64,000 bases of DNA from Dehalococcoidia bacterium. GTDB lineage: Bacteria > Chloroflexota > Dehalococcoidia > CAUJGQ01. The notes beneath the pieces were generated by a model. The model had not been told where the DNA came from and did not search any database. It saw nothing but the letters and a program-made list of their open reading frames with translations. This document shows, piece by piece, positions 1 through 64,000 of this stretch; the stretch's first letter is position 1, and each line of letters opens with the position of its first letter. The position numbers and the translations under genes are program-made. The stretch covers positions 1,640-65,639 of the forward strand of contig JBFXAN010000006.1 in the NCBI GenBank assembly GCA_050184225.1. The letters run 5' to 3'.

Positions 1-2935
1 TCACGGCGGAGATGTGCGGCGCCAGTTCCGCCGCCGCCCGCTTGAACGGGTGCTCGGAGACGTAGATACCGAGCAGGTCCCGCTCCCAGCCGAGCACTTC
101 CTGGCGGGGCACCTCGACCTCCTGTAGCTCCAACCCCGGCATCGGCACCGCCACCTGCTCGCCGAAGAGGTCGAACATCGTCGATTGGCCGCTGTCCTTC
201 AGCCGCTGCTCCCGCTGCATGAGGGAATGGACCCGGTCGAGGTTGTGGACGATCGTGCCACGGTTCAGGCCGAACGAATCGAGCGCGCCCGCCTTCGCCA
301 GGCTCTCTAGCATCCGCTTGTTCAGCGCCTTGCTCCCCGCCCGGCGGCAGAAGTCCTCCAGCGAGGCAAAGGGGCCGCCCTCTTTGCGCTCGGCGATCAA
401 CTCTTCGACAGCGCCTTCGCCCACGTTCTTGATCATCGCCAGGCCAAAACGGATCGCCTTGGCGCCGTCCGCCCGCGTCTCGATGCAAAAGTTGACCTCG
501 CTGCTGTTGATCTCCGGCGGCAGCACCTCAATGCCGAGCTTCGCGCACTCGGACACCGCTGCACCGACGCGGGCGGCGAGGCCCGCCGGATGGCTCTCCG
601 CCAGCATCAGCACGGCGGTCATGTACTCCGCCGGATAATTCGCCTTCAGGTAGGCGGTCTGGTAGGAGATCGTGCCGTAGCAGGTCGCATGCGCTTTGTT
701 AAAGCTGTAGCCCGCGTGCGGCTCGATCAGGTCGAAGATGGCGGAGGCGTCCTCCGCCTTGTGTCCCTGCTTCTCGGCGCCGCGGACGAACTTCTCCCGT
801 TCCGCCCCCATCACCGCGGCGATCTTCTTGCCCATCGCCTTGCGGATCTTGTCCGCCTCGCCCATCGTGTAGCCGGCGAACTTCCACATGACGAACAGGA
901 CCTGGTCCTGGTAGACGATCACGCCATAGGTTTCGTCGAGAATGTCGGAGAGTTCCGGATGGGGATAGCGGATCGGCTCGCGGCCGTGCTTGGCGGCGAT
1001 GAAGGTCGGGATCTGCGCCATTGGTCCCGGTCGATAGAGGGCGACCATCGCCGATAGCTCCGCGATCGAGGCAGGTTGCAACTCCTGGATGTAGCGGCGC
1101 ATGCCCGAGGACTCGAGCTGGAAGACGCCGAAGGTCTCACCCTTGCCCAGCAGCGCGTAGGTCTTCTCGTCGTGGTCTGGTAGGGAGACGAGGTCCAGCT
1201 CGATGCCGTGATACTCGCGGATCAGGTCCACGGCCCGGCCGAGGATCGTCAGGTTCGACAGGCCGAGGAAGTCCATCTTCAGCAGGCCGACCTCGGCCGA
1301 GACGTTCATGTCGAACTGCACCATCGGCAGCGACGTCTCGTCGGCGCGGGACGGCTTTTGCAGCGGCGCGACATCAAAGAGTGGCTGACCGGCGATGATC
1401 ACGCCGGCGGCGTGCGTGCTCGCGTGCCGCGCCACCCCTTCCAGCCGCTTCGCCATATCGACGACGCGGCGGGCGGCCGGGTCACTGTCGTACAGCTGGC
1501 GGAACTCGTTGTTCTCGTTGAGCGCCCGGTCGATGCTCATGTGCAGCACCGTCGGCACCAGCCGCGCGATCCGGTCGACATCACCGTAGCCCATGCCGAG
1601 GGCGCGGCCGACGTCGCGGATCGCCGCCTTCGCGCCGAGCGTTCCGAAGGTGATGATCTGGGCGACGCGGTCCCGGCCCCAGCGATCCGCCGCCCACTGG
1701 ATCAGCTCATCGCGCCGGTCGTCGGCGATGTCCAGGTCGACATCGGGCATCTCCTTGCGTTCGGCATGGAGGAAGCGCTCGAAAATCAGCTTGGGACCGA
1801 TCGGCTCGATGTCGGTGACGCCGAGGGAATACAGCACGATGCTCGCCGCCGCCGAGCCGCGCACGCCCGTGGGGATGCGCCGCCGCCGCGCCTCGCTGAC
1901 GATCTCGGCCACGATCAGCATGTACTGGGCGAAGCCGGTCGTGCGGATCACGTCCAGCTCGTAGTCGAGCCGCTTACGCACCTCATCGCTGAGATCACCG
2001 TAGCGCCGCTTGGCGCCCTCGTAGCAGAGGTTGCGCAGGTGTTCGTCCGTGCTGACGCCGGCCGGCAGGTCGATCGCCGGCATCGCCACCCGGCCGAACT
2101 CGAGCTCGATCTCGCACATCGCCGCGACGTCGTTCGTCGCCTCGATCGCCCGCGGCAGGTCGGGGAAGAGAGCGCGCATCTCCGCTTCGGACTTGATGTG
2201 GTAGCCGCCGCCCTCCAGCTTGAGGCGCTTCGTCTCCTGCACGGTCGCGTTCGAACCGATGCAAAGCAGGATGTCATGTGCCTCCTGATCCTCCGGCGAC
2301 GTGTAGTGCGAGTCGTTGGTGGCGACCAGTTCGAGGCCGGTGTCCTTCGCCAGCTTGATCAGCCGTGGGTTGACCGTGTCGAGCATGTGCCGCAGTTCGG
2401 CGTCACAGCCGGGGTGATCCTGAATCTCGATGAAGACTCCGTCGAAGACATCTTGATAGAAGCCGAGCGTCGCCCGGGCGTCGTCGATCCGATCGTCGAG
2501 CAGCGCCTTGAACACCTCACCGCTGGGGCAGCCGGTCAGTGCGATCAGTCCCTTGCCGTAGTCGGCCAGGATCTCCCGGTCCATCCGCGGCTTGTAGTAA
2601 AAGCCCTCCAGGTGCGCCTTCGACGTGAGCGAGACGAGGTTGCGATAGCCGTCGGCGTGGCGGGCGAGCAGGCCGAGATGGTAGTAGGCGTTCTTCTCGC
2701 GCGGGTCGCGGCTCTGGCGGCTACCGGGGGCAACGTAGGCCTCGACACCGAGGATCGGCTTGATCCCGCGCTTGCGCGCCTCCTGATAGAACTCGATCAC
2801 GCCGTACATACCGCCGTGATCGGTGATCGCGATCGCGGACTGTCCCAATTCGAGGACGCGATCCATCAGCGCCGGGATGCGTGACATGCCGTCGAGAAGC
2901 GAGTACTCCGTGTGCGTGTGGAGATGTGTAAACAC
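1..2935 (-). CDS. dnaE: DNA polymerase III alpha subunit, N-terminal ~978 codons (3' end runs off the window start)
   Basis: Manual minus-strand translation from GTG at 2935: VFTHLHTHTEYSLLDGMSRIPALMDRVLELGQSAIAITDHGGMYGVIEFYQEARKRGIKPILGVEAY (PHP domain). The frame stays open to base 1 (..FGLAMIKNVGEGAVEELIAERKEGGPFASLEDF.. HhH region). It is missing from the ORF track because there is no stop in the window. The + ORF 1208..2884 is its antisense shadow. Confidence 0.9.
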   Translation of the reverse strand, partial: MFTHLHTHTEYSLLDGMSRIPALMDRVLELGQSAIAITDHGGMYGVIEFYQEARKRGIKPILGVEAYVAPGSRQSRDPREKNAYYHLGLLARHADGYRNLVSLTSKAHLEGFYYKPRMDREILADYGKGLIALTGCPSGEVFKALLDDRIDDARATLGFYQDVFDGVFIEIQDHPGCDAELRHMLDTVNPRLIKLAKDTGLELVATNDSHYTSPEDQEAHDILLCIGSNATVQETKRLKLEGGGYHIKSEAEMRALFPDLPRAIEATNDVAAMCEIELEFGRVAMPAIDLPAGVSTDEHLRNLCYEGAKRRYGDLSDEVRKRLDYELDVIRTTGFAQYMLIVAEIVSEARRRRIPTGVRGSAAASIVLYSLGVTDIEPIGPKLIFERFLHAERKEMPDVDLDIADDRRDELIQWAADRWGRDRVAQIITFGTLGAKAAIRDVGRALGMGYGDVDRIARLVPTVLHMSIDRALNENNEFRQLYDSDPAARRVVDMAKRLEGVARHASTHAAGVIIAGQPLFDVAPLQKPSRADETSLPMVQFDMNVSAEVGLLKMDFLGLSNLTILGRAVDLIREYHGIELDLVSLPDHDEKTYALLGKGETFGVFQLESSGMRRYIQELQPASIAELSAMVALYRPGPMAQIPTFIAAKHGREPIRYPHPELSDILDETYGVIVYQDQVLFVMWKFAGYTMGEADKIRKAMGKKIAAVMGAEREKFVRGAEKQGHKAEDASAIFDLIEPHAGYSFNKAHATCYGTISYQTAYLKANYPAEYMTAVLMLAESHPAGLAARVGAAVSECAKLGIEVLPPEINSSEVNFCIETRADGAKAIRFGLAMIKNVGEGAVEELIAERKEGGPFASLEDFCRRAGSKALNKRMLESLAKAGALDSFGLNRGTIVHNLDRVHSLMQREQRLKDSGQSTMFDLFGEQVAVPMPGLELQEVEVPRQEVLGWERDLLGIYVSEHPFKRAAAELAPHISAV

Positions 2936-3148
2936 TCAGAACCATCCAATGAAGCGGGGTGACGCGATCGTAGCGATGAACCGGCGCCGGACCGCGCATA
3001 CTTACGACAAGGGAGACATCTGTTCCGAACACGTTGGGTTGCCTTGACAATACAACAACCGGTGCCGAGATGATAACTCGATCGTGTCCTTGACCGCCCT
3101 CGATCTGCGTCCGGACAATGACGGGAAAGGCTAGAGGGGCACCGTGCT

Positions 3149-4378
3149 GTGCTGACGATCCGACGGATCCGCTATGCGATGGTTCTGGCCGTGATCCTGA
3201 TCGTCGGCTGGTTCATGTGGCAGGCGCGCGGCGCCCTCATCCCCTTCCTCGTCGGCGGCATCCTCGCCTATATCCTCGCGCCGTTGGTCGAGCGTCTCTC
3301 GCGCGTGATGCCGTTCTATCGCACCCGCCGTGAACTGGCGCGCACCCTCGCCATCATCCTCGTCTATGTGAGCGGTCTGGGCGCACTCGTCGCCACTGGA
3401 TCGCTCATCATTCCCGCGATCATCAACGAGACGTCGGAACTGATCGACAATATCCCCACCTACGTCGAGCAGGCACAGGTCGAGGCGGAACGCTGGACCG
3501 ATCTCTACCGTGAGCGGGTGCCGATCGAGGTCCAGCAGCGAATCGAGCAGGCGGTGCAGGATCTGGGCGCATCGCTCGGCGCCTACGGCGAGCAGGTGCT
3601 CGCCCGCAGCTTCGGCATCCTCCAGAGCACCTTCGGCCTCTTCTTCGGCTACATCATCATCCCGTTTTGGCTGTTCTATATCCTCAAGGACCGCCACCGA
3701 ATCGGGCCGGCGATCAAGGAGTGGTTTCCTCCCGGGCTTCGCAGCGATGTCGATCACTGCATTCGGATCATTCAGCGGGTTCTCGGCTCATACATCCGGG
3801 CGCAGTTGATCCTTGGACTGTTCATCGGAACGACGACCACGCTCGGGTTGTTTCTGCTCGGTGTTGACTACTTCATCATCCTGGGGATCATCGCCGGCAT
3901 CACCGAGTTGATCCCGATCATCGGACCGATCCTCGGCGCAATCCCGGCGTTGATCGTCGTCGTGGCGACGGAGCCGGAGAAGACGATCTGGGTGTTGCTG
4001 TTCTACATCGGTATCCAACAACTCGAGAACGTGGTGCTGGTTCCGCGCATTCAGGGCAACGCCGTCGAGATGCATCCGGCCTTGATCATCGTGCTCCTCG
4101 CGATCGCGCAGCAGGTGGCGGGGTTCGGCGGCATGTTGGTCGCTGTACCGCTGGCCGCCGTCTCCCGCGACCTCTTCAAGTACATCTACTCCCGCCTCCA
4201 GGAGCGCGAGACGGAACTCGCCAACGAACGCACGATCCGCCTTCCCCGGCCCGTGCGGCCGGCCATCGCCGAGAACGGCGCCACCGATCGGCGATCGGTC
4301 GAGCCGGCGCACGCCGATGGCGCGGCGCCGGAGCAGTCCGACGCCGCCGGTGCTCCAACCCAAGAGTTGCCGGATTGA
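3149..4378 (+). CDS. AI-2E family (PerM/UPF0118) membrane transporter
   Basis: 409-aa multi-TM ORF with a GTG start. Segments YIIIPFWLFYILKD and ELIPIIGPILGAIPALIVV are typical of AI-2E permeases. Confidence 0.8.
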   Translation: MLTIRRIRYAMVLAVILIVGWFMWQARGALIPFLVGGILAYILAPLVERLSRVMPFYRTRRELARTLAIILVYVSGLGALVATGSLIIPAIINETSELIDNIPTYVEQAQVEAERWTDLYRERVPIEVQQRIEQAVQDLGASLGAYGEQVLARSFGILQSTFGLFFGYIIIPFWLFYILKDRHRIGPAIKEWFPPGLRSDVDHCIRIIQRVLGSYIRAQLILGLFIGTTTTLGLFLLGVDYFIILGIIAGITELIPIIGPILGAIPALIVVVATEPEKTIWVLLFYIGIQQLENVVLVPRIQGNAVEMHPALIIVLLAIAQQVAGFGGMLVAVPLAAVSRDLFKYIYSRLQERETELANERTIRLPRPVRPAIAENGATDRRSVEPAHADGAAPEQSDAAGAPTQELPD

Positions 4379-4382
4379 TCGA

Positions 4383-5153
4383 TCAGTTGCGCGTGATCGT
4401 CGCTTGGAGAATGACGATCGCCGGCTCCGATTCCGGCCGCACGCTGCTCACCCAGACCTGATACTCGGTTCCCTGCCAGCGTGACGTGTCGAAGCGAATC
4501 TCGGCCGAGCCTTGCTCATCCGGTTCGAGCGTGCCGGCATGTCTCGGCCCGACCGGCCCCTGATAGTAAACGTGATAGCTGACTCCCGCATCGGCAGCCG
4601 GTAGATGCTTGACCTTCACCATGCACACCTGCTTGTCCGGGTTCCAGCTGACGGTCCCATAGGCGCCCCGTGCGGACTCGGTGGGCGTGAACGGCGCCTG
4701 TAGCGATGTCGGCAACGCCTGCAGCACGAGTTCCTCCTGGGTTGCCTGAATCTGCTGATTCTCACGTTTGAGGTCGTTGACCTCGTTCTGCAAGAGCAGG
4801 CTCCAGGCGAGCAGTCCCACGAGCGGCGCCACCAGGATCATCGCCGCCATCGCACCCCACCGCCGGCTCAGCCGAACGATCATGCCACCGTCGAGCATCG
4901 AACGGCGCCTCGGCTCGCCCACCGTCTCCGGTGCGGCTGCCACCTCCCCCATCACACCCTCGCGCAGGGCACGGGGCGCGTGATGCAACGGCACGGAGAA
5001 CGCCAGCCGGGCGGCGACGCCTTCCGCATCCTCGAGGATGGCGCGGCAACGGGGGCAGTCGGCCGTATGGGCGCGGACAAAGATTGACTCCTCGGCATCC
5101 AGCGCGCCGAGCGCCTCCAGGTCAATCAGATCGTCAACGTGTGCCGCGCTCAT
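4383..5153 (-). CDS. Anti-sigma factor, RskA-like with N-terminal zinc-binding (ZAS) motif
   Basis: N-terminus contains H-x3-C-x2-C (AHTADCPRC), followed by one TM segment and an extracytoplasmic domain. It overlaps the upstream ECF sigma gene by 4 nt. Confidence 0.75.
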   Translation of the reverse strand: MSAAHVDDLIDLEALGALDAEESIFVRAHTADCPRCRAILEDAEGVAARLAFSVPLHHAPRALREGVMGEVAAAPETVGEPRRRSMLDGGMIVRLSRRWGAMAAMILVAPLVGLLAWSLLLQNEVNDLKRENQQIQATQEELVLQALPTSLQAPFTPTESARGAYGTVSWNPDKQVCMVKVKHLPAADAGVSYHVYYQGPVGPRHAGTLEPDEQGSAEIRFDTSRWQGTEYQVWVSSVRPESEPAIVILQATITRN

Positions 5154-5773
5154 ACCGGGTACGGTGTCTCAACCTCGGCGCTCAGCAAGGAGCGCAATTT
5201 CTTCATCGCCAGGCGGGTCCGCGTCTTGATCGTGCCGAGCGGCTGGTGCAGTTGCTCCGCAATCTCCTGCTGCGTCAATCCCGAAAAGTACGCCATCTCC
5301 AGCGCCACCCGCTGCTCCTTCGGCAACTGGGCGAGCGCCCGGCGTACCGCCAGCCGATCGGCCTGGACCTGGACCGCGACCTGTGGATCTTCGGCCCGCC
5401 AATCCGGCGGATCATCGACGGCCGCGTTCTCTCCGATCTCCCGCAACCGCCGCCGCCCTCGCATTCGCACCTCATCGACCGCACGGTTTCGGGCAACGCT
5501 CACCAGCCAGCTGACAAAGCGGCCGCGGGCGGCATCGTACGCGGTCGGATTGCGCCACAGACGCAAGAACACATCCTGCGCCGCGTCCTGCGCCAGGGCA
5601 GGATCGGCGAGTACACGCAGCGCAATCGAATAGATCAGGTCTGCATGCCGATCGTAGAGCTGCGAGAACGCCGTCGCGTCCCGCTGCACTATCCGCCGCA
5701 CCAGTGTCTCATCATCCGGCTCGAAATCGCGCACGAGCGACCTTTCGGGCGGCGGGCGAGCCATGTCGCTCAC
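5150..5773 (-). CDS. ECF (sigma-70 family) RNA polymerase sigma factor
   Basis: Region 2 (DVFLRLWRNPTAYD..WLVSVARNRAVDEVR) and region 4 (LPKEQRVALEMAYFSGLTQQEIAEQLHQPLGTIKTRTRLAMKKLR). Confidence 0.9.
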   Translation of the reverse strand: MSDMARPPPERSLVRDFEPDDETLVRRIVQRDATAFSQLYDRHADLIYSIALRVLADPALAQDAAQDVFLRLWRNPTAYDAARGRFVSWLVSVARNRAVDEVRMRGRRRLREIGENAAVDDPPDWRAEDPQVAVQVQADRLAVRRALAQLPKEQRVALEMAYFSGLTQQEIAEQLHQPLGTIKTRTRLAMKKLRSLLSAEVETPYPV

Positions 5774-5963
5774 CCTCTAGAACGTTCCTCAACCGGCTTT
5801 GGATTCGTCGGTGCGCGCATTGTACCAGAGCGGCCGCCCACCCAGATTTAACCCTTTCTTCAGAAACCATTAAGCCAGGCGACGCAGCCTTGATGCTGGA
5901 CCCTCCATCACAATCAATACAGGTGGTCATTGTGACCGCGAATCCGAAAGAGGATACCGCACC

Positions 5964-7112
5964 ATGAAGAAACTCCTGGCAGTCCCGGCCGCCGCCATCG
6001 TCCTGCTCGGCGCCGTCGCCTGTACGAACGACACGAACGACTCACCATCAAATACGGACACCGCCGCTGCCTCGGCGCAAACATCTGCCCTCCAAACTCA
6101 GAACAGCACGCGCTCGCTGAATGACGCCGCCGACTCGAACGATGTCGTCAAAGCCGTCTGGCCGAGCGTGGTCCGCATCCGCGCCAACGGCACCCAGACC
6201 AGCGCCTTTGGCACCGCGCAGCAGGGTGAAGGGACCGGCACCGGCTTCATCGTCGACCAGCGCGGCTACATCGTCACCAACAACCATGTCGTCACCCTCG
6301 GCACCAACCGCGAAGCATCGCGCTTCCAGGTGGACCTGTCCGATGGCCGCACGGTCGAAGGCACACTTGTCGGCCGCGATGAGCGCACCGACCTCGCTGT
6401 GATCAAGATCGAAGCGGACAACCTCACGCCGGTCCGCTTTGCCGACTCGACCAAGGAGGAGATCGGCGAGGATGTGCTGGCGATCGGCTTCGCCCTCGAC
6501 CTCGGTTCGACACCGACCGTGACCAAGGGCGTGATCAGCGCCAAGGACCGGGTAATCAACGAGACGCTCAACGCCGGCGGCCGGGCTTACCCGATCAGCA
6601 TCAGCGGCGCGATTCAGACCGACGCGGCGATCAATCCGGGCAACTCCGGCGGCCCCCTGGTCAACATGCAGGGTGAGGTCGTCGGCATCAACACCGCCGG
6701 CCTGGTCGGAGACGCCGGTCAGCCGGTGCAGGGCATCTTCTTCGCCGTCTCCTCCCAGGTGGCCGAGCCGATTGTCGAGTCGCTGATCGACAACGGTCAG
6801 GTTGAGCGTGGCTACCTCGGCGTCGAGGTGACAACCGTCTCACCGCAGGCAGCCCGCGCCGAGGGTCAAGGCGATGTCGAAGGCGCCGGTATCCGCAGCG
6901 TCACGGGCGGTTCCGCCGCCGATCGGGCCGGGCTCCGCGCCGGCGATGTCATCACCAAGATCGGCGACCACGAGATCAACAACATCGGCGACGTGAGCAA
7001 CGCCCTCGCCTCGCACAAGCCCGGCGAGAAGGTCAAGGTTGAATACGCCCGCAACGGCTCGAACGGCTCGACCGACGTGACGCTGGGCGAGCGGCCGGCC
7101 GGAACGACATAG
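5964..7112 (+). CDS. HtrA/DegP-family trypsin-like serine protease with PDZ domain (lipoprotein-like signal, LGAVAC)
   Basis: GTGFIVDQRGYIVTNNHVV (His box), DLAVIKI (Asp), GNSGGPLVNMQGEVVGINT (Ser box), and a C-terminal PDZ-like GDVITKIGDHEI. The stop is TAG. Confidence 0.9.
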   Translation: MKKLLAVPAAAIVLLGAVACTNDTNDSPSNTDTAAASAQTSALQTQNSTRSLNDAADSNDVVKAVWPSVVRIRANGTQTSAFGTAQQGEGTGTGFIVDQRGYIVTNNHVVTLGTNREASRFQVDLSDGRTVEGTLVGRDERTDLAVIKIEADNLTPVRFADSTKEEIGEDVLAIGFALDLGSTPTVTKGVISAKDRVINETLNAGGRAYPISISGAIQTDAAINPGNSGGPLVNMQGEVVGINTAGLVGDAGQPVQGIFFAVSSQVAEPIVESLIDNGQVERGYLGVEVTTVSPQAARAEGQGDVEGAGIRSVTGGSAADRAGLRAGDVITKIGDHEINNIGDVSNALASHKPGEKVKVEYARNGSNGSTDVTLGERPAGTT

Positions 7113-7255
7113 CAGGGGTACACCGCGAGGCGAGTGTGCCCCATGCAGGAAGCGAGGGCGGCGCCGTAGTGGCGCCGCCCTCGTCGCATGTTCGCGCGGT
7201 CCGGCCGCCGGCGCCGGCGATATACTGGACCTACGCAACCGCGGGAATCGACTGT

Positions 7256-8101
7256 ATGCCATCGCAACGCACAGCGCGCTCCATCTCATCCGCGGCGGTC
7301 ACCGACGGCCTCGGCCGGACGGTTCACCTCGCTACGCCGCCACGGTCGATCGTCTCGCTCGTGCCGAGCCTGACCGAAGCGCTCTTTGCGATGGGGCTAT
7401 CCGAGCAGATCGCGGGCCGAACGAAGTACTGCGTCGAACCTGCCGATCAGGTTGACAACACGCCGGCGCTCGGCGGCACCAAGGACCCCGATATCCGCCG
7501 GATCATCGACATGCAGCCGGACCTCGTGATCGCCAGCGCCGAAGAGAATGTTCGCGAGCACGTCGAGGTGCTGATCGCGGCCGGTCTCACGGTCTACGTT
7601 TCCCTCCCCTCGACGGTCCGGCGCGCGATCGCCGAGCTCCATGACCTTGCCGCGCTCGCCAACCGCATACCTGAAGCCGCGCCGTGGTTGACGGAGGCCG
7701 CCGCACTGGTCCAACGCTTCGAAGACCGGACCAAGCACCGCCGCCCGTTGCGCTACTTCTGCCCGATCTGGCGACGGCCTTACATGGTCGCCGCGCCCGA
7801 CACCTACATGTCTGACCTGCTTCGGTTGTGTGGTGGTGAGAATATCTTCACCGGCGGCGCTGCCCACTACTACCCGGTCGAGTTGGACGAGGTCGCCCGG
7901 CGCGCGCCGGAGGTGATCCTGCTGCCCAGCGAGCCGTACCCGTTCGCAGCTAAGCACCTTCCCGAAATCGTGGCCTGGAACCAGATCCCGGCGGTGCAGA
8001 CAAGGAGCGTGCACCTGATCGACGGTCAGTGGATCACGTGGTACGGGCCGCGCATCGCCTCCAGTCTCCGGGCGGTCGCCGCGCTGTTTGAGTCCGCATG
8101 A
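7256..8101 (+). CDS. Periplasmic-binding-protein type 2 fold (BtuF/TroA-like, cobalamin/iron-complex binding) protein
   Basis: IVSLVPSLTEALFAMGLSEQIAGRTKYC and PDLVIASAEEN are typical of the ABC cobalamin/Fe3+-siderophore binding fold. I chose the ATG at 7256; the track ORF begins at 7136. Confidence 0.65.
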   Translation: MPSQRTARSISSAAVTDGLGRTVHLATPPRSIVSLVPSLTEALFAMGLSEQIAGRTKYCVEPADQVDNTPALGGTKDPDIRRIIDMQPDLVIASAEENVREHVEVLIAAGLTVYVSLPSTVRRAIAELHDLAALANRIPEAAPWLTEAAALVQRFEDRTKHRRPLRYFCPIWRRPYMVAAPDTYMSDLLRLCGGENIFTGGAAHYYPVELDEVARRAPEVILLPSEPYPFAAKHLPEIVAWNQIPAVQTRSVHLIDGQWITWYGPRIASSLRAVAALFESA

Positions 8102-8979
8102 AGCGACGTATCCTTGCCGCGCTCCTTCTCGCGCCTGTCGTCTATGCGCTGATGCGGGCCGCGGCCGTCGACCGTGTACACCGCTATGAAACCCTCGATG
8201 CAGACGCCGCCGACCTTCCTGGCATGCGCCTCTACATCCGTGGACGGCGCATGCATCTGACCATTGACGGGCAGGGGCCACCACTCCTCATGCTCCACGG
8301 ATTCGGTTCGTCCTCCGCGGCCTTTCGCACGCTCGTCCCTCACCTGCGATCCGCGGTGACCATGATCGCGCCAGATCTTCCCGGTTGGGGCTACTCCGAG
8401 CGCGCCCCCGATGCGGACCACTCACCGAAGGCTCACGCAACCTTGATGATCGAGCTCCTCGACCGTTTGAGCATCGGCAGGGCTGTGGTACTGGGATATG
8501 GCACCGGCGCCGTCATCGCCGTCCACATGGCAAACACGAAACCGGACCGCATCGCCGCACTGCTGCTCTCGCGAGAGGAGGGCCATGATCGGCTGCTACC
8601 CTCCTGGCTCCGGCCGCTGCTGACCTTGTGCGTGCCCTTCCTTCTTGAGAGCCGGTGGGGACAGCGCCGCCTCGATCGATCGGTGACAGCCCTCGGAAAT
8701 CGTCCGGATGAAGTCCTCGTCGCCGCTCATCTCGACGAGGCGCGTACCGTCGGTCACACCGCAACCTTCCTGGCGATCCTGACCCGCTCGCGGCCCGAAC
8801 CAACGCCCGCCACTCGTTCGATCCAAGTCCCAACGCTGACGATCGTCGACGACGAACAACCGGACGCAGCCGCTATCTCAATCCTCGACTTCCTCCGCGC
8901 CGCCCACGTTCTTCCGCCAACACAAGCGACGAGCAACATGCTAGCCTTCCATGAACAGACCAGAGCAATCAAACCATGA
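8098..8979 (+). CDS. Alpha/beta-hydrolase fold protein (nucleophile elbow reads G-Y-G-T-G, apparently no Ser)
   Basis: LLMLHGFGSSSAAF oxyanion region. The expected G-x-S-x-G position reads GYGTG (8494..8508). ATGA overlap with the upstream gene. Confidence 0.7.
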   Translation: MKRRILAALLLAPVVYALMRAAAVDRVHRYETLDADAADLPGMRLYIRGRRMHLTIDGQGPPLLMLHGFGSSSAAFRTLVPHLRSAVTMIAPDLPGWGYSERAPDADHSPKAHATLMIELLDRLSIGRAVVLGYGTGAVIAVHMANTKPDRIAALLLSREEGHDRLLPSWLRPLLTLCVPFLLESRWGQRRLDRSVTALGNRPDEVLVAAHLDEARTVGHTATFLAILTRSRPEPTPATRSIQVPTLTIVDDEQPDAAAISILDFLRAAHVLPPTQATSNMLAFHEQTRAIKP

Positions 8980-9779
8980 GCTTCCACCTCGCCACGACGC
9001 CGGACGGTCTGACGCTCGGCCGCTTCTCCCACGTTGCCATCACGCACGGTATCGCCGGACGAACGGGCGGCTTCAGCACCGGCCCCTACGCATCGCTCAA
9101 CCTCGGACCGCGCAGCGGTGACGGCCGTGAGACGATCGTGGCAAACCGCCGGCGATTTCACGCCGCGATCGGCGCCACCGGCCTGACCGTCATCGCACCT
9201 CGACAGGTCCACGGCGCCGTCGTCTCCGTCCACCGTCGCGGCGGGGAACCCTTGACCGGCGGTGTCTATGACGGCGACGGTCTACTGACCGACGACGAGG
9301 ACGCCCTCGTGGCGGTGCTCGCCGCCGATTGCGCGGCGATTCTCCTCCACGATCCGGTGCAGGCCGTCGTGGGAGCACTGCACGCCGGCTGGCGCGGCAC
9401 AGCGGCCGGCATCGCGTCCGCCGGCATCGCGATGATGCGACAGAACTTCGGTAGCAATCCCGCCGATATCCGCGCCGGAATCGGCCCGGCGATCGGCCGC
9501 TGCTGCTATGAGGTCGGCATCGACGTGGCCGAGGCGGTCGCCCGCGCCACCCCCGGCGACGCACCGCCCGACGAGCGGGTGAGCGACGACAAGGCCCACC
9601 TCGACATCACCCACGCCAATCACATGCAACTGTTGGCCGCCGGACTCGACCCCGCGAACGTCGCCACCACCGGCATCTGCACCGCCTGCCGGACAGATCT
9701 CTTCTACTCCCACCGCCGCGAAGGCGAGCCGACCGGCCGCTTCGGCGCGGCAATCTCCCTTCGCCCGCCCACCGGATAG
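8976..9779 (+). CDS. pgeF: YfiH/PgeF (DUF152) laccase-domain / purine nucleoside phosphorylase family protein
   Basis: QVHGAVV, ADCAAILL, HAGWRGT and CTACRTDLFYSHRREG are the conserved His/Cys/His motifs of the family. Confidence 0.85.
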   Translation: MSFHLATTPDGLTLGRFSHVAITHGIAGRTGGFSTGPYASLNLGPRSGDGRETIVANRRRFHAAIGATGLTVIAPRQVHGAVVSVHRRGGEPLTGGVYDGDGLLTDDEDALVAVLAADCAAILLHDPVQAVVGALHAGWRGTAAGIASAGIAMMRQNFGSNPADIRAGIGPAIGRCCYEVGIDVAEAVARATPGDAPPDERVSDDKAHLDITHANHMQLLAAGLDPANVATTGICTACRTDLFYSHRREGEPTGRFGAAISLRPPTG

Positions 9780-9794
9780 ACGCGGAACCCCTCC

Positions 9795-10352
9795 CTATGG
9801 ATTGAGGCCCAGCTCGACCGCAACCGGCTTGAGTGCGGCGATCGTGAAGCCGATGTGACCGTCGAGGTCCGCCTCGATCCGCTCCAGGCCGAGGTGAATG
9901 CACTCCCGATCGACAGAACGGGCGAACGCCTTGTCCTTCAGCTTCTTCTTCACCGACGACACCTTCAGTTCGGAGAGGCTCTTGTTCGGCTGGACGAGCG
10001 CCGCCGCAATCACGAATCCCGTCAGTTCATCACAGGCGAGGATCATGTTGTCCATCAACTGCTGCGGCACCGCCGGCGAGTGCGGTGCGTGACACTGGAC
10101 CGCGTGAATGATCTCCTCCGGCACGCCCCGGTCGCGCAAGATCGGCTCCCCCTCCATCGGATGCGACTCCATCGTCGGGTGGATCTCCCAATCGAAGTCA
10201 TGCAGCAGCCCGACCGTCGCCCATACATCCGGGTCGCCGCCCCACTCACGCGCCGCCTGCCGCATCACCTGCTCCACCGACAGCGCGTGCTTGATGTTAC
10301 GGTCCAGCTTCGTGTACTCGTTCAATATCTCCCACGCATCGTGCCGTTCCAT
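9795..10352 (-). CDS. HD-domain metal-dependent phosphohydrolase
   Basis: KHALSVEQVMR..GLLHDFDWE is an HD motif. The start was moved to the ATG at 10352 (MERHDAWEIL) to avoid overlapping the pgk 3' end. Confidence 0.75.
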   Translation of the reverse strand: MERHDAWEILNEYTKLDRNIKHALSVEQVMRQAAREWGGDPDVWATVGLLHDFDWEIHPTMESHPMEGEPILRDRGVPEEIIHAVQCHAPHSPAVPQQLMDNMILACDELTGFVIAAALVQPNKSLSELKVSSVKKKLKDKAFARSVDRECIHLGLERIEADLDGHIGFTIAALKPVAVELGLNP

Positions 10353-10371
10353 CGCAATCCTCCGAACCAAC

Positions 10372-11565
10372 TCACGCATCTCGCAGGGCAGCAACGCCGG
10401 GCAGCGTCTTGCCCTCCAGAAACTCGAGCGAAGCGCCGCCACCCGTGGAGACGTGCGTCAGCCGGTCCTCGACGCCAGCCTCGGCGACCGCCGCCGCCGT
10501 CTCGCCGCCGCCGACGACCGTCACAGCATCGAGACCGGCGAGGATCTTCGCGACGGCGAGCGTGCCGCCCGCGAACGCGGGAAACTCGAAGACGCCCATC
10601 GGTCCGTTCCACACCACGGTCTTACACGGAGCGAGCGCCTGCCGGAAGCGGTCGATCGTCTCCGGTCCGATATCCATGATCCGCCAGCCGGCGGGAACGC
10701 CCTCCTCGACTCGGATGATCCGCGTCTTCGCGCCGGCGTCAAAGGCATCGGCGATCACCGCGTCGACCGGTAGCTCGATCGTTGTCCCCTTTGCACGCGC
10801 GTTCTCCATTGCCTCGTGGGCGACCGGAATCTGGTCTTCCTCCACCAGCGAGTCGCCAACCTCACGGCCCTGCGCCTGGAAGAATGTATTCGCCATCCCG
10901 CCGCCGATCAGGATCAGGTCGGCCGTGCCGACGAGGTTGCCGAGCACATCGATCTTGCCGCTGATCTTGGCGCCGCCGATCACCGCCGCAAAGGGCCGCG
11001 CCGGATTGCTCACCGCCTGGCCGAGATAGAGCAGTTCCTTCTCCATCAAGAAGCCGGCCACCGCCGGAAGCAGATGCGCGACACCCTCGGTGCTGGCGTG
11101 CGCCCGATGGGCCGTACCAAAGGCGTCGTTGACGTAGACATCGGCGAGCGCGGCCAGTTTCCCGGCAAAGCCGGTGTCGTTCGCCTCCTCCTCGGCATGG
11201 AAGCGCACGTTCTCCAGCATGAGCACGTCGCCGTCCTTCATCCGGTCAACCGCCGCCTCAGCCTCGGGACCAACCGAGTCGGACGCGGTGGCAACCGGCA
11301 CGCCAAGCAGTGCGGACAGTCGCACCGCGATCGGCGCCAGCCGCAGCCGTTCCTGAACCGTGCCGTCCGGCCGGCCGAGATGCGACACCAGGATCACCCG
11401 TGCGCCCGTGTCGCGGAGGTACTGGATCGTGGGGAGCGCGGCGCGGATCCGGCTGTCATCCGTGATCGCACCCGTCTGCTTGTCCATCGGTACGTTGAAG
11501 TCCACGCGCACGAGCACGCGCTTTCCCGCGACATCGATATCGCGGACGGTCTGCTTTGCCGTCAT
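10372..11565 (-). CDS. pgk: Phosphoglycerate kinase
   Basis: [23 protein letters not shown] and GGGDTAAAV-like GGGETAAAV motifs. Start at [11 protein letters not shown]. Confidence 0.95.
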
Positions 11566-11631
11566 CGAGATCGTTCCCTCTACCGTGATTCGGCGGCCGC
11601 ACAACCGCCTGCATCCCATGATATCGGCTGT

Positions 11632-12480
11632 TCAGGCGAGTCCCAGGAGCGCCGCCGGATTGTCCTGCACCATCCGCCGGACCTCGTCATCGCTCAATCC
11701 CTCCTGCAACATGGCGGCGATGAACATGCGCAGCCCCTCCGGCGGCGAAGCGTTCTGCGTCTGTCCGAGGTCGGTCGAGAGGATCGCCTGCGCTGGTCCG
11801 TCCTCACGGATCGACGCCGCGATCGATGCGGTGGTGTGCGTCCCGTGACGGGCTGTCAGCGCGATATAGGCGTGTTCGACGTATGCGCCGAGCCGCGAGA
11901 ACCGCGTAGTCAGCTCGACAGGCACCGGCGTCATTTCCGCGTGCGTGATCACCGTCTTGATACCGCGCCGCCGCGCCTCGGGGACGAGCACCTGTTGCTC
12001 CTCCGGCGCCAGATGGCCGGAACCCATGATCAGGTTGTACTGCTTGATGATGTCGAGCAGGTCGTTCACCACCGGCAGCAACCGCCCCGCCTCGTCCAGC
12101 ACGGTGATCCCATCGCCACGGCTCATCCGCGTCCGCCGCCAGTGCGCCGCGCAGAACGTCGGCATCCAGACCTTGGCCGCGCCCATCTTCGCCGACGCCT
12201 CGAGCGCAAAGGGATTCAACCCGCCAACTTCCTCGTCGAGCGAGATCGCACCGAACACGGTGAACCCTTCGACCACCCGATTGATCACATACGCCGCCGG
12301 CGCGGTGGGATACTCGTGACTCTTGAAAATGATCGCCCGCATCCCCGCATCACGGCAGGCGCGGGCCAACTCCAGCGCATCATGCCGCCGCGCCGCGATC
12401 GGGTCCGGCGCGGCATGCGCGTGAATGTCGATCGAACCACGCCAGATCGCGTCGATGCGTTCAGTGAGGTGCTGGGTCAT
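11632..12480 (-). CDS. Amidohydrolase-related TIM-barrel protein (DUF6282-like)
   Basis: GSIDIHAHAAPD metal-binding start motif and strong GC3 bias. Start at ATG 12480 (MTQHLTERID). Confidence 0.6.
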   Translation of the reverse strand: MTQHLTERIDAIWRGSIDIHAHAAPDPIAARRHDALELARACRDAGMRAIIFKSHEYPTAPAAYVINRVVEGFTVFGAISLDEEVGGLNPFALEASAKMGAAKVWMPTFCAAHWRRTRMSRGDGITVLDEAGRLLPVVNDLLDIIKQYNLIMGSGHLAPEEQQVLVPEARRRGIKTVITHAEMTPVPVELTTRFSRLGAYVEHAYIALTARHGTHTTASIAASIREDGPAQAILSTDLGQTQNASPPEGLRMFIAAMLQEGLSDDEVRRMVQDNPAALLGLA

Positions 12481-12489
12481 TCTTGAAAT

Positions 12490-12655
12490 ACCCCTCCCCC
12501 GGCCCCTCCCCCCGCAGAGGCGCGGAGCGGGGAGCACTGGTCTGGGTGTGGTGCCAGCGTCGTCCCCGCGACAGTCTGGCTGTGAGACGGTCTACCGTGG
12601 CACCCCAGACCCGGCGAGGCACCCCTCTCCGCGCGTCAGCGGGGGGAGGGGTCCG
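12490..12655. repeat. Palindromic G/C-rich element, family B copy 1
   Basis: Termini are CCCCTCCCCCGGCCCCTCCCCCCGC..GCGGAGCGGGGAGC and the inverted complement ..GGGGGGAGGGGTCCG. This is the same architecture as 26059..26236. It fills the spacer between two gene ends exactly. Confidence 0.8.
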
Positions 12656-13846
12656 TCACACCGCCCCGTCCTCCCGCAACGTCGCAATCGCCTCAGTCGA
12701 GATTCCGAGCACCTCACGCAGCACATCGTCCGTGTGCTCACCGTGGCGCGGTGGCGCGCGGCGCGGCTCGATCGGTGTCTCCGAGAGATGGACTGCCGGC
12801 CCCACCACCTGGATCGACTCGGCCGTGGGATGGGGCAACGTCCGCAACAGACCAAGCGCCTGTACCTGGGGATCGGCCATCGCCTCCGGAACCGTGTTGA
12901 TCGGGCCGGCCGGCACACCGGCGTCGTTGAGCACCCGCAGCCACTCGTCGGCCGGACGTTCGGCGATCACCGCCGCAACCAGCGGAATCAGCACGTCCCG
13001 CTGGTCGAGCCGGTCGGTGTTGGTCGTGAAGCGCGGATCTTCGGCAAGTTCCGGCCGGCCGGCGACGGCGCAGAACGTGCGGAACTGGCGGTCGTTGCCA
13101 ACGGCGAGCGCCAGCGGACGGTCCGCCGCCTGGAACGCCTGATACGGCACGATATTGGGATGCGCATTGCCGAAGCGCTTCGGTGGCGCGCCGCTGACGA
13201 GATAGTTCTGGCCCACGTTGGCGAGCCAGGCGAGTGCGGACTCCAGCAGCGACACATCGACCCGCTGGCCGCGTCCTGTGTCACGCCGTGCATACAGCGC
13301 CGCCAGGATGCCATTGACCGCATTCAGTCCGGCGGTAACATCGACGATCGCGACGCCGACCTTCATCGGTTCACCTTCGGCGTCGCCCGTGATCGACATG
13401 ATCCCGGCCATCCCCTGGATAACGAAGTCGTAGCCGGGGTAGTCCTTGTACGGTCCGGTCGTGCCGAATCCCGTGATCGAGGCGTGGATCAGTCCGGGAT
13501 TGGCCTCCCAGAGCACCGCATCCGCCAGATTCATCCGCTCCAGCGTGCCCCGCTTGAAGTTCTCGATCAGCACATCCGACCGCCGCACCAGGTCGAGCAA
13601 CACCCGCCGCGCGCCCTCGTGCTTCAAATTGAGGGTGATGCCGCGCTTGTTGCGGTTCACCGACAGGTAGTAGGCGCTCTCGCCACCCGCCCAGGGCGGA
13701 CCCCACCCCCGCGTCTCATCGCCGTCGCCCGGCTACTCGACCTTGATCACGTCGGCGCCCATGTCGCCCAGCGTCATCGCCGCATACGGCCCGGCCAGCA
13801 CCCGCGAAAGATCGAGCACACGAATATCATGAAGCGGTCCAGTCAT
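12656..13846 (-). pseudogene. CoA-transferase family III (CaiB/BaiF) gene interrupted by in-frame TAG at codon 38
   Basis: Manual translation from ATG 13846: [74 protein letters not shown]. It runs in the same frame into track ORF 12656..13660. The TAG is at 13733..13735. Confidence 0.8.
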
Positions 13847-14167
13847 TAGTTGATCACCCCGAGTTGCTACAGACGGCCCAGACCGTTGACCTTAGGCCAC
13901 CATTGGACAATTCGCCAACAATCGCACCGAGAGATGTTGAGCCTCGTCCGGGAAACCTGCCGCCCGGTAGGGCTGATCCCCTGGACCTCACCGAGATGTG
14001 TGCCCCGTTGTTCGATAACGCACCACAATCGCACGCAGCATCTCGATATCCTCCACGGCTGGCATTCTACGCTATCCGCGAGGCTGGGCGGACTCGATGA
14101 TCGGGGCGGGTGACTCACCGGATATGCTGTAATTGCGAGGCAAGATTGCGGCCATCGGAGAGACGTC

Positions 14168-14479
14168 ATGAGCAAGGTGCGAAAGCATCTCTATCTCGAT
14201 GCCAAGCAAGAGCAGAAACTGCGCGAGTATGCCGCGCGCTGGGGGTGCAGCGAAGCCGGCGTGATGCGCGTCGCGTTGGACCGCTTGACGGACTTGGACC
14301 ATTCTGTCGTGTCGGGCACATGGGACCGGACGAGTCAGTTGGACGATGAGGCCGGGGAAGAGCCGTTGAGCGATCAAGCGTTGGCAGCGCTCGAAGCTGA
14401 GAGCGAGGCGTGGTTCCGCGAGCACCCACAACCGCTGGGCCTGTCCGAGGCTGTCTTCCTGGACCGTGAAGGCCGGTGA
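14168..14479 (+). CDS. vapB: Ribbon-helix-helix (CopG/VapB-like) antitoxin
   Basis: KHLYLDAKQEQKLREYAARWGCSEAGVMRVALDRL is an RHH fold signature. 4-nt overlap with the downstream PIN gene. Confidence 0.75.
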   Translation: MSKVRKHLYLDAKQEQKLREYAARWGCSEAGVMRVALDRLTDLDHSVVSGTWDRTSQLDDEAGEEPLSDQALAALEAESEAWFREHPQPLGLSEAVFLDREGR

Positions 14480-14925
14480 TTCTTTTCGTCGATACATCGG
14501 CATTGGTCCGCCGCTATGACCTCACCGAGCCGGGTTCGGATCAGGTACTTCGGCTCTGCCGTCCGGCGAACGGCCACGAAATTACGCTCCTGTCGATCAC
14601 CTCAGTCGAGGTTGCATCTGCGCTCCATAGAAAGTTGCGCGACGGTGCGATCGACCCGGCACAGCGCACGCGCATGTGGCGGCTATTCGTCGAGCATTGC
14701 CGCCGCCAGTATCGGTTCCTCACGCTCGATCAACCGATGTACCGACGGGCACAACGGCTTGTGGGCCGCCACACCCTTCGTGCGTACGACGCCTTGCAGC
14801 TCGCGGCTGCCTTGGAGTTTGCCCGGTCGTTGCCTCGCGTAACCGAATTCCGCTTCTGCACCGCCGATCGGCCGCAGGCGCGCGCCGCCGAAGGGGAAGG
14901 GCTGCTCGTCGAGATCATCTCCTAG
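14476..14925 (+). CDS. vapC: PIN-domain ribonuclease toxin
   Basis: MILFVDTSALVRRY (first acidic PIN residue), with later D/E residues ..LRAYDALQLAAA. Confidence 0.8.
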   Translation: MILFVDTSALVRRYDLTEPGSDQVLRLCRPANGHEITLLSITSVEVASALHRKLRDGAIDPAQRTRMWRLFVEHCRRQYRFLTLDQPMYRRAQRLVGRHTLRAYDALQLAAALEFARSLPRVTEFRFCTADRPQARAAEGEGLLVEIIS

Positions 14926-14945
14926 ACCGGGAGTGCCCCGCTCTC

Positions 14946-17135
14946 CTACAGGCTCCGCTTGAAGAACTCGGCGATCCGTTCTTCCATGAAGACGCGGTCC
15001 TCCTCACGTCGAGGTGAGTGGCGTTCTTCCGGGTAAAGCTGAATCTCATACGGCTTGCCCGCCTCGATCAACTTGGTGATGAGCCGGCCGGTGTGCCGGA
15101 AGTGGACGTTCTCGTCGATCATGCCGTGGACCAGCAGCAGGGCGCCCCGCATCTGCTCGACGTGCGTCATCACCGAGCCGGCGCGATAGCCCTCGGGGTT
15201 GTCCTGCGGCGTGCCCATATATCGCTCGGTATAGTGCGTGTCGTAGCCGTCCCACGCCGTCACCGGCGCGCCGGCGACCGCGACCTTGAACACATCCGGC
15301 GCGCGCAGCAGACACATCAGCGCCATGTAGCCGCCGTAGGACCACCCGTAGACGCCAATCCGGTCCGTATCCGCCTGTGGAATGTGCTCGCCCAACCAGC
15401 GCACGCCATCAACCTGGTCGCGGACCTCGATATCGCCCATCTTCTGATGCAACGCGCCCTCGAACGCCAACCCGCGTCGCGCGGAGCCGCGGTTGTCCAG
15501 CATCAACACGATGAACCCCTGCTGAGCGAGATACTGCGCGCGCATACTCACGGTCATCCGCCAGGCATCCTGCACCATCTGCGGTCCCGGTCCGCCATAG
15601 ACGCTGACGATCACCGGCGCCTTTGCATCAGCCGCGAGGCCCGGCGGGAGATAGACGGCGCCGTGCAGACGCTCGCCATCCCGCGTCATCGCCTCGACCA
15701 GACGCGGCGGCGGCAGGCGGAGGGCGGCCAGACGTTCGTCCGGCTTGGCCCCGCCTTGAAGGCGGAAATGGATCTCGGAGTCGACCTCGCGGACCGTCGC
15801 CGACGGCGGCGCCTCGATCGACGAATACAGATCGACGTAGCAGCAGGCACTCGAATCGAGCGTCACACCGTGCATGCCGTGTCCGGTGGTGATCTGTTCG
15901 GCAGCGCCACCGGCCAGGGGAATGCGGAAGAGTTGCATCTCCAGCGGCGTCTCCCGCCACCCTTCCACATAAACCCAGCCGCCGGATGTGTCCACACCGC
16001 GAACGCGGTCGATGAAGGTATCGTCCGTATTCAGCCGGTGCACCAACCGCCCATCACGGTCGTAGAGATAGAGATTGCGCGGCCCGTCTCGCTCAGAGGT
16101 CCAGAGGATGGAGTACGCATCGGCCGGCGCGTCCCGGTCGCGCACGAAGCGAAGATCGTCGGTCAGGTTGATCCAGGGCCGAACCTCGTCCACCCAGAGC
16201 ACCACCGTCGCATCGTGCTCCGGGTCGATGCGACGTACCTCCAGCCGCGTTTGGTCGCGCGACTGGACCTGCACGAGCAGCAAACCGTCCGGCGTCCAAT
16301 TCACCCGCGCCAGGTAGATATCCGGTTCATCGCCGAGCGACAGCCAGCGCGCGTCACCGCCGCGTGCGGCGACCACCCCGAGCCGAACACGGGCGTTCGC
16401 CTTCCCGGCAAAGGGATAGCGATGCGCCTCCATGTCGACGGCATCGGTGCCGGGGTGCGGAATGATGAACAGCGGAACCTCAGATGTGTCCACCTGCTCG
16501 AAGGCGATCCGCGTTCCATCGGGCGACCACCAGAACCCCGCCGAGCGCCCCATCTCCTCCTGCGCGACGAACTCCGCGAGGCCGTTGGTGATCGCCCGGT
16601 CGCCGAACCCGTCGGGGGCTGAGGCGTCGAACGTCAAGCGGATGGGCACAGCTCCCGGCTGCGTCAGATCAAGCGTGTAGAGGTCGCCCTCACGGACAAA
16701 CGCCACCATCGTGCCATCGGGGCTGAGCCGCGGGTCGATGCATCCGCCGCCCTCGGTCATCTGCCGCAGTTCCCCGTCGATCCCGTTCTTGATGTACACA
16801 TCGCCGCGCAGCGGAATCACCAGGGTGCCGCCCGTTTCACTCCAGGCATAACTGGTCACACCGGTAGCCAGCTGGCGCTGCCGCTCACGGCGCAACGCCT
16901 CCTCGCGGCTGACGGCCTCGTCGGTGTTGCCGCCGTGTGATCGCTCCAGCAACCGGAACTCCCTTCCGGACTCACGATCGTAGGCCCAGAGCTCGCGCGA
17001 CAAGCTGTTGTCGGAGCTGTACAGGTACGTGACGTACCGGCTGTCGGCAGAAAAACGCGCGTCCACGGGCACGTTCATACCGGGAGCGGGATAGCGGGCA
17101 ACGTCACGCGCGGTGAGAGGCTGGGTGGTGGTCAT
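14946..17135 (-). CDS. Prolyl oligopeptidase S9 family peptidase (DPP-IV-like beta-propeller plus catalytic domain)
   Basis: GVYGWSYGGYMAL (G-x-S-x-G-G), C-terminal LLLVHGMIDENVHF, and a long propeller N-domain. Start at ATG 17135. Confidence 0.85.
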   Translation of the reverse strand: MTTTQPLTARDVARYPAPGMNVPVDARFSADSRYVTYLYSSDNSLSRELWAYDRESGREFRLLERSHGGNTDEAVSREEALRRERQRQLATGVTSYAWSETGGTLVIPLRGDVYIKNGIDGELRQMTEGGGCIDPRLSPDGTMVAFVREGDLYTLDLTQPGAVPIRLTFDASAPDGFGDRAITNGLAEFVAQEEMGRSAGFWWSPDGTRIAFEQVDTSEVPLFIIPHPGTDAVDMEAHRYPFAGKANARVRLGVVAARGGDARWLSLGDEPDIYLARVNWTPDGLLLVQVQSRDQTRLEVRRIDPEHDATVVLWVDEVRPWINLTDDLRFVRDRDAPADAYSILWTSERDGPRNLYLYDRDGRLVHRLNTDDTFIDRVRGVDTSGGWVYVEGWRETPLEMQLFRIPLAGGAAEQITTGHGMHGVTLDSSACCYVDLYSSIEAPPSATVREVDSEIHFRLQGGAKPDERLAALRLPPPRLVEAMTRDGERLHGAVYLPPGLAADAKAPVIVSVYGGPGPQMVQDAWRMTVSMRAQYLAQQGFIVLMLDNRGSARRGLAFEGALHQKMGDIEVRDQVDGVRWLGEHIPQADTDRIGVYGWSYGGYMALMCLLRAPDVFKVAVAGAPVTAWDGYDTHYTERYMGTPQDNPEGYRAGSVMTHVEQMRGALLLVHGMIDENVHFRHTGRLITKLIEAGKPYEIQLYPEERHSPRREEDRVFMEERIAEFFKRSL

Positions 17136-17278
17136 ATGCGCTCCAACGAACGATGTGGTGAGCTTTCGACCAAGCGTACATCCTTCGCACACATTGCCGG
17201 GACGCCCGTGCTGTGCTATGTTCCAGATACGGACCCATCGACGGGACCGTTATTGCCGTGTGCCGGCGCTCTTCACCT

Positions 17279-17353
17279 GGGGTCGTAGCTCAATGGGAGA
17301 GCACCACAATGGCATTGTGGGGGTTAGGGGTTCGAGTCCCCTCGGCTCCACCA
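17279..17353 (+). tRNA. tRNA-Ala, anticodon GGC, CCA encoded
   Basis: Hand-folded cloverleaf: acceptor GGGGTCG/CGGCTCC with G3:U70, D-stem GCTC/GAGC, anticodon stem CCACA/TGTGG with loop ATGGCAT, T-arm AGGGG-TTCGAGT-CCCCT, discriminator A, CCA. Confidence 0.9.
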
Positions 17354-17424
17354 GCGCCGGCCGAGACATGAACAACGATCGCTGGGGCGGGTCACAGACC
17401 CGCCCTCGTCCACAATGGAGCTGC

Positions 17425-17690
17425 ATCGAACAGGAGTAGTAGGCCGCATAACCAGAGAGCTGACGGTCGGTGCGAGTCAGCGATGCGCGGTCGAACTCGC
17501 CTGGGAGCAGCGGCGATGAACACTCCGATCGGGGTCTAGTCGCCGACGGTTCGCGCCCGTTATCGCGCCCCCAGAGCGCCTCGCGGCGAGACGCTCCCGG
17601 TAGCCACCCCGGGACGCCGCGCAGGAAGCAGGGTGGTACCGCGGAGTATGTGCCCTCCGTCCCTGTATGGACGTGAGGGCTTTTTCTTTT
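17425..17690 (+). promoter_or_regulatory. T-box leader (tRNA-Leu responsive) controlling leuS
   Basis: AGAGA bulge (17454..17458). Distal stem GCTGAC/GTCAGC with loop GGTCGGTGCGA (GGUGNRA-like). AGUA/GAA S-turn elements flank candidate specifier CUC (17496..17498). T-box sequence AGCAGGGTGGTACCGCGG (17627..17646). Terminator hairpin plus T-tract follows. Confidence 0.75.
17652..17690 (+). terminator. Intrinsic terminator of the T-box leader
   Basis: GCCCTCCGTCC-CTGTAT-GGACGTGAGGGC followed by TTTTTCTTTT. Confidence 0.75.
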
Positions 17691-17759
17691 CAGTTCGGAG
17701 TTCAGGGTTCCAAGGTAGTCCCGACTGAACCCCGAATCCCGAACTCGAACCCCGAACTG
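17691..17759. repeat. Heptamer-repeat hairpin (AGTTCGG/CCGAACY units)
   Basis: CAGTTCGGAGTTCAGGGTTC ... GAACCCCGAATCCCGAACTCGAACCCCGAACTG. The arms are complementary and built of ~7-nt units. Confidence 0.6.
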
Positions 17760-17768
17760 GAGCAGGCG

Positions 17769-20354
17769 ATGGCAGAGAAGTTCAATCCTCAAGAAACCGA
17801 CCGGAAATGGCAGCAGCGCTGGGAAGCGGACGGCCTCTACCGGACGCCGGACGACAGCGACAAGCCAAAGTACTACTTCCTGACGATGTACCCCTATCCG
17901 TCCGGCGACCTGCACACCGGCCACTGGTACGCGGAGGCGCCGGCCGACACCAAGGCGCGCTACCTGCGGATGCGCGGCTACAACGTCCTCTTCCCAATGG
18001 GCTTCGACGCCTTTGGCCTGCCCGCCGAGAATGCCGCCATCCGCAATAACATCCATCCGTTCCAGTGGACGATGGCCAACATCGACCGCATGCGCAACCA
18101 GTTCAAGAGCATGGGCGCGATGTTCGACTGGTCGCGCGAGGTGATCACCTGCCTGCCCGAATACTACACATGGAACCAGTGGTTCTTCCTCCAGTTCTAC
18201 AAGAAGGGCCTGGCCTACCGCGCCCGCGCCGCCGTGGACTTCTGCCCCAACTGCAACACGACGCTCGCCCGCGAGCAGGTCTGGGGCGAAGACCGCCGCT
18301 GCGAACGCTGCGGCACGCAGGTCGAAAAGCGCGACCTGGAGCAGTGGTTCTTCCGCATCACCGACTACGCGGACGAGTTGCTGCGCTTCGACGGCCTCGA
18401 CTGGCCCGACCGCGTCAAGACGATGCAGACCAACTGGATCGGCCGGTCCGAGGGCGCGGAGATCGCGTTCGTGATTGAACCTAACCCCCCGACCCCCTCC
18501 CCTCGCAGGGAAGGGGGAGTCCTGAGTGACGTTGGTGGGAATGATATCGCCATCCCACGAACAGACGAGCTACTGGCACCCTCGGTAGATGAGGACTCCC
18601 CTCCCCTGCGAGGGGAGGGGCCGGGGGAGAGGTCTGAAATCCGCGTCTTCACCACCAGACCGGACACGATCTACGGCGTCAGCTTCATGGTGCTGGCGCC
18701 CGAACATCCGCTGGTCGAACAACTGACAACGCCTGAGCAGGCCGAGGCCGTCCGAGAGTACATCGAGCAGGCACGGCGCGAGACGGAGATCGAGCGGACC
18801 GCCGCCGACAAGCCGAAGACCGGCGTCTTCACCGGCGCGTACTGCATCAATCCATACTCCGGCGAGCGGGTGCCGGTCTATGTCGGCGACTACGTGCTCT
18901 ACACCTACGGCACCGGCGCGGTGATGGGTGTGCCCGCGCACGACGAGCGGGACTTCGCCTTCGCCAAAACCTACAGCCTGCCGATCCCGGTGGTGATCGC
19001 GCCATCGGACTGGACCGGTGCGGAACTGGACTCGGCATATACCGAGCCAGGGACGATGGTCAACTCCGGTCCGTTCGACGGCACGCCAAGTGAGGAAGGC
19101 AAGAAACAGGTGATCGCCTACGGCGAGGAACGCGGCTTCGCCACGACGCGGGTGACCTATCGCATGCGCGACTGGCTGATCTCTCGTCAGCGCTATTGGG
19201 GCACGCCGATCCCGATCATCTACTGCCCCGTGGACGGCGTCGTGCCCGTGCCCGAGGAGGATCTGCCCGTCCTCTTGCCGGAGGACTCCGAGTTCCGTCC
19301 GACCGGCGAATCGCCGCTGAAGTATGACGAGCGATTCAAGAACGTGTCCTGCCCAACCTGTGGCGGTCCCGCCGAGCGCGAGACCGACACAATGGACACC
19401 TTCATGGACTCCTCCTGGTACCAGTACCGCTACCTCAGCCCGCACTTCGCCGAGGGGCCGTTCAACCCATCAAAGGCGGATTGGCTGCCGGTCGACCAGT
19501 ATACGGGCGGCATCGAGCACGCGACGATGCACCTGCTCTACTTCCGCTTTTTCACCAAGGCGATGCGCGATCTCGGACTGGTGACGATCGACGAGCCGGT
19601 GACGCGGCTGATCAATCAGGGCATCATCCTCGGTCCCGACAGCCAGAAGATGTCAAAGAGCCGGGGCAACGTCGTCAACCCTGATGATTATGTCGACAGT
19701 CTCGGTGCCGATGTCTTCCGCTGCTATCTGATGTTCATCGGCCCCTGGGAGGACGGCGGCCCCTACCGGCCTGAAGGGATCGAAGGCGTCACCCGCTGGC
19801 TGCATCGTGTCTGGAACCTGACGCTCGACGAGCCACGCTTCGCCGGCACGATCGACGCCGACGCCACCCGCGACCTCCAACGCCGACGGCACAAGACCGT
19901 GCGCGTCGTCTCCGAGGATCTGGAGAACTTCCGGTTCAACACGAAGCTCGCCCGGCTGATGGAGTACACGAACGAGCTCTCCCGCGTCAAAGACAGCGGC
20001 CGGATCGACCCCGCCGTCTGGAACGACGCCGTCGAGACGCTGCTGTTGATGACCGCGCCCGCCGCCCCCCACATCACCGAGGAGTTGTGGGAACGCACCG
20101 GCCGCCCCTACTCGGTCCACACCCAGGCATGGCCGTCCTTCGACCCGGCTCTGGCCGAAGACGAGCAACGAACCATCGTCGTGCAGATCAACGGCAAGGT
20201 CCGCGACCGCCTCTCCGTACCGGTCGACGCCACCCGCGAACAGGTCGAGGCAATGGCGATGGCGAGCGAAAAAGTCGCCGGCCAGATTGACGGCGCCACC
20301 GTGCGAAACGTGGTCTATGTGCCGGGACGGCTGGTCAATATCGTCGTTACCTAA
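17769..20354 (+). CDS. leuS: Leucyl-tRNA synthetase (carries an in-frame repeat-derived insertion)
   Basis: MAEKFNPQETDRKWQQRWE, YPSGDLHTGH (HIGH), VFTTRPDTIYG (CP1), KMSKSRGN (KMSKS). The ATG at 17769 was chosen downstream of the T-box terminator. Confidence 0.95.
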   Translation: MAEKFNPQETDRKWQQRWEADGLYRTPDDSDKPKYYFLTMYPYPSGDLHTGHWYAEAPADTKARYLRMRGYNVLFPMGFDAFGLPAENAAIRNNIHPFQWTMANIDRMRNQFKSMGAMFDWSREVITCLPEYYTWNQWFFLQFYKKGLAYRARAAVDFCPNCNTTLAREQVWGEDRRCERCGTQVEKRDLEQWFFRITDYADELLRFDGLDWPDRVKTMQTNWIGRSEGAEIAFVIEPNPPTPSPRREGGVLSDVGGNDIAIPRTDELLAPSVDEDSPPLRGEGPGERSEIRVFTTRPDTIYGVSFMVLAPEHPLVEQLTTPEQAEAVREYIEQARRETEIERTAADKPKTGVFTGAYCINPYSGERVPVYVGDYVLYTYGTGAVMGVPAHDERDFAFAKTYSLPIPVVIAPSDWTGAELDSAYTEPGTMVNSGPFDGTPSEEGKKQVIAYGEERGFATTRVTYRMRDWLISRQRYWGTPIPIIYCPVDGVVPVPEEDLPVLLPEDSEFRPTGESPLKYDERFKNVSCPTCGGPAERETDTMDTFMDSSWYQYRYLSPHFAEGPFNPSKADWLPVDQYTGGIEHATMHLLYFRFFTKAMRDLGLVTIDEPVTRLINQGIILGPDSQKMSKSRGNVVNPDDYVDSLGADVFRCYLMFIGPWEDGGPYRPEGIEGVTRWLHRVWNLTLDEPRFAGTIDADATRDLQRRRHKTVRVVSEDLENFRFNTKLARLMEYTNELSRVKDSGRIDPAVWNDAVETLLLMTAPAAPHITEELWERTGRPYSVHTQAWPSFDPALAEDEQRTIVVQINGKVRDRLSVPVDATREQVEAMAMASEKVAGQIDGATVRNVVYVPGRLVNIVVT
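18480..18633. repeat. Family A palindromic element copy 1, inside the leuS ORF
   Basis: CCTAACCCCCCGACCCCCTCCCCTCGCAGGGAAGGGGGAG..GAGCTACTGGCACCCTCGGTAGATGAG..CCCCTCCCCTGCGAGGGGAGGGGCCGGGGGAGAGGT. Same termini and core as the intergenic copies. Confidence 0.85.
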
Positions 20355-20503
20355 CCCCCCGGCCCCCTTCCCTGCGAGGGAAGGGGGTGCCTCATTCTAC
20401 CGAGGTGCCAGTAGCTCGTCGGGCGACACCGACGATCCTCGTTCCACCACGGTAAACCAGAACTCCCCCTTCCCTGCGAGGGAAGGGGGCCGGGGGGTTA
20501 GGT
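20350..20503. repeat. Family A palindromic element copy 2 (inverted orientation)
   Basis: Termini are CCTAACCCCCCGGCCCCCTTCCCTGCGAGGGAAGGGGG / CCCCCTTCCCTGCGAGGGAAGGGGGCCGGGGGGTTAGGT. The core is the reverse complement of copy 5. It contains the leuS stop TAA (20352..20354). Confidence 0.9.
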
Positions 20504-20508
20504 ATCCC

Positions 20509-20970
20509 TCACCCTTCGCCGTGCTCCGGAAAGGCCCGGAGCGACTCACGCACGTTCCCGAGAAACGCCCCCAGCGTGCGCTGAAGTTGCGTCAGCAGGG
20601 CGATCGCGTAGGCGTCGGCGTCATCCTTCTGTTGTTGAGCGAGGCGTTCCGCCTCCGCGATCGTCTGCTGCGCATGTTCCTCCGCGCCCCGGATTGTCCG
20701 GTCGGCAAGGTTCTGGGCGGCAAGCTCGACCTTGTGCGCCTCCTCTTGGGAACGGCGGAGGACCTCGGAGTTGGCGACCCGATCCGCCGCTTCACGCTCG
20801 GCGTTCGCGATGATCCGTGCGGCTTCAGACTGCGATTCGGCGATCGCCTGCTCACCCCGTTCGAGGATGCCGCGTGCCTGGCGGACATTGGCAGGAATCG
20901 CGAGCCGAAGCTCATTGATCAGGTCACTAAAGCGCTTTCGGTCAACGGTGACACCGCCGCCAAACGGCAT
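20509..20970 (-). CDS. Coiled-coil protein of the class usually annotated ATP-synthase-b-like/DivIVA-like (function unknown)
   Basis: 153-aa ORF rich in A/E/R heptads. A conserved-looking helix VDILELLDQLDEELAAGRK continues in frame upstream of the ATG up to 21033, with no canonical start codon. Confidence 0.65.
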   Translation of the reverse strand: MPFGGGVTVDRKRFSDLINELRLAIPANVRQARGILERGEQAIAESQSEAARIIANAEREAADRVANSEVLRRSQEEAHKVELAAQNLADRTIRGAEEHAQQTIAEAERLAQQQKDDADAYAIALLTQLQRTLGAFLGNVRESLRAFPEHGEG

Positions 20971-21039
20971 CTTCCGGCCGGCTGCGAGTTCTTCATCCAG
21001 TTGATCGAGTAATTCGAGGATATCGACGGCAATACCCCC

Positions 21040-21519
21040 TTACGCCCGCGCAAATTTCCGATTGAGGCCCTCCAGCACGGGCGCCGGCACCATATCTCGC
21101 ACATCATAGCCCAATGAGTACACTTCGCGGATACGGGTAGCGCTGATGAAAAGGTGTTCGAGGCTCGTCATCAAGAAAACCTGTTCGATCTCCGGCGCCA
21201 TCGTCTTGTACATCAACGCCTGATCGAACTCCGCATAGAAGTCAGTGACCGCGCGGATGCCCCGGACCAGAACCTTCCCACCTTGCTGGCGGGCGAAATC
21301 GGTGAGCAGGCCGGAGAATGGCATAACGCTGATGTTGCCGTCGCCGGCAACGCTCTCGCGCATCATCGTCACCCGCTCGTCGGTCGAAAACATCGACCGC
21401 TCAGGCGGCAACTCGTACACCGCCACAATCAATTCATCGAAGAGTCGGGCGGCACGAAAGATGATATCGAGGTGGCCGTTGGTCGCCGGATCGAATCGCC
21501 CGGCGTAGATTGCGAGCAC
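21040..21519 (-). CDS. coaD: Phosphopantetheine adenylyltransferase
   Basis: IYAGRFDPATNGHLDII (T/HxGH nucleotidyltransferase motif) and ISATRIRE. Confidence 0.95.
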   Translation of the reverse strand: MLAIYAGRFDPATNGHLDIIFRAARLFDELIVAVYELPPERSMFSTDERVTMMRESVAGDGNISVMPFSGLLTDFARQQGGKVLVRGIRAVTDFYAEFDQALMYKTMAPEIEQVFLMTSLEHLFISATRIREVYSLGYDVRDMVPAPVLEGLNRKFARA

Positions 21520-21528
21520 GGAGCGCTC

Positions 21529-22068
21529 CTAACAATAAAATGCGACGCCAGTGTCACCATAGCGACGGTCGGAGTGGAGCGCCAATCCACCGATCGATGT
21601 CGGGGGAGTGCGCCCTTGCGCATGCTCGAGCACAATCGTGCCGCCCTCCGCGACGATCGCGGAAGCCGCCAGCGTCTCCAGCATGCGTCCAATCGTCGCG
21701 TCGGCATACGGCGGGTCGAGGAAGACCAGCGTGAACGGACCGGCCAGTCGCGCGATCGCCCGCTGCGCGTCAAGGCAGTGAACCCGCGCCCGGTCGGACA
21801 TCCGTGCCCGCACCAGGTTCTTGCGGATCGCCGCACAGGCTGCCGGTGCCCGATCGACGAGATCGGCATGTTCCGCGCCACGGCTGAGCGCCTCGATCGC
21901 CAGCGCCCCGGTCCCGGCATACAGGTCAAGCACGCGCGAGCTATCCGCTCCCATCGAATACAGAATCGAGAAGATTGCCTCTCGCACACGATCAGCCGTC
22001 GGCCGCGTCTCGACGCCCTTGGGCGCGATCAGCGGCGTGCCGCGCGATGTGCCGCCGATGACTCGCAA
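21529..22068 (-). CDS. rsmD: 16S rRNA (guanine966-N2)-methyltransferase
   Basis: RVIGGTSRGTPLIAPKG..TRPTADRVREAIFSIL, LDLYAGTGALAIEALSRGA, VFLDPPY. The TTG at 22068 was chosen because the track ORF N-terminus (to 22173) is repeat-derived. Confidence 0.85.
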   Translation of the reverse strand: MRVIGGTSRGTPLIAPKGVETRPTADRVREAIFSILYSMGADSSRVLDLYAGTGALAIEALSRGAEHADLVDRAPAACAAIRKNLVRARMSDRARVHCLDAQRAIARLAGPFTLVFLDPPYADATIGRMLETLAASAIVAEGGTIVLEHAQGRTPPTSIGGLALHSDRRYGDTGVAFYC

Positions 22069-22075
22069 TTTTCTA

Positions 22076-22245
22076 CCTAACCCCCCGGCCCCCTTCCCTC
22101 GCAGGGAAGGGGGAGTCCTCGTCAACCAAGATGGAACGAGGATCGTCGGTATCGCCCAATGAGATACTGGCACCGTCGGTCGATGAGAATTCCCCCTTCC
22201 CTTGCAGGGAAGGGGGCGCTGTGAGCGCAGCGAACCGGGTTAGGT
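22076..22245. repeat. Family A palindromic element copy 3
   Basis: Left terminus is identical to copies 4 and 5. The right terminus carries a ~15-nt extra segment (GCTGTGAGCGCAGCGAA) before GGGTTAGGT. Confidence 0.85.
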
Positions 22246-22247
22246 AC

Positions 22248-24002
22248 TCACCGCACCGGCGTCGCCGTCGCCGTCCTCGTCGGCGTTCCCGTCCCCGTCG
22301 CGGTACCCGTCCCCGTGGGTGTCGCCGTCCCGGTCGCGCTCGATGCCGTGCCGGCACGAAGCGTCAGGCGTTGCGTGTTTTGCACGAGCATCACCCCATC
22401 GCTGACGACCAGCGTCACCGCATGCTGGCCAGGCTCCAAGCCGGTCGTGTCCCAGGTGATCGTCGGTTGCCCCGCCTGATAGGCACGATTATCGATCAGC
22501 CAGGCAGGGCGCAACATGCTGGAATTTGGCTGGAGCAGGGTCAATGCTTCATCTTGCTGGAGTTGCACGATCGGCGGCCAGACACTCGACAGCCCCTGAT
22601 TGTTGGACGCATCGTCGACGGAGATGCCGCCAAGTTCCCAGAGTTGCACATACTCCGCCTTGAACGCGGCGCTGAACTGATTCTCAATCCAGATCGTCCG
22701 TGGTGCGTTCTCCTGCTGATAGCTGAACGACACAGTGGCCGCGATCGCATCCCAGTTCAAACCACCGGCCCCACCCCCGCCCTGCGTAAGGTTATCGGCG
22801 GTGATCGTGATATTGGAGTTCGTCGCCGCCGTCTCCCGGTCGCGGATCGTGAACTGGGAGGCGATCGACAGCGCCTCCAGCGTGCTCATCGTCCGCAGTC
22901 CCTGATCGGACTTCTCCACGCTGAGTGAACTGATCGTGAGGATCAGCTTCTTCGGGTCGACCTGCCCCACGAGATAGGTCAGCGCCTCGGGCACAACCCG
23001 TCGATAGATCGATTGATCTAATGTTGGAGCGATCTTCAGGTAGTCGGCCAGTCCGCTCAGCTCCGCCCAGTCATAGGCGCCGCTGTTCCAATCGTTACCC
23101 TCGCGGGCCGGCAACGGCAACGTCAGCACCAGCACCCCGCCGTTCTGATGTACCGCCGCCGACACCTGCCGCACGAGGTCGGTGAAGTCGCTGCGCCGCG
23201 CCGGGTCCACGGCGGTGTACGCCAGCTCAATGCCGTCCAGCCGGTTGCTCTGAACGAGCTGGGCGATATTCGCGGCGTGAGCCGATCGACGGTCCCCTTG
23301 GGCGACGAACGTGTTGACCGCCTGGGCAGCATCGCCGTCGGCTGCCGACACGACCGGCACCAACAGGGCCGTATCACTCCGTCTCAGGTTCGTCACATTG
23401 CCGTTGATCGTCCCATCCGGCGCGGGAACGAAGTCGAGGCCGCCCACGATCGTCGCGATCCGCTCCGCCTCTGGGTGCAACGCCTGGCCCTGCAACACCG
23501 TTCCCATCACCTGAAAGGTGTCCGCCGCGCGCCGCAGCACGACGCCGTTCGCCGGCACCTGGTCAACCACCACCTCGGCGTACTTGCCGTCCTCGGTCAA
23601 TTCCGGCGTGGCGAGCCGTTGCCAGCTCTCGTCCTGGTAGGTATAGAACAGCAAACCCCGCCCGGCACGTCCCTGCTCCACCGGCATCGAGATTTTGGCG
23701 ACACCCTCCGGAATCATCCGGTTACATTGGTCATCGCTGAAATCTTTGAAGTCGCTGGCGATCTCGAGCCCGTCCGGCGGAGCCGGTGGGTTATCCAACG
23801 TTGGGCAATTGAACAGCGTCTCATCGCCGTCGTCCGACGGATTCAGAATCGAACACGGTCCGAGAAAGAGCACGGCTAAGACGATGAGGAGAAGCAGGCC
23901 GCCGCCGCCGATCGCCAGCAGACGCGGGTCGCGCAACGGGCCGCCGCCTGCTGGCGGCCGTCGCTGGCTGGTCACGGGTCGGCGCGGGGGCGGTCGGTTC
24001 AT
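22248..24002 (-). CDS. Membrane-anchored protein with GH18 (chitinase)-like domain lacking the catalytic motif, and T/G/P-rich C-terminal tail
   Basis: R/P-rich N-terminus, then a TM segment (LLLLIVLAVLFL). LDGIELAYTAV sits at the position of DGxDxDWE. The tail is GTATPTGTGTATGTGTPTRTATATP. Confidence 0.55.
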   Translation of the reverse strand: MNRPPPRRPVTSQRRPPAGGGPLRDPRLLAIGGGGLLLLIVLAVLFLGPCSILNPSDDGDETLFNCPTLDNPPAPPDGLEIASDFKDFSDDQCNRMIPEGVAKISMPVEQGRAGRGLLFYTYQDESWQRLATPELTEDGKYAEVVVDQVPANGVVLRRAADTFQVMGTVLQGQALHPEAERIATIVGGLDFVPAPDGTINGNVTNLRRSDTALLVPVVSAADGDAAQAVNTFVAQGDRRSAHAANIAQLVQSNRLDGIELAYTAVDPARRSDFTDLVRQVSAAVHQNGGVLVLTLPLPAREGNDWNSGAYDWAELSGLADYLKIAPTLDQSIYRRVVPEALTYLVGQVDPKKLILTISSLSVEKSDQGLRTMSTLEALSIASQFTIRDRETAATNSNITITADNLTQGGGGAGGLNWDAIAATVSFSYQQENAPRTIWIENQFSAAFKAEYVQLWELGGISVDDASNNQGLSSVWPPIVQLQQDEALTLLQPNSSMLRPAWLIDNRAYQAGQPTITWDTTGLEPGQHAVTLVVSDGVMLVQNTQRLTLRAGTASSATGTATPTGTGTATGTGTPTRTATATPVR

Positions 24003-24127
24003 CGAATCAGATCTCTCCCCGGCCGGAACAGCGCGCGGCACCCATATCGAGGGCAGGGTACGAATGGCGTCGTGGACGGTCAAGAAAGGGCGGTCGAGCG
24101 CCCGACACCGTCCGCCCGCTCACCAGC

Positions 24128-25339
24128 TCAACGGTTGACAATGTCAAGGCTGAGTTGCATCTCCTGGCCGCCACGCAGGACCGTGAGCGGCACCGTCGTA
24201 TTCGGCTTCATCTTGACCAGCGCGTAGAGGTAGGGCTGGGCGTCGTTGATCTCGAAGTCGGCGAGCTTGGTGATGATGTCGCCCTCTTGAACGCCGGCAC
24301 GGGAGGCCGGGCTATCGTCGATCACGTCGACGACCGCCGCCGCGCCGTTGGTCACCGGCAACCGCGCCCGCTGCGCCTGTTCCGCGCTGATCGTCTGGTG
24401 AACGATGCCGGCGTAGGGACGGTCGGTCTTGCCGTTCGCGATAATCTGGTCGACGAGGGGTTTGAAGGTACGGCTGGAGATGGCAAACCCCACACCTTGG
24501 ACCTGCTGACCGGATTGCGTCCCCCGAACAACCGTCGTCATGATACCGATCAACTGTCCATCGAGCGTCACCAGCGCGCCGCCGCTGTTGCCATGATTGA
24601 TCGCGGCATCGGTCTGGATCAGATCCTCCATGATCGTGTCATCCTTCGGCCAGCGGCGGTGGACACCGCTGACGATGCCGCGGGTGACATTATTGCGAAA
24701 CTCATCGTACATCTGCTGATTGAAGGCGACGCTGCCGATTGCCAGCACACCCTGTCCCGCTTGCACGCTGTCCGAATCTCCAACCGGTACCACCGTGAGA
24801 TCGCTCGGTTGAATGCGAACGACGGCAATGTCGGTGAACGGTGCGTCGTCTCCGACCAGCACCCCCGGCCGCTCGCTCCCGTCATGCATGATCACGGAAA
24901 TCTGTGCGGCGTCTCGGACGACGTGCTCGTTCGTCACGAGATACCCGCCTTCGTCGATGATCACGCCCGAGCCGAGATTGGTTTCCCGGATCACGCGGCC
25001 GTTGCCATCGACCCGCTGCGCCTGCACGATCAGCGTGACCACGCCAGGCGACACCTTGGCGAAGGTGTCCGTGAGCGCAGACTCCTCCGTGACCTTGAGC
25101 AACGTCGATGGTCCCGGTTCCTCCGCCGCGGCGCTGGTCTTCGCTTCCGGCTCGTCGTCAGATACCAGGAGCGCCACGCTCGCACCGGCGAGCGCACCGC
25201 TGATCGCGGCAACAGCAACCGCGACCGCCAGGATTCCCATCACCCCCCGCCACGGCGATACCCGATCCTCCATCGAACCTCTCCCCCTCCACGCCAATTC
25301 CGGGGCGATTGCGGCCTGCCCCTCCATTGTAACAAGCAT
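24128..25339 (-). CDS. HtrA/DegP-family serine protease with PDZ domain (membrane anchored)
   Basis: GSGVIIDEGGYLVTNEHVV, DIAVVRI, GNSGGALVTLDGQLIGIMT, and PDZ-like GDIITKLADFEI. The start may instead be ATG 25273 (MEDRV). Confidence 0.9.
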   Translation of the reverse strand: MLVTMEGQAAIAPELAWRGRGSMEDRVSPWRGVMGILAVAVAVAAISGALAGASVALLVSDDEPEAKTSAAAEEPGPSTLLKVTEESALTDTFAKVSPGVVTLIVQAQRVDGNGRVIRETNLGSGVIIDEGGYLVTNEHVVRDAAQISVIMHDGSERPGVLVGDDAPFTDIAVVRIQPSDLTVVPVGDSDSVQAGQGVLAIGSVAFNQQMYDEFRNNVTRGIVSGVHRRWPKDDTIMEDLIQTDAAINHGNSGGALVTLDGQLIGIMTTVVRGTQSGQQVQGVGFAISSRTFKPLVDQIIANGKTDRPYAGIVHQTISAEQAQRARLPVTNGAAAVVDVIDDSPASRAGVQEGDIITKLADFEINDAQPYLYALVKMKPNTTVPLTVLRGGQEMQLSLDIVNR

Positions 25340-25584
25340 GTGATGCCCGCTTCATATCGCGCCGTCGTGCCGTGGCACAACCACGCGCCCCCATGTACAA
25401 GCACACGACGTGACGCGCCGGCAGAGCGTGCGCCTGAGACAGATCTGACCCTGGAAGAGGCGACGACGAGCAACGTATGCTTCTTTGACAGGCATCGTGA
25501 ACCGTCTCTATACTCCATGAAGCGAGTAGCTGCGGGCACGTGTGCCCTCAGCTTCTTTTTTCTCGTCGTCTTGGGAGTCCCGCT

Positions 25585-26055
25585 ATGCCTGACCGATCCG
25601 TACCACTCACGCGTGACGGACTGAAGAAGCTTGAAGAAGAATTAGAGCATCTCAAGTCGGTGCGCCGGCACGAAGTCGCACAGCGTATCCATCTGGCGAA
25701 AGAAGTTGGCCACACGCAGAACGATGCTGAATACGACGACGCGAAGAACGAACAGGCTTTCGTCGAGGGCCGGATCAACCAACTCGAGACGATCGTCAAG
25801 AACCACGTCCTCATCGACGAGGATCAGGCGCATCAGTCTCGGTCCGTACGCCTGGGCTGCACCGTCGTCGTCGAGTCCGCGAGCGGCCGGCGTGAATACA
25901 CCATTGTCGGAAGCACGGAAGCCGATCCGACCAGCGGCCGAATCTCCAATGAATCGCCGGTCGGCAAAGCCCTCATCGGCCATCGCGTCGGCGACAAAGT
26001 CCAGGTGTTGACCCCAAAAGGCCCCGCCAGTTTCACTGTCTCCGAGATCAAGTAA
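25585..26055 (+). CDS. greA: Transcription elongation factor GreA
   Basis: PLTRDGLKKLEEELEHLKSVRRHEVAQRIHLAKE..ENDAEYDDAKNEQAFVEGRI, with a C-terminal ISNESPVGKALIGH. Confidence 0.95.
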   Translation: MPDRSVPLTRDGLKKLEEELEHLKSVRRHEVAQRIHLAKEVGHTQNDAEYDDAKNEQAFVEGRINQLETIVKNHVLIDEDQAHQSRSVRLGCTVVVESASGRREYTIVGSTEADPTSGRISNESPVGKALIGHRVGDKVQVLTPKGPASFTVSEIK

Positions 26056-26058
26056 GGA

Positions 26059-26236
26059 ACCCCTCCCCCGGCCCCTCCCCCCGCCTGCGGCGCGGAGAGG
26101 GGAGCCTGACGTACCAGGATTACCAGCGTCACTTTCGCTATGGTCTGGCGATTGGCTGGTTGACGTTGGTAGACCCGTGCCGGTGAGGCTCCCCTCTCCG
26201 CGCCGCAGGCGGGGGGAGGGGCCGGGGGAGGGGTCC
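26059..26236. repeat. Palindromic G/C-rich element, family B copy 2
   Basis: ACCCCTCCCCCGGCCCCTCCCCCCGCCTGCGGCGCGGAGAGGGGAGCC ... GGCTCCCCTCTCCGCGCCGCAGGCGGGGGGAGGGGCCGGGGGAGGGGT. It fills the greA-lysS spacer. Confidence 0.9.
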
Positions 26237-26244
26237 GGTGCAGT

Positions 26245-27723
26245 ATGCCCGAACGCAATGAAGACCTGATGGCCGTGCGCCTTGCCAAGCTCCAGCGCCT
26301 GCGCGAGCGCGGCATCGATCCCTATCCGGCCCACCTGGAACGCACGCACAGCGCGGCCGAGGCGGTCGCCGAGTTTGCCAAGTGCGAAGCGTCGGGCGCA
26401 GAGCCGCCGAACGTGACCGTCGCCGGGCGCATGACCGGACGACGGGGAATGGGCAAACTCGTCTTCCTCGACCTCCGCGACGGCACCGGCCGTGTCCAAG
26501 TCTCGGTTGGGCGGGACGTGGTCGGCGACGACCAATTCACCCTGCTCGACGACCTCGACCTGGGGGACTTTCTCGGCGTGAACGGCGAGATGTTCCACAC
26601 CCGCACCGGCGAGCCAACGGTCCGCGCCCGGTCGCTCACCGTGCTGAGCAAGTCGATCCTGCCGCCGCCGGAGAAATGGCACGGCCTCCAGGATGTCGAG
26701 ATCCGCTATCGGCAGCGTCATCTCGACCTGATGGCAAATGAAGAGGTCCGCCGCCTCTTCCGGCTCCGCAGCGAAGTGATCAGCTATATCCGCCGGTTTT
26801 ACGACGGTCGCGGCTTCATCGAAGTCGAAACGCCGGTCCTGCTCGCCGAGGCGGGCGGCGCGGCGGCGCGGCCGTTTGTCACACACCACAATGCGCTCGA
26901 CGAGGATCGCTTCCTTCGCATCGCCACGGAGCTGCATCTGAAACGGCTGATCATCGGCGGATTCGACAAGGTCTATGAGGTCGGCCGCATCTTTCGCAAC
27001 GAGGGGACCGGCTACAAGTGGAACCCCGAGTTCACCATGCTCGAGTCCTATCAGGCCTACGCCGACTACTTCGACGTGGCGGAAATGGTCGAGCAACTAG
27101 TGTCCGGCATCTGCCTCGACGTGCTCGGCTCGCTCCGCCTCCCGTACAAGGATGGCGAGATCGACTTCTCGCCACCCTGGAATCGAGCCTCGATGCACGA
27201 CCTCCTCGTCGAGCACGCCGGCTTCGACTGGAACAAGTTCCGCGACCTCGATGCGCTCCGGGAAGAGGTCGCCCGCCGCGGCATCGCCGCCCCTCCCACA
27301 AGCGGCTGGGGCAAGCTGATCGACGAGGTCTGGTCCGCCCAGGTCGAACCGAAGCTGATCCAACCAACGTTCGTGCTGGACTACCCCGTCGAGCTCTCGC
27401 CGTTGGCGAAGCGAAAAGAGGAGGCACCCGATCTGGTTGAGCGGTTCGAGGCGTTTGCCGGCGGCTTCGAAATGGCCAACGCCTACTCCGAGTTGAACGA
27501 CCCGCTGGACCAGCGCCGCCGCTTCGAAGAACAGGTGCGCCTCCTGCGGGCCGGCGACGACGAAGCAGAGATGATCGACGACGACTTCCTCTTCGCCCTC
27601 GAACACGGTATGCCCCCCACCGGCGGCCTCGGCATGGGCATCGACCGCCTCCTCATGGTCCTCTTCAACCAACCCACGATCCGCGAGGTCATCCTCTTTC
27701 CCCAACTCCGCCGCGAGACGTGA
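26245..27723 (+). CDS. lysS: Lysyl-tRNA synthetase, class II
   Basis: OB-fold N-domain (VAGRMTGRRGMGKLVFLDLRDGTGRVQV). Class II motifs FRNEG..NPEFTMLE and GGLGMGIDRLLMVL. Confidence 0.95.
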   Translation: MPERNEDLMAVRLAKLQRLRERGIDPYPAHLERTHSAAEAVAEFAKCEASGAEPPNVTVAGRMTGRRGMGKLVFLDLRDGTGRVQVSVGRDVVGDDQFTLLDDLDLGDFLGVNGEMFHTRTGEPTVRARSLTVLSKSILPPPEKWHGLQDVEIRYRQRHLDLMANEEVRRLFRLRSEVISYIRRFYDGRGFIEVETPVLLAEAGGAAARPFVTHHNALDEDRFLRIATELHLKRLIIGGFDKVYEVGRIFRNEGTGYKWNPEFTMLESYQAYADYFDVAEMVEQLVSGICLDVLGSLRLPYKDGEIDFSPPWNRASMHDLLVEHAGFDWNKFRDLDALREEVARRGIAAPPTSGWGKLIDEVWSAQVEPKLIQPTFVLDYPVELSPLAKRKEEAPDLVERFEAFAGGFEMANAYSELNDPLDQRRRFEEQVRLLRAGDDEAEMIDDDFLFALEHGMPPTGGLGMGIDRLLMVLFNQPTIREVILFPQLRRET

Positions 27724-27734
27724 GGGCGATTTTG

Positions 27735-27812
27735 AACCACAGAGACGCAGAGGCGTAGAGGTTTTCATGAGTTCGCCAAAACAAACCTCTGCGCCTCTGC
27801 GTCTCTGTGGTT
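27735..27812. repeat. Long perfect-ish hairpin (30-nt arms, 18-nt loop) after lysS; REP-like element / possible terminator
   Basis: AACCACAGAGACGCAGAGGCGTAGAGGTTT ... AAACCTCTGCGCCTCTGCGTCTCTGTGGTT, with 1 mismatch. There is no clear T-tract. Confidence 0.7.
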
Positions 27813-27833
27813 TAACTCCGATGATGTGTATCG

Positions 27834-28364
27834 ATGAGTGAAGTTGATGTCCTTCGGCACCTCACCGTGACCGGTTTCCTCGTTTACGAGGGGCGGGTGT
27901 TGTTTCACTGGCATCGGCGCAATCAGATGTGGCTGCCGATGGGAGGCCATATCGAGCCGAATGAGGATCCGGTCGAGGCCGTGCTGCGGGAGGTCGAAGA
28001 GGAGTCCGGGGTTGCTGCCGTCGTCATGCCGACCACTGTGCCATTGCCGTTCTCGAATATTCCGCAGCGGCCACCACCCGCCACGATCATCCTCGCGCCG
28101 GTGCGCGCCTGCAGCGTTGCCCGCGCCCTCGACTGGACCGGCCGGATCGAACACATCGACCTGGTCTATTACTGCCGTCCCACCGCCGGCCTTGCCGATC
28201 TCCGCACCGACGACCCGACGATGCGATGGCTCGACGCCGCCGCAATCGGCGCCAATGCTCCGGTCGCCCCCGATTCGGAGACGATACCGGCTCCACTCGC
28301 CGACGACGTGCGCGTTCTCGCCCTGAACGCCCTTCGAGCAGCGAAGGACGTCATGTCAGACTAA
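27834..28364 (+). CDS. NUDIX hydrolase
   Basis: Nudix box GGHIEPNEDPVEAVLREVEEESGV. Confidence 0.85.
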   Translation: MSEVDVLRHLTVTGFLVYEGRVLFHWHRRNQMWLPMGGHIEPNEDPVEAVLREVEEESGVAAVVMPTTVPLPFSNIPQRPPPATIILAPVRACSVARALDWTGRIEHIDLVYYCRPTAGLADLRTDDPTMRWLDAAAIGANAPVAPDSETIPAPLADDVRVLALNALRAAKDVMSD

Positions 28365-28401
28365 GCGACTATACTGAGGTCGCGAGCGAGCTTGATCGAT
28401 C

Positions 28402-28983
28402 ATGTGGGGCGCCACGATGACCACTGTAACAACATCGAAACCGGTCACCGCCGACGAATGGTTGCGCACGCCCGATCCACCGAGCGGCGGGCGCTACGAA
28501 TTGGTTCGCGGGAGATTGATTGAAGTGAGCCCATCATCGACGCGATCGAACGAAGTGGCGATAGAAGTAGCACGCAGGCTCGGCAATCACATTCGGGAGC
28601 ACAAACTGGGTCGGTTCGGTGGCTCAGAAGGCGGCTTTCTCCTCGCCTCAAATCCAGATACCGTGCGCGCCCCAGATGTCTGGTTTGTCCGCGCTGAACG
28701 TGTCGCCTCTGGCCGGATGCCGGACACGTTCTTTGCCGGCGCCCCCGATCTCGTCGTCGAGGTGCTCTCACCATCGGATCGGACCGGTGACATCTGGCAG
28801 CGCGTCGGCCAGTATCTCGATGCCGGCGCCCAGTTGGTTTGGGTGATTGATCCGCACACTGAAGCGGCAGCGGCATTTCCTGCGGACGGGTTTCCGATCA
28901 TCATCGGTCCAGATGGCGCGCTCGACGGCGGCGATGTCGTGCCGGGATTCGTCTTGCCGCTGCGCGACCTGTTCGACGCGTAA
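28402..28983 (+). CDS. Uma2 family (DUF820) restriction-endonuclease-fold protein
   Basis: YELVRGRLIEVSP and PDLVVEVLSPSD..Y..GAQLVWVIDP are typical of Uma2. The start may be 28417. Confidence 0.8.
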   Translation: MWGATMTTVTTSKPVTADEWLRTPDPPSGGRYELVRGRLIEVSPSSTRSNEVAIEVARRLGNHIREHKLGRFGGSEGGFLLASNPDTVRAPDVWFVRAERVASGRMPDTFFAGAPDLVVEVLSPSDRTGDIWQRVGQYLDAGAQLVWVIDPHTEAAAAFPADGFPIIIGPDGALDGGDVVPGFVLPLRDLFDA

Positions 28984-29010
28984 CACGCGCAACGGGCCGC
29001 GGATGCCGGT

Positions 29011-29202
29011 TCACTCCCGACGCACCGTGATCACGGCGTTGTGCTCGTCGTAGGTGACACCGGCAACAACGATCTGCACCTTGCCCTCGACATCGATTGT
29101 GATCTCATCCGGCTCGATTGGTTCCCCGTTCCAGATTACGCGCGCGGCGTCACCTTCAAGGGCCGGCAGGAGAACCTCAACGTCCGGCAGGCGCTCAACC
29201 AT
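29011..29202 (-). CDS. Small hypothetical protein (63 aa)
   Basis: MVERLPDVEVLLPALEGDAARVIWNGEPIEPDEITIDVEGKVQIVVAGVTYDEHNAVITVRRE. It has GC3 bias. The track ORF extension to 29307 is repeat-derived. Confidence 0.45.
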   Translation of the reverse strand: MVERLPDVEVLLPALEGDAARVIWNGEPIEPDEITIDVEGKVQIVVAGVTYDEHNAVITVRRE

Positions 29203-29206
29203 CCAA

Positions 29207-29361
29207 CCTAACCCCCCGGCCCCCTTCCCTCGCAGGGAAGGGGGAGTCCTGGTCTGCCATGGTGGAACAAGTCTCGTTGGTGCTTCCAGACGAAATACTG
29301 GCACCATCGGTTGCAGCGTACTCCCCCTTCCCTGCGAGGGAAGGGGGCCGGGGGGTTAGGT
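29207..29361. repeat. Family A palindromic element copy 4
   Basis: Both termini are intact (CCTAACCCCCCGGCCCCCTTCCCTCGCAGGGAAGGGGGAG / CCCCCTTCCCTGCGAGGGAAGGGGGCCGGGGGGTTAGGT). The core contains ATACTGGCACCATCGGTTG. Confidence 0.9.
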
Positions 29362-29418
29362 ATAGACTCCCACCGAGCTATAATCCGGTTCGGCCACGCT
29401 CATCTGAAAGGAGCCAAC

Positions 29419-30513
29419 ATGAAGGCGGCGGTTCTGGAGAAAGTCAACGAGCCACTGGCAATCGAGGAGATCGAGATCCGTAAGCCCCAGCACGGCGAAG
29501 TGCTCGTCCGCACCGTCGCCAGTGGGGTCTGCCACAGCGACCTGCACTTCATGGAAGGGCTCTGGCCGACGCCGGTGCCGGTCGTCCTCGGCCATGAATC
29601 CGCTGGCGTTGTCGAAGAGGTCGGCGACGGCGTCACCTATGTGAAGAAGGGCGATCACGTCGTCCTCTCGTTCGCACCATTCTGTGGCATCTGCCGCGAC
29701 TGCGTCGAAGGACGGCCGCAACTCTGCACCAACCCGGCCGCTCGCTTTCCCGCCGGTCGAGATGCGCCGCCGCGATTGACCAAAGACGCCACACCGGTCA
29801 ACCAGTTCGCGAACATGGGCGCATTCGCCGAGTACATGCTCGTGCCGGAAAACGGCGTCGTGAAGGCGCCGGAGGGAATGCCGCTGGACAAGGCGGCGCT
29901 GGTCGGCTGCTCGGTGATGACCGGCATCGGCGCCGTCCTCAACACCGCACGGGTTGAACCAGGTTCCACGGTCGCGGTGATCGGCACCGGCGGCGTTGGC
30001 CTCAACGTGATCCAGGGCGCCGTTCTGGCCGGCGCCTCGCGGATTATTGCCGTCGACGTCCTCGACAACAAGCTGGCCTACGCCAAAGAGATGGGCGCAA
30101 CCGATACGGTCAACGCCAGCGGCAACGACCCCGTCCAGGCCGTTCAGGAACTCGTGCGCGACGGTGTTGACTACGCCTTCGAGGCGATCGGCAATCCTAC
30201 CGCTGGATCACAGGCGTTCGACATGGTCCGCCGCGGCGGTACCGCCGTGATCGTCGGCATGATGCCGTTTGGCTCCAAGATGGAACTGAACGCCGCCGCC
30301 TTCCTCGGCGAGAAGGCCGTCAAGGGTAGCTTCTACGGCTCCACCCGCTTCCGTGTGGATATGCCCCGCCTGATCGACTTCTACCTGCGCGGCAAGATCA
30401 AGCTCGACGAGCTCGTCTCCCGCCACTACACGCTCGACCAGATCAACGACGGCTTCGACGCGATGCGCAAAGGCGAAGTCGCCCGCAGCGTGCTCGACAT
30501 CGGCACGATATAA
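29419..30513 (+). CDS. Zinc-dependent alcohol dehydrogenase (class III/MDR family)
   Basis: GVCHSDLH, GHESAGVVEEVG, the structural-zinc Cys cluster CGICRDCVEGRPQLC, and VIGTGGVGLNVIQ. RBS AAAGGAG lies before ATG 29419. Confidence 0.9.
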   Translation: MKAAVLEKVNEPLAIEEIEIRKPQHGEVLVRTVASGVCHSDLHFMEGLWPTPVPVVLGHESAGVVEEVGDGVTYVKKGDHVVLSFAPFCGICRDCVEGRPQLCTNPAARFPAGRDAPPRLTKDATPVNQFANMGAFAEYMLVPENGVVKAPEGMPLDKAALVGCSVMTGIGAVLNTARVEPGSTVAVIGTGGVGLNVIQGAVLAGASRIIAVDVLDNKLAYAKEMGATDTVNASGNDPVQAVQELVRDGVDYAFEAIGNPTAGSQAFDMVRRGGTAVIVGMMPFGSKMELNAAAFLGEKAVKGSFYGSTRFRVDMPRLIDFYLRGKIKLDELVSRHYTLDQINDGFDAMRKGEVARSVLDIGTI

Positions 30514-30517
30514 CGAA

Positions 30518-30691
30518 GCCGGCCCTCACCCCCGACCCCTCTCCCGCCGAGCGGGAGAGGGGAGCCTGATCGGTGCGGTGCTTCCAGTATCGACACCGGC
30601 TCTACCAGACGAAGGCATGGGCTGGTAGGAACGATCTGCTGAGGCTCCCCTCTCCCGCTCCGGCGGGAGAGGGGCCGGGGGTGAGGGCCGG
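30518..30691. repeat. Palindromic G/C-rich element, family C copy 1
   Basis: GCCCTCACCCCCGACCCCTCTCCCGCCGAGCGGGAGAGGGGAGCC ... GGCTCCCCTCTCCCGCTCCGGCGGGAGAGGGGCCGGGGGTGAGGGC. It fills the spacer between convergent stop codons. Confidence 0.9.
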
Positions 30692-31483
30692 CTACACCAC
30701 ACTCGATGTCCCCCCATCGACATTGATCGCAACCCCGGTGATATACCCGGCCCGCTCCGACAGCAGAAACGCGATCAACGCGGCCACTTCGCTCGCTTCG
30801 CCGACACGCCCGAGAGGTATCGCGGCGCCCATTCGCTCGTAGGCATCGTCCAGGGGTAGATCGGGGTGCCGTCGCACAGCAGCGCGGGCGATCTGCGCGC
30901 TCTTGATCAAGCCGATGCAGACGGTATTGACGAGGATGTTGTCCTTCGCCAGTTCCTTCGACATCGCTTTCGTCAGCGCGATGCCGGCCGCGCGGCTGAC
31001 CGAGGTCGGCAATGAGTTGGCGCCCGGCTGCTTCGCACCGATGTTCGTGATGTTGATGATCCGGCCGCCACCCGCCTCGCGCATCCCCGGCACGACGAGA
31101 CGCGACAACCGCACCGCCGCCATCAGCTTCAGGTCGAGGTCGGAATACCACGCCTCGTCCTGGACCGACTCAAACCCGCCGGCCGCAGACGTCCCCGCGT
31201 TATTCACCAGCAGCGTGATCGGTCCCAGTTCCGCGGATACACGCTCCACACACGCCGCAATGTCGTCGGCGCGGCTCACATCGGCCGGAACGGCGAGCAC
31301 AGCGGCGCCGGTCGACGCGCGAATCTCCTCGACCGTCTGCGTCAATACGTCAGGTCTCCGCGCGCAGATCGCGACGCGCGCCCCTTCCCGCGCCAACTCC
31401 TCAGCCGTGGCGCGACCGATCCCCTCACTCCCACCCGTGATGAGAGCGACTCGTCCCGCGAGTCCAAGATCCATCCACGCCAC
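30692..31483 (-). CDS. Short-chain dehydrogenase/reductase (FabG-like)
   Basis: ALITGGSEGIGRATA (TGxxxGxG), NNAG, and a Y/K active-site region. Confidence 0.85.
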   Translation of the reverse strand: MAWMDLGLAGRVALITGGSEGIGRATAEELAREGARVAICARRPDVLTQTVEEIRASTGAAVLAVPADVSRADDIAACVERVSAELGPITLLVNNAGTSAAGGFESVQDEAWYSDLDLKLMAAVRLSRLVVPGMREAGGGRIINITNIGAKQPGANSLPTSVSRAAGIALTKAMSKELAKDNILVNTVCIGLIKSAQIARAAVRRHPDLPLDDAYERMGAAIPLGRVGEASEVAALIAFLLSERAGYITGVAINVDGGTSSVV

Positions 31484-31664
31484 CCCTCGCTGCAGACTGT
31501 GGCTACCCTACGGACCTCGCCAGCCATGGTCAAGGGAATCGCGGTCCGTCCAACGGCAGCACCGCATGACGAACGCACTTTGTGCAGAGGATACGGTTTC
31601 GGTGCTTTCGATTGCGTATCATTGGCAGAATGGTGCACTGACCTCACTCCCGCAGGAGCTCCGA

Positions 31665-33320
31665 ATGACCAGCCTCGCCGAACCGACGCCGATCGCGACA
31701 CCCGAGGATTTCCCCGTCGATTGGGATGACCCATCCGACGCCGCGCTGCATTGGACCTGGGACCAGATGCATACCCCGCGCCCGATCTGCCCGCTGGGGC
31801 GTGACCTGATGCCGTTCGCTTTTGCTACGGGCATGACGGCGGGGTTCCGCGAAAGCGGCGCACCGATCAAGGAACGGCGCCTGCGGTTTGTGAACACATT
31901 CCTCTACGCGGCCATGATCCCGGACCTTGCGTTGCTGCCGGATACACCCGCCCGCATGCAGTCGATCGTGGCCGAGCGCGGCCCCGACATGTACCAGCGA
32001 TGGCTCGATGTCTATCTGCCCGAGGTCCAGGCCACCAACGAGCGGCTCCGTTCGTACGCCTACACCGCCGCGGGCGACACCGAGCTGCGCGCGTTCATTG
32101 ACGAAACGCTACCGGCGCTGGCGCGCATGTGGGAGATCCATTTCCTGTTGATGCCGGGCTTCATGATCTCGGCCGGGTTCAAGAACTTCTGCGCGCACCG
32201 GCTGGGCCTGACCGCGCTGGAAGCATTCGAGATGATGCAGGGGGCGCCCAACATGTCGGTCGAGTCCGGCAGCACCCTCTGGCGGCTCGCGCACGGTGCG
32301 CCGGCCAGCGTCCAGGACATGATCGCCACGCAGAGCGCCGATGATGCTCTCGCGTACCTACGAGAGACAGCCGAGGGACGCGCCTTCCTCGCGGCGCTGG
32401 CCGAATATCTCGCGGTCTATGGCTGGCGCAAAGGGCACTTCGACGTGATCGGACCGGCCTGGGCCGAGGCGCCGGCGCTGGCGCTCGATCAGGTGCGGCT
32501 GTTGCTGCGCGCCCCGACCGACCCGGCCGAGGACCAGCAGCGCGGCGCAGAGCGGGCCGAGCAGGCGGCGGCGGCCTGCCGGCAGCGGCTCGCCGACGAC
32601 CCGGCGGCGCTGGCCGAGTTCGATGCGCTCTATCAGATAGTCAAGCGCTATCCACAGCTCCAGGAGAACCACAACTTCTACATCGACCAGACCTTCATGG
32701 CGTTGCTGCGCCTGCCGTTCCTCGAGGCGGGGCGGCGGATGGCGGCGCGGGGACAGATCGACGACGCCGAGGAGTACGCCTACCTGCGCCTCGACGAGAT
32801 CCGCGACGCGCTGGGCGGCGATACCACACCGCATCACGACGCCGTCGCCGAGCGGCGGACGGAGATGGAACGCTGGCAGTCATATCTGCCGCCCCAGGCG
32901 ATCGGCACGCCGCCGCCGGCCGGGGCCGCCTCGGACTTCGAGTCCGACTTCTTCGGCGCGCCGGTGGAACCATCCCGCGACCCACGGGTGGTCCAGGGGC
33001 TGCCCGGCTCGCGCGGGGTGGCGACCGGCGTCGCGCGCGTCGTGCGCACGCTCACCGAGGCCGACCAGATCGAGGAGGGCGACATTCTCGTCTGCGAGAT
33101 GACGACACCAGCCTGGACACCCCTGTTCGCTGGTCTGGCCGGTATCGTCGCCGATTCCGGCGGCCCGCTCTCCCACTGCGCGATCGTTGCCCGCGAGTTC
33201 GACATTCCTGCCGTAGTGGGCACGCGGCTCGGTACGCGCCTGATTCCCGACGGCGCCCGGATCACGATCGACGGTGGCCAGGGGGTCGTTCGCATCGAAT
33301 CTTACCCCACCTCGCCGTGA
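31665..33320 (+). CDS. PEP-utilising-enzyme mobile-domain protein (phosphotransferase of PEP synthase / rifampicin phosphotransferase type, no ATP-grasp seen)
   Basis: C-terminal GSRGVATGVARVV..GDILVCEMTTPAWTPLFAGLAGIVADSGGPLSHCAIVAREFDIPAVVG (swivelling His domain). The start is uncertain (31566 or 31665). The track ORF from 30903 overlaps the SDR gene antisense. Confidence 0.7.
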   Translation: MTSLAEPTPIATPEDFPVDWDDPSDAALHWTWDQMHTPRPICPLGRDLMPFAFATGMTAGFRESGAPIKERRLRFVNTFLYAAMIPDLALLPDTPARMQSIVAERGPDMYQRWLDVYLPEVQATNERLRSYAYTAAGDTELRAFIDETLPALARMWEIHFLLMPGFMISAGFKNFCAHRLGLTALEAFEMMQGAPNMSVESGSTLWRLAHGAPASVQDMIATQSADDALAYLRETAEGRAFLAALAEYLAVYGWRKGHFDVIGPAWAEAPALALDQVRLLLRAPTDPAEDQQRGAERAEQAAAACRQRLADDPAALAEFDALYQIVKRYPQLQENHNFYIDQTFMALLRLPFLEAGRRMAARGQIDDAEEYAYLRLDEIRDALGGDTTPHHDAVAERRTEMERWQSYLPPQAIGTPPPAGAASDFESDFFGAPVEPSRDPRVVQGLPGSRGVATGVARVVRTLTEADQIEEGDILVCEMTTPAWTPLFAGLAGIVADSGGPLSHCAIVAREFDIPAVVGTRLGTRLIPDGARITIDGGQGVVRIESYPTSP

Positions 33321-33333
33321 GGAGACCCGAATG

Positions 33334-33408
33334 TGTCATCCTGAGCGACAGCGAAGGATCTCGGAGGTTACGTACGTCCGAGATCCTTCGCTGTCGCTCA
33401 GGATGACA
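33334..33408. repeat. Family D palindrome (TGTCATCCTGAGCG..GAAGGATCTCGG core), copy 1
   Basis: TGTCATCCTGAGCGACAGCGAAGGATCTCGGA-loop-TCCGAGATCCTTCGCTGTCGCTCAGGATGACA. The flanks (about 33310..33440) are also similar to copy 2. Confidence 0.9.
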
Positions 33409-33476
33409 CAACCCGATCCACTCACGGAGCGTTGGCATGAGGTGGTGACACGGGCGCGAAGTATCCGGCCGCGACC

Positions 33477-34907
33477 TCATTCGTCCGGCGCCGGAAAGCG
33501 ATGAATGCCGGCGGCCGCGACGACGGCGACGACGGCGAGGACGAGCAGCACGGCGAAGATCAGGCGAAACACGCCGATACCCGGCGCGGTGTCGCCGCTG
33601 CTGAGCACGGCGCCGAGTATGCCCGCGCCGACGATGCTGCCCAGGTAGCGCATCATCGAATTGGTCCCGGACGCGGTCGCGGCCAGGCCGGCGGGCGCCG
33701 TTTCGATCGCGGCGGTGCTCGCCGGTCCGGTGCTCAGCCCCATGCCCAGGCCGAGCACCGCCAGGGACGCGGCCAGGTAGCCGTAGCCGGCATCGGCACG
33801 CAGACCGGCCAGCAGCAGGACGACCCCTCCGGCGACGAAGCAACTCCCGACCAGCGCGGGCAAGCGACGGCCCCACGCATCGGAGAGCCGGCCCGCGCCC
33901 GGGGCGAGCACCGCCATCAGCACCGAGAGCGACGCGAGCAGCAGGCCGGCAGCGGTGGCGCCGCGCCCCTGCACCTCCTTCAGGAAGAAGGGGATCGTCA
34001 GCAAAGTCGTGTACATGACGAGGTTGCTGAGGAGGATGTACACGGTGGAGGCCGCGAACGAGCGACGACGAAAGAGCCGCCAATCGGTGAGCGGCAACGG
34101 GCCGGTGCGCTGGCGTCGCACAAACAGCCAGGTACACCCGACCAACCCGACGATACCGGCGGCAACGGCGACGGGGTTGACGCCGCCGCGCAGCGCGTTG
34201 AGTAGCAATGTCGTCAGCGTCAGCAGCGCCGCGAAGGCGACGGCCCCGAGCCAATCGGCGACGAACCGCTCGCGCGGCCGCCCATCCCGGAAGCCGAGCC
34301 ACGCCTGGCAGAGGAGGGCGACGGCGACAAGCGGGACGTTGATAAGGAAGAGCAGCCGCCAGGAGCCGAGGCCGACGAGCGCGGCGCCGACCACCGGCCC
34401 CGCCGCGGCAGAGGCGGAGAGGACGGAGCCGTTGATGCCAATCGTGCGGCCCAACTCGGCGACCGGCACAGACGCGCGCAGCATCGCCATCCCGTTCGGG
34501 ATCACGGCGGCGCCGGTGAGCGCCTGTCCCGCACGAAAGAGAACGAGGACAGGGAACGAGGGCGCGAAGGCCGCGCCGATCGAGAAGCCGAGGAAGGCGA
34601 GCAATCCGGCACGAAAGACGCGTGCCCGGCCGAGTTGATCGCCGATCCGGCCGCCGAGCGGCTGGGCGACCGCCATCGCGATCAAATACGCCGAGACCAG
34701 CCAGGTGACGCGGCCGGCGCTGACGGCGAACGCCTCTCCGATCTCGGGGAGCGCCACGGCGAGCATCGTCGAGTTGAGCGGCGCCAGCACGCCCCCCAGC
34801 GAGACGGTGAGCAGCAACAGCGCGCGGTTCGGCGCGACGCCGTCCTGTGGTCGAGCGGACGTTGCAACCGTGGATGTGTCCGCCCGCTGGTCCGATGGCA
34901 TCCGCAT
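33477..34907 (-). CDS. MFS transporter, DHA2 (14-TMS drug:H+ antiporter-like)
   Basis: 476 aa with ~14 hydrophobic segments and the GGRIGDQLGRARVF motif A. Confidence 0.85.
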   Translation of the reverse strand: MRMPSDQRADTSTVATSARPQDGVAPNRALLLLTVSLGGVLAPLNSTMLAVALPEIGEAFAVSAGRVTWLVSAYLIAMAVAQPLGGRIGDQLGRARVFRAGLLAFLGFSIGAAFAPSFPVLVLFRAGQALTGAAVIPNGMAMLRASVPVAELGRTIGINGSVLSASAAAGPVVGAALVGLGSWRLLFLINVPLVAVALLCQAWLGFRDGRPRERFVADWLGAVAFAALLTLTTLLLNALRGGVNPVAVAAGIVGLVGCTWLFVRRQRTGPLPLTDWRLFRRRSFAASTVYILLSNLVMYTTLLTIPFFLKEVQGRGATAAGLLLASLSVLMAVLAPGAGRLSDAWGRRLPALVGSCFVAGGVVLLLAGLRADAGYGYLAASLAVLGLGMGLSTGPASTAAIETAPAGLAATASGTNSMMRYLGSIVGAGILGAVLSSGDTAPGIGVFRLIFAVLLVLAVVAVVAAAGIHRFPAPDE

Positions 34908-35120
34908 GGCGCCCCCACAACCGCATGCCGCGCCGGTGATGCGCCTGATTGTACTGGTAGGTGCGATGGAGGCGATGGGGAAGGATCACCAGGCGATGCC
35001 TGCGACACTTGTCGCGGCGTGTATCTGACGCATCAGACAGCAATGACGGGTTGTGATGCGCTATCCTCGGCGGGGCATGATCTGCGGCAGAGGCATCGAC
35101 TACTGGGACCGGAACAGCCG

Positions 35121-35424
35121 ATGGCAGAGCATCCGCGCAACACGACCGATCGGCATTGGCACACCGGCGACACGGCCGTGCTCCGCTACATCACCACCCG
35201 TGACGCGCTCGTCGGCGCGACATGGCCCTGCCGCGTCGTCACCGATCGCGACGACCTGCTGGCGTTGTACATCGCGACAGCCCCCCTTCTCCGGCGAATG
35301 GGTGCGATGGACACCCGACCCGGCCTGGACAGTCCCGCAACTCCCTCCGGCCTGGGACACCGAACCGGTGTCACTCTGGGAAGGCCGGCGCTGGGCATAC
35401 CCATCTGCCGCGCATAGGGGCTGA
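35121..35424 (+). pseudogene. Possible decayed gene fragment (DUF402-like N-terminus), frameshift at a C6 run
   Basis: MAEHPRNTTDRHWHTGDTAVLRYITTRDALVGATWPCRVVTDRDDLLALYIA in one frame. After CCCCCC (35281..35286), the protein-like GEWVRWTPDPAWTVPQLPPAWDTEPVSLWEGRRW continues in another frame. Confidence 0.3.
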
Positions 35425-35561
35425 CCGCGGGCAGCCCAATCGTAAATCGCAGAAGACCGGCTCCCCTAAAGAGACTCCACGCACTCGCGAATCCGTCGTT
35501 GGATGCGCCGAGGGTGCGGCCGTTCCCCTGCGAGAGATGATCGTTGTGCCCCACGATGCGC

Positions 35562-35600
35562 TTGCCAAGCGTCCATCGGTCTGATAGTATCATTATCAGA
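35562..35600 (+). promoter_or_regulatory. Predicted sigma-70-type promoter (TTGCCA-17-TAGTAT) overlapped by a perfect 7-N7-7 palindrome; candidate HspR operator
   Basis: TTGCCA at 35562..35567 and TAGTAT at 35585..35590. Palindrome TCTGATA-GTATCAT-TATCAGA at 35580..35600, about 78 nt upstream of the dnaJ ATG. Confidence 0.5.
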
Positions 35601-35677
35601 GTCGCGGGTAGCATTGTACGCAAGATCCTTCATCATGGACTCCGGCGACTCCCGGTTACTCATTGGAGGGCGGGTGG

Positions 35678-36724
35678 ATGGCAAAGGACTTCTACGAGAC
35701 CCTCGGCGTCAAGCGGGACTCCTCTGACAAGGATATCCGCAGCGCGTATCGGAAGCTGGCGCGCAAGCACCACCCGGACGTGAATCCCGGCGACAAGGCG
35801 GCCGAGGAACGATTCAAAGACATCAACGCCGCGTACGAGGTCTTGAAAGACCCTGATAAGCGGAAGAAGTACGACAAATACGGCGACCGCTGGGAGATGG
35901 CCGATCAGATCGAGGAGATGCAGCGGCAGCGTGGCGCCGGTGACTATTTCCGCACATCCACCGGCGGCCGGCGAACGACGGCCAGCGACGGTACGTCCTA
36001 CGAGGAGTTCGACCTCGGCGGCAACGACTTCAGCGACATCCTCGGCGGTATCTTTGGCCGCGGGCGCGGCCGGCCGGCGCAGCCGCGATCCCGCCGCGGC
36101 GACGACCTCGAACATCCCGTCGAGATCACGCTCGAGGAGGCGTTCAACGGCACCAGCCGCCTGATCCAACTCCAGGTGCCGGAGACCTGTACCACCTGTA
36201 GCGGCACTGGCCGGCTCGCAGGCGAGCCATGTCCCACCTGTGACGGCCTCGGCTCGACGATCCGCACGAAGCGGCTTGAGGTGAAGGTGCCGCCCGGCGT
36301 CGACACCGGCTCGCGCGTTCGCATCGCCGGTCAGGGTAATCCGGGACAAGGCGGCGGCGCCTCCGGCGACATGATCCTGCTGGTCACGGTTCAGCCGCAC
36401 GATCGCTTCGAGCGGAAGGGCGCCGACCTCTACATCGACACGCCGGTGCCGCTCACCGACGCGGTCCTCGGTGGCGAAATCGAGGTGCCGACGCTCAAGG
36501 GAACCAAGCTCCGCGTGACCGTCCCCACCAACACCCAGAACGGCCGGTCGATCCGCCTGCGCGGCCAGGGGATGCCCCGCACCGGCGGCAACCCCGGCGA
36601 CCTGTTCGCTCGGGTCAAGGTTGTCCTGCCGGCCACGCTGTCAGACCGGGAACGGGCGCTGTTCGAGGAGTTGCGCGCGATCCATTCCGGCGCCGAGGCG
36701 ACGGCGGGCAGCGCGGCACGCTGA
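35678..36724 (+). CDS. dnaJ: DnaJ-family co-chaperone (J domain, G-rich linker, only two CxxCxGxG repeats)
   Basis: [36 protein letters not shown] (HPD) and [31 protein letters not shown]. Confidence 0.9.
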
Positions 36725-36738
36725 CGCGGAGGTGAACG

Positions 36739-37119
36739 ATGAACGGGGGTGATCGCGTGATCCCGAGCGCCATTGACAACAACGAGCCGTGCTATGTGAT
36801 CAGCGTCGCGGCGAAGATGGTCGGCATGCACCAGCAAACGCTCCGCTACTACGAGCGGGCCGGCGTGATCGAGCCGTCGCGCTCGCGCGGCAACATCCGG
36901 CTGTACTCGCAGTCCGACATCGCCCGCCTGCGCCAGATCCAGCAACTGATCGGCGACTTCGGCGTCAATCTCGCCGGCGCCGAAGTGATCCTCAAGCTGC
37001 GCGATCATATCGTCCGGCTCGAAGAGGAGATCGAAGTGCTGCGACAGCAGCTTGCCGCCGCCCGGCTCGACCTGCGCAGCGATATGGCGAAGCAGAGCCG
37101 AAAGTCGGCGGTCGAGTAG
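36739..37119 (+). CDS. hspR: MerR-family heat-shock repressor
   Basis: YVISVAAKMVGMHQQTLRYYERAGVIEPSRSRGNIRLYSQSDIARLRQIQQL. Its position between dnaJ and clpB matches the actinobacterial/Deinococcus-type hspR operons. Confidence 0.85.
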   Translation: MNGGDRVIPSAIDNNEPCYVISVAAKMVGMHQQTLRYYERAGVIEPSRSRGNIRLYSQSDIARLRQIQQLIGDFGVNLAGAEVILKLRDHIVRLEEEIEVLRQQLAAARLDLRSDMAKQSRKSAVE

Positions 37120-37241
37120 ACGGAGCGACGGTCTCCACGGATGCAGCAGTCCGGGGGACCCACACGGGTCCCCTCTATATTCCCGGCCTTTCGCCGGGTG
37201 GCGCCGCACACCAGAACGGTGCGGAGAAGGTATCAACAACG

Positions 37242-39692
37242 ATGATGCGACAGGATAGGTTCACCGAGCAGGCCCGCGAGGCACTCGCGGCATCGCAGGA
37301 ATTGGTCCGGCAACAGCGGCACAGCCAGTGGGACGTGGAGCACGTCCTCCTCGCCCTCGTCGACCTTCAGGGCGGCCTCGCCCAGGAGATCCTGAAACGG
37401 CTCGACGTGCCCGTCGACCAGCTTCGCCGCCGGATCGCCGAGAGCCTGAATCAGACGCCGAAGCTCGCCTACGACGTGGTCCAGATCTACACCACGCCGC
37501 GGATCGTCCGGTTGCTGGAAAACGCCGACGCCGAAGCGAACCGTCTCAAGGACGAATACATCGGCGTCGAGCACCTGCTGATCGCGATCGCCGACGAGCG
37601 CGAGGGCGACGCCGCAACCGCCCTGCGTGACCTCGGCATCGACAAGGAGCGCATTTATCGCGCCCTCTCCGAGGTGCGGGGCAAGGCGCGGGTCGACGAC
37701 CCCCGCGCCGAGTCGCGCTATCAGGCGCTGGCCAAGTACTCGACCGACCTCACCGCAATGGCGGCGTCCGGCAAGCTCGATCCCGTGATCGGGCGTGAGG
37801 ACGAGGTGAAGCGCGTCATGCAGATCCTCAACCGCCGTCAGAAGAACAACCCGGTGATCATCGGCGAGGCGGGCGTCGGTAAGACGGCGATCGTCGAGGG
37901 GCTCGCCCAGGCGATCGTCGCCGATGACGTGCCGGAGAACCTGCGCGGCAAGCGGCTCGTCGCGCTCGACGTCGGCGCCCTCGTCGCCGGCTCGAAGTTC
38001 CGCGGCGAGTTCGAAGAGCGCCTCCAGGCGATCATGCGCGAGGTGCGCAAGGCCGCCGGTGAGGTGATCCTCTTCATCGACGAGCTGCACCAGGTCGTCG
38101 GCGCCGGCGGCGCCGATGGCGCGATCGACGCCAGCACGATGATGAAACCGGCGCTGGCCCGCGGCGAGCTGCGCGCGATCGGCGCGACGACGCTCGACGA
38201 GTACCGTCGCTATATCGAGAAGGACCCAGCACTGGAGCGCCGCTTTGCCCCGGTGTATGTGGACGAGCCGAGCGTCGAGGAGACGATCGCGATCCTGCAC
38301 GGCCTGCGGCCCCGCTACGAGGCGCACCACGATGTCACGATCACCGATGCCGCGCTCGACGCGGCGGCCAAGCTCTCCGACCGCTACATCACCGAACGCT
38401 TCCTGCCGGACAAGGCGATCGACCTGATCGACGAGTCGGCCTCGAAGCACGTGATCGAGGCGCAGAGCCTGACGCCGGCAATGCGCGGTCTGCGGAAGCG
38501 GCTCGACGCACTCAGCGCCGAGATGGACGCCGCTGCCGGCCGCGAGGACTACGAGGCGGCGGCGCGGGTCAAGCAGGAAGTGCTCACGCTGCAGGAGGAG
38601 TGGAACGCGGCCAAGGCCGCTCGCCAGGCCGAGCGCGGTGAGGGCGACGAGGAGATCGTCACCGAGCAGGACATCGCCTCCCTGGTCGCATCGATCACCG
38701 GCATCCCGATCGACCGGATGCTCGAGGGCGAAGCAGAGAAGCTCCTCCAGATGGAGGAGCGGCTGCACGACCGCGTCATTGGTCAGGAGGCGGCGATCGA
38801 GGCGCTCTCCGACGCGATCCGCCGGGCACGCGCCGGCCTGAAGGACCCCCGCCGCCCGATCGGCAGCTTCATCTTCCTCGGCCCCACCGGCGTCGGCAAG
38901 ACGGAGCTGGCGAAGGCGCTGGCCGAGCTGATGTTCGACGACGAGGACGCGATCGTGCGGCTCGACATGAGCGAGTACCAGGAGCGGCACACCGTCTCCC
39001 GCCTGATCGGCGCGCCTCCCGGCTACGTCGGCTACGACGAGGGCGGCGGTCTCACCGAGGCGGTGCGGCGGCGGCCGTATCGGGTGATCCTCTTCGACGA
39101 GATCGAAAAGGCGCACCCCGACGTCTTCAACACACTGCTCCAGATTCTGGAGGACGGCCGGCTGACCGACGGCCAGGGCCACACGGTCGACTTCCGCAAC
39201 ACCGTCGTCATCATGACGAGTAACCTCGGCACCGGCGACCGCGGCAAGTCGATCGGCCTGACGTTAGGCAAGCGGACGGAGAGCACCGCCGACCGGCAGA
39301 AGCTGGAGGAGAACGTGCTGCGGGCGCTGCGCGACCACTTCCGGCCGGAGTTCCTCAACCGGATCGACGAGATCATCGTCTTCGAGCCGCTCACCGAGCG
39401 GGAACTGGCCCAGATCGTCGACCTGATGGTCGAGGAAGTGCGGGAGCGCCTGGAGGAGCGGGGCGTGACGCTGACGTTGACCGCCGCCGCCAAAGACGCA
39501 CTCGTTCGCGAAGGCTACGACCCGACCTACGGCGCCCGCCCGCTGCGCCGCGTGATCCAGCGGCAGGTGGAGAACCAGGTCTCCAAGCGCCTGCTCGCCG
39601 GCGAGTTCGGCGAAGGCGACACCGTCCACGTCGACCATACGCCGGACGGCTACACCTTCACCAAGGTCGAGCCGGCGACCGCCGCGGCGTAA
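37242..39692 (+). CDS. clpB: ATP-dependent chaperone ClpB
   Basis: Clp N repeats, two AAA+ modules ([15 protein letters not shown] and [15 protein letters not shown]), and a long middle coiled coil. 816 aa from ATG 37242. Confidence 0.95.
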
Positions 39693-39803
39693 TCCTGCAG
39701 TGGGAATCATGGCGGCCGGAGGTGTGGCACAGTCTCCTCAGGCCGCCTCTCTGTGACGGGCAGTATCAAACGATGTTGACGCCCTTCCGGTACGCGCAAT
39801 AGG

Positions 39804-40187
39804 GTGGGATTGAGGCACGCCATGAACGGTAACAGCGACGAGCCACGGGCAGGGACAATGCGGATGCGGCCAACGGAGTATCCGCACATCCTCTGGAACA
39901 TTGACAAGGAACTCCCCTGTGTTTCAGGCACCCGTCTGCGCGTCCAGGATGTCGTAGCTCAGTATGCGGCCGGGGGCAACCTCGAAGAGATCGAGGAAGC
40001 GTATCCGAGCTATTCGCGTGCGGAATTGCTGAGCGCGCTTGCGTATTACTACGACCACAAGGAAGAGATGGACGCGTTGATGGAGGAGCACCGCCGTAGC
40101 GCGGAGGCGTGGCGCGCCGAGGTTGAGGCAAGTCGAGGTCCAACAAAAGCGCAACTCGCAGCACGGGCGAAGTCAGCCCTGACGTGA
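39804..40187 (+). CDS. DUF433 (COG2442) antitoxin-like protein, copy 1
   Basis: EYPHILWNIDKELPCVSGTRLRVQDVVAQYAAGGNLEEIEEAYPSYSRAELLSALAYYYDH. GTGA overlap with the downstream ORF. Confidence 0.75.
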   Translation: MGLRHAMNGNSDEPRAGTMRMRPTEYPHILWNIDKELPCVSGTRLRVQDVVAQYAAGGNLEEIEEAYPSYSRAELLSALAYYYDHKEEMDALMEEHRRSAEAWRAEVEASRGPTKAQLAARAKSALT

Positions 40188-40530
40188 GCCTCCCGCTTTA
40201 CTTCGATCAGCACGTCCCCGGCCCAGTAGCGGCTGCACTACGACAACACAGTGTTGATGTCCTCACCGCCGAGCAAGACGGACAAAAGGGCCTCGTCGAT
40301 GAATTGCTGCTGACGCGCGCCACGTCGCTGGGGCGAATCTTGGTCACAAACGACCGTGGCTTTCACACGATCGTTGCTCGCTGGCGACAAGGCGGTCATC
40401 ATTTCGCGGGGATAGTCTACTACGGCGATCAGCACATCCCACATGGCAAGCTCATGACGATCTGTTGCTTGTTTCGAAGGTGTACGACGCCGACGACATG
40501 ATGGATCACATCGAGTTTCTCCCGCTGTGA
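40184..40530 (+). pseudogene. DUF5615 (PIN-like, COG4634 class) toxin-like gene with a 1-nt frameshift near the 3' end
   Basis: MSLPLYFDQHVPGPVAAALRQHSVDVLTAEQDG..ILVTNDRGF..HIPHGKL. After about 40455 the +1 frame reads DDLLLVSKVYDADDMMDHIEFLPL*, which matches the copy 2 tail EDLLMIAEVYSPEEMIDRIEYRPL. Confidence 0.65.
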
Positions 40531-40548
40531 GAGCATATCCTCGTCCTC

Positions 40549-40917
40549 GTGAACGCTGAGTCCAAGCGTGGAGGCGCTGCCATGACCATGCGAATGCGAC
40601 CGACCGAATACCCCCACATCCTCTGGAACATCGACAAGGATCTGCCGCGCATCTCTGGGACGCGGCTCCGTATCCAGGATGTGGTTGAGCACCACCAAGC
40701 GGGTCGCATGCTGGATGACATCATCGAAGCATATCCGAGCTACTCGCGTGCAGAGATCCTCAGTGCCCTGGCCGACTACTATGACCATCAGCAGGAGATG
40801 GACGAGTCCATGGCGCGCCGCCGTCAAGAGGCCGAAGCGCGGCTCGCTGAGATTGAGGCACGACAGGGTCCGTCGAAGGCCCGTCGCCTGGCCCGGGCCA
40901 AGTCGGCCGGTTCGTGA
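40549..40917 (+). CDS. DUF433 (COG2442) antitoxin-like protein, copy 2
   Basis: MRMRPTEYPHILWNIDKDLPRISGTRLRIQDVVEHHQAGRMLDDIIEAYPSYSRAEILSALADYYDH. Roughly 65% identical to copy 1 by eye. Confidence 0.75.
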   Translation: MNAESKRGGAAMTMRMRPTEYPHILWNIDKDLPRISGTRLRIQDVVEHHQAGRMLDDIIEAYPSYSRAEILSALADYYDHQQEMDESMARRRQEAEARLAEIEARQGPSKARRLARAKSAGS

Positions 40918-41111
40918 GCCTCAGCTTCTACTTCGACCAGCACGTTGGTATCGCATCGCGGTGGACCGCCAGCGATCGCCACTTCGCGGGCCTCGTGCGC
41001 CGGCGCGATCAACATCTGCCATATGGGAAGCTCATTGAGGATCTGCTGATGATCGCCGAGGTGTACAGCCCCGAGGAGATGATCGATCGCATCGAATACC
41101 GGCCACTCTGA
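40914..41111 (+). pseudogene. Internally deleted DUF5615 toxin-like remnant (65 aa)
   Basis: MSLSFYFDQHV is joined directly to ..HFAGLVRRRDQHLPYGKLIEDLLMIAEVYSPEEMIDRIEYRPL. About 50 central residues present in copy 1 are missing. Confidence 0.6.
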
Positions 41112-41146
41112 CCTGAATGGCAGGGGCAACAGGGAGCGCCATTCAC

Positions 41147-41259
41147 CGCCCGCCCGTTGCGCCACGTGATCCAGCGGCAGGTGGAGAACCAGGTCTCCAA
41201 GCGCCTGCTCGCCGGCGAGTTCGGCGAGGGCGACACCGTCCATGCCGACCACACCCCGG
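41147..41259 (+). pseudogene. Duplicated fragment of the clpB 3' end
   Basis: 113 nt align without gaps to clpB 39533..39645, with about 7 mismatches by eye. It encodes [28 protein letters not shown] versus clp[29 protein letters not shown]. Confidence 0.85.
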
Positions 41260-41264
41260 GGGCT

Positions 41265-41342
41265 ATGCCTTTTGAGACGCAGCCGATAGACGAGTTCATC
41301 GAGGTCGAACTCCTCTGGCATCGCATTCATCACCGCGATCAT
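41265..41342 (-). pseudogene. N-terminal fragment of a small antitoxin-like gene (paralog of 51694..51873)
   Basis: MIAVMNAMPEEFDLDELVYRLRLKRH versus IELIRDMPEEIDIQKLIYTLYIRRKIE. The similarity ends where the clpB fragment begins. Confidence 0.4.
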
Positions 41343-41387
41343 CGTGCCTATTCATAAACTGTTCCTCATCCAGCCATCTTCTGACTC

Positions 41388-42353
41388 CTACGGGATCGCC
41401 GCGAGCACGGCGTCCCAGGCGAGTTCCGACGCGAGCACTCCCAGACCGCCCTGGATCAACTGCTCCTGGCCATCGACCTGCCCGGTCGAAACCGTGTAGA
41501 AGACGTCGCCATCGGTCGCCGTGTGGAACGGCTGGATCGCCCGGCTCATCGAGCTATGGACCTCCCGGCCGAGTTGACGCAGCGCGAAGCTGCTCATCGT
41601 GATGTTGGTGACGAGCACCGTCAGCGTCGTGTTGCCGCCTGTGGGCACGCCGGCGCCAAGCTCACCCTCCAGCCGGCGTTGCACCAACGCTCGTGCACCC
41701 AGTCGTTCTCCCGACCGCGAGTCCAAATTGCCGCACACCGTCCGCCCCTGCCGATCGACGATCGCGCCAACCGCGTTGACCACGGTGAACACCGCGACCT
41801 TGGCCGGCCCTATCTCCAAGAACGCCGCCCCTTGCCCCGCCGGCTCGCCGCCGCCGAACATCTTGCCGCACGTCGCCGATCGCCCCGCGCCGCGCGCGCC
41901 CAGCGGAAAGATACCCGGACGTGCCGCACGGATGGCCGCCCGTCCCAGCGCCTTATCCGGATACACGCTGTTCTGCCGGACGTAGTCGTAAATGATCGCG
42001 CCGGAAACCACGGGGAGGTCCGTCCACCCGGGACTATAACTCCGCTGCGCCCAGATCTCGGCAGCGACGCCGGTCGCGGCTTCGAGTCCGAGCAGCGAGC
42101 CGCCGGCCAGGCAGATCGCGTCGACGACCGGATAGTCACCGACAAAGCCGATGGAACCGCCGCGCAGGTCCAGGGATGTCAGCGCGAGGCCCGGCCCCGT
42201 GAAGAGCAGCACGGTGCATCCGGTTGGTCCCTCGTCGTATTCGGCGACGCCAATCTGAAGTCCTGGGAAGTCAAACGCGAGCGCAGGTCCGTCGAACGTG
42301 GTCCGCGGCGATAGGGTCAGGGTGTCGTTCGTGATCGGGTCGGTCATCCTCAT
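41388..42353 (-). CDS. P1/S58 family peptidase (DmpA/L-aminopeptidase-like)
   Basis: GLQIGVAEYDEGPTGCTVLLF..GGSIGF..AICLAGGS. Start at MRMTDP (42353). Confidence 0.75.
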   Translation of the reverse strand: MRMTDPITNDTLTLSPRTTFDGPALAFDFPGLQIGVAEYDEGPTGCTVLLFTGPGLALTSLDLRGGSIGFVGDYPVVDAICLAGGSLLGLEAATGVAAEIWAQRSYSPGWTDLPVVSGAIIYDYVRQNSVYPDKALGRAAIRAARPGIFPLGARGAGRSATCGKMFGGGEPAGQGAAFLEIGPAKVAVFTVVNAVGAIVDRQGRTVCGNLDSRSGERLGARALVQRRLEGELGAGVPTGGNTTLTVLVTNITMSSFALRQLGREVHSSMSRAIQPFHTATDGDVFYTVSTGQVDGQEQLIQGGLGVLASELAWDAVLAAIP

Positions 42354-42653
42354 CCTCCCGCCACAGGGTACGCGCTCGACCGGCTGGCTGTGCCATAGTC
42401 CCTTGGCGGCATCGACCGATCGTGCCATGCTCGTACCATCCGACGATACGGATTTCCGCCCGTCTCCCCTGCCCTACTTCGCCTTCAATGATCAGGACGC
42501 ACGCACGGCCCCAATTGTGTACCCTCATCGACGTGATGCCTTGGTTGTCCGTCAGCATGGACGATCCGGTATCGTCGTTGACATCTGGAGCCTGGCCGGC
42601 CGGCGAGAGTCCGAAGCGCGGCCGGTTTGGGCACGATCTGGGAGGGGTCTTCG

Positions 42654-43865
42654 ATGGGCATTCGCCGCATGAAATTCGGTATCTTCCTGGCGCCGTTCCA
42701 CCGCGTGGGCGAGAATCCGACGCTCGCCCTGGCGCGTGACATGGAGCTGATCCAGTGGCTCGACCACCTCGGTTATGACGAGGCGTGGATCGGCGAACAT
42801 CACTCCGCCGGCTGGGAGACGATCGCCGATCCGGCGGTCTTCATCGCGGCCGCGGCCGAACGGACCAAGTACATCAAGCTCGGCGCCGGCGTCGTCAGCC
42901 TCCCCTACCACCATCCGCTGATGGTGGCGGAGCGGTTCGTCCAGCTCGACCACATGACCCGTGGCCGCTCGATGCTCGGCGTTGGACCCGGCGCGCTCGT
43001 CTCCGACGCCTACATGATGGGCATCGAGCCGGTGACACAGCGGCAGCGGATGGATGAATCGCTCGGCGCGATCATATCGCTGCTCCGTTGCGAAGAGCCG
43101 GTGACGATGAAGACGGACTGGTTCGAGCTGCGCGAGGCGCGGCTGCATCTCGCGCCGTTCTCCGAGCCGCGCTTCGAGATCGCCGCCGCCAGCCAGATTA
43201 CCCCCGCCGGCATGGTCACGGCGGGCAAGTACGGCGTCGGCGTACTCTCGCTCGGCGCTGGTCTGCCCGGCGGCGCCGACGCGCTCGCCAACCACTGGCA
43301 GATCGCCGAAGACGCCGCCGCCGAGGCGGGCCACACGATGAATCGAAAAGAGTGGCGGCTCGTGGCGCCGGTCCATGTCGCCGAGGACCGCGAACAGGCG
43401 CTGCACGATGTCCGGCAGGGCGAGCGGGCGCACACGCTCTCCTACTTCCAGGAGACGCTCGGCCGTCCGCCCGGCCGCGACTCCGAAGACCCGCTGCGCG
43501 AGGGCGTCGAGGCCGGCACTACCCTCGTCGGATCGCCGGAGGATGTCACGCGCGGGATCGAACGGCTGGTGGAGATGAGCAAGGGCGGCTTCGGCGGTCT
43601 GCTCTTCATGGCGCACGAATGGGCCAACCGCGAGGCAACGCTGCGCAGCTTCGAGCTCTTCGCCCGCTACGTCATGCCTCGCTTCCAAGGCCAGATCGAC
43701 ACCCTGCACAACTCCCGCGAGTGGGTCGCCAGCAACAAGAAGACGATCTTCGGCCCCAACGCCGCCGCGATCGCCAAGGCCTTCTCCGATGCGGGCAGAG
43801 AAATGCCGGAGGTACTCGCGGGAAGGTTCAAGCCAAACCCCTCCCCCGACCCCTCCCCCCGCTGA
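42654..43865 (+). CDS. LLM-class (luciferase-like) flavin-dependent monooxygenase
   Basis: MKFGIFLAPFH..LGYDEAWIGEHHS. RBS GGGAGGGG. The last ~9 codons (PNPSPDPSPR) and the TGA stop lie in a family B repeat arm. Confidence 0.85.
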   Translation: MGIRRMKFGIFLAPFHRVGENPTLALARDMELIQWLDHLGYDEAWIGEHHSAGWETIADPAVFIAAAAERTKYIKLGAGVVSLPYHHPLMVAERFVQLDHMTRGRSMLGVGPGALVSDAYMMGIEPVTQRQRMDESLGAIISLLRCEEPVTMKTDWFELREARLHLAPFSEPRFEIAAASQITPAGMVTAGKYGVGVLSLGAGLPGGADALANHWQIAEDAAAEAGHTMNRKEWRLVAPVHVAEDREQALHDVRQGERAHTLSYFQETLGRPPGRDSEDPLREGVEAGTTLVGSPEDVTRGIERLVEMSKGGFGGLLFMAHEWANREATLRSFELFARYVMPRFQGQIDTLHNSREWVASNKKTIFGPNAAAIAKAFSDAGREMPEVLAGRFKPNPSPDPSPR

Positions 43866-44068
43866 CGCGCGGAGCGAGGAGTCTTTACCTAACCCCCCGG
43901 CCCCCTTCCCTCGCAGGGAAGGGGGAGTTCTGGTTTACCGTGGTGGAACGAGGATCGTCGCTGTTCCCACACGAGCTACTGGCACCCTCGGTTGATGAGT
44001 GCACCCCCTTCCCTGCGAGGGAAGGGGGCCGGGGGGTTAGGTAAATCCGGGCCGGGGGAGGGGTCCGC
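43837..44068. repeat. Family B element remnant (copy 3) split by a nested family A copy
   Basis: The left arm ACCCCTCCCCCGACCCCTCCCCCCGCTGACGCGCGGAGCGAGGAGTC and the right end CCGGGCCGGGGGAGGGGTCCG flank 43888..44043. Confidence 0.65.
43888..44043. repeat. Family A palindromic element copy 5
   Basis: Both termini are intact. The core is GAGCTACTGGCACCCTCGGTTGATGAG. Confidence 0.9.
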
Positions 44069-44124
44069 CCCGATGATCCGCCGCCCCGCCCGTGTCGTAC
44101 AGTTGTTAGCGGGAGCAGTGATTC

Positions 44125-44700
44125 GTGGCCCACATCCTCGAGCCTGAGTCGGATGAGGTGTTGCTCGACCGGCTCACCCGTAGGGATGCGGATGCGCTCG
44201 ATGCGCTCTATACCCGCTACGGGCGGCTGGCGTTCGCGCTGGCCTATCGCGTGCTCGGCAGCCCGGAGGCGGCCGAAGACGTTGTGCAGGAAGCGTTCCT
44301 CTCGGTCTGGCGAAACGCGGCATCCTACCGGCAGATTCGCGGACAAGTCCGGGGCTGGCTGCTGACCGTCGTCCGGAACCGGGCGATCGACGCGCTGCGG
44401 GCGCGGGAGGCACGACCGAAGGCCGGTGCGACCTTGGAGGATCTGGGTTGGTTGGCCGCCGACGAGAGTGACCCCGCCGACGATGCGCTCCGGCGGGTGG
44501 AAGCCGCGACGATCCGCGGGGCACTCACGGCCCTGCCGCCGGAACAACGGCAGACGGTGGAACTGGCGTTCTTCGCCGGGCTGAGCTATCCCGAAGTCGC
44601 CGAGCGGATGGGTACCCCTCTGGGCACGGTCAAGAGCCGGATGCGGTTGGCACTGGAGCGGCTCCGCGGCCTGCTCCTGGCAGAGGACGCGATAGGATGA
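44125..44700 (+). CDS. ECF sigma factor (SigK-like), paralog of 5150..5773
   Basis: VVQEAFLSVWRNAASYR..WLLTVVRNRAIDALR and LPPEQRQTVELAFFAGLSYPEVAERMGTPLGTVKSRMRLALERLR. GTG start. Confidence 0.9.
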   Translation: MAHILEPESDEVLLDRLTRRDADALDALYTRYGRLAFALAYRVLGSPEAAEDVVQEAFLSVWRNAASYRQIRGQVRGWLLTVVRNRAIDALRAREARPKAGATLEDLGWLAADESDPADDALRRVEAATIRGALTALPPEQRQTVELAFFAGLSYPEVAERMGTPLGTVKSRMRLALERLRGLLLAEDAIG

Positions 44701-45512
44701 CCTGCGACGAGATCGACGAACTGGCTGGGGCGATCGCCCTCGACGCCATTCCCGCGGAGGAGTGGCCGGCGATCGAGGAGCACCTCGCCACCTGCCGGCG
44801 GGGCCATCCCCAGATCCGTGAACTTCGCAGCGTGGCGACGCTCCTCCTCGAAGCCGCCCCCCCGATCGAGCCGCCCACCGCCCTGCGCGGCCGTATCCTC
44901 GCCGCCGCGCGGGCGGACCCTGGCAGCGGCGGCGCCCCGGTCACACCGCTGTCGCCGCCGCTCCCACCTGCCACGGCTCCGGACGCAGCGCCCGCCGTGG
45001 TGCCGCTCGAACGGCGGCGGCCCTGGTGGTCCAACGCCGGCTGGATCGCCGCCGCCGCCGCCGTCGTGGTCGCGGCGGCGCTCGGCCTGTGGAGCCTGTC
45101 CCTGCGTGATGACCTCGATCAAACCGAGCAACGCCTGGCCGAGGCCCAGCGCGAGCTGAACGCCCAGCAAGGCGCCCTGGCCGTGCTCACCGGTGACGGC
45201 GAGGAGTTCCGCTTCGCCGCGACGCTGCCCGGTGCGGGCGGCAGCGTGCTCCAACAGACCAACGGCGCCGTGACCCTGGTGGTCCATGGTCTCCCGCCGG
45301 CGGACGATATGACCTATCAGGTGTGGGCGCTCCGCGACGGCCGTCCCGAGAGTCTGGGCGTCTTTGATCCAGTCGAGTCCGGCCGGACGGTGGTGTCGCT
45401 GGACGGCAATCTCCAGGGTGTCGACGCCGTCGCGATCACGCTGGAACCAGGTCCGAACGGCAGTCCGGGTCCGACCAGCGAGCCGGTCCTCGTCGCCCCG
45501 CTGGCGGGCTGA
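44697..45512 (+). CDS. Anti-sigma-K factor RskA-like (degenerate ZAS motif)
   Basis: 4-nt overlap with the sigma gene. One TM segment (WIAAAAAVVVAAALGLW) and a C-terminal RskA-like domain (YQVWALRDGRPESLGVF). The N-terminus reads H-x3-C-x2-G. Confidence 0.8.
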   Translation: MTCDEIDELAGAIALDAIPAEEWPAIEEHLATCRRGHPQIRELRSVATLLLEAAPPIEPPTALRGRILAAARADPGSGGAPVTPLSPPLPPATAPDAAPAVVPLERRRPWWSNAGWIAAAAAVVVAAALGLWSLSLRDDLDQTEQRLAEAQRELNAQQGALAVLTGDGEEFRFAATLPGAGGSVLQQTNGAVTLVVHGLPPADDMTYQVWALRDGRPESLGVFDPVESGRTVVSLDGNLQGVDAVAITLEPGPNGSPGPTSEPVLVAPLAG

Positions 45513-45526
45513 TCAACGTCAAGGTC

Positions 45527-45994
45527 ATGATGCTTGTGGAACAGGACATCATCATCCAATACGTCACGGACACGTTCACGGGTGTCGAAGTCCTTCGGCC
45601 AACCGACGGCCCTGGTGCCGGCGATACCTTCTTCTTCTATGACCCCCAGCGCAACATCGATCCAACACGACGATTGCCATTCGCCACGATCGTTACCAAG
45701 GACTACGGCGACTTCGACGCGAGCTCAAATCTGAACCGCCCGGATGTGTTTCGGCTCAACATCGGCGTGAGTAGCGACACCTTTCGCGCCCTCTTCGGCT
45801 TTTCGCCCAGTGAGTTCGACACCAAGAGCGCTGACTACGCCTTCGCCGCCCTGGACCGGTTGATGCCGCATCCGGCGTATGCGCGGCAATCATGGGTCTG
45901 CGTGCTCAACCCGGTTCCGGAAACCTTCGAAGCGGTCAAGCCCTTGCTGGCCGAAGCCTACTCCATCGTCGCCGCCCGGCACACGAGGAGCTAG
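45527..45994 (+). CDS. Conserved hypothetical protein (no confident family assignment)
   Basis: 155-aa ORF with coding-like composition: FFFYDPQRNIDPTRRLPFATIVTKDYGDFD. Confidence 0.55.
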   Translation: MMLVEQDIIIQYVTDTFTGVEVLRPTDGPGAGDTFFFYDPQRNIDPTRRLPFATIVTKDYGDFDASSNLNRPDVFRLNIGVSSDTFRALFGFSPSEFDTKSADYAFAALDRLMPHPAYARQSWVCVLNPVPETFEAVKPLLAEAYSIVAARHTRS

Positions 45995-46086
45995 CCCAAT
46001 CACGACTGAGCAGTCGCCGCGCCGTGGCGAGAGGCATCCCACAGAAACCGTTTGTTATACCGCCTCGCGGTGAGGAAACCCGGATT

Positions 46087-46162
46087 TGTCATCCTGAGCG
46101 ACAGCGAAGGATCTCGGACATTATCAGACCACCGAGATCCTTCGCTGTCGCTCAGGATGACA
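46087..46162. repeat. Family D palindrome, copy 2
   Basis: TGTCATCCTGAGCGACAGCGAAGGATCTCGGA-loop-CCGAGATCCTTCGCTGTCGCTCAGGATGACA. The flanks are similar to copy 1. Confidence 0.9.
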
Positions 46163-46193
46163 TACAACCCGATCTACTCAAGGAGAGTTGGTA

Positions 46194-46619
46194 TTAGTCC
46201 AGCCGGTAGGTGATGCGGATGCAGGCGTCACGTTCTGCCGCCCACTCGGCGATGCGTTGCAGGTCTGCCAGGCGGTCCAGCAACGCGGGAAAGCCCTGCG
46301 ATAGCTCCTGCAGGCGGGGCGTCGCCCGGATCGTCTCGATCACCGTGGCGCAGCACGCGGCCAGCGGCGTCGGGTCCTGCCAGATGCGATCGAGCTCACG
46401 CTCATCCTCCTCGTCGTCCGGCACGGCATCGCCGAAGGTGAAGAGGGGCAGCAGATCGACGTTGTGCTTGCGGCGGAGGATGTTCGCGACGCCGGAAAGG
46501 GGATGCAGTGCGCCGTACCGCTCCGAGGCGCCGAAGGTGAGAAAGGTCAGCAGATCTACGGGAGGACCGGAAAAGCCCGGGTGCGGCTCAGGATCGGTCG
46601 TTTCGACGATTAGCTCCAT
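46194..46619 (-). CDS. Hypothetical protein
   Basis: 141-aa ORF with GC3 bias and no recognisable motif. Confidence 0.5.
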   Translation of the reverse strand: MELIVETTDPEPHPGFSGPPVDLLTFLTFGASERYGALHPLSGVANILRRKHNVDLLPLFTFGDAVPDDEEDERELDRIWQDPTPLAACCATVIETIRATPRLQELSQGFPALLDRLADLQRIAEWAAERDACIRITYRLD

Positions 46620-46690
46620 ACACTGCTCATGAGGGAAAGGTTGATGACTCCAGTGTATCGAGTGGGATCTTCATCACCGAGCCGGCGTGA

Positions 46691-48196
46691 ATGCCAAGGC
46701 CAAGGATGATACCGGTGACACTCCACATTGCCAACGTCCGCGTCCTGACGATGGACGGTTCCCGCCGAACAGCCGGGAGCGTGACGATCGCCTCCGGCCG
46801 GATCGTTGCGGTCGATGCACCCGCGTCTGAATCCGTTGCGGTCGTCGATGGCCGCGGCGGTGTGCTGCTGCCGGGATTCATCGATCCGCACGTCCACCTG
46901 CTTGCGGCGGCGGCGGCGCGGCGGTCCGTCGATTGCTCGCCTCGTTCTGTCCGATCGATCGCCGAGCTGCAACGACGGATCGACGAGGCCGCTGCCGCCT
47001 CGCGGGACGGCTGGATCCGCGCCGTGGGATATGACGAGTCGGCGCTTGCCGAAGGACGGCACCCGACCCGCTGGGATCTCGATGCGGCGGCGGCGGACCG
47101 GCCGGTGCGGCTGCAGCATCGCAGCGGGCACGCCGTCGTGCTCAACAGCCTTGGGCTCGCCGTTGCCGGCATCACGATCGCGTCGGACGAACCGCCGGGC
47201 GGCGTGATCGACCGGCGGATCACGGACGGCGAACCAACCGGCCTGCTGATCGATATGGATGCCGTGATCGAGCGCGCGGTCCCACCGCTGTCCGAGACGG
47301 AGCTTGTCGCCGGCCTGCGCACCCTAAGCGATGATCTCGTGCGGGCCGGCATCACCGCCGTCCAGGACATGACGCACCGCAACGACCACACCCGGCTGGT
47401 GCTGCTCGATCGAGTGGTGAACGCTGCGGCGTTCGCGCCGCACACGCTTCCATCGGCGACACGACCGAACATCGCGGGCAACGGCCCCGTCAAGCTGATG
47501 CTGCCGGAGGCAACCGGACCGGATGCCGCGTTCGCCGCGCGCTTCCGGCATACCGTGGCGTCGGCCCATCAGGAGGGACGCCAGGTCGCTATCCACACGG
47601 TAACCCACGCGGGCTTCAGCCTGGCGCTCGATGCAATCGCCGACGCCTTCGCCGGCGCACCACGGCCGAACCACCGGCATCGGATCGAGCACGCCTCGAT
47701 CGCGCCGCCGCCGCTCATGGAACGCACCGGTGGCCTCGGCGTCGTCGTCGTCAGCAATCCGATCTTTTTGTACGAGAGCGGTCGCCGCTATCGGGCGACG
47801 GTGCCACCCGATCAACTGCCCCATCTCTACGCCGTTGGCACGCTCGCACGGAGCGGTATTGTCACAGCGGCGGCATCGGACGCACCCGTGGTCCGGCCAT
47901 CACCGCTCCTCGGCGTCCACGCGGCAATGACCCGACGGGACGCCGAGGGCGCGATCCTCCCCGGTGATCCGGCCGGACTCGACGACGCGCTGGCGATGGT
48001 AACGCGATCCGCCGCCTACGCTGCATTCGCCGATGATCGCTTCGGCACGATCGCACCGGGCCTTCCGGCAGATCTCGTCCTGCTCAACGAGATGCCGGGC
48101 GGCACGAATCTGCCGTCGGTCCTCTGGACGGTGATCGGCGGCCGGCCGGTCTACGTCGCGGATGGTGCCCCACCGTTCCCCGCGAGCGGTCACTAG
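46691..48196 (+). CDS. Amidohydrolase family (YtcJ-like, amidohydrolase 3) metal-dependent hydrolase
   Basis: LLPGFIDPHVHLL (HxH), later HTVTH and a C-terminal ASDAPV region. Confidence 0.8.
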   Translation: MPRPRMIPVTLHIANVRVLTMDGSRRTAGSVTIASGRIVAVDAPASESVAVVDGRGGVLLPGFIDPHVHLLAAAAARRSVDCSPRSVRSIAELQRRIDEAAAASRDGWIRAVGYDESALAEGRHPTRWDLDAAAADRPVRLQHRSGHAVVLNSLGLAVAGITIASDEPPGGVIDRRITDGEPTGLLIDMDAVIERAVPPLSETELVAGLRTLSDDLVRAGITAVQDMTHRNDHTRLVLLDRVVNAAAFAPHTLPSATRPNIAGNGPVKLMLPEATGPDAAFAARFRHTVASAHQEGRQVAIHTVTHAGFSLALDAIADAFAGAPRPNHRHRIEHASIAPPPLMERTGGLGVVVVSNPIFLYESGRRYRATVPPDQLPHLYAVGTLARSGIVTAAASDAPVVRPSPLLGVHAAMTRRDAEGAILPGDPAGLDDALAMVTRSAAYAAFADDRFGTIAPGLPADLVLLNEMPGGTNLPSVLWTVIGGRPVYVADGAPPFPASGH

Positions 48197-48254
48197 CCCG
48201 ATCGGAGTGTTCGGGGTCGTGCCCGTAGCGACCGGACCCGCTACCCTGTTTGTG

Positions 48255-48623
48255 ATGGAACGCACATGGTTTGCTGTTGGGGCGGTACTCGCGGCGATTG
48301 CTGTCGCCGCCGGCGCGTTCGGCGCGCACGGCCTCGAGAACCGCCTCTCCGCCGACGATCTCGACACCTACCAGACGGCCGCCCGCTACCACATGTATCA
48401 CGCGTTGGCGCTGTTGGCGGTTGCCTACGCATCGAAGCGGTTCGAAGGCGGACTCGTCACCGCCTCCGGCTGGCTCTTCATCGCCGGCATCATCTTCTTC
48501 TCCGGCTCGCTCTACGTGCTCTCGCTGTCGGGGATCAAGATCCTCGGCGCCGTTGCCCCGATCGGAGGCGTCTGCTTTCTGGCCGGCTGGGCCTGTCTCG
48601 CCCTGGCCGCGTGGCGTTCCTGA
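48255..48623 (+). CDS. DUF423 (YgdD-like) small membrane protein
   Basis: AAGAFGAHGL..YQTAARYHMYHALALL with four TM segments. Confidence 0.8.
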   Translation: MERTWFAVGAVLAAIAVAAGAFGAHGLENRLSADDLDTYQTAARYHMYHALALLAVAYASKRFEGGLVTASGWLFIAGIIFFSGSLYVLSLSGIKILGAVAPIGGVCFLAGWACLALAAWRS

Positions 48624-48690
48624 GTTCCCGATTCCGCCGTCTGCTACACTGAACCCGCGCCATCCCACACTGCGGGCCGTAGGAGATCCG

Positions 48691-48924
48691 ATGTCCGACG
48701 TCGACGCGCTCGACGACCTCGAAGCGCTTGTGCGAGAGCGGTTGAATCTGGCAATGCACGACAAAGTCCTCTTCGAACGCGATCGCCAGCGGCTCAACAG
48801 CCAGTTGATGCAGGGCGAGATCAACATGGGCACGGCGGTGCTCGGCTGGATCGAGCATCATCGGCACGGCAGCGCTGACGAAGCGATCGACGAGGATTCC
48901 GGCGAATTCGAGCCGGAAGCATAA
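48691..48924 (+). CDS. Small acidic hypothetical protein (77 aa)
   Basis: RBS AGGAG lies 5 nt before ATG 48691. MSDVDALDDLEALVRERLNLAMHDKVLFERDRQRLNSQL. Confidence 0.5.
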   Translation: MSDVDALDDLEALVRERLNLAMHDKVLFERDRQRLNSQLMQGEINMGTAVLGWIEHHRHGSADEAIDEDSGEFEPEA

Positions 48925-48993
48925 CGCGGACGCGCGCACGCCGTCCGCGGCACACTCCCACCACCGAACACCATCGGTCGAAGACGAATCAAC

Positions 48994-49548
48994 GTGAGCA
49001 GCTCCGATTCCGATCTATCCCTGATCACGCGGGCGCGGACGGACCGGACCGCGTTCGGTGAGGTCTACGAACGCTATGTCGATCGGATCTATGCCTACCT
49101 GCTCTATCGCACCGGCAGCCCCCAGGATGCCGAGGACCTCACCCAGCGCGTCTTCTCCCAGGCGCTGACGGCGATCGAGTCGCACGACCCCGATGCCGGC
49201 TCGGCGGCGGGATGGCTGTTCACGATCGCGCACAACTTGCTGGCGAACTACCACCGCACACGGGCACGCCGTCCCTCGGCTCGGTTGGAGGCGGCCGCGC
49301 ACGCGGTCGATCCGGCACTGCCACTGGAGGGACTGGAGGCGGAGGAGGACGCGCAGGCGGTTCGACGGGCGATGGAGCGGCTCTCGCCGGAACGCCAACA
49401 CCTGATCCTGCTAAAATATGTTGTAGGGCTGAGCAACGCGGAGATCGGTCGCGTGCTCGGCAAAACGGAGGGCGCGATCAAGAGCATGCTGCGCCGCACG
49501 CTCGGCGCGCTGCGACGGGAACTGGATAGCGACCATGCCCGGATCTAA
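48994..49548 (+). CDS. ECF sigma factor (third in the window)
   Basis: AEDLTQRVFSQAL..WLFTIAHNLLANYHR and LSPERQHLILLKYVVGLSNAEIGRVLGKTEGAIKSMLRRTLGALR. Confidence 0.9.
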   Translation: MSSSDSDLSLITRARTDRTAFGEVYERYVDRIYAYLLYRTGSPQDAEDLTQRVFSQALTAIESHDPDAGSAAGWLFTIAHNLLANYHRTRARRPSARLEAAAHAVDPALPLEGLEAEEDAQAVRRAMERLSPERQHLILLKYVVGLSNAEIGRVLGKTEGAIKSMLRRTLGALRRELDSDHARI

Positions 49549-49768
49549 GCGGCGTCCATCCGCCTCAACCTGCGACCTCGGCGTCACCGGCAGGCGTGTC
49601 CGTCGCGCCCTGCCGGCAGCATCCCCGCCGCCCGCCTTTCGGGCGGAACTTGGCGCAGCGCTCAAACTTCAGGCATCGGCAACTGGAATCACTGCCGCGG
49701 CAACACCCGGACAAGAACCGCCATCATCCCGCCCCGAGCATATGCTTGAGCACCGAAGAATCCAATAG
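49535..49768 (+). CDS. Possible truncated anti-sigma factor remnant
   Basis: It overlaps the sigma gene end. VRRALPAASPPPAFRAELGAALK resembles the N-terminal segment of some anti-sigma factors. There is no TM or C-domain, and the ORF runs into the heptamer array. Confidence 0.3.
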   Translation: MPGSKRRPSASTCDLGVTGRRVRRALPAASPPPAFRAELGAALKLQASATGITAAATPGQEPPSSRPEHMLEHRRIQ

Positions 49769-49773
49769 TTCAC

Positions 49774-49829
49774 TACTAACAGCTAATCGCTAATAGCTAA
49801 TGACTAACAGCTAATAGCTAGTGGCGAAT
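49774..49829. repeat. Tandem heptamer array (about 8 units, consensus AGCTAAT)
   Basis: ACTAAC AGCTAAT CGCTAAT AGCTAAT GACTAAC AGCTAAT AGCTAGT GGCGAAT. An AT-rich island in a GC-rich genome. Confidence 0.8.
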
Positions 49830-49851
49830 GGCTCCCCGAAAGGACCCCACC

Positions 49852-50499
49852 ATGGATGTCACCTGGCTCGGCCACGCCTGCATCCGCCTCCGCGGCAAAG
49901 ATGGCGTCGTCTTGATGGACCCCTGTGGCAAAGGCACCGGCTACTCGATCGGCAAGCAATCGGCGGATATCGTCACCGCCAGCCGCCCCGGCCCCGAACA
50001 CGCCTTTGTTGAGACGATCGCGGCGCCCTACCGCCTGCTCGACGCGCCGGGTGAATACGAGATCAGCGGCGTCTTGCTCAATGGCGTGCAGACCGCGCCG
50101 CCCGGCAAAGCTCGACAGGACCCCGCCACCAGCCGCAACGTCGCCTTCGTCGTGGAGATGGACGATCTCCGCGTCTGTCATCTCGGCGGCCTCGATCACA
50201 CGCCCGGCCAGGACTTGATCGAAGAGATGAGCGACATCGACGTGCTCTTCGCCCCGGTCGGCGGCCACGGCGCGCTCGATGCAGCGGGCGCCGCCGAGGT
50301 AATCAGCCTGCTGCAGCCACGCCTCGTCGTGCCGATCCGCTACCGGACCGACGCCGCCGCGATCGACCTCGACCCGCTCGACCCCTTCGTCAAGCAACTC
50401 GGCCTCACCGTCTCCGAACCGCAGTCCAAGCTCACCGTCTCCCGTTCCAACATTCCCGACGACACCCAGATCGCCGTGCTGGATTATCGGGGAAAGTAG
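49852..50499 (+). CDS. MBL-fold metallo-hydrolase (UPF0173-like)
   Basis: MDVTWLGHACIRLRGKDGVVLMDP, later CHLGGLDH. Confidence 0.7.
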   Translation: MDVTWLGHACIRLRGKDGVVLMDPCGKGTGYSIGKQSADIVTASRPGPEHAFVETIAAPYRLLDAPGEYEISGVLLNGVQTAPPGKARQDPATSRNVAFVVEMDDLRVCHLGGLDHTPGQDLIEEMSDIDVLFAPVGGHGALDAAGAAEVISLLQPRLVVPIRYRTDAAAIDLDPLDPFVKQLGLTVSEPQSKLTVSRSNIPDDTQIAVLDYRGK

Positions 50500-50511
50500 C
50501 ACATCAGACCA

Positions 50512-51381
50512 ATGATGGAGTCAGGGCCGGCCGGCTCACTTGTCCGCCTCGGACATGAGCGTGATGAGCTCCTTCATCGCATTGTCGAGCAGTTGCAGGG
50601 AGATTCCCGCGTCGCCGCCGCCTGGCTCTCAGGTTCCTTCGGCCGGGGCGAGGCGGACGCATGGAGCGACCTCGACCTTCACGTCGCCGTGGCAGACAAG
50701 CAATTCGAAGCGTTCTTTCGTGAGCGACATCGTCTCTATGAGGCTGTCGGCCACACGATTCTCATCCAGCCGGAGATGCTGCAATCGGACAGTCAAGCCG
50801 GCGCCCGCTTCCAACTGGTGATCTTTACCGGCCCGGTGGAAGTGGACTGGAACATCGGGCCGCTTGGCCCCGCCGCGCGGCCGGCCGCATCCGTGATCCT
50901 CTTCGACCGTATCGGCGTCCCAATCCGGCAATTGCCGCCACTGACCCTGGAGGAACGCCGCACGCGGATGCACGACCGGCTTGTCTTCTTCTGGGCGATG
51001 GCGCCGATCGCGGTCAAATATGTCGGTCGCGGCGACACCCGGCGAGCCGGTCAACAGATTGCCCTGCTGACCACCGCCTACATCGCACTCCGGCGCCTGC
51101 TCGCCGATCCACACGGACCCGAGCCATTCGTCCCATCGATCAATCGCCCGCTTGAGCCGGAGATAGACGCCACCCTCCCCGTGCTCGGCGCGAGTATCGA
51201 TCCCCTGTCCGCGCTCGAAGTGATCCGCGCTTTGTGTGATGCGACGGAGAGCCTGCATCCAAGCTTGGGCGATCTCGGAGTCGCACCACCAACGCAGATG
51301 CCAGATGCGGTCAGACACATCGCGGCAATCGCCGAAGCCGAATTGCGCCGCGGACACTTTCCGCACCGGCCATATCGATAG
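50512..51381 (+). CDS. Pol-beta-superfamily nucleotidyltransferase-domain protein (aminoglycoside/lincosamide NTase-like)
   Basis: GSFGRGEADAWSDLDLHV (G-S-x10-D-x-D motif). Confidence 0.7.
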   Translation: MMESGPAGSLVRLGHERDELLHRIVEQLQGDSRVAAAWLSGSFGRGEADAWSDLDLHVAVADKQFEAFFRERHRLYEAVGHTILIQPEMLQSDSQAGARFQLVIFTGPVEVDWNIGPLGPAARPAASVILFDRIGVPIRQLPPLTLEERRTRMHDRLVFFWAMAPIAVKYVGRGDTRRAGQQIALLTTAYIALRRLLADPHGPEPFVPSINRPLEPEIDATLPVLGASIDPLSALEVIRALCDATESLHPSLGDLGVAPPTQMPDAVRHIAAIAEAELRRGHFPHRPYR

Positions 51382-51406
51382 TGATTCAGGGCGCGGTCGA
51401 TTGTGA

Positions 51407-51706
51407 CTAACCGCGGAAGGGAGGCAGTAACCTGCTCCCATGAACAACCGTGAGAACTCGAACGATATCTTGATCGCGGAAGTAGCGATAGATCACACGG
51501 TACGGGACGACGATTACCTCACGATAGCTCACGTCGTTATACTCCGGAACAATCCGTCCGATCTCGGGATATCTGGCTAATCGCCTGCCCTCGTTGCGAA
51601 TGCGTCGTACGATCGCGGCAGCAGCAGCGGGAGAGTCCCGAGCAATATACTCCTATATGTCCAGAACATCATCTTGCGCGGTTTGTTCCCACTTTACTTG
51701 AGCCAC
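51407..51706 (-). pseudogene. ParE/RelE-family toxin gene with premature TAG at codon 18
   Basis: Manual translation from GTG 51706: MAQVKWEQTAQDDVLDI*EYIARDSPAAAAAIVRRIRNEGRRLARYPEIGRIVPEYNDVSYREVIVVPYRVIYRYFRDQDIVRVLTVVHGSRLLP. The TAG is at 51653..51655. The start overlaps the antitoxin stop. Confidence 0.75.
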
Positions 51707-51873
51707 TCGTCAGTGAGCCTTTCGAACTCCTCTTGAGTGACCTCGCGGCCGGCCGCAACATCTGCATCACCCATCTCAATCTTCCTGCGAATGTACAGCG
51801 TGTAGATCAGTTTCTGGATGTCAATCTCTTCCGGCATGTCACGGATAAGTTCTATGACGTCGGCCTTCTTCAC
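51694..51873 (-). CDS. Small antitoxin-like protein coupled to the ParE-like ORF
   Basis: GTG 51873: (M)KKADVIELIRDMPEEIDIQKLIYTLYIRRKIEMGDADVAAGREVTQEEFERLTDEWLK. The track ORF extension to 52044 has non-coding-like composition. Confidence 0.6.
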   Translation of the reverse strand: MKKADVIELIRDMPEEIDIQKLIYTLYIRRKIEMGDADVAAGREVTQEEFERLTDEWLK

Positions 51874-51889
51874 CTGCCGCTCCGCGTCA

Positions 51890-52183
51890 TTACTGCTGCT
51901 TTTCGTCGGGGTTGAGCCGCCGCGCCAACCGGCTGCGCTCCGCATCGACGGTGTCGACGAAGTCGTCCAACCAATCGGCAAACGTCTCTTCGTCGAGGGG
52001 AAGCTCGGCCGGCCCCGCCGTCGCTGCCCGCTCCGGATACGCATCCTCGAGCCGCGAGCGCATGTACGACCAGATCGTCAGCGCGTTCGCCAGCACACCC
52101 ATCGCGGTGACCCGACGAAGCACGTCGCTCGGTGTGTAGACGATGATCGGCGGCTGCTCCACCGCGCAAGTGTAGCAGCCCAC
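51890..52183 (-). CDS. Hypothetical protein (97 aa)
   Basis: Strong GC3 bias and a GTG start. ..PLDEETFADWLDDFVDTVDAERSRLARRL. Confidence 0.45.
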   Translation of the reverse strand: MGCYTCAVEQPPIIVYTPSDVLRRVTAMGVLANALTIWSYMRSRLEDAYPERAATAGPAELPLDEETFADWLDDFVDTVDAERSRLARRLNPDEKQQ

Positions 52184-52222
52184 ACTCTCTCGACCGCATC
52201 ACGCGATCGGTCACCCCACCCC

Positions 52223-52420
52223 CGCCTGGGAGCGCGGGCATCTGTGCCCAATGCCGTTTAGTTAAGCGATTCCAGCGACGCCGCCACGGGTGCACCGCCC
52301 GTCCCTACCCCGGCGTCTGGATTCGCGCGGTCACCACGGTCCTCGCGCAACCGGTCCGTCGCAGACTCGTCAGTTCCTTAACTAAACGGCATTGGGCAGG
52401 GATGCCCGCGCTCCCAGGCG
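52223..52420. repeat. Family E element: 44-nt inverted repeats separated by about 110 nt
   Basis: CGCCTGGGAGCGCGGGCATCTGTGCCCAATGCCGTTTAGTTAAG (52223..52266) versus CTTAACTAAACGGCATTGGGCAGGGATGCCCGCGCTCCCAGGCG (52377..52420), with 3 mismatches. Confidence 0.8.
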
Positions 52421-52442
52421 ACGATAGCCGCAACGATGAAAA

Positions 52443-54740
52443 CTAGATCAGGGTCACGGGATCGACATCGACAATCCAGCCTCGCCGCAGGCTGATGGCG
52501 GTGAGCAGCGTGGACGGGTCATGGCCGCGGAGCACGATCTGCCAGCGCCAGCGCCCCTTCACCCGCGCGTGGAAGGCCGGCGCCGATCCGAGGATGTCCA
52601 GGTTGGCCAGCCCATGGACGCGCTGCACCTCGCGCAACTCTTCCCCGAGGCGGCGCGCCTCCTCCTCCGCGTAAGCCGCGCTCGTGTGCGCGAAGAGCAG
52701 CCGCGCCAGCCGGCCGAACGGCGGATACCCCGCCTCGCGCCGGACGCAGATCTCCGCCTCGTACATCGCCTCGTAGTCGTGCGCCGCCGTTGCCCGAATC
52801 GCGTAGTGCTCCGGCGTGTACGTCTGGATGATCACACGCCCCGGCTTCTCCCCGCGTCCGGTCCGCCCCGCGACCTGGGTGAGCAACTGGTACGCCCGCT
52901 CGCCGCTGCGATAGTCGGGCATGTGCAGCGCGATGTCGGCGCTGACCACCCCGACCAGCGTCACGTTCGGCAGGTCGTGGCCTTTGGCCAGCATCTGCGT
53001 CCCGACGACCACATCCGCCTCGCCCCCGGCCAGCGCCGCATAGATGGCGGCATGCTCCTCCGCACTCCGCACCGCATCCCGGTCCCAGCGCAACACCCGC
53101 GCCTCCGGGAACCGCGACCGCACATCCGCCTCCACCCGCTGCGTCCCGAGCCCGAAGAGTCGCAGCCGCGTGCCACCGCACACGGGACAGTTCCCCGGCA
53201 TCCGCCGCTGGCGGTTGCACTGATGACACCGCAAACGCTCGCCGGCCCCATGCACGGTAAACGGCACGTTGCAGCCGGAGCACTGCGGCACATATCCGCA
53301 GTCCCGACAGAGGACAAAGCTCGCCGTCCCCCGCCGGTTCAGCAACAGCAGCGCCTGCTCACCACGCGCCAGCGTCTCCGCCAGCGCCGCATCGAGCGCT
53401 CGGCTGAAGATCCCCCGATTGCCTTCCCGCAGCTCGCGCGCGAGATCGACGATCTCGATGTCGGGGAGCGAACCGGAACGACCCTCACCCCCCGGCCCCC
53501 GCTCCCAATGCTGGGAGAGGGGGCGATTCTCCGTGGCGGCGGTTGAGTTAGGCTCCCCTCTCCCAGCATTGGGAGCGGGGGCGGGGGTGAGGGCCGCCCC
53601 CACCCGCTCCCGCATCTCCAACATCTGATAGTGCCCCGCCTTCGCCCGCGCATACGACACAACATCCGGCGTCGCGCTGCCCAGCACGACACCGGCGCCC
53701 GTCAACTGGGCGAGCCGAATCGCCACGTCGCGGGCGTGATAGCGCGGTTCGCTGTCGTGGTGCTTGTAGGTCCACTCGTGCTCTTCGTCGATCACGATCA
53801 GGCCGAGGTTCGGTTGCGGCGCGAACAGGGCGCTGCGGGCGCCGACGACGACGGGATAGCGGCCGGCGCGGATCGCGTGCCAGGTGCGCTCTCGTTCCCC
53901 GCCGGTGATGCCGCTGTGGATCACGGCGACACCGCCCGGAAAGCGCCGCCGGAACCGATCGACGATCTGCGGCGTCAGCGCGATCTCCGGCACGAGCACA
54001 ATGCCCCGCCGCCCGGCGGCCACCGTTCGCTCCAGCGCGGAAAGATAAACCTCGGTCTTACCGCTGCCGGTCACGCCATGCAGCAGGAAGACGGGCGGAC
54101 GGGAACCATCCGGCGGTGTCTTGACCTCGCCGGTGTCGATCGCCGCAACGGCCTCCCGCTGCGCTTCGGTGAGTCGCGGCGGTACGACCGGCCGGCTGGT
54201 GACCGGCGGCGTCTCGATCCGTGGCACGGCGAACGCCAGCCGCTCGCTGACAAGTCCCGCCCGCCGTAGATCAGCCAGCAGCGCGCCCGTGTCGGCCCGA
54301 AATGACCGGCGCAACCGGACGACATCGACCTCACCCATCTCACGGACGAGGCTCAGCATCTTCGCCTCGCGTTCTTCGAGTCCGTCAGGCGCTTCCACGT
54401 TGGTCGGAGACACCAGCACACGGAGACGCTTGTCAAATCCGGGCGGCAGCATCAAGGAGACACACGGGTAGAGGGGCGCCAGGTAGCGACGGCTCAACCA
54501 GTGGGCAAGCGCGATCTGGTGCTCGGACAGCAGCACCTCGGCCGCCGCGAGCAGGTGGCGGGTTTCACCGGTATACGTGGGCTGATCGCCAACCTCGAGG
54601 ACAACGCCCGCGAGCGTGTGCCGTCCGAACGGCACGAGTACGCCGCTGCCCGGCAATACCTGCATACCGGAAGGAACCGCATAGCTGAACGCCTGGCGGT
54701 AGGGGATCTCCGTATGAACCGCCACCTCGGCGTAGGCCAC
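52443..54740 (-). CDS. priA: Primosomal protein N' (replication restart helicase PriA), with an in-frame repeat-derived insertion
   Basis: LLHGVTGSGKTEVYL (Walker A), IVIDEEHE (DEAH-like), and the Cys-rich zinc region CRDCGYVPQCSGCNVPFTVH..LRCHQCN..CPVCGG. Confidence 0.95.
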   Translation of the reverse strand: MAYAEVAVHTEIPYRQAFSYAVPSGMQVLPGSGVLVPFGRHTLAGVVLEVGDQPTYTGETRHLLAAAEVLLSEHQIALAHWLSRRYLAPLYPCVSLMLPPGFDKRLRVLVSPTNVEAPDGLEEREAKMLSLVREMGEVDVVRLRRSFRADTGALLADLRRAGLVSERLAFAVPRIETPPVTSRPVVPPRLTEAQREAVAAIDTGEVKTPPDGSRPPVFLLHGVTGSGKTEVYLSALERTVAAGRRGIVLVPEIALTPQIVDRFRRRFPGGVAVIHSGITGGERERTWHAIRAGRYPVVVGARSALFAPQPNLGLIVIDEEHEWTYKHHDSEPRYHARDVAIRLAQLTGAGVVLGSATPDVVSYARAKAGHYQMLEMRERVGAALTPAPAPNAGRGEPNSTAATENRPLSQHWERGPGGEGRSGSLPDIEIVDLARELREGNRGIFSRALDAALAETLARGEQALLLLNRRGTASFVLCRDCGYVPQCSGCNVPFTVHGAGERLRCHQCNRQRRMPGNCPVCGGTRLRLFGLGTQRVEADVRSRFPEARVLRWDRDAVRSAEEHAAIYAALAGGEADVVVGTQMLAKGHDLPNVTLVGVVSADIALHMPDYRSGERAYQLLTQVAGRTGRGEKPGRVIIQTYTPEHYAIRATAAHDYEAMYEAEICVRREAGYPPFGRLARLLFAHTSAAYAEEEARRLGEELREVQRVHGLANLDILGSAPAFHARVKGRWRWQIVLRGHDPSTLLTAISLRRGWIVDVDPVTLI
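53481..53594. repeat. Family C palindromic element copy 2, inside the priA ORF
   Basis: ACCCTCACCCCCCGGCCCCCGCTCCCAATGCTGGGAGAGGGGG ... GGCTCCCCTCTCCCAGCATTGGGAGCGGGGGCGGGGGTGAGGGC. On the coding strand it is read as ..PAPAPNAGRGEPNSTAATENRPLSQHWERGPGGEGRSGS.. Confidence 0.8.
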
Positions 54741-54812
54741 CGGTACACCTCGCTCAAAGGAGCGTACCGGTGATCAATTACCCGGCGACAGGGGATTCTG
54801 GCACCCCGCCCG

Positions 54813-55169
54813 CTACTTACCCCGGCGGGTCGTGGTGCGTTCCTTGATCCGGGCGGCCTTGCCCGTGCGGCCGCGCAGGTAAAACAGCTTCGCCCGCCGA
54901 ACCTTGCCCTGGCGGATCAGATCCACCTTCTCGACGCGCGGCGAATGGAGCAGGAAAGTCCGCTCGACGCCGATGCCGTGAGCGATCCGGCGGACGGTGA
55001 AGTTCGAGCTGGCGCCGGCGTTGCGCCGCTTGATCACGACACCCTCAAACGCCTGGAGGCGCTCCTTATCTCCCTCGACGACCTTGGCGCTGACGCGCAC
55101 GGTGTCGCCGACGTTGAAATCCGCCACCGCCGGGTTCACCGACGCCTCGACGACGCTGTTCAGGTTCAT
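54813..55169 (-). CDS. rplS: 50S ribosomal protein L19
   Basis: [65 protein letters not shown]. Confidence 0.95.
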
Positions 55170-55234
55170 GATCCGTACTCCGTTCGCAGCAAACAACGAG
55201 CCACGAGTGGACGCTCTCGCCACTCGCCGGCTCG

Positions 55235-55972
55235 CTATTCACTATTCGCTTTCTGATCTTCCAGCCAGGCGCGCTCGGCGTCGGTGATCTCCGCATGTGG
55301 GAGCAGGTCCGGACGGCGGCGCGCGGTCCGCAGCAGCCGCTGTTGCCGTCTCCAGCGCGCGATCTCGGCGTGATGGCCGCTCAATAGGATATCAGGCACA
55401 CGCCGGCCGCGAAAGTCGGCCGGCCGCGTGTACTGCGGATACTCCAACAAGCCGGCGCCGTGCGACTCCTCCACCAGCGATTCGCCTGAACCAACCACCC
55501 CGGGCACCAGCCGCGCGACCGCGTCCAGCACCACCCACGCCGCCGGCTCGCCGCCGGAGAGAATGTAGTCGCCGATCGACACCTCGTGCGTGATCGCCGC
55601 CTCGACCACGCGCTCGTCCACCCCCTCATAATGTCCGCAGACCAGGGTCAGCCGCTCCTCCGTCGCGAAGTCACGCACCAGCGCCTGCGTCAGCACCCGC
55701 CCCTGCGGCGTCAGCAGCACCACCGGACCCCGCCGCCGGTCCAACGCCGTCACCGCCTCGACCGCGCTGACGAGCGGTTCCGGCTTCATCACCATCCCCG
55801 GCCCACCGCCAAACGGATAGTCGTCGCAAACCCGGTGCCGGCCCTCGGCCCAGTCGCGGATGTTGTGCACCGCGATCGCGAGCACGCCGGCTTCCCGCGC
55901 GCGTTTGATGATGCTCTGGTCGAGCGGACCCGCGAACATGTCGGGAAAGAGCGTCAGAATGTCGAGTCGCAT
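55235..55972 (-). CDS. trmD: tRNA (guanine37-N1)-methyltransferase
   Basis: [54 protein letters not shown]. Confidence 0.95.
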
Positions 55973-56041
55973 TGCCTACCGACGATGAGGACGTATGGGA
56001 GTCACCACGCTCTCAGCGCGTGCTCAGAATCTCAACACCGC

Positions 56042-56128
56042 CCACCGCTGTCATCCTGAGCGGAGCGAAGGATCTCGGACGCAAGTAACCTCCGAGATCC
56101 TTCACTGCGTTCAGGATGACAGCGGTGG
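56042..56128. repeat. Family D palindrome, copy 3
   Basis: CCACCGCTGTCATCCTGAGCGGAGCGAAGGATCTCGGA-loop-TCCGAGATCCTTCACTGCGTTCAGGATGACAGCGGTGG. Confidence 0.85.
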
Positions 56129-56154
56129 TGGCTCATAAACCTCGGATCACGCTC

Positions 56155-56673
56155 TCAGATTGCCGTGGGAGAACTCGTCGCCGCACCGTCGGCAGTATGG
56201 TCGCCCGCCACGCCGCGCAAGGTCTCGACCGCGTGCGGCAACAGCGGCAGCAGCACCGCGAGGTTCTCACGAACCCCCTTCTCGCTGCCGGGGAGGTTGA
56301 CGATCAGCGTGCGGCCGCGCATTCCCACCACCGCCCGGCTCAGCGCCGCCATCGGCGTGTGGCGCAGCCCCTCCGCCCGCATCAACTCGGCGAGGCCGGG
56401 CGCCAGCCGGTCGACCACCCGCAGCGTCGCCTCCGGCGTGACATCACGCGGCGCCAGCCCGGTGCCGCCGGTGGTCACGATCAGGTCGAGCGCGCCGCTA
56501 TCGGACCACGCCGACAGCGTCGCTGCGATAGACTCGAGATCGTCGGGCAGGATCTCGGCCCGGCGGATCGACGCCCCCAGCGGTGCGAGCAGTTCCCCAA
56601 TGGCGGCCCCGCTCGTATCCTGTCTTTCACCACGAGCGCCTTTGTCGCTCAGTGTAAGTATTCCAACGTTCAT
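56155..56673 (-). CDS. mog: MogA/MoaB-family molybdopterin adenylyltransferase
   Basis: GILTLSDKGARGERQDTSG and LIVTTGGTGLAPRDVTPEAT. Confidence 0.85.
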   Translation of the reverse strand: MNVGILTLSDKGARGERQDTSGAAIGELLAPLGASIRRAEILPDDLESIAATLSAWSDSGALDLIVTTGGTGLAPRDVTPEATLRVVDRLAPGLAELMRAEGLRHTPMAALSRAVVGMRGRTLIVNLPGSEKGVRENLAVLLPLLPHAVETLRGVAGDHTADGAATSSPTAI

Positions 56674-57049
56674 AACCGATTCCGTACTACGCTATGTCGC
56701 ACAAATCCCGCTGGTCGATGCTGCGAGTTGCTCGCGGACGGCGCGTTATTTACGTAACGCATGATCTTCCCCGTCCCGCCGATGCTAAGATGCCCTTGCC
56801 TGGAAGGAATCTTCCCCGACGGACGGCCCCGATCTCGGGTGAACACGGCGCCGATGCCCCCTGGCAATCGCTCAGCCGACGCCATCATAGCATGGTGGTT
56901 CAGCTGGCCGTGGTTCGGCGCATCTCTCGCGTTCGCTCGACATCGACCACCGCGTCACTCGAACGCGACGAGCCTTCGATGAAGACGACGGTTTCGTTCT
57001 GTCGGTGTGATTCTCAGAGGAGGCCGGCGCGTCTGCGACGGCAAGCACC

Positions 57050-58084
57050 TTGACATCACGACACCGAAGCGCAAGAAGGCGCTGGCGGCGCGCTGTACCC
57101 GCGACCGCACCCTCGGAACCCGCGCCCGGCGACACGTCCGGCCATGTGCCGGTGCTGCTCGCGGAGGTTCTCGACCGGATCGCGGTCCGTCCCGGCGGGT
57201 GGTACGTCGATGGGACGCTCGGCCTCGGCGGACATGCCGAGGCGATCCTCGCGGCGTCGGCCCCGGATGGCCGCCTCCTCGGCATCGAGCAGGATCCCGA
57301 GGCCCGTCGCCGGGCGAGCGATCGCCTCGCTGCCGCCGGCCACCGGGTTCTGATCGTGGCCGGCAACAACCGCGACCTGGCGGCGTATTGTCGCGACGCG
57401 GCCTTCATGCCCGTTGACGGCGTGCTCCTCGACCTCGGCATCTCCAGCCTGCAGCTCGGGCCGTCTGGGCGAGGGTTCAGCTTCCAGCACGACGCGCCGC
57501 TGGACATGCGGATGGACCCATCGGCGGAACTCACCGCCGCCGCGATCGTCAACGAGTGGCCGGAGGAGCAGATCGCCGGTGTGCTGTGGCAGTTCGGCGA
57601 CGAACGCCGCAGCCGGCGCGTTGCCGCCGCAATCGTCCGCAACCGGCCGCTGCGGACGACCACCGCGCTGGCGGCGGTCGTCGCGCGGGCAGTGGGCGCC
57701 GCCGGTCCGATCCACCCGGCAACGCGAACCTTTCAGGCGCTTCGGATCGCGGTCAATGACGAGTTCGGCGCGCTCCGCGAGGCGTTGAACGGCGCAATGG
57801 AGGTGATACGCAACCCGGGAGGCCGGCTGGCCGTGATCAGCTTCCACTCCGGCGAGGACCGGATTGTGAAAGACTTCATCCGGCGCGAAAGCCGCGATTG
57901 CGTCTGTCCTCCCGGACTGCCAGTGTGTACCTGCGGCCATGTCGCACGCCTCAAGGACCTCACCCGGCGGGGGATCACCCCTTCTCCCGTCGAGGTCGCC
58001 GCCAATCCCCGCAGCCGCAGCGCCAGGTTGCGGGTCGCGGAACGGATCGAGGGGACGGAAACGGATACAAAGCAGAGGATGTAG
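57050..58084 (+). CDS. rsmH: 16S rRNA (cytosine1402-N4)-methyltransferase
   Basis: HVPVLLAEVL..YVDGTLGLGGHAEAIL, LDLGISSLQL, FQHDAPLDMRMD, ISFHSGEDRIVK. The TTG start at 57050 is the only start in frame. Confidence 0.9.
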   Translation: MTSRHRSARRRWRRAVPATAPSEPAPGDTSGHVPVLLAEVLDRIAVRPGGWYVDGTLGLGGHAEAILAASAPDGRLLGIEQDPEARRRASDRLAAAGHRVLIVAGNNRDLAAYCRDAAFMPVDGVLLDLGISSLQLGPSGRGFSFQHDAPLDMRMDPSAELTAAAIVNEWPEEQIAGVLWQFGDERRSRRVAAAIVRNRPLRTTTALAAVVARAVGAAGPIHPATRTFQALRIAVNDEFGALREALNGAMEVIRNPGGRLAVISFHSGEDRIVKDFIRRESRDCVCPPGLPVCTCGHVARLKDLTRRGITPSPVEVAANPRSRSARLRVAERIEGTETDTKQRM

Positions 58085-58091
58085 AGCATCG

Positions 58092-58523
58092 ATGGCGGTA
58101 CTCGGCCGAACCCCCCACCCCGTCAGTCGCGCGAGAGGCCGCCGCCTTGGCATTCCTGCCGTGACCATTCTGGCAGCCGGGTTTGTCGCGGCGGCGGCCC
58201 TGCTGCCGGTGGCGCAATCTTCCGACGCGACCTCGACCGGCAGCGACATCCGCCGCCTCGAAGGGCAGAAGGCAGACCTCCAGGCCCGCATTCACCTCGC
58301 CCAAACGGAGATCGCGGAACAAGCCGCCATCGAACGTGTGGAGCAGCGCGCCCGCGAACTCGGGCTCGTCCCCGCGGAACGGATCATGTACGTCCGTGTC
58401 TCCGAGCCGCCGCCTGCTGCTGGGATGCCGTCGCGATACCTGAACGAGGAGGAACCGGTGACGCCCGCCACTGAGGGCCAGCCGTGGTGGAAGGCGCTGC
58501 TGAGCAAACTGCCGAGCCCATAG
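58092..58523 (+). CDS. ftsL: FtsL-like cell-division protein
   Basis: A short cytoplasmic tail, a TM segment (VTILAAGFVAAAALLPV), then a coiled coil (IRRLEGQKADLQARIHLAQTEIAEQ). Its position is between rsmH and ftsI. Confidence 0.65.
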   Translation: MAVLGRTPHPVSRARGRRLGIPAVTILAAGFVAAAALLPVAQSSDATSTGSDIRRLEGQKADLQARIHLAQTEIAEQAAIERVEQRARELGLVPAERIMYVRVSEPPPAAGMPSRYLNEEEPVTPATEGQPWWKALLSKLPSP

Positions 58524-58608
58524 GCGGTTTCGGGGCCGCGCGCCAGGTCATGGTCCTCATCGAGCAGAGCGCCCGATCTCGGGCCGATCCGCTCCGGAGA
58601 CGAACCGC

Positions 58609-60399
58609 GTGAACCGTTCACCGTCACCCCAAACGTCATGGCGACTCCTCACCGTCGCGCTCGTGCTCGCCATCAGCACGGCCGGGATCATCGGCCGCCT
58701 CGCCTACCTCCAGATCATTCAGCACGATCAATACATAACCGAAGCGCAAATGTTCCACGGCGGCGACCGGGAGATCACCTCACATCGCGGCTCGATCCTC
58801 GACCGCCTCGGCAATCCGCTGGCGATCAGCGTCGAAACCTTCAATGTCCTGGCGGACCGCAAGGTATGGTCGGAATCGAACGCTGGTCAACGCTCGTCGG
58901 AGAAACTCGCGCCCTTGCTCAATCGATCAGCGCAGGACATTCTCACCGCGACCGGCGACGCCGAGAGCGGCCCGGCGCTGATCGCGCTGGGAGTGCCCTA
59001 CGAACAGGGACGCGCGATCATCGCGGCGGGGATCCCCGGCGTGATCGTCGAGCCGAGCAGCCACCGGATCAATCCCGAGGGGAATCTCGCCGCGCCCCTG
59101 CTCGGGTTCACAGGCCGCGAGGGCAGCGGCCTCAGTGGCCTTGAGCTCGACCTCGACGACTTACTCACCGGCGAGCCTGGCCGCCTGATCTACGAGCGTG
59201 ACAGCGTCGGCAATCCGATCCCGTTCGGCTACCGGCAGGAGCTCGCCCCGGAACCCGGTGGTGATGTGCTGTTGACGATCGACCGCACGATCCAGCGCAT
59301 GGCCGAACGCGAGCTTGACGACGCGATTGCCCGGACGGGGGCGACCGGCGGCACCGTCATCGTCCAGGAACCGCGGACCGGTGCCATCCTGGCAATGGTC
59401 AGCCGCCCCGCCTTCGACTTGGCGCGGCTCGATCTGAGCGACGCCTCGAAGATGGAGTTCTATCGCAACCGGGCCGTCACCGATCTCTACGAGCCGGGAT
59501 CGGTCTTCAAGCTGATGACGATGGCCGCCGCGCTCGACACGGGGAAGGTCAATCCCAACACGACCTATGTCGATACCGGACAGGCGGTCGTCGGCGAACG
59601 GATCTTCGCCAATTGGGACTTTTCCGCCAACGGCACCACGACGATGACCAACGTCCTCGTCCGCTCGCTGAACACAGGCACGGTCTGGCTTGCCGACAAG
59701 ATCCTAGGCTCTGAGATCTTCTACAACTACGTCCGGCGATTCGGCTTCGGCGAGTCGACCGGCAGCGGCCTCTCCGGTGAGGCCGACGGTTTCTACCGGC
59801 TGCCGACGCAGGAGGAATGGACGCGGTCCGATCTCGCCTCCAATAGCTTCGGACAGGGTATCAGCGTCACACCGCTGCAGATCGTGAATCTGGTCAGCGC
59901 GCTCGCGAACGGCGGCTCGCTGATGCGGCCGTACTTCGTCAGCGAGGTCCGCCAGGGCGATGCCGTCACCGTCACCCAACCCGAGACGATCCGTCAGGCG
60001 ATCAGCGCCCAGACCGCCGCCACGATGCGCGCGATGATGAAGGAGGTCCTTGAGGCGAACCTCTCCGCCCGCGTTCCGGGTTACTCCGCTGGTGGTAAAT
60101 CGGGGACAGCCTACGTACCAATCGGCGCGGCCGACTACCGCGGGAACGCCTACAAGGATGAAGTGACCATCCCTTCCTACGTCGGCTTCGCCCCGCTTGA
60201 GGATCCCCGTGTGACCATCCTGGTGAAACTCGATAACCTGGGGAGTGCGGACTTCGGCGGTACGTTGACCGCTCCGGTCTTCAGCCGTCTCGCCCAAAGT
60301 ATCCTCACCTATCTGCGGGTTCCACCGGATCGGCCCGAAACCGTCACCCGCAGAACGCCCACCCCGACGCCATCGCCAAGCCCGACGCCCACACGTTGA
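58609..60399 (+). CDS. ftsI: Class B penicillin-binding protein / peptidoglycan D,D-transpeptidase
   Basis: PGSVFK (SxxK), SLN (SxN) and KSGT motifs. N-terminal TM, P/T/S-rich C-tail, GTG start. Confidence 0.9.
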   Translation: MNRSPSPQTSWRLLTVALVLAISTAGIIGRLAYLQIIQHDQYITEAQMFHGGDREITSHRGSILDRLGNPLAISVETFNVLADRKVWSESNAGQRSSEKLAPLLNRSAQDILTATGDAESGPALIALGVPYEQGRAIIAAGIPGVIVEPSSHRINPEGNLAAPLLGFTGREGSGLSGLELDLDDLLTGEPGRLIYERDSVGNPIPFGYRQELAPEPGGDVLLTIDRTIQRMAERELDDAIARTGATGGTVIVQEPRTGAILAMVSRPAFDLARLDLSDASKMEFYRNRAVTDLYEPGSVFKLMTMAAALDTGKVNPNTTYVDTGQAVVGERIFANWDFSANGTTTMTNVLVRSLNTGTVWLADKILGSEIFYNYVRRFGFGESTGSGLSGEADGFYRLPTQEEWTRSDLASNSFGQGISVTPLQIVNLVSALANGGSLMRPYFVSEVRQGDAVTVTQPETIRQAISAQTAATMRAMMKEVLEANLSARVPGYSAGGKSGTAYVPIGAADYRGNAYKDEVTIPSYVGFAPLEDPRVTILVKLDNLGSADFGGTLTAPVFSRLAQSILTYLRVPPDRPETVTRRTPTPTPSPSPTPTR

Positions 60400-60403
60400 G
60401 AGA

Positions 60404-61786
60404 ATGATGCTGACCGATTCTGATCTTCGCGCCGGACTGGGAGATGCCCTGCACACGACCGTTGGTCCGGGGGTGCCCGTGATCGAGCGCGCCGTTGCTG
60501 ACTCCCGCCTCTGCCGTCCCGGCGACCTCTTCGTCGCGCTCCCAGGCGAGACGCTGGACGGCAACGATTATGTCAATGATGCGTTCGCCGCCGGCGCGGC
60601 CGCCGCGTTGGTGGCGCGGGTTCCAGCCTCGGTTCCGGCCGGCTGCACCGTCTATCAGGCGCCGGAAACCCTGGCCGCGTTGCAGCGGCTGGCGGCCTCG
60701 TGGCGGCGGCGGTTCAACCCCCATGTCGTCGCCATCACCGGCACCGTCGGCAAGACCAGCACCAAGGAGATTACCGCCCACGTGCTCGGTCTCCACAGCA
60801 ACGTGCTCAAGACCGAGGCCAGCCTCAACGGCGACATCGGCCTTCCCTTGATGCTCCTCCGCCTACGGCCTGAACACGAGATTGCCGTGCTCGAGCTCGG
60901 TCTCTTCTATGCCGGCGAGATCACGCTTCAATGCGACCTCGCCCAGCCGGCCTCCGGCATCGTCACGAACGTCGGTTACACCCACGCCGAGCGCCTTGGC
61001 TCGATCGACGCGATCGCCACCGCCAAGCGCGAGCTGGTGGAATGGATGCCCGCGAATGCGACCGTGACGCTCAACGCCGACGACCCCCGTGTGGCGGCGA
61101 TGGCCAGTGTCGCGCGGTGCCGCGTTGTCCGCTATGGCCTCGGCCAGGATTGCGATGTACGTGCTGGCGAGATCGAGGATTTCGGACTGGCAGGCTTTTC
61201 GTTCCGTCTCATCGCACAGGGCCGGTCGGTTATCGTGCGGACGCCCTTGATCGGGCGGCATAATGTCCACAACTGCCTGGCCGCCGCCGCCGTCGCGCTC
61301 GCCCAGGGCATGAGCCTGACCGATATCGCCGGCGCGCTCACCACCGCGTCGAACCCGCTCCGGCTCAAGCGACTCCCAGGACCAGCCGGCAGCACGCTGA
61401 TCGACGATACCTACAACGCGAACCCCGCGTCGATGAACGCCGCGCTCGACCTGCTCGAAGTCGCGACCAGTGGCAGGGGCCGCCGGATCGCGGTGTTGGG
61501 TGACATGCTCGAGTTGGGCAACGAGGAGGAGCGGTTACATCGCGAGCTTGGTCAACGCGCGGCCGCCGCCGCCGACCTCGTCATCCTGACCGGACCGCGG
61601 TCCCGCTGGACCGCCGAAGCGGCCGCCCACCAGGGTGGGGCACGGGTGTGTTACGTCGAAGAACCACAGCGGTTGGCCGGGGCGGTGCGCTCCGTCGTCA
61701 CCTCGGGTGATGTCGTTCTCCTGAAGGCATCGCGGGGCATGATGTTCGAGCGGGTGGTCGATGCGCTCTGCAGTGGGGATCAATAG
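60404..61786 (+). CDS. murF: UDP-N-acetylmuramoyl-tripeptide--D-alanyl-D-alanine ligase
   Basis: SRLCRPGDLFVALPGETLDGNDYVNDAFAAGAAAALV, ITGTVGKTSTKE, DDTYNANPASM. Confidence 0.9.
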   Translation: MMLTDSDLRAGLGDALHTTVGPGVPVIERAVADSRLCRPGDLFVALPGETLDGNDYVNDAFAAGAAAALVARVPASVPAGCTVYQAPETLAALQRLAASWRRRFNPHVVAITGTVGKTSTKEITAHVLGLHSNVLKTEASLNGDIGLPLMLLRLRPEHEIAVLELGLFYAGEITLQCDLAQPASGIVTNVGYTHAERLGSIDAIATAKRELVEWMPANATVTLNADDPRVAAMASVARCRVVRYGLGQDCDVRAGEIEDFGLAGFSFRLIAQGRSVIVRTPLIGRHNVHNCLAAAAVALAQGMSLTDIAGALTTASNPLRLKRLPGPAGSTLIDDTYNANPASMNAALDLLEVATSGRGRRIAVLGDMLELGNEEERLHRELGQRAAAAADLVILTGPRSRWTAEAAAHQGGARVCYVEEPQRLAGAVRSVVTSGDVVLLKASRGMMFERVVDALCSGDQ

Positions 61787-61836
61787 CAGCATGAGGACAT
61801 CCCGCCGCTGGCCGGGATGCGGATTGGATATTTTCG

Positions 61837-62796
61837 GTGTTTCGAGCGCTGGTGATCGGCGTGATCGCATTCTTTGTCTCGATGGCTATCGGCCGTCCCA
61901 CCGTGGCGTACCTGCGCCGCCGCAAGATCGGCAAGGCGATCTCGGAATACGCCCTCGAAACGCACAACATCAAGGCGGGCACGCCGACGATGGGCGGCAT
62001 CCTGATCTTCACCACCGTCCTGATCGTCACTGCCCCCTTCAACCTGCAGGAGCGGCTCTCCATCCTGCTCCCCTTCGGCGTGATCGCGATCATGGGCGTG
62101 CTCGGCTGGATCGACGACCTCGGCACGCTCGAGGGCCGCGCCCAGCGCGGCCTCTCCTGGCGCGTCAAGATGCTCGCCCTCCTCATCATCGGCCTCGCCA
62201 CCGGACTGATCCTCTGGCAGCCGCTCGACATTCACGGCGTCGCGATCCCCTTCAGCGGCTTCTATGACATCGGCATCTGGATCATCCCCGTGTCGGTGAT
62301 CGTCGTCTTCATCACCTCGGTCGGCGTCGCCGTCACCGACGGCCTCGATATGCTCTCCGGCACGACGACCGCGACCGCCTTCGCCGCCTACGGCGTGATC
62401 GCGGCCTTCCAGGGGCAGCCCTTCCTCGGCGCCTTCTGCTACACGGTCGTCGGCGCGGTGATGGGCTTTCTCTGGTACAACGCCTATCCCGCCCGCATCT
62501 TCATGGGTGATACGGGCGCATTGCCGCTCGGCTCCGCCCTGGCCGTCGTCGCCTTGATGACCGAGCAGTGGCTGATCCTGCCGCTGATCGGCGTCACCTT
62601 CTTCGTCAACGTTGCCGCCGACGTGATCCAGGTCGGCTACTACAAGCTCAGCGGCGGAAAGCGTATCTTCAAACGTGCCCCTCTCCACGAACACTTCGAG
62701 GCGTCCGGCATGCACGAGACGCAGGTCACGATCCGGTTCTGGCTGATCAGCATGGTCGGCGCCATGCTCGGCGTCGGCCTCGCGATCAAGGTGTGA
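61837..62796 (+). CDS. mraY: Phospho-N-acetylmuramoyl-pentapeptide transferase
   Basis: GTPTMGGILIF, DDL, VTDGLDML, PARIFMGDTGALPLG, APLHHHFE-like APLHEHFE. Confidence 0.95.
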   Translation: MFRALVIGVIAFFVSMAIGRPTVAYLRRRKIGKAISEYALETHNIKAGTPTMGGILIFTTVLIVTAPFNLQERLSILLPFGVIAIMGVLGWIDDLGTLEGRAQRGLSWRVKMLALLIIGLATGLILWQPLDIHGVAIPFSGFYDIGIWIIPVSVIVVFITSVGVAVTDGLDMLSGTTTATAFAAYGVIAAFQGQPFLGAFCYTVVGAVMGFLWYNAYPARIFMGDTGALPLGSALAVVALMTEQWLILPLIGVTFFVNVAADVIQVGYYKLSGGKRIFKRAPLHEHFEASGMHETQVTIRFWLISMVGAMLGVGLAIKV

Positions 62797-62802
62797 TGAT
62801 GA

Positions 62803-62892
62803 GGCAATGGGCAATGGGCAATGGGCAATGGGGAACCCGAGAGCAGGAATCGGCAGAGCGGCCGATTGCCGATTGCCCATTGCCCATTGCCG
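62803..62892. repeat. Heptamer-repeat hairpin: (GGGCAAT)x4 and (ATTGCCS)x4 arms, 28-nt loop
   Basis: GGCAATGGGCAATGGGCAATGGGCAATGGGG ... CCGATTGCCGATTGCCCATTGCCCATTGCC. Confidence 0.85.
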
Positions 62893-64000
62893 GTTCCCGC
62901 GTCCTCGTCATCGGCCTCGGCATCGAGGGCGTCGCGCTCACCCGTTTCCTGGCGGGACAGGGCGCGCGCGTGACCGTGAACGATGCCCGCTCATCTGACC
63001 AGCTCACCGCACGCCTGGCCGAGTTGGACGGCGTCCGTTTCACGCCCGCCTTCGGACATCACAACCCGGCGCTGGTGAAGGACATCGACGCGGTCTATGT
63101 CTCCCAGGGCGTGCCCTTGTCCCTGCCACTGATCGGCGAAGCGCGTCGGCGTGGCGTCCCGGTCGGCTCGATCGCCACCTTGCTTTTCGAGATCTGCCCT
63201 GGATCGATCACCGGCATCACCGGCAGCGCCGGCAAGACGACGACCACCTCACTCGTCAACGCGATCCTCGAGCGGAGCGGCCGCCCGCACATCCTCGCGG
63301 GAAACATCGGCGCCTGGCCGCTCGATGCGCTCGCCGCCGCAACGCCGGACACGTTCGTCGTCGCCGAGATCAGCCACACCCAACTGCAATTGACGAAGCG
63401 CAGCCCGCACGTCGCCTGTATCACCAACGTCACGCCCAACCATCTCGACCAATTCTCGTGGTCCGAGTACGTGGATCTGAAACGCAACCTCATCCGGTAT
63501 CAGACGCCCCGCGATGTCGCCGTTCTCAACCTGGACAACCCCGAGACGCGCGGGTTCCTCCGTGATACCTCTGCCGAACTGCTCTGGTTTAGCCTGGGAT
63601 CAGACCTCCCCGGCGACGGCGCCTACGTTCGCGATGGCATGATCGTCTGGCGGCACAACGGCGAGGAAGTCCAGGTTATTCGAAGCGATGAATCGCGGCT
63701 CCGCGGGCGGCACAACGTCGAGAACGTGCTCGCCGCCATCGCCGTGGCCGGCGCCTGCGGCATACCCATGACCATCGCCGGCGAGGCGGTGCGTGCGTTC
63801 CGCGGCGTGCCGCACCGGCTGGAGCCGGTGGCGACGCTGCACGGTATCACCTTCGTCAACGACAGCATCGCCACCGCCCCGGAGCGCACCCTCGCCGGCA
63901 TGCGCTCGTTCGACGAACCGATCGTGCTCCTGCTCGGCGGCCGCGACAAGAACCTGCCACTGGACGAGCTCGCCGCCGAGTGCGGCCGGCGTTGCCGCGC
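62880..64000 (+). CDS. murD: UDP-N-acetylmuramoylalanine--D-glutamate ligase (partial, 3' end beyond the window)
   Basis: Manual translation: (L/M)PIAGSRVLVIGLGIEGVALTRFLAGQGARVTVND.. and GITGSAGKTTTTSLV. The frame is open back to ATG 62796 (ATGA overlap with the mraY stop), so the start is ambiguous between 62796 and TTG 62880. Confidence 0.85.
   Translation, partial: MPIAGSRVLVIGLGIEGVALTRFLAGQGARVTVNDARSSDQLTARLAELDGVRFTPAFGHHNPALVKDIDAVYVSQGVPLSLPLIGEARRRGVPVGSIATLLFEICPGSITGITGSAGKTTTTSLVNAILERSGRPHILAGNIGAWPLDALAAATPDTFVVAEISHTQLQLTKRSPHVACITNVTPNHLDQFSWSEYVDLKRNLIRYQTPRDVAVLNLDNPETRGFLRDTSAELLWFSLGSDLPGDGAYVRDGMIVWRHNGEEVQVIRSDESRLRGRHNVENVLAAIAVAGACGIPMTIAGEAVRAFRGVPHRLEPVATLHGITFVNDSIATAPERTLAGMRSFDEPIVLLLGGRDKNLPLDELAAECGRRCR

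Follow-up and report, generated by a model that had tools for sequence, protein, structure and literature searches.

The 64,000-nt stretch of Dehalococcoidia DNA analysed here (the window) is dotted with G/C-rich palindromic elements, which raises the question of what these elements are and by what means they spread. A sequence-only reading had described ten copies of three families (A, B and C) and taken them for non-autonomous repeats of the MITE or REP kind. All ten copies are present where it had placed them (nhmmer E 1e-7 to 1e-45) and amount to ~1.5 kb, or 2.3% of the window, where roughly 2% had been estimated. Resolved into their parts, they are as follows.

12490..12652, + strand: family B element with terminus ACCCCTCCCCCGG, imperfect hairpin, core and mirrored hairpin (E 6.6e-32)
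18479..18633, + strand: chimeric element, family A left module and B2-type right module (...CCGGGGGAGAGGT) (E 1.7e-29)
20349..20503, - strand: family A element whose core runs opposite to that of the other A copies (E 2e-37)
22075..22245, + strand: family A element (E 6.4e-33)
26059..26234, + strand: complete family B element (E 7.9e-42)
29206..29361, + strand: complete family A element, 42-nt arms 100% complementary (E 1.5e-45)
30520..30690, + strand: complete family C element (E 9.2e-44)
43837..43881, + strand: family B left module, terminus plus hairpin (E 1.5e-7)
43887..44042, + strand: complete family A element, nested in the B remnant (E 3.7e-42)
44053..44064, + strand: right G-rich terminus (CGGGGGAGGGGT), leftover of the interrupted B element
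53481..53594, + strand: short C element, 114 nt or 38 codons long, with a 32-nt centre between its two modules

The copy at 12490 lacks the right G-rich terminus and is flanked by two genes on the minus strand, one with its start at ~12480 and the other with its stop at 12656. The copy at 18480, first assigned to family A, has an A left end but a B2-type right end, and it is translated in frame in leuS, where it adds ~51 extra residues that separate the catalytic domain from the editing domain. The next A copy, at 20349, supplies leuS with its stop codon (TAA at 20352-20354); the inversion of this copy had been recognised correctly and concerns the core, and the stop of a convergent gene lies 5 nt past its other end. 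An extra 18-nt hairpin (CGCTGTGAGCGCAGCGAA) sits in the right arm of the 22075 copy, between the hairpin and the G-rich terminus, and defines a subfamily of 18 copies in the genome. The element at 26059, with 52-nt arms that are 98% complementary, starts 3 nt past a TAA stop, and the C element at 30520 fills the spacer between convergent genes, its hairpin loops being different (left CCGAGC, right CTCCGG). The copy at 43837 does belong to family B, as had been proposed, but the A copy at 43887 has split it and taken the place of part of it. The short C element at 53481 is translated in frame within priA (minus strand).

The source genome is a 6.8-Mb Chloroflexota MAG (92% complete, fragmented), in which four families (A, B, B2 and C) were distinguished. 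A census with the family A element 29206..29361 as reference copy gave 430 loci (160 A, 118 B and 152 C), spread over most contigs and summing to 55.6 kb, or 0.81% of the genome; the whole-genome scan confirms a dispersed family and rules out a local duplication. A degenerate pattern of terminus plus hairpin had 442 matches in the genome, compared with 2 for the same pattern read backwards. Full doublets are 155-178 nt long, and T-H-T' mini forms also occur. The copies are old: the median identity of a core to its nearest neighbour is 74-81%, and a twin at 95% or more exists for only 13 of 185 full copies. In every copy the arms are far better kept than the core (93% versus 61% identity in family A).

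The single architecture claimed for the elements is common to all families. Two inverted copies of a ~41-48-nt module, one on either side of a diverged core, make up each element, and each module consists of a C-rich terminus (ACCTAACCCCCCGG, ACCCCTCCCCCGG, ACCTCTCCCCCGG or GGCCCTCACCCCCGR) and a local hairpin. On the strand that ends G-rich, the module reads pyrimidine arm, loop, purine arm, 3-nt linker and G-rich segment; the last of these is a mirror image of the hairpin's purine arm, which would allow one DNA strand to fold as a hairpin plus third strand. To judge from the sequence, the doublet would offer one such fold per strand, around a drifting core. Among 455 perfect pyrimidine-rich hairpins in the genome, 267 are followed by a third strand with a compatibility of 90% or more (control read backwards, 10), with a linker of 3 nt in 239 of the 267, and the mirror scores are 0.91 for family A, 0.90 for B2, 1.00 for C and 0.77 for B. 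This mirror relation ties terminus type almost strictly to hairpin type. The description of the elements as modular is therefore overstated, in that termini and hairpins are not freely shuffled.

Most copies have perfect local hairpins of 10-13 bp. Pairing is retained in 96.3% of hairpin cells, and the local hairpins covary (20 double-change cells versus 5.9 in shuffles, with none of 500 shuffles as high). In family C the two hairpins have unlike loops in 47 of 50 elements and vary independently while local pairing is kept, which fits the three-way fold with local hairpins that had been suggested beside one long hairpin. No Rfam family matched the elements: only a tRNA passes the gathering threshold, and at the E-value threshold the matches are spurious miRNA-precursor hairpins far under the cut-offs. 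An orientation bias of the copies, proposed as a check, was not found. Purine-motif triplexes, in the account given in PMC4666352, do not form in RNA. The lack of orientation bias, the lack of an Rfam family and the triplex chemistry argue for an element that acts at the level of DNA rather than RNA.

The modules are conserved across genera. Of the genomes scanned, 48 of 301 in the class and 32 of 151 in the phylum have them (controls near 0), as do plasmids of Proteobacteria and Cyanobacteria. In relatives the module most commonly stands alone, with no partner end; one relative of another genus (G006) has more than 100 of them, 93-98% identical to family A arms and devoid of a core. Related genomes differ in copy number by a factor of 10 to 400.

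Copies in the source genome adjoin stop codons (median distance 6 nt), and 127 of 189 ends that face the 3' end of a gene lie within -10 to +10 nt of the stop; 22 family A copies themselves supply a TAA stop. Convergent spacers with an element retain 15 nt of other DNA, compared with 77 nt in empty spacers. Many copies do lie between genes, as the sequence-only reading held for all of them, but ~25-30 (including the window copies in leuS and priA) are in frame inside real genes, among them those for LeuRS, ValRS, MetH and CoA-transferases, where they encode Pro/Gly/Arg-rich peptides. Copies survive directly after stop codons or by supplying the stop, and they also survive in the two stop-free frames within tolerant protein loops. 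The position at gene ends, the compact convergent spacers, the better conservation of arms than of cores and the persistence of modules across genera are what would be expected of structural elements selected by the host (as terminators, mRNA stabilisers, modulators of translation termination or protein sites), the mobility of which would be ancient or irrelevant. We consider such a host role improbable, since the elements have no U-tract, 25 full copies occupy divergent spacers besides those within coding regions, an RNA hairpin has no use for a mirror third strand, and related genomes differ so widely in copy number; moreover, according to the summary in PMC4666352, PIT elements had neither promoter nor terminator activity in E. 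coli.

Traces of conventional transposition were also sought. Target sites had been listed as a check; direct target-site duplication was not found beside 150 full copies, and neither a cut site nor presence/absence polymorphism was seen. The commonest flanks of family A are T...A, a preference that is indistinguishable from an extension of the inverted repeat. The elements might be classical MITEs, i.e., deletion derivatives of an IS with a DDE transposase, moved through their terminal inverted repeats and perhaps targeting TA; the presence of terminal inverted repeats, the T...A flanks and the size of the doublets, typical of MITEs, agree with this. Apart from the missing target duplication, a search of the DNA enclosed by modules 250-5000 nt from each other gave no IS with these ends (ACCTAACCCC.../GGCCCTCACCCC...). 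The one transposase so enclosed belongs to an ISAs1-type IS that was inserted into a C element and has different ends of its own, and a single longer unit has A ends, its product being a DUF559 protein and no known transposase. Partnerless single modules are common in relatives, and protein-bound terminal repeats explain neither the covariation of local hairpins nor the mirror design, so that a MITE origin seems very unlikely to us.

Equally unlikely is that a RAYT (Y1 HUH) transposase moves the elements as a REP/REPIN system. Here too, a palindromic unit forms inverted doublets that are scattered over gene ends, stop-supplying termini and ORF-internal copies are also reported for REPs (PMC3733652; PMC3116915), and the genome has one RAYT-like gene. 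This gene (on contig C219), however, is flanked by a different repeat (CCTGGGAGCGCGGCCATCCTGGCCGC) with 184 seed matches of its own, and the second of the two Y1 matches, an IS605 TnpA/TnpB pair, is likewise without these modules, so the proposed search for a cognate RAYT or IS605 transposase came out negative. No Y1_Tnp match occurs in the seven other genomes of the host's taxonomic family, five of which carry 14-107 modules, and the modules have no GTAG or CGTC tag. The proposed MITE/REP-like, non-autonomous behaviour is supported, but the elements are not classical MITEs, given the lack of target duplication and of an IS, nor a classical REP/RAYT system, given a RAYT with a repeat of another kind and the lack of Y1 transposases in module-rich relatives.

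A different gene is associated with the modules. The only PF04480 (DUF559) gene of the genome (contig C67, 2905-3303; E 4.7e-31) lies inside a split family A element, mid-way in what is otherwise an ordinary copy, with flanks that match positions 2-63 (55/62) and 104-157 (52/54) of the A consensus. This nested gene had escaped the sequence-only reading. Its product keeps the D...E-x-D...H motif and matches PDB 3HRL. Modules and DUF559 are linked both physically and phylogenetically: C-rich hairpins occur at most 130 nt away in 33 of 40 DUF559 loci from 28 genomes of relatives, at a density of 6.5/kb beside the loci compared with 0.09/kb genome-wide in the source genome, and those beside the genes of relatives are also mirror-compatible (44 versus 2 in the control). 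Upstream and downstream hairpins match within a locus, and two bracket geometries recur, with the terminus either outermost or next to the gene. In the DUF559 tree all true A-type flanks fall in one clade (support 97/93), hairpin labels are clustered (none of 200 shuffles as low), and across five taxonomic families the type of hairpin agrees with the clade of the DUF559 gene. We know of no activity of DUF559 proteins.

We conclude that the elements are non-autonomous repeats with a triplex motif and that DUF559 is probably their partner, the gene nested in the A element pointing to a possible partner enzyme. Our best explanation, to which we assign a probability of about 0.5 on sequence evidence, is that they are non-autonomous inverted doublets of the BoxC/PIT/TM type that serve as a site for a DUF559 nuclease and spread by copying. 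The module would be the putative recognition site of a small DUF559 nuclease (Vsr-like PD-(D/E)XK fold), which would nick the folded modules; recombination-dependent repair would then copy elements to new sites and would also homogenise the arms of old copies. Such a spread would be homing-like and copy-based rather than cut-and-paste transposition.

The repeats may instead be spread or kept without DUF559, by host replication and repair at structure-induced polymerase stalls or by another enzyme, with DUF559 as a selfish passenger, a free-standing nuclease gene of the homing type that homes into modules and is thereby bracketed by them. In favour of this, one DUF559 gene faces 430 elements, the assembly has no partner gene for families B, B2 and C, no DUF559 match was found in three genomes that carry modules (107 in G006, 56 in G361 and 11 in G017), the nested gene sits exactly where an insertion into a pre-existing A element would place it, and Holder et al. 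(PMC4666352) report no mobility genes near the E. coli copies. Several genomes without modules of the strict pattern do carry DUF559; since MAGs may lose short repeat-flanked contigs and the pattern misses other module variants, this mismatch between DUF559 and modules weighs little either way. The age of the copies and the failure to see a cut site, target duplication or presence/absence polymorphism also count against our main explanation. The recurrent bracket geometries, the matching flanks and the concordance of hairpin type with clade speak against a passenger, and even a pure passenger would need to recognise the module, so that a functional link remains. We regard the passenger explanation as possible, though unlikely.

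Several known systems can be compared with the elements, read as DUF559-partnered repeats. Integron attC sites were rejected: the A ends fit RYYYAAC/GTTRRRY by eye and those of B and C do not, the copies lie among housekeeping genes in both orientations, and the best IntI match (TIGR02249) scores 78.9 bits against a cut-off of 265. The palindromic elements of Rickettsia (RPE), which Ogata et al. reportedly described in 2000 in frame in housekeeping genes, resemble the present ones, as do other in-frame MITEs (reviewed in PMC10969869), in being palindromic repeats kept within ORFs that have no known transposase, but RPEs are AT-rich and without the module of hairpin plus mirror strand, and no relation in sequence to them is expected. 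Vsr-like (EDxHD) homing endonucleases of the I-Bth0305I type (PMC3239194) show a small Vsr-fold nuclease as a selfish element, so that copying started by a nuclease and carried out by repair has a precedent; the homing enzymes reside in introns or inteins and cut the intron-less allele, whereas DUF559 here is free-standing between folded repeats.

The likeness to REPs and REPINs extends to a short palindromic unit with a non-palindromic tag, to singlets and inverted doublets with a spacer (doublets in the source genome, singlets in G006, besides the T-H-T' forms), to hundreds of copies at gene ends with stop-donating termini and some inside ORFs, and to a single-copy gene bracketed by repeats, the clade of which matches the repeat type (PMC3116915; PMC3733652). 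In our case the bracketed gene encodes a PD-(D/E)XK nuclease and not an HUH Y1 transposase, the tag is the mirror third strand, and the spacers are much more diverged than the arms, whereas REPINs replicate as whole units. Membership in the REP/REPIN-RAYT system was rejected for the RAYT, Y1 and tag results given above.

The closest resemblance is to the BoxC/PIT/TM intrastrand-triplex repeats (Hoyne et al. 2000, as cited in Holder et al. 2015, PMC4666352), which the sequence-only reading had missed. The modules have this long-known, unexplained design of C-rich arm, loop, G-rich arm, 3-nt linker and mirrored G-rich segment (a class II purine motif), and both kinds of repeat occur in tens to hundreds of G/C-rich, mostly intergenic copies of patchy number, with no transposase or integrase found nearby. 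The published TMECO pattern is CCCTCNCCC-N3-6-GGGNGAGGG-N3-GGGNGAGGG (PMC4666352); its exact form has one match in the source genome and none in the window, its relaxed form 335 matches, and modules beside the DUF559 genes of relatives often fit the consensus literally (e.g., GGGAGAGGG-TTA-GGGTGAGGG). BLAST of the elements against E. coli genomes gave no match; judged by sequence, they are of the same design class and do not belong to the E. coli sequence family. A stable intrastrand triplex, in the account of Holder et al. (PMC4666352), was shown in vitro for TMECO only. We found no description of a doublet organisation for the BoxC/PIT/TM class, whereas in the present elements two inverted modules enclose a conserved core in a REPIN-like arrangement, with stems of 10-13 triplets and other interruptions (TT/AA in family A). 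The host here is a member of the Chloroflexota, compared with Proteobacteria for the TMECO count and Cyanobacteria for the G/C-rich motifs noted there, and among the elements described here dozens of copies are translated in frame and one holds a nested DUF559 gene.

Repeat finding on the window recovered three families of G/C-rich palindromic elements (A, B and C) in register with the ten copies reported in the sequence-only reading, and profile searches, in which the ten copies had E-values of 1e-7 to 1e-45, showed that the copy at 20349, called inverted there, is inverted in its core. The arms of the window copies are 30-60 nt long and 80-100% complementary (inverted-repeat scan).

Element copies in the window (start positions from repeat finding)
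Family A: 18479, 20349, 22075, 29206, 43887
Family B: 12490, 26059, 43837
Family C: 30520, 53481

The window is part of contig C6 of the genome (G000; 6.83 Mb in 304 contigs, 65.5% G+C, completeness 92%), which LeuRS relatives placed in Chloroflexota, with MAGs of the class Dehalococcoidia nearest. An iterated nhmmer census of G000 yielded 430 non-overlapping loci (A 160, B 118, C 152) that occupy 55.6 kb (0.81%), and a degenerate terminus-plus-hairpin pattern matched 442 times vs 2 for the pattern read backward. With 430 loci across the genome, the family is therefore dispersed, as had been proposed, and is not a local duplication. The assembly is fragmented by the A, B and C repeats, so these copy numbers are lower bounds. 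Many contigs start or stop within about 100 nt of such an element.

Other repeats also occur in the window. A further palindromic family lies at 33307-33435, 46055-46170 and 56011-56159 (arms TGTCATCCTGAGCGACAGCGAAGGATCTCGG; its seed GTCATCCTGAGCGA has 101 genome matches, and BLAST finds about 250), another palindrome at 27732-27815 (TTGAACCACAGAGACGCAGAGGCGTAGAGGTTT plus its complement; 36 seed matches genome-wide), and at 62795-62906, directly after a gene ending at 62796, tandem GGGCAAT heptamers face ATTGCCC heptamers. A direct repeat of 113 nt (39533-39645 and 41147-41259; 94% identical, 1614 nt apart) is unrelated to the palindromic families.

Each element is an inverted doublet of modules, a module being a C-rich terminus with its local hairpin, around a core, and four discrete families can be distinguished.

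Modules of the four families, with identity of arms and cores
Family A: terminus ACCTAACCCCCCGG; hairpin CCCCCTTCCCT-CGC-AGGGAAGGGGG; arms 93%, core 61%
Family B: terminus ACCCCTCCCCCGG; imperfect hairpin CCCCTCCCCCCGC-TGAC-GCGCGGAGAGGGG; arms 87%, core 55%
Family B2: terminus ACCTCTCCCCCGG; hairpin CCCCTCCCCT-CGC-AGGGGAGGGG
Family C: terminus GGCCCTCACCCCCGR; hairpin CCCCTCTCCCG-loop-CGGGAGAGGGG; arms 82%, core 48%

The contingency table of termini and hairpins rules out their free modular shuffling and shows an almost strict linkage: among hairpins of recognised type, A termini were paired with an A-type hairpin in 195 of 196 cases (10 more hairpins unclassified) and C termini with a C-type hairpin in 171 of 172 (23 more unclassified). 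Chimeric elements are few, one being the window copy at 18479, which is of type A on the left and of type B2 on the right. The elements occur as full doublets of 155-178 nt, as minis of about 58 nt (terminus, hairpin, inverted terminus) and as partial copies, and no direct target duplication was found beside 150 full-length copies. In an A subfamily, an extra hairpin of 18-20 nt, GGTTCGCT(A/G)CGCTCACAGCG, sits exactly at the terminus/hairpin junction (window 22218-22236; 18 genome-wide), and a similar one is seen in one C element on contig C141; the extra hairpin either marks a subfamily or is a mini-insert nested in the element.

Two folds had been envisaged, local hairpins and one long hairpin. 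Within a family C element, the left and right hairpins have unlike loops in 47 of 50 cases and often unlike stem base pairs, each still being locally perfect. Among 45 distinct family C hairpins, 96.3% of the cells are paired, and double-change cells number 20 vs 5.9 +/- 1.8 after shuffling (a number reached in 0 of 500 shuffles); two positions show U:A<->G:C and C:G<->U:A exchanges. The conserved fold in this family is therefore the local hairpin, and the single long hairpin is disfavoured as the selected fold. Arms are much more conserved than cores in A, B and C, and core identity to the nearest neighbour has a median of only 74-81%; judged by these identities, the copies are old and their arms have nonetheless been maintained.

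BoxC/PIT/TM repeats, E. coli-type intrastrand-triplex repeats, have been known since the 1990s; we know of no account of their origin, partner gene or mode of spread. Holder et al. describe the consensus TMECO, CCCTCNCCC-N3-6-GGGNGAGGG-N3-GGGNGAGGG, as a class II purine-motif intrastrand triplex, show that it folds as a triplex in vitro, and found no transposase or integrase near it (PMC4666352). The G-rich terminus of the G000 modules is a mirror of the hairpin's purine arm under the G·G:C and A/T·A:T rules (scores: A 0.91, B2 0.90, C 1.00, B 0.77), and because of this mirroring terminus and hairpin are linked. A mirror strand stands on one side of 267 of the 455 perfect pyrimidine-rich hairpins vs 10 with the flank read backwards, and the linker is 3 nt in 239 of these 267. 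The exact TMECO regular expression matched only once in G000, so the design is common to both and the E. coli sequence family is not; a C element had no BLAST match in E. coli genomes at this database size. The module class itself is already known, and it is very probable (about 0.9) that the elements are dispersed repeats of triplex-motif design.

Core orientation relative to transcription showed no significant bias (A 25:14, B 20:22, C 16:10), and purine-motif triplexes are a feature of DNA (PMC4666352); both points favour a role at the level of DNA rather than RNA. A structured RNA or ribozyme core was rejected: hammerhead-like GATGAG/CGAAA strings occur in some A cores and are unconserved, no Rfam family matches the elements, and orientation is unbiased.

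Outside G000, the module appears without the doublet. G006, a relative from another genus, has more than 100 copies of the 41-nt family A module (93-98% identity), which stand singly or in tandem and lack the core. The module pattern, which even an AT-rich genome contains, was found in 48 of the 301 class genomes and 32 of the 151 phylum genomes sampled, with reversed-pattern controls near zero in both samples, and BLAST placed a C-type module on plasmids of Cupriavidus, Sulfitobacter, Enterobacter, Vitreoscilla and several cyanobacteria. The unit is the module itself, which is widespread.

With the 6511 genes called in G000 by a purpose-made codon-usage gene caller as reference, 107 full-length intergenic copies sit between tandem genes, 41 between convergent and 25 between divergent ones. 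Where an element end faces the 3' end of a gene, its median distance from the stop codon is 6 nt, and 127 of 189 such ends fall between -10 and +10 nt; 22 family A copies provide the stop themselves, through their ACC-TAA-CC. Convergent spacers bearing an element retain 15 nt of other DNA vs 77 nt in empty ones. Similar stop-donating termini have been reported for REPs (PMC3733652).

The elements survive not only at stop codons but in two open frames as well. Within long ORFs of G000 lie 34 loci, which translate as stereotyped Pro/Gly/Arg-rich peptides (e.g., ..LTPRPPSLAGKGE.., ..LTPPAPLPSQGRGE.., ..ALTPDPSPAERERG..) of 38-60 residues amid otherwise normal proteins, and Pfam domains flank the insert or are split by it.

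Proteins with element-derived inserts (Pfam, except where stated)
Second LeuRS-like protein: between catalytic and editing domains
ValRS: between catalytic and anticodon-binding domains
MetH: inside its activation domain
MurT_C: domain interrupted at profile position 76
CoA-transferase III paralogues on contigs C127 and C41: both split at profile position 236 by family C inserts
CoA-transferase III paralogue on contig C22: family B insert in the same place, as judged from its translation
P-type ATPase and MutS: insert-bearing

The three CoA-transferase III inserts all follow ..HG(V/I)Y.. and precede ..WIAIA.., so that either a single site was hit repeatedly or the loop there is permissive. The window leuS has about 51 extra residues absent from six of seven relatives; the seventh and closest (L050, a Dehalococcoidia MAG, LeuRS 74% identical) has a 27-residue insert in the same loop. 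The DNA of the latter (L050:3160-3240) ends ...CGCGGGGTGAGGAC and resembles a decayed C-type terminus. In priA, an element contributes 38 extra codons. Insertion of an element into the frame of an essential gene thus need not destroy that gene. A few in-ORF cases are element-mediated fusions of neighbouring genes. On contigs C30, C141 and C204, stop-free elements join adjacent genes into one ORF (two CoA-transferases in two cases, a siroheme-synthase-like gene and hemL in one); such ORFs could be genuine fusions or traps for annotation. Annotation is misled by the elements in several ways, as ORFs are extended or fused, stop codons donated and assemblies broken.

Several candidate mobilisers failed. 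PF01797 (Y1 transposase) has two matches in G000, the first an IS605 TnpA/TnpB pair without A, B or C modules, and none in seven other genomes of the taxonomic family, five of which hold 14-107 modules. The second match, the sole RAYT-like gene (within C219:1-1100), is bracketed on both sides by a different palindrome, CCTGGGAGCGCGGCCATCCTGGCCGC (arms CGCCTGGGAGCGCGGGCATC..., seed CCTGGGAGCGCGG with 184 genome-wide matches; window copy 52223-52420), and forms with it a classical REPIN/RAYT system, unrelated to and coexisting with the A, B and C elements. As for a DDE insertion sequence as parent, module pairs 250-5000 nt apart enclose ordinary genes and one ISAs1-type IS (C184:4056-5467; 383-aa transposase, ends AGGGCATACGCATCTT...), itself inserted at the terminus/hairpin junction of a C element with CCCC(C)GGCCCC duplicated on both sides. 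An integron attC/IntI origin was dismissed, as G000 has no integron integrase.

One plasmid match for the module lay under a 'DUF559 domain-containing protein', and at a relative's locus a DUF559 gene was directly followed by a C-type mini element (seen twice); PF04480, the Vsr-like nuclease family DUF559, was therefore searched in G000. Its single match (C67:2905-3303, E 4.7e-31) lies within a family A element. This unit (C67:2728-3383, 656 nt) aligns with the A consensus at positions 2-63 on the left (55/62) and 104-157 on the right (52/54), the gene replacing the central ~40 nt. The protein matches PDB 3HRL ('endonuclease-like protein', E 5e-16) and keeps the VDF...VEVDG..H motif of the Vsr-like fold.

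DUF559 loci were taken from 28 other Chloroflexota genomes; 33 of these 40 loci carry a C-rich hairpin no more than 130 nt from the domain, and 20 do so on both flanks. Beside the gene there are 6.5 hairpins per kb, at greater distance 1.3 per kb (0.09 per kb genome-wide even in the repeat-rich G000), and adjoining modules carry the mirror strand in 44 cases vs 2 in the control, many being literally GGGAGAGGG-TTA-GGGTGAGGG. The hairpins upstream and downstream of a gene share one variant, which changes from locus to locus, and the brackets have two geometries, with the terminus outermost (as in G000) or adjacent to the gene; module variants likewise differ between genomes when DUF559 and the strict module pattern are compared across 40 genomes. 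In the DUF559 tree, one clade (97/93 support) holds the G000 protein and every gene with true A-type hairpin flanks, from four named taxonomic families (f1, f8, f33, f34), and hairpin labels cluster on the tree (19 changes vs 24.2 shuffled; 0 of 200 as low). The module is thus tied physically and phylogenetically to one small nuclease family. Clade-specific bracketing of this kind is what a gene paired with its cognate repeat should show, as RAYT and REP do, whichever of the two moves the other.

The balance tips slightly towards DUF559 acting on the modules: it would recognise and nick the folded module, and repair after the nick would copy the elements and homogenise their arms. That it is what spreads them seems doubtful, and the chief alternative has DUF559 as a passenger homing into such modules. 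G000 has one DUF559 gene for 430 elements, families B and C are without a partner gene in this assembly, no cut site was seen, and some module-rich MAGs have no DUF559, although assembly could be to blame for this last absence, as 0.5-kb units flanked by repeats end up on short contigs.

In the literature searched, we found no description of palindromic repeats of this kind in Chloroflexi, of a doublet (REPIN-like) organisation with family-specific cores, of in-frame insertion at such a scale, or of DUF559 nesting and co-variation, and no paper linking DUF559 to palindromic repeats. REP-like behaviour is known, including stop donation, copies inside ORFs and orphan families without a transposase (PMC3733652). 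The BoxC/PIT/TM module design is now seen across Chloroflexota, and in G000 it has bloomed to about 430 copies as inverted doublets. Tentatively, and with the odds against all parts holding together, DUF559 (YcjD-like, Vsr-fold) might be the dedicated partner of BoxC/PIT/TM repeats, a nuclease that would read a single strand folded into hairpin and third strand and would cause the elements to spread by copying and their arms to be homogenised, dozens of essential proteins receiving short Pro/Gly-rich inserts as a side effect. The Chloroflexota doublets would then be a REPIN-like bloom, and the pair a second, independent bacterial nuclease-repeat partnership, analogous to RAYT-REPIN.

Follow-up and report, generated by a model that had tools for sequence, protein, structure and literature searches.

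The leucyl-tRNA synthetase gene (leuS) of a Dehalococcoidia bacterium carries within its coding sequence an in-frame copy of a palindromic repeat, likely a REPIN/MITE-like element that would survive there as a tolerated, translated and disordered loop. We analyzed a window of 64,000 nt of the MAG GCA_050184225.1 (contig JBFXAN010000006.1, positions 1,640–65,639). Its translation and tolerance are deduced from an intact reading frame and a structure model of the protein.

The leuS coding sequence spans positions 17769..20354 of the forward strand (861 aa; probable ATG start at 17769; full ORF 17667–20354). Its product is 100% identical to the NCBI MAG protein “leucine--tRNA ligase [Dehalococcoidia bacterium]” and matches the LeuRS of T. 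thermophilus (1H3N) with an E-value of 9e-258. We found all the features of a functional bacterial LeuRS: the HIGH-type signature HTGH (residues 49–52), KMSKS (627–631), a CP1 domain with TTRPDT (295–300) and the GTG..VPAHD.RD region, and the anticodon-binding and C-terminal domains. The precomputed Pfam domains of this protein (P0001) include tRNA-synt_1, tRNA-synt_1_2 (the CP1 editing domain) and Anticodon_1, and the columns of the alignment that are invariant among homologues are retained. The gene is preceded by a T-box leader on the same strand (17417..17667; RF00230), which matches the model over its full length, presents a CUC (Leu) specifier and scores 88.8 bits (gathering score 93; E = 1.2e-19), and is followed by a hairpin and a T-run (~17650–17693). 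The intact ORF, the motifs and the leucine T-box suggest that leuS is apparently functional on the one contig inspected.

The palindromic element occupies positions 18479..18635 of the forward strand and corresponds to LeuRS residues 238–289 (PNPPTPSPRREGG...PPLRGEGPGERS). A preliminary description of this region had recognized a family copy of ~154 bp at 18480–18633; the location stands, with the first base at 18479 (a leading A) and the probable end at ~18635. The ORF crosses the element with zero stops and yields exactly the peptide given in that description, with predicted junction peptides AFVIEPNPPTPSPR and GEGPGERSEIR. Among the sense-strand frames, the one in use is the only one that is open. 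The left hairpin unit (18479..18519, +) is composed of the tag ACCTAACCCCCCGA and the stem CCCCCTCCCCT / AGGGAAGGGGG with the loop CGC, and differs from the canonical unit by one stem mismatch and one tag change. It is followed by the conserved core motif GAGCTACTGGCACCCTCGGT (18567..18586, +), which encodes ELLAPSV, and by the right hairpin unit (18596..18633, +), made of CT, the perfect stem CCCCTCCCCT-GCG-AGGGGAGGGG and the tag CCGGGGGAGAGGT. The predicted RNA fold of the element has a minimum free energy of −101.5 kcal/mol (z = −9.3), relative to a mean of −55.5 for the other 155-nt windows of leuS. A hairpin of −101 kcal/mol within an essential mRNA could have consequences.

The right terminus of this copy (CTCCCCTCCCCTGCGAGGGGAGGGGCCGGGGGAGAGGT) had been read as more diverged than those of the intergenic copies, as expected if only ORF-preserving variants survive. 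We rejected this interpretation: the terminus represents a second canonical type, a hairpin whose 10 bp are all matched, and both stem arms differ from those of the other unit type in a compensatory manner. The same right unit, except for one tag base, is found in the intergenic element located just after the leuS stop codon of a sister genome (L114/L115), and in many phyla the ACCTAACC unit is usually paired with this type. Moreover, a canonical GGTTAGGT end would likewise be open in the frame used at the leuS site.

The leuS copy belongs to a dispersed family. Searching for the core 20-mer GAGCTACTGGCACCNTCGGT with up to three mismatches returned four matches in the window (18567, 22161, 29292 and 43973), where shuffled sequences are expected to give 0.01. 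Repeat search and MAFFT alignment defined five copies of 155–171 nt, one of them being the leuS copy, which is 68–75% identical to the others. The architecture consists of two tagged G+C-rich hairpin units, inverted around a core of ~75 nt; the units are ~36–41 nt long with stems of 10–11 bp, and both doublets and arrays are found. The inverted termini of the window elements measure ~40 nt and the elements contain no ORF of their own. The four intergenic copies previously listed at 20350, 22076, 29207 and 43888 were all recovered, although the orientation of the first had gone unremarked: this copy (20349..20504, −; start at 20348 in the repeat search) aligns best in the opposite orientation. 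The others are on the forward strand at 22075..22245, at 29206..29362 (symmetric, with both ends of the ..GGTTAGGT type) and at 43887..44043 (symmetric, and with 75% identity nearer to the leuS copy than the other three). The flanks read TA...TA at 20349, 22075 and 43887, AA...TA at 29206 and AA...TC at leuS, and whether they represent a target duplication is ambiguous.

Two sites present signs of mobility. The copy at 22075 stops 6 nt short of the TTG that probably starts rsmD, and no element is found at the corresponding site of the relative L115. The element following leuS differs from its counterpart in L114/L115 in type, orientation and junction. In the window, the terminus of this element (ACCTAAcc) provides the last codon (ACC) and the stop codon (TAA) of leuS at 20352–20354, whereas LeuRS orthologues end in ...NIVVG* with a stop codon of their own. 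These units shift gene ends, as for the leuS stop codon and the rsmD start here, and they inflate hypothetical ORFs, which is relevant to the annotation of MAGs.

At the protein level, both structural mapping and modeling placed the insert where the chain enters the CP1 editing domain, as had been proposed. We compared the linker across the 120 closest LeuRS homologues, for 118 of which the WIGRS and TTRPDT motifs could both be located. The two motifs are separated by 18 residues in 54 of the 118 homologues and by no more than 22 in 88 of them, relative to 67 residues in the window LeuRS; the usual spacing of 10–15 residues given in the preliminary description was close to these measurements. 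Residues 1–237 and 286–623 map to residues 2–237 and 238–580 of the T. thermophilus enzyme, leaving ~48 residues unmatched between E237 and G238, ~8 residues before the TTRPDT editing motif. The AlphaFold2 model (pLDDT 88; pTM 0.82) contains a single segment with pLDDT <50, residues 243–286, which is the insert, flanked by strands 226–236 and 290–295. In this model the insert loops out where the first beta-hairpin of the CP1 editing domain turns, and it probably represents a floppy surface-loop addition of ~50 aa. The term “CP1 hairpin” designates in bacterial LeuRS a zinc-binding hairpin located upstream (PMC4138327). We considered this hairpin as the insertion site and discarded it: the insert sits after the N-terminal linker strand, in CP1's own first hairpin.

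The distribution of expanded loops among relatives suggests that this position is a recurrent target. All six members of the clade P0001–P0006 present an expanded loop, in contrast to 18 residues in the sister clade P0007–9. The loops of the other five clade members are 30–53 residues long, with hairpin elements in two of them, and termini of the same family were found in P0006 only. No ~50-aa segment, which would have contradicted the preliminary description, is conserved across orthologues. At the DNA level, we detected hairpin units in the same loop in P0002, P0006, P0034, P0040 and P0050. These cases show that in other Chloroflexota the same LeuRS loop grew through the entry of different hairpin units, and therefore that it constitutes a permissive hot spot. 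The turn corresponding to E237/G238 of T. thermophilus is a structurally permissive site that has repeatedly accommodated 10–60 additional residues, a property of use in protein engineering and in the reading of LeuRS alignments.

We propose that a non-autonomous copy of the repeat landed in the leuS coding sequence. It would have survived because its length and frame leave the ORF open and because the turn of the first CP1 beta-hairpin would let the extra residues loop into the solvent. The segment would be transcribed and translated as a disordered loop of ~50 residues rich in Pro, Gly and charged residues, and would be tolerated rather than functional. Different units entered the same loop, and in other phyla genes unrelated to leuS read through units of this family, which together indicate survivorship at permissive sites. 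The insertion may be recent or have recurred, or it may be old, with conversion or constraint having preserved the similarity. The hairpin units of the P0001 and P0006 inserts share 93–95% identity, compared with only 55% at the fourfold-degenerate sites of the two genes; such unit identity is not accounted for by a single old insertion that was simply tolerated as neutral.

A single insertion in the ancestor of P0001–P0006, inherited vertically with decay and deletion, is nevertheless a reading to which we give appreciable weight, while judging it somewhat less probable than its converse. It would account for the expanded loop of all six clade members, for the shared frame at both ends and the shared pair of unit types in the P0001 and P0006 inserts, and for a possible remnant in the P0003 loop (CGAACAACGACGAG, to be compared with the core CGAACAGACGAG). 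However, the units are 93–95% identical in spite of nearly saturated synonymous sites (0.555 identity), the two junctions do not coincide (8 nt vs 5 nt past the Phe codon), and the element beside leuS shows clear turnover from one sister genome to the other. In addition, the left-plus-right pairing of units is the commonest architecture everywhere and is therefore not a shared derived trait. The strong conservation of the units relative to neutral sites of the host gene could alternatively indicate that the insert was kept for a function, either as a new flexible arm at the hinge of CP1, with an effect on editing, on the handling of tRNA or on the binding of partners, or as an RNA hairpin tuning the stability or translation of the leuS mRNA. 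The retention of an expanded loop by every clade member, the proximity of the insert to the N-terminal strand linking CP1 to the body and to TTRPDT (~8 residues), and the very stable RNA structure are consistent with such an exaptation. We consider it improbable: the clade loops are unrelated in sequence and in length (30–67 residues), the closest relative, P0003, has no hairpins, and AlphaFold2 assigns no structure to the insert. Furthermore, the conservation of the units is general to the family, including intergenic copies in other phyla, so that their conservation inside leuS needs no leuS-specific function.

Two further explanations would remove the insert from the working protein. The preliminary description had named an assembly artefact, or a disrupted leuS backed by a second copy, as outcomes that would overturn it. 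Repeats are classic points of breakage and mis-joining in MAG sequences, the contig behind L117 stops right after the next element, and, with one contig inspected, a second leuS could lie elsewhere in the genome. Against this, the leuS copy is unique in sequence (68–75% identity to the others) and flanked by leuS sequence on both sides, and the independent MAG GCA_050247955.1 contains the same insert with 1 SNP in 2746 nt, as does a third, partial record. A related insert is also present in P0006, which comes from a separate JGI metagenome, and the ORF, the motifs and the T-box leader are intact, making an artefact or a pseudogene very unlikely. Even less credible is the removal or bypass of the element before the protein is made, through intron-like excision, RNA processing with re-ligation, or translational bypass. 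The single long and very stable hairpin that joins the two ends of the element could favor such a process, but the whole element is open solely in the frame used, which would be needless if it were removed; it has no match to Rfam introns or ribozymes, and there are many other genes in which these units are read through. The tolerated insertion remains our preferred interpretation.

We extended the search of these units beyond this genome. The exact 25-nt left terminus was found in more than 112 stretches of many phyla, among them Chloroflexota, Planctomycetota, Armatimonadota, Cyanobacteria, Desulfonema, Poribacteria and Latescibacterota, and in six viral contigs. Isolates with the unit include Nostoc sp. 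UHCC 0252, Anabaena sp. 4-3 and Oscillatoria sp. HE19RPO. Based on DNA-level detection in long ORFs, units are in frame within Pfam-verified Pyr_redox_2, P-type ATPase, CbiA and AcrB-family domains, and in a MoCoBD linker. The 52-aa insert peptide, a short and composition-biased query, gave no match by word-indexed search or full phmmer against 1.84 billion representatives, a negative that is uninformative for such a query. In a metagenome scan, a 27-mer of the family core had zero matches and the core 20-mer had seven, all unrelated to the element: five short-chain dehydrogenase-like N-termini (coding for GATGTIG), one other coding-like stretch and one tRNA gene. The lack of related matches for the core suggests that the 155-nt composite looks lineage-restricted, whereas its terminal units are widespread. 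A tRNA origin of the core was considered and rejected, since the likeness of its reverse complement GGTGCCAGTAGCTC to the 5' end of a tRNA spans only 14 nt, and there is no similarity to the adjacent tRNA-Ala. Searching Rfam with the element returned nothing at the gathering threshold, and we interpret the weak sub-threshold matches (sot2652 at 24 bits, a miRNA hairpin) as generic hairpin similarity. Searching the literature for literal sequence strings, we found no description of the family, in line with the preliminary description; the terminal unit, in contrast, is very widespread and its tag fits a published motif discussed below. Going further, we can tentatively envisage, with less than even confidence, a single unit superfamily that spreads horizontally with covarying stems and time and again adds disordered loops rich in Pro and Gly to conserved enzymes. 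This would constitute a pan-bacterial process resembling that of the Rickettsia palindromic elements (RPEs), undescribed as far as we searched, with the first CP1 hairpin as a recurrent landing pad subject to insert turnover. A unit family shared nearly unchanged across distant phyla offers a candidate system for studying repeat-born disordered segments and the movement of repeats between phyla.

The element shares properties with several known systems. Bacterial MITEs that fuse in frame with genes include ERIC/RU elements, Coxiella QMITE1 and Anabaena MITEb/e; they are usually AT-rich and tied to known IS with matching TIRs and clear target-site duplications (PMC10969869, PMC2759123, PMC5896051). 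The leuS family is similarly small and non-coding, with terminal inverted repeats, a stable RNA hairpin and ORF-internal copies that are read through, but it is extremely G+C-rich, its duplication is ambiguous and it has no known parent IS; none with matching termini was seen within the window. As in REP/REPIN systems, short tagged hairpin units (of the 20–40 nt class) form inverted doublets or arrays, mostly intergenic near gene ends and occasionally intragenic. In contrast to these systems, neither end of the units carries GTAG and the 155-nt family of the window holds a core of ~75 nt between the units. The inverted repeats flanking TIRYT tyrosine transposases carry the motif GGGG[AT][CG]A[CG] (PMC3733652, PMC6006769). 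This consensus fits GGGGAGAG (right unit, AGAGGT-type tag) and GGGGTGAG (30523/30647 family), and seven of eight positions of GGGGTTAG (left unit, TTAGGT-type tag), a match over 8 nt constituting weak evidence. Movement would most likely proceed by single-strand transposition, with a tyrosine transposase (HUH/Y1, RAYT/TIRYT-type) acting from another locus of the genome. Clustering the ORFs that lie up to 1.5 kb from a unit at 112 loci revealed no recurrent family, and a HuH...YxxxNP regular expression for RAYT/TIRYT had no match in the window or in these loci.

The closest parallel is with the RPEs, as the preliminary description had anticipated. In the accounts given in PMC10969869 and PMC3733652 (after Ogata et al. 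2000), RPEs are palindromic sequences of ~100–150 nt that are dispersed intergenically and also found in frame in housekeeping genes, where the segments that they encode are thought to be surface-located and compatible with function; their tag is given as CGTC (PMC3733652). The leuS element is likewise 155 nt long, folds as one long hairpin and occurs in frame in an intact gene, as do the same units in other genes. Its sequence is unrelated, however, with the tags CCGGGGG(G)TTAGGT and CCGGGGGAGAGGT instead of CGTC, its units are common to several phyla, and its host is a free-living G+C-rich Chloroflexota rather than an obligate intracellular alphaproteobacterium. The leuS element is thus an analogue and not a member of the RPEs, that is, an RPE-like in-frame palindromic repeat from another family, which brings the in-frame colonization of an essential conserved enzyme by selfish palindromic DNA beyond Rickettsia and reduced genomes.

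Five copies of a palindromic repeat element of about 155 nt were delimited in the window by repeat finding and alignment. One lies inside leuS (18479-18633) and four are intergenic (20348-20504, best aligned on the minus strand; 22075-22245; 29206-29362; 43887-44043). The core 20-mer GAGCTACTGGCACCNTCGGT matches the window four times with at most three mismatches, against 0.01 matches expected from shuffles, and the leuS copy shares 68-75% identity with the other four. The ORF at 17667-20354 contains no stop across the internal copy: the sense-strand frame in use is open and the other two hold 4 and 2 stops. From the ATG at 17769, leuS encodes 861 aa, 100% identical to the NCBI entry 'MAG: leucine--tRNA ligase [Dehalococcoidia bacterium]'. 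The preliminary description had reported a repeat copy within leuS that is read in frame without a stop; this observation is confirmed (the region 18300-18800 reads as described) and its interpretation is partly supported.

The extra segment is an insertion relative to orthologous proteins, as had been proposed. We measured loop length as the distance between the motifs WIGRS and TTRPDT, both of which were found in 118 of the 120 closest LeuRS homologues. This distance is 18 residues in 54/118 and at most 22 in 88/118, compared with 67 in the window LeuRS; a single homologue has a longer loop (78 residues). Residues 1-237 of the window LeuRS align to residues 2-237 of Thermus thermophilus LeuRS and residues 286-623 to 238-580, so that the extra residues fall between E237 and G238 of the latter, without counterpart in solved structures. 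The insert (residues 238-289) stands between 'EGAEIAF', which we take to be the N-terminal strand entering CP1, and 'I.VFTTRPDT', presumably the strand running to the threonine-rich editing motif, and it is therefore placed in the turn of the editing domain's first hairpin. The zinc-binding 'CP1 hairpin' (as the term is used in PMC4138327) is not where the insert sits. An AlphaFold2 model built from an alignment of 94 sequences (mean pLDDT 88, pTM 0.82), a prediction that the preliminary description had suggested, shows the insert as a low-confidence loop between strands: residues 243-286 form the sole stretch with pLDDT below 50, flanked by strands at 226-236 and 290-295. Of the 52 residues of the insert, 10 are Pro, 7 are Gly and 15 are charged. 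The low pLDDT and this composition fit a disordered loop that would be pushed out from the hairpin tip.

We found that leuS is otherwise intact. The protein retains its HIGH-type (HTGH), KMSKS and TTRPDT motifs as well as the columns invariant across homologues. Directly 5' of the gene lies a T-box leader (17417-17667; 88.8 bits, E 1.2e-19; Rfam gathering score 93) with a CUC (Leu) specifier, followed by a hairpin and a T-run. The T-box and its apparent terminator together span 17417-17693, and the default Rfam scan overlooked the leader because its score is just below gathering. The 90%-identity cluster of the window LeuRS holds two more NCBI MAG records with an identical insert, one of them partial, the other full length and differing by one K-to-M change. 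At the DNA level, the latter (GCA_050247955.1) shows 1 difference in 2746 bases and is identical to the window across 2.5 kb upstream. An assembly artefact or a disrupted leuS had been raised as an alternative, but an independent assembly carries the insert and the leuS motifs are present. Repeat collapse is very unlikely, because the insert recurs in other MAG records and the sequence of the leuS copy is unique.

Each end of the element is a tagged hairpin unit. The canonical left unit consists of ACCTAACCCCCCGG, CCCCCTTCCCT, a loop of 3-8 nt, AGGGAAGGGGG and AG, and the four intergenic copies are symmetric, their other end being the reverse complement of the left unit (..GGGGGCCGGGGGGTTAGGT). 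Unlike these, the leuS copy has a right unit composed of CT, CCCCTCCCCT-GCG-AGGGGAGGGG (a perfect stem) and CCGGGGGAGAGGT. As RNA, the entire leuS copy adopts a single long hairpin (-101.5 kcal/mol, z -9.3); the intergenic copies reach -106 to -127 kcal/mol, and other 155-nt segments of leuS average -55.5 kcal/mol, the most stable of them at -70.5. The window contains additional G+C-rich hairpin families whose tags are related (e.g., CCCCTCTCCC...GGGAGAGGGG+CCGGGGGTGAGGG), at 12490-12677, 26060-26221, 30523-30698, 43837-43881 and 53547-53604; they seem to be part of one superfamily with the leuS element, with covarying stems. A separate family with TGTCATCCTGAGCGACAGCGAAGGATCTCGGAGG and an inverted partner is found at 33302-33393, 46055-46123 and 56064-56107, and two direct copies of a 113-nt repeat (94% identity, 1.6 kb apart) at 39533-39645 and 41147-41259.

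The right terminus of the leuS copy had been read as more diverged, as expected if only ORF-preserving variants survive. Our results do not support this reading. In loci matching an exact 25-mer of the left terminus, the commonest next unit past a short spacer is the leuS right-end type (..CTCCCCTCCCCT-loop-AGGGGAGGGGCCGGGGGAGAGGT). In the sister genome, which encodes the LeuRS P0003, an intergenic element directly following the stop of leuS shares its left unit with the leuS copy; its core includes GGGCTACTGGCA, and its right unit differs from the leuS-internal one by one tag base (GAGAAGT vs GAGAGGT). The two unit types carry compensatory differences in both stem arms, and the canonical GGTTAGGT end is likewise open in the relevant leuS frame. 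Because the stem changes are compensatory and the canonical end would stay open, we rejected ORF-selected decay: the terminus is a canonical second unit type and a subfamily trait. Compared with the symmetric copies, the reading used in leuS crosses three canonical frames, which give PNPPAPFPRREGG (left), ELLAPSVDE (core) and PPLRGxG (right) and are connected by small indels; the frame that leuS uses at the left end is interrupted by stops in all symmetric copies. These indels may have originated after insertion or may be a trait of the heterodimer subfamily.

Judging from sequence, the loop of the first CP1 hairpin of LeuRS is a hot spot. A neighbor-joining tree, built after removal of gapped columns including the loop, places the window protein (P0001) in the clade (P0006,(P0005,P0004,(P0002,(P0001,P0003)))), whose loops are, in the order P0006, P0005, P0004, P0002, P0001 and P0003, 49, 32, 30, 53, 67 and 30 residues long, against 18 in the sister clade. 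The loop DNA of P0006 contains a shorter element with both unit types and the frame of the window leuS, that of P0002 two hairpins with different stems, and that of P0003 no hairpin. Outside this clade, P0034 and P0040 each have a single hairpin-plus-tag unit in the loop, and P0050 has related units at two sites, the loop and another position within CP1. Loops exceed 22 residues in 30 of the 118 homologues, several with recognisable repeat-derived peptides (GEGPGERV, NPLSASGEGAGERV, SPLPxGEG, SERSEESR); SERSEESR, typical of TGTCATCCTGAGCGACAGCGAAGGATCTCGGAGG-kind repeats, is present in the loop of P0114. A second repeat-derived insertion in CP1, after VIAPP, was observed in P0050 (L133 1233-1430 plus the second CP1 site) and P0052. 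Both P0050 inserts contain the peptide STPSSENAPTQS, and therefore one element entered the same gene twice. In P0026 (1055 aa), a CP1-region segment is apparently duplicated (FTTRPDT...PLKLHPTWR occurs twice); this could reflect an error of assembly or gene calling, or a true internal duplication.

The units are also widely distributed across phyla. A scan of one-genome-per-species contigs for the exact 25-nt left terminus matched more than 112 stretches. The matches listed include Chloroflexota (Anaerolineae, Ktedonobacterales, Dehalococcoidia, Chloroflexia, Ardenticatenaceae), Planctomycetota (Gemmataceae, Frigoriglobus, Fimbriiglobus, Zavarzinella), Armatimonadota (Chthonomonadaceae), Cyanobacteria, isolates among them (Nostoc, Anabaena, Oscillatoria, Laspinema), and Desulfonema, Thiomargarita, Poribacteria, Latescibacterota and Acetothermia. 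Example repeat loci are L024 4266-4520, L025 1079-1380 and L054 3983-4085. Tandem arrays of the terminus repeat every 64 nt in Oscillatoria and every 101 nt in a Zipacnadia MAG, and a 1913-aa Chthonomonadaceae ORF contains it as three in-frame tandem AGKGAGGLG repeats. In a Desulfonema limicola MAG (L005, L006, L010, L030, L071), G+C-rich doublets within AT-rich flanks are always preceded by one sequence of about 20 nt (aaatcgctttcaaac.c), which suggests a larger composite repeat or a favoured target in that genome. Six IMG/VR viral contigs (L125-L130) carry the exact 25-mer, often just 5' of ORF starts; they could be vehicles of inter-phylum spread or host-derived DNA. We further screened the compared loci for units that lie 80 codons or more within long ORFs, and ten of these were examined with Pfam. 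Four domains are split by units: Pyr_redox_2 in L007, HAD of a P-type ATPase in L045 (Fimbriiglobus), CbiA in L049 (Anaerolineae) and an AcrB-family transporter domain in L078 (Gemmataceae). In a molybdenum hydroxylase (L076), a unit occupies the linker between MoCoBD_1 and MoCoBD_2. Three further cases, in which a domain split is not demonstrated, are less certain: a ResIII-domain ORF containing two units (L072), an Hpt-domain ORF containing two doublets (L097) and what may be a gene fusion (L073).

Element copies show turnover between the window and its syntenic sister loci. The element upstream of rsmD is absent from the matching site in L115, and the elements following leuS in the window and in L114/L115 are of different type and orientation and have different junctions. 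The last codon and stop codon of the window leuS come from the terminus of the element downstream (ACC TAA cc, 20349-20354), whereas close orthologues end in ...NIVVG with their own stop codon; in L114/L115, an element of a different subtype and orientation lies 2 nt past the leuS stop (L114 7460-7480). The copy near rsmD (within 22066-22245) stops 6 nt 5' of the probable TTG start of this gene, whose six-frame ORF is lengthened by 35 element-derived codons, and its terminus may now be a candidate ribosome-binding region.

The leuS copy itself could derive from a single old insertion: the loop is expanded in the whole clade, P0001 and P0006 have frame and unit types in common, and P0003 retains a possible core remnant. 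Alternatively, insertion was recent or recurrent, or the copy was converted, since P0001 and P0006 share 93-95% identity in the units, compared with 55.5% at fourfold sites (64% for P0003), and the left junctions of these two copies are offset. On this sequence evidence, we lean toward recurrent insertion or replacement rather than one old event. Target duplications at element copies are ambiguous; no gene family recurring near the units was found, nor any HuH/Y1 motif in the window or compared loci. The AGAGGT-type tag holds GGGGAGAG and the window family at 30523/30647 holds GGGGTGAG, both of which fit GGGG[AT][CG]A[CG], the consensus of inverted repeats flanking TIRYT (RAYT-like, subclass 2.1 Y1) transposases (PMC3733652, PMC6006769). 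This match, together with the hairpin-plus-tag design, variable loops and inverted doublets, makes a single-strand Y1 transposase our best guess for the mobilising candidate.

The best explanation would be a selfish repeat that inserted at a permissive LeuRS loop and is translated and tolerated. In-frame palindromic repeats in housekeeping genes are already known from Rickettsia RPEs, intragenic REPs, ERIC/RU elements and Coxiella QMITE1 (PMC10969869, PMC3733652, PMC2759123, PMC5896051). Within the literature searched, the literal terminus strings gave no relevant match; of greater interest in this case are the hot spot in LeuRS and the unit family shared across phyla. The leuS element behaves like a Rickettsia RPE but differs in sequence, tag and host, which places it outside the RPEs, and it lacks the GTAG tag of classical REPs, which places it outside that family as well.

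Follow-up and report, generated by a model that had tools for sequence, protein, structure and literature searches.

How do two toxin-antitoxin modules come to lie between two copies of the 3' end of clpB, a chaperone gene? Few prokaryotic genes are as mobile as chromosomal toxin-antitoxin modules, yet most of these have no visible way to move. The locus lies in a 64,000-nucleotide stretch of DNA from a Dehalococcoidia bacterium (GCA_050184225.1, JBFXAN010000006.1:1640-65639), referred to here as the window; positions are counted from its first nucleotide. A preliminary description had taken the arrangement for the attL/attR-like signature of an element that integrates into the 3' end of a gene while carrying a replacement 3' end.

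The clpB 3' ends and the cassette between them

The clpB gene is intact. The same 815-aa gene call is found in a near-identical assembly (L164), and the dnaJ-hspR-clpB synteny is kept class-wide. A direct-repeat search returned the 113-nt pair already described by eye as ungapped with about seven mismatches: 39533–39645 and 41147–41259 are identical at 106 of 113 positions (94%, 7 mismatches) with a spacing of 1614, and beyond this pair the search of 36–43 kb gave no repeat longer than 44 nt at 70%. When a 1-nt deletion in the second copy is allowed for, alignment and blastn carry the match to ~39660/41273 (~120–127 nt), and overall the cassette is flanked by direct repeats of 113–127 nt, longer than 30 bp, at 92–94% identity. 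The left boundary is abrupt, at the GARPLRR codons of clpB; from there (39533) the proximal repeat and the functional tail make up the last ~160 nt of the gene, to the stop at 39692. The same arrangement is present in a second public assembly, GCA_050247955.1, with 1 mismatch in 14.4 kb.

The distal copy matches ClpB_D2-small in Pfam and has R replaced by H at an invariant Arg of GARPLRR. In the clpB frame it reads ..HTPG/GYAF and then TGA, with the frame lost at the 1-nt deletion, and its tail ends abruptly after GYAF. The break in frame noted in the preliminary description is confirmed. The divergent reading frame after the second copy does not represent another clpB end; it results from the 1-nt deletion and, after it, the junction of a deletion of ~0.5 kb.

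Table 1 Features of the clpB locus in the window
Feature	Position	Strand	Evidence
clpB, 815 aa, intact	37245..39692	+	Pfam Clp_N, AAA, AAA_lid_9, AAA_2, ClpB_D2-small
Proximal repeat copy, within functional clpB, GARPLRR codons onward	39533..39660	+	repeat search, alignment, blastn
Imperfect hairpin GGCGGCCGGAGG..CCTCAGGCCGCC, just 3' of clpB stop	39711..39747	+	read from sequence
DUF433 antitoxin-like gene, module 1, intact	39822..40187	+	Pfam PF04255, E 5e-12
DUF5615 (PIN-like) toxin gene, module 1, frameshifted near 40457	40184..40530	+	Pfam PF18480, E 2e-12
DUF433 antitoxin-like gene, module 2, intact	40582..40917	+	Pfam PF04255, E 4e-10
DUF5615 toxin remnant, module 2	40914..41111	+	alignment to residues 63-114 of L117 toxin
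Distal copy: displaced, 5'-truncated original clpB 3' end	41147..41273	+	repeat search, Pfam, alignments
5' relic of ParE-type-module antitoxin, ~30 codons, one frameshift	41268..41355	-	tblastn
Peptidase S58 gene	41388..42428	-	Pfam
Luciferase-like monooxygenase gene, conserved right-hand neighbour	42627..43865	+	Pfam

Between the copies the order is clpB tail and stop, hairpin, and two DUF433/DUF5615 modules (Table 1); the intact clpB terminus and both modules had been read correctly from the start. The hairpin has no T-run, and a promoter and terminator scan of 39.4–41.5 kb made no calls, the hairpin included; it may be a terminator that came along with the replacement tail. Each module has the architecture of the predicted DUF433/DUF5615 (COG2442/PIN-like) type II toxin-antitoxin pairs, the stop of the first gene overlapping the start of the second (40184–40187 and 40914–40917), and both Pfam domains are represented in the cassette. 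The DUF433 gene of module 1 has 79% identity to the DUF433 gene that follows clpB on a metagenome contig (L116), and that of module 2 is 71% identical in nucleotides to the module 1 gene.

Unlike those predicted pairs, both toxin genes look defective when set against an intact 115-aa homologue (L117). The module 1 toxin aligns to residues 1–91 of this homologue; its ORF stops at 40501, the true C-terminus can be read in another frame to 40530, and there is a 1-nt gap relative to module 2 as read from the sequence. The module 2 remnant has no Pfam match and has lost ~residues 12–62 through an internal deletion. At the right end of the cassette no similarity to the homologous L117 module was found past the toxin stop. 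We found no further copy of the cassette at the DNA level in the genome, whether beside an integrase or elsewhere.

The displaced neighbourhood and the locus in relatives

What follows the distal copy identifies it. The antitoxin relic has 84% identity to residues 6–30 of the antitoxin in a relative, L165 (tblastn, E 1e-13), and a ParE module directly follows clpB in L165, the P0003 contig, G007 and L168. With the relic of this module behind it, the distal copy can be recognised as the end that clpB originally had, since displaced. The relic also marks the ~0.5-kb deletion, in which the tail of the remnant, the ParE toxin gene and the 3' half of the antitoxin gene were lost. The Peptidase S58 gene beyond it is missing at the corresponding site in relatives and belongs to a variable islet.

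An empty site, which the preliminary description had proposed to look for in related genomes, is found in L166, where a single clpB end is followed by the luciferase-like gene 442 nt further on; L166 is only ~84% identical, and a base-level comparison of copy with target is weak. Other relatives carry the clpB remnants around other cargos. On the P0003 contig the order is clpB, ParE module, ClpB_D2-small fragment and then DUF433+DUF5615, opposite to that of the window, where DUF433/DUF5615 is proximal and the ParE relic distal. In G006 three clpB ends surround MNT-HEPN and ParE cassettes. L165 also has three; its two remnants have one common junction and a homologous cassette-side flank, and all three tails differ while being of equal length and having a stop each of their own. 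Further cassette orders occur in G035 and L056, the cargo in the latter being a dioxygenase. With the ParE-antitoxin relic and the empty site, these remnants support the earlier proposal that the segment was inserted with a replacement clpB end of its own.

The junction in clpB falls at five positions in five lineages (GAR, PLRR, AREGF, LM|LGEV and RDH|RPEF). On contig L116 a clpB-spacer-DUF433 region is colinear with the window from the proximal tail through the spacer to module 1. This linkage in another lineage suggests that the tail was brought in with the cassette.

Remnants of clpB occur in ~4 of the 9 lineages of the clade of closer relatives, and we reject the idea that clpB is not a hotspot and that its recurrence reflects ascertainment only. 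When extra clpB ends were counted across the class (400 genomes), clean cases were few. Two candidates were false, one being clpC with a masked stretch (G072:C65) and the other a paralogue at a contig end (G357:C88); in a third genome (G199:C126) a clpB pseudo-fragment adjoins dtd and clpB itself is on a different contig. Every genome in question is a MAG or a metagenome contig.

Recurrence in the genome and the search for a recombinase

The preliminary description had pointed to a chaperone gene as target in place of a tRNA gene. A special role of clpB as target is not supported, as at least 17 genes besides clpB in the same MAG, among them rpoD and groEL, bear the same scar around small cassettes, mostly of other toxin-antitoxin families. 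In all there are at least 18 cassettes in which the proximal copy consists of the last 48–200 nt of an intact gene, to its stop, and the distal copy is 5'-truncated. Thus clpB is a local hotspot and at the same time one instance of a genome-wide class. By Pfam the cargos include RES, HicB, BrnT, ParE, DUF4258/DUF2283, Gp49/HigB-like, PIN_3/UPF0175 and MNT/HEPN. Several ORFs (cassettes C1, C140 and part of C4) belong to no Pfam or NCBIfam family; these are putative toxin-antitoxin genes by their size, their pairing and a resemblance seen by eye. The composition of the cassettes is foreign: GC is 0.56–0.63 in 17 of the 18 and 0.67 in the MFS transporter cassette, the genome being at 0.655.

Most of the repeats end no more than 3 nt from the stop codon, which no model accounts for. 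The differences between the copies comprise 69 synonymous and 43 non-synonymous changes. Pure duplication in place is expected to give 39–53% synonymous. The p value of the departure from this expectation ranges from 7e-7 to 0.04 with the mutation model assumed, and the most biased model leaves no more than a marginal excess (p 0.04). C<->G changes account for 26 of the 112 differences. Divergence peaks beside the stop, and the type of stop codon is often unlike between the two copies. There was no difference in non-synonymous enrichment between the left half of the repeat (the putative pseudogene arm) and the right.

No match to a tyrosine recombinase (PF00589) was found on the 70.7-kb contig, in accord with the initial remark that no integrase is left. 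The Pfam-scanned ORFs between the repeats contain no transposase or integrase, the cassettes and arrays examined in this genome and its relatives no integrase, and the vicinity of the clpB locus no tRNA. Comparison of the cassettes revealed no shared end motifs, terminal inverted repeats or cassette-to-cassette similarity, and no conserved sequence adjoins the remnants. There are 16 integrase-family matches elsewhere in the genome.

Origin of the arrangement and comparison with known systems

The explanation that we favour, with moderate confidence, is that a laterally acquired segment with a replacement clpB tail recombined into clpB by a homology-driven, recombinase-free route and displaced the original end. 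The ancestral state would have been a ParE-type module right after clpB, as still seen in relatives. The acquired segment would have consisted of the replacement tail, its stop, the hairpin and the two DUF433/DUF5615 modules, joined at the GARPLRR codons, and would have pushed the original 3' end aside; the ~0.5-kb deletion would have come later. As to the route, we infer that no dedicated recombinase took part and that the clpB sequence common to the incoming DNA and the chromosome was most likely used. One junction would then be hidden inside clpB because host homologous recombination acted on this common sequence. The other, from the cassette end to 41147, could have arisen when a circle or tandem unit with the arm already in place re-integrated, or by an illegitimate join within the paired region. 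New cassettes would enter on the gene-proximal side, and older cassettes and tails would therefore accumulate distally. An insert with repeats on both sides would ordinarily recombine out and be lost. Addiction modules resist such loss, and this would account for the predominance of toxin-antitoxin genes among the cargo.

[quoted passage not shown] The anatomy is that reported by Furuta et al. 2010 (PMC2853133). Over the core 113 nt the window copies are also each other's closest relatives, matching at 106 positions and at no more than 98 with any sampled orthologue, although this similarity fits duplication in place or later gene conversion as well as it fits a very close donor. In L165, likewise, remnant 1 matches the proximal copy at 97.5% identity. 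The profile of clpB divergence from relatives (~80% identical) has no step at the junction and is uninformative because these relatives are too distant. Against a duplication in place, the tails in L165 are very unlike and yet in frame, of equal length and with their own stops; stop codons have switched; the differences between copies are too synonymous for a decaying copy; and the proximal tail and spacer of the window are linked to DUF433 in the L116 lineage. The differing tails and stop codons and the synonymous bias suggest that the proximal tail was imported, and we regard its duplication in place as unlikely.

A tyrosine or serine integrase, with an attP containing a replacement clpB end and an integrase gene that was later lost or acted in trans to leave a CIME-like remnant, is much less probable still. 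Foreign DNA between two copies of a gene's 3' end is what such elements classically leave behind, they are known to accumulate in tandem at a single site, and the genome does have its 16 integrase-family matches. None of these, however, is on the contig or in the cassettes and arrays examined, the junction varies among the five lineages, the remnants are without a conserved adjoining sequence, and 18 target genes in one genome would require as many site specificities. The integrase-type part of the preliminary description is therefore not supported. Finally, an artefact or trivial rearrangement (mis-assembly of strain variants in the MAG, or the clpB end simply duplicated in tandem) might be suspected in a genome of 304 contigs with 7% contamination, and in relatives whose contigs break at the clpB 3' end, but we give it hardly any credence, as a second assembly has the same arrangement, 6% divergence and an indel separate the copies, what lies between them is unrelated to clpB and the same anatomy appears in independent assemblies from different studies.

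The acquisition of a segment with its own clpB tail can be extended, tentatively, to a more general reading. Toxin-antitoxin and occasionally other cassettes of Dehalococcoidia may be mobile units without a recombinase, whose sole mobility part is the last 50–370 nt of a conserved host gene (clpB, rpoD, groEL and others), acted on by host RecA. Such an arm would let RecA integrate, excise and amplify the unit in any related genome. The C-terminal tail would move with the cassette, each arrival displacing the resident tail, and integron-like arrays would arise with fossil gene ends as separators. Addiction, we infer, would hold these unstable, repeat-flanked inserts in place.

The locus and its relatives preserve several steps of the movement: an empty site, single insertions, one pair of cassettes in opposite orders in two lineages, and arrays with fossil clpB ends as separators. 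The footprint at ~18 genes of one genome links toxin-antitoxin mobility to the little-studied long-target-duplication route of RM genes and suggests that the tail of the neighbouring gene is imported together with the cassette. If the more general reading is true, recombinase-less units would explain in general, and in a way not described before, how chromosomal toxin-antitoxin loci spread. For annotation, the short "ClpB_D2-small" ORFs and similar gene-end fragments beside toxin-antitoxin genes are scars and not genes.

Among prophages and islands, phage 21 and e14 (at icd) and ICESt1 and CIMEs (at fda) integrate into a protein gene at its 3' end and bring a replacement end with them. As in these, the functional 3' end here is supplied with the insert, which keeps the gene functional while the old end persists downstream as attR-like debris, and accretion at one site is in tandem. 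Those elements have an encoded or required integrase and a fixed crossover core; here the junctions vary, many different target genes are affected and the insert has no integrase. Homology-facilitated illegitimate recombination (HFIR), reportedly described by de Vries and Wackernagel in 2002 in naturally transformable bacteria, resembles the proposed route in that one end is homologous through an anchor, the other is joined illegitimately nearby, and no element-encoded enzyme is needed. It differs in that it usually deletes recipient DNA; a duplicating join within the anchor would be particular to our proposal. Integron arrays are similar in their cassettes of promoterless size, often toxin-antitoxin and in series with the newest nearest the anchor. 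Here, in contrast, there is no IntI, attI, attC or common recombination motif, and the separators are copies of host gene ends.

The closest likeness is to the insertion of RM gene complexes with long target duplication (Nobusato et al. 2000, Gene 259:99; Furuta, Abe & Kobayashi 2010, NAR 38:2428, PMC2853133). There, repeats of 30–420 bp often extend across the stop of the neighbouring gene, mobility genes are absent, and repeat-mediated amplification and release have been proposed as a life cycle (Furuta 2010, PMC2853133). A limited search of the literature found no paper on such insertion of toxin-antitoxin cassettes. The two have in common small addiction-type units without transposase or integrase, flanking direct repeats, tens to hundreds of bp long and with the sequence of the target, often across the stop of a neighbour gene that remains intact, and an empty site in a related genome (here L166). 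The cargo here differs in being type II toxin-antitoxin, occasionally a metabolic gene, rather than RM, the copies have unlike C-terminal tails and stop codons with synonymous-biased changes between them, and there are serial arrays with gene-proximal addition. [quoted passage not shown]

The duplicated clpB end and its cassette

The preliminary description had recognised by eye a duplication of 113 nt of the clpB 3' end with about 7 mismatches, and a repeat search bears this out: the two copies are 94% identical with 7 mismatches and form the sole outstanding direct pair between 36 and 43 kb. MAFFT and blastn carry the match on to ~120–127 nt, over which the second copy has lost 1 nt. The match starts at the clpB codons of the sensor-2 motif GARPLRR, and its left edge is sharp, with just 35 nt between the stop of the preceding ORF and the start of the distal copy. 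A second public assembly, GCA_050247955.1 (L164), has the same order around clpB and differs by 1 base in 14.4 kb; the duplication is therefore real, and it is far beyond chance.

The genome is a MAG of 6.8 Mb in 304 contigs (class Dehalococcoidia, phylum Chloroflexota); the sequences used throughout are MAGs or metagenome contigs. The upstream order dnaJ–hspR(MerR)–clpB is kept across the class and the downstream side is not conserved. There is no tyrosine-recombinase match anywhere on the 70.7-kb contig (C6) and no tRNA within 30–50 kb of the window. A dispersed repeat of ~80–160 nt also has copies in the window (blastn of L164 against the window).

Coordinates and gene order at clpB and at repeat-flanked cassettes (C, contigs of the same genome; G, L and P, other genomes or contigs)
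Sequence	Position	Strand	Feature	Remark
Window	37245–39692		intact clpB	815 aa
Window	39533–39645		proximal copy	3' end of intact clpB
Window	ends 39692 (stop)		clpB tail and stop, then hairpin	Pfam and gene content
Window	39822–40187		DUF433	Pfam
Window	40184–40501		DUF5615/PIN-like (toxin 1)	Pfam
Window	40582–40917		second DUF433	Pfam
Window	40914–41111		65-aa ORF (toxin 2)	compared with L117 DUF5615
Window	41147–41259		distal copy (remnant)	5'-truncated
Window	41268–41355	minus	ParE-module antitoxin 5' relic	abuts remnant
Window	42627–43865		luciferase-like monooxygenase	
Window	20347–20504, 33332–33410, 46060–46191		dispersed repeat	
L116/L117			clpB, spacer, DUF433, intact DUF5615, ParE-type module (opposite strand), luciferase-like gene	about 79% nt; no remnant
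P0003 contig			ParE module, 78-aa ClpB_D2-small fragment, DUF433+DUF5615, MarR	ClpB about 90%; gene table only, no DNA
L165	4577–7612		ParE module, two more small genes, remnant 1, DUF433, second ParE module, remnant 2, cupin, luciferase-like gene	about 87%
L165	6249–6492		remnant 1	97.5% identical to proximal copy
L165	7388–7612		remnant 2	91.6% identical to proximal copy
G006			MNT-HEPN, remnant, 219-aa ORF + ParE module, remnant, ParE module	same family, another genus
G006:C124 (L023)	2971–3342, 4702–5065, 6527–6871		three clpB 3' ends in series	
G035			one remnant around antitoxin-like ORF	another order
L056	4314–5400		one remnant around intradiol (catechol 1,2-type) dioxygenase gene, opposite strand	another order
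G199:C126 (L114)	2464–2771		clpB 3' pseudo-fragment	
G315:C2	191154–192350	minus	1107-aa open frame	
C1	117939–118783		cassette	
C4	64847–66951		cassette	UPF0150/HicB-like
C4	86863–88156		cassette	RES
C5	44195–45714		cassette	MFS transporter (not toxin-antitoxin)
C8	8955–9956		cassette	
C12	43541–47056		cassette	
C21	8716–9634		cassette	BrnT
C23	39024–41804		cassette	
C24	53056–54033		cassette	
C29	38473–39267		cassette after rpoD	ParE
C36	33864–36157		cassette	
C41	14316–15113		cassette	DUF4258 + DUF2283
C42	26288–27434		cassette	Gp49/HigB-like
C89	11003–12055		cassette	PIN_3 + UPF0175
C101	12860–14556		cassette	MNT + HEPN
C116	13543–16021		cassette	
C140	7678–8739		cassette	
C10	36378–37100		5'-end repeat	
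C274	3587–4918		5'-end repeat	
C150	12826–13787		5'-end repeat	
C13	19406–20362		5'-end repeat	

The two DUF433/DUF5615 modules reported earlier between the copies are recovered by Pfam, except that toxin 2 is present as a remnant ORF. Compared with the intact 115-aa DUF5615 of the related contig L117, toxin 1 has a frameshift after residue 91 and toxin 2 lacks about residues 12–62. The modules share only 71% DNA identity. No further DNA copy of the cassette, beside an integrase or otherwise, was found in its own genome.

Directly after the distal copy, the minus strand (41342–41268) encodes MIAVMNAMPEEFDLDELVYRLRLKR, which has 84% identity to residues 6–30 of the antitoxin of the clpB-adjacent ParE module in the relative L165 (E = 1e-13); the first five antitoxin residues are readable in the adjacent frame. 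A ParE module lies directly 3' of clpB in L165, the P0003 contig, G007 and L168, and the abutting relic therefore indicates that the distal copy once had such a module behind it. Because of this relic, the distal copy is taken to be the clpB end that was there first, still in its original neighbourhood; the newcomer is the proximal tail together with the two modules. This supports the core of the preliminary description, in which a replacement end displaced the old one. The frame divergence that it noted after the second copy is also seen, and is explained by a deletion of roughly 0.5 kb reaching from the tail of the remnant through the ParE toxin gene into the antitoxin gene, of which the 3' half is gone; for the same reason the remnant ends after ..GYAF.

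The locus in relatives

An empty site, which had been proposed as a check, is found in L166 (ClpB about 84% identical), where clpB reaches the luciferase-like gene after 442 nt. The insertion lies between the body of clpB and its original end, new cassettes are added gene-proximally, and one junction is re-used within an array. Window positions 39036–40096 are colinear with L116 across the clpB tail, spacer and DUF433. The P0003 contig carries both cassette types in reverse order with respect to the window; therefore, either type can be the newcomer, with entry on the gene-proximal side. In L165, the two remnants have one common junction and a homologous cassette-side flank, and over their final ~30 nt the three copies diverge strongly but are equally long, each with its own stop codon. 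The antitoxin-side flanks of this array (5996–6479 and 7128–7612) are 82% identical; its DUF433 gene, which overlaps the second ParE gene, has no DUF5615 partner.

Copies 2 and 3 of L023 have inactivating changes in common (PLRR to PLQQ, together with a small deletion), while copy 2 is similar to copy 1 in its 3' portion; such a mosaic suggests that the copies have recombined or undergone gene conversion with one another. The dioxygenase cargo of L056 means that the footprint is not limited to toxin-antitoxin cargo. Contigs of two relatives (G003:C7, G007:C77 and G007:C150) end precisely within the 3' region of clpB, the expected outcome if the segment is repeated there too. The L114 fragment, with in-frame stops, lies directly upstream of dtd and opposite rpoC, with clpB on another contig, and could reflect a large island or rearrangement. 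The G315 frame has three separate ClpB C-terminal (D2-small) profile matches, possibly encoding a Clp-type protein in which the small domain is repeated.

An integrase att site at clpB, in line with the attL/attR-like framing of the preliminary description, is not supported. The junction falls at five positions in five lineages (GAR in the window, about PLRR in L056, AREGF in G035, LM|LGEV in L165 and RDH|RPEF in G006), and no recombinase gene is encoded in any cassette or array examined. Remnant-adjacent sequences are unrelated, except inside one array.

The same arrangement across the genome

Self-blastn of the whole MAG gave ~120 direct pairs 150–8000 nt apart, at least 18 of which, clpB included, share one anatomy; with the scar at at least 17 other genes, the idea of clpB as a special target is not supported. 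The proximal copy consists of the terminal 48–200 nt of a gene that is intact and in most cases well conserved; in 13 of the 18 its end lies no more than 3 nt from the stop. A cassette of 0.6–3.1 kb separates it from a 5'-truncated distal copy that usually keeps its own stop codon, often of another type. The host genes, read by eye from translations, include rpoD, groEL, acyl-CoA dehydrogenase, carboxyltransferase, two LuxR-type regulators, ketoacyl synthase and enoyl-CoA hydratase. The 17 other cassettes are small and mostly toxin-antitoxin pairs, an addiction-type cargo preference; the cargo names in the table are Pfam assignments. Seventeen of the 18 cassettes, that at clpB included, have a GC of 0.56–0.63, against 0.655 for the genome, and the transporter cassette is at 0.67. 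Recombinase genes and common recombination sites are absent, and no common end k-mers, terminal inverted repeats or cassette-to-cassette similarity were found among the cassettes.

Two further repeat-flanked cassettes fall outside the 18: at C5:12551 (HicB), the repeat could not be matched to an overlapping intact host gene, and on C13 (UPF0175 + DUF3368) the repeat is near a gene's 5' end. Similar direct repeats, apparently at the neighbour gene's 5' end rather than its 3' end, are listed in the table.

Origin of the repeated ends and comparison with known systems

Over the 18 repeats there are 69 synonymous and 43 non-synonymous differences between copies. Under a null model that allows the proximal copy synonymous changes only and lets the distal one decay neutrally, 39–53% synonymous changes are expected across nine mutation models (p from 7e-7 to a marginal 0.04, depending on the model). 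C<->G changes make up 26 of the 112 differences. Divergence peaks in the stop-side quarter (10.5% versus 4–6.6% elsewhere), stop codons are often switched yet retained, and the L165 tails differ by ~50% with the frame kept. The synonymous excess, stop-side divergence, retained stops and in-frame L165 tails suggest that the tails (the last stretch before the stop) were formerly functional alleles of different ancestry. Against this, the cores of the window copies match each other at 106 of 113 positions and any sampled orthologue at 98 or fewer, which is compatible with an origin in situ, with gene conversion afterwards or with a very closely related donor. Our reading is a hybrid, in which the tail, with the spacer, is cassette-linked and imported and the core of the arm (the repeated gene end) is common to, or homogenised against, the host.

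Junction one would form by host homologous recombination within common clpB sequence. Junction two could come from re-integration or unequal exchange of a unit already carrying the arm or, on the first occasion, from illegitimate joining inside the paired sequence; the arm-carrying unit is favoured because junctions are shared in L165 and G006. Addiction would select against repeat-mediated loss. No model accounts for the near-exact coincidence of most repeat ends with the stop codon.

The clpB locus is a well-preserved example of a recombinase-free footprint of insertion, with a recombination route that we infer; such footprints are found throughout this genome and recur at clpB within the clade. 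Integration at icd/fda with a replacement end gives a similar outcome, yet is integrase-dependent. A limited literature search found no report of long target duplication for toxin-antitoxin cassettes, and a review from the school that described the route mentions it for restriction-modification (RM) systems only (PMC3874152). The closest description is the insertion of RM genes with long target duplication (Nobusato 2000; Furuta, Abe & Kobayashi 2010, PMC2853133), which has repeats of 30–420 bp and no mobility genes. The RM-gene repeats often span the start or stop of a neighbour that is left intact, and a life cycle via the repeats has been hypothesised (PMC2853133).
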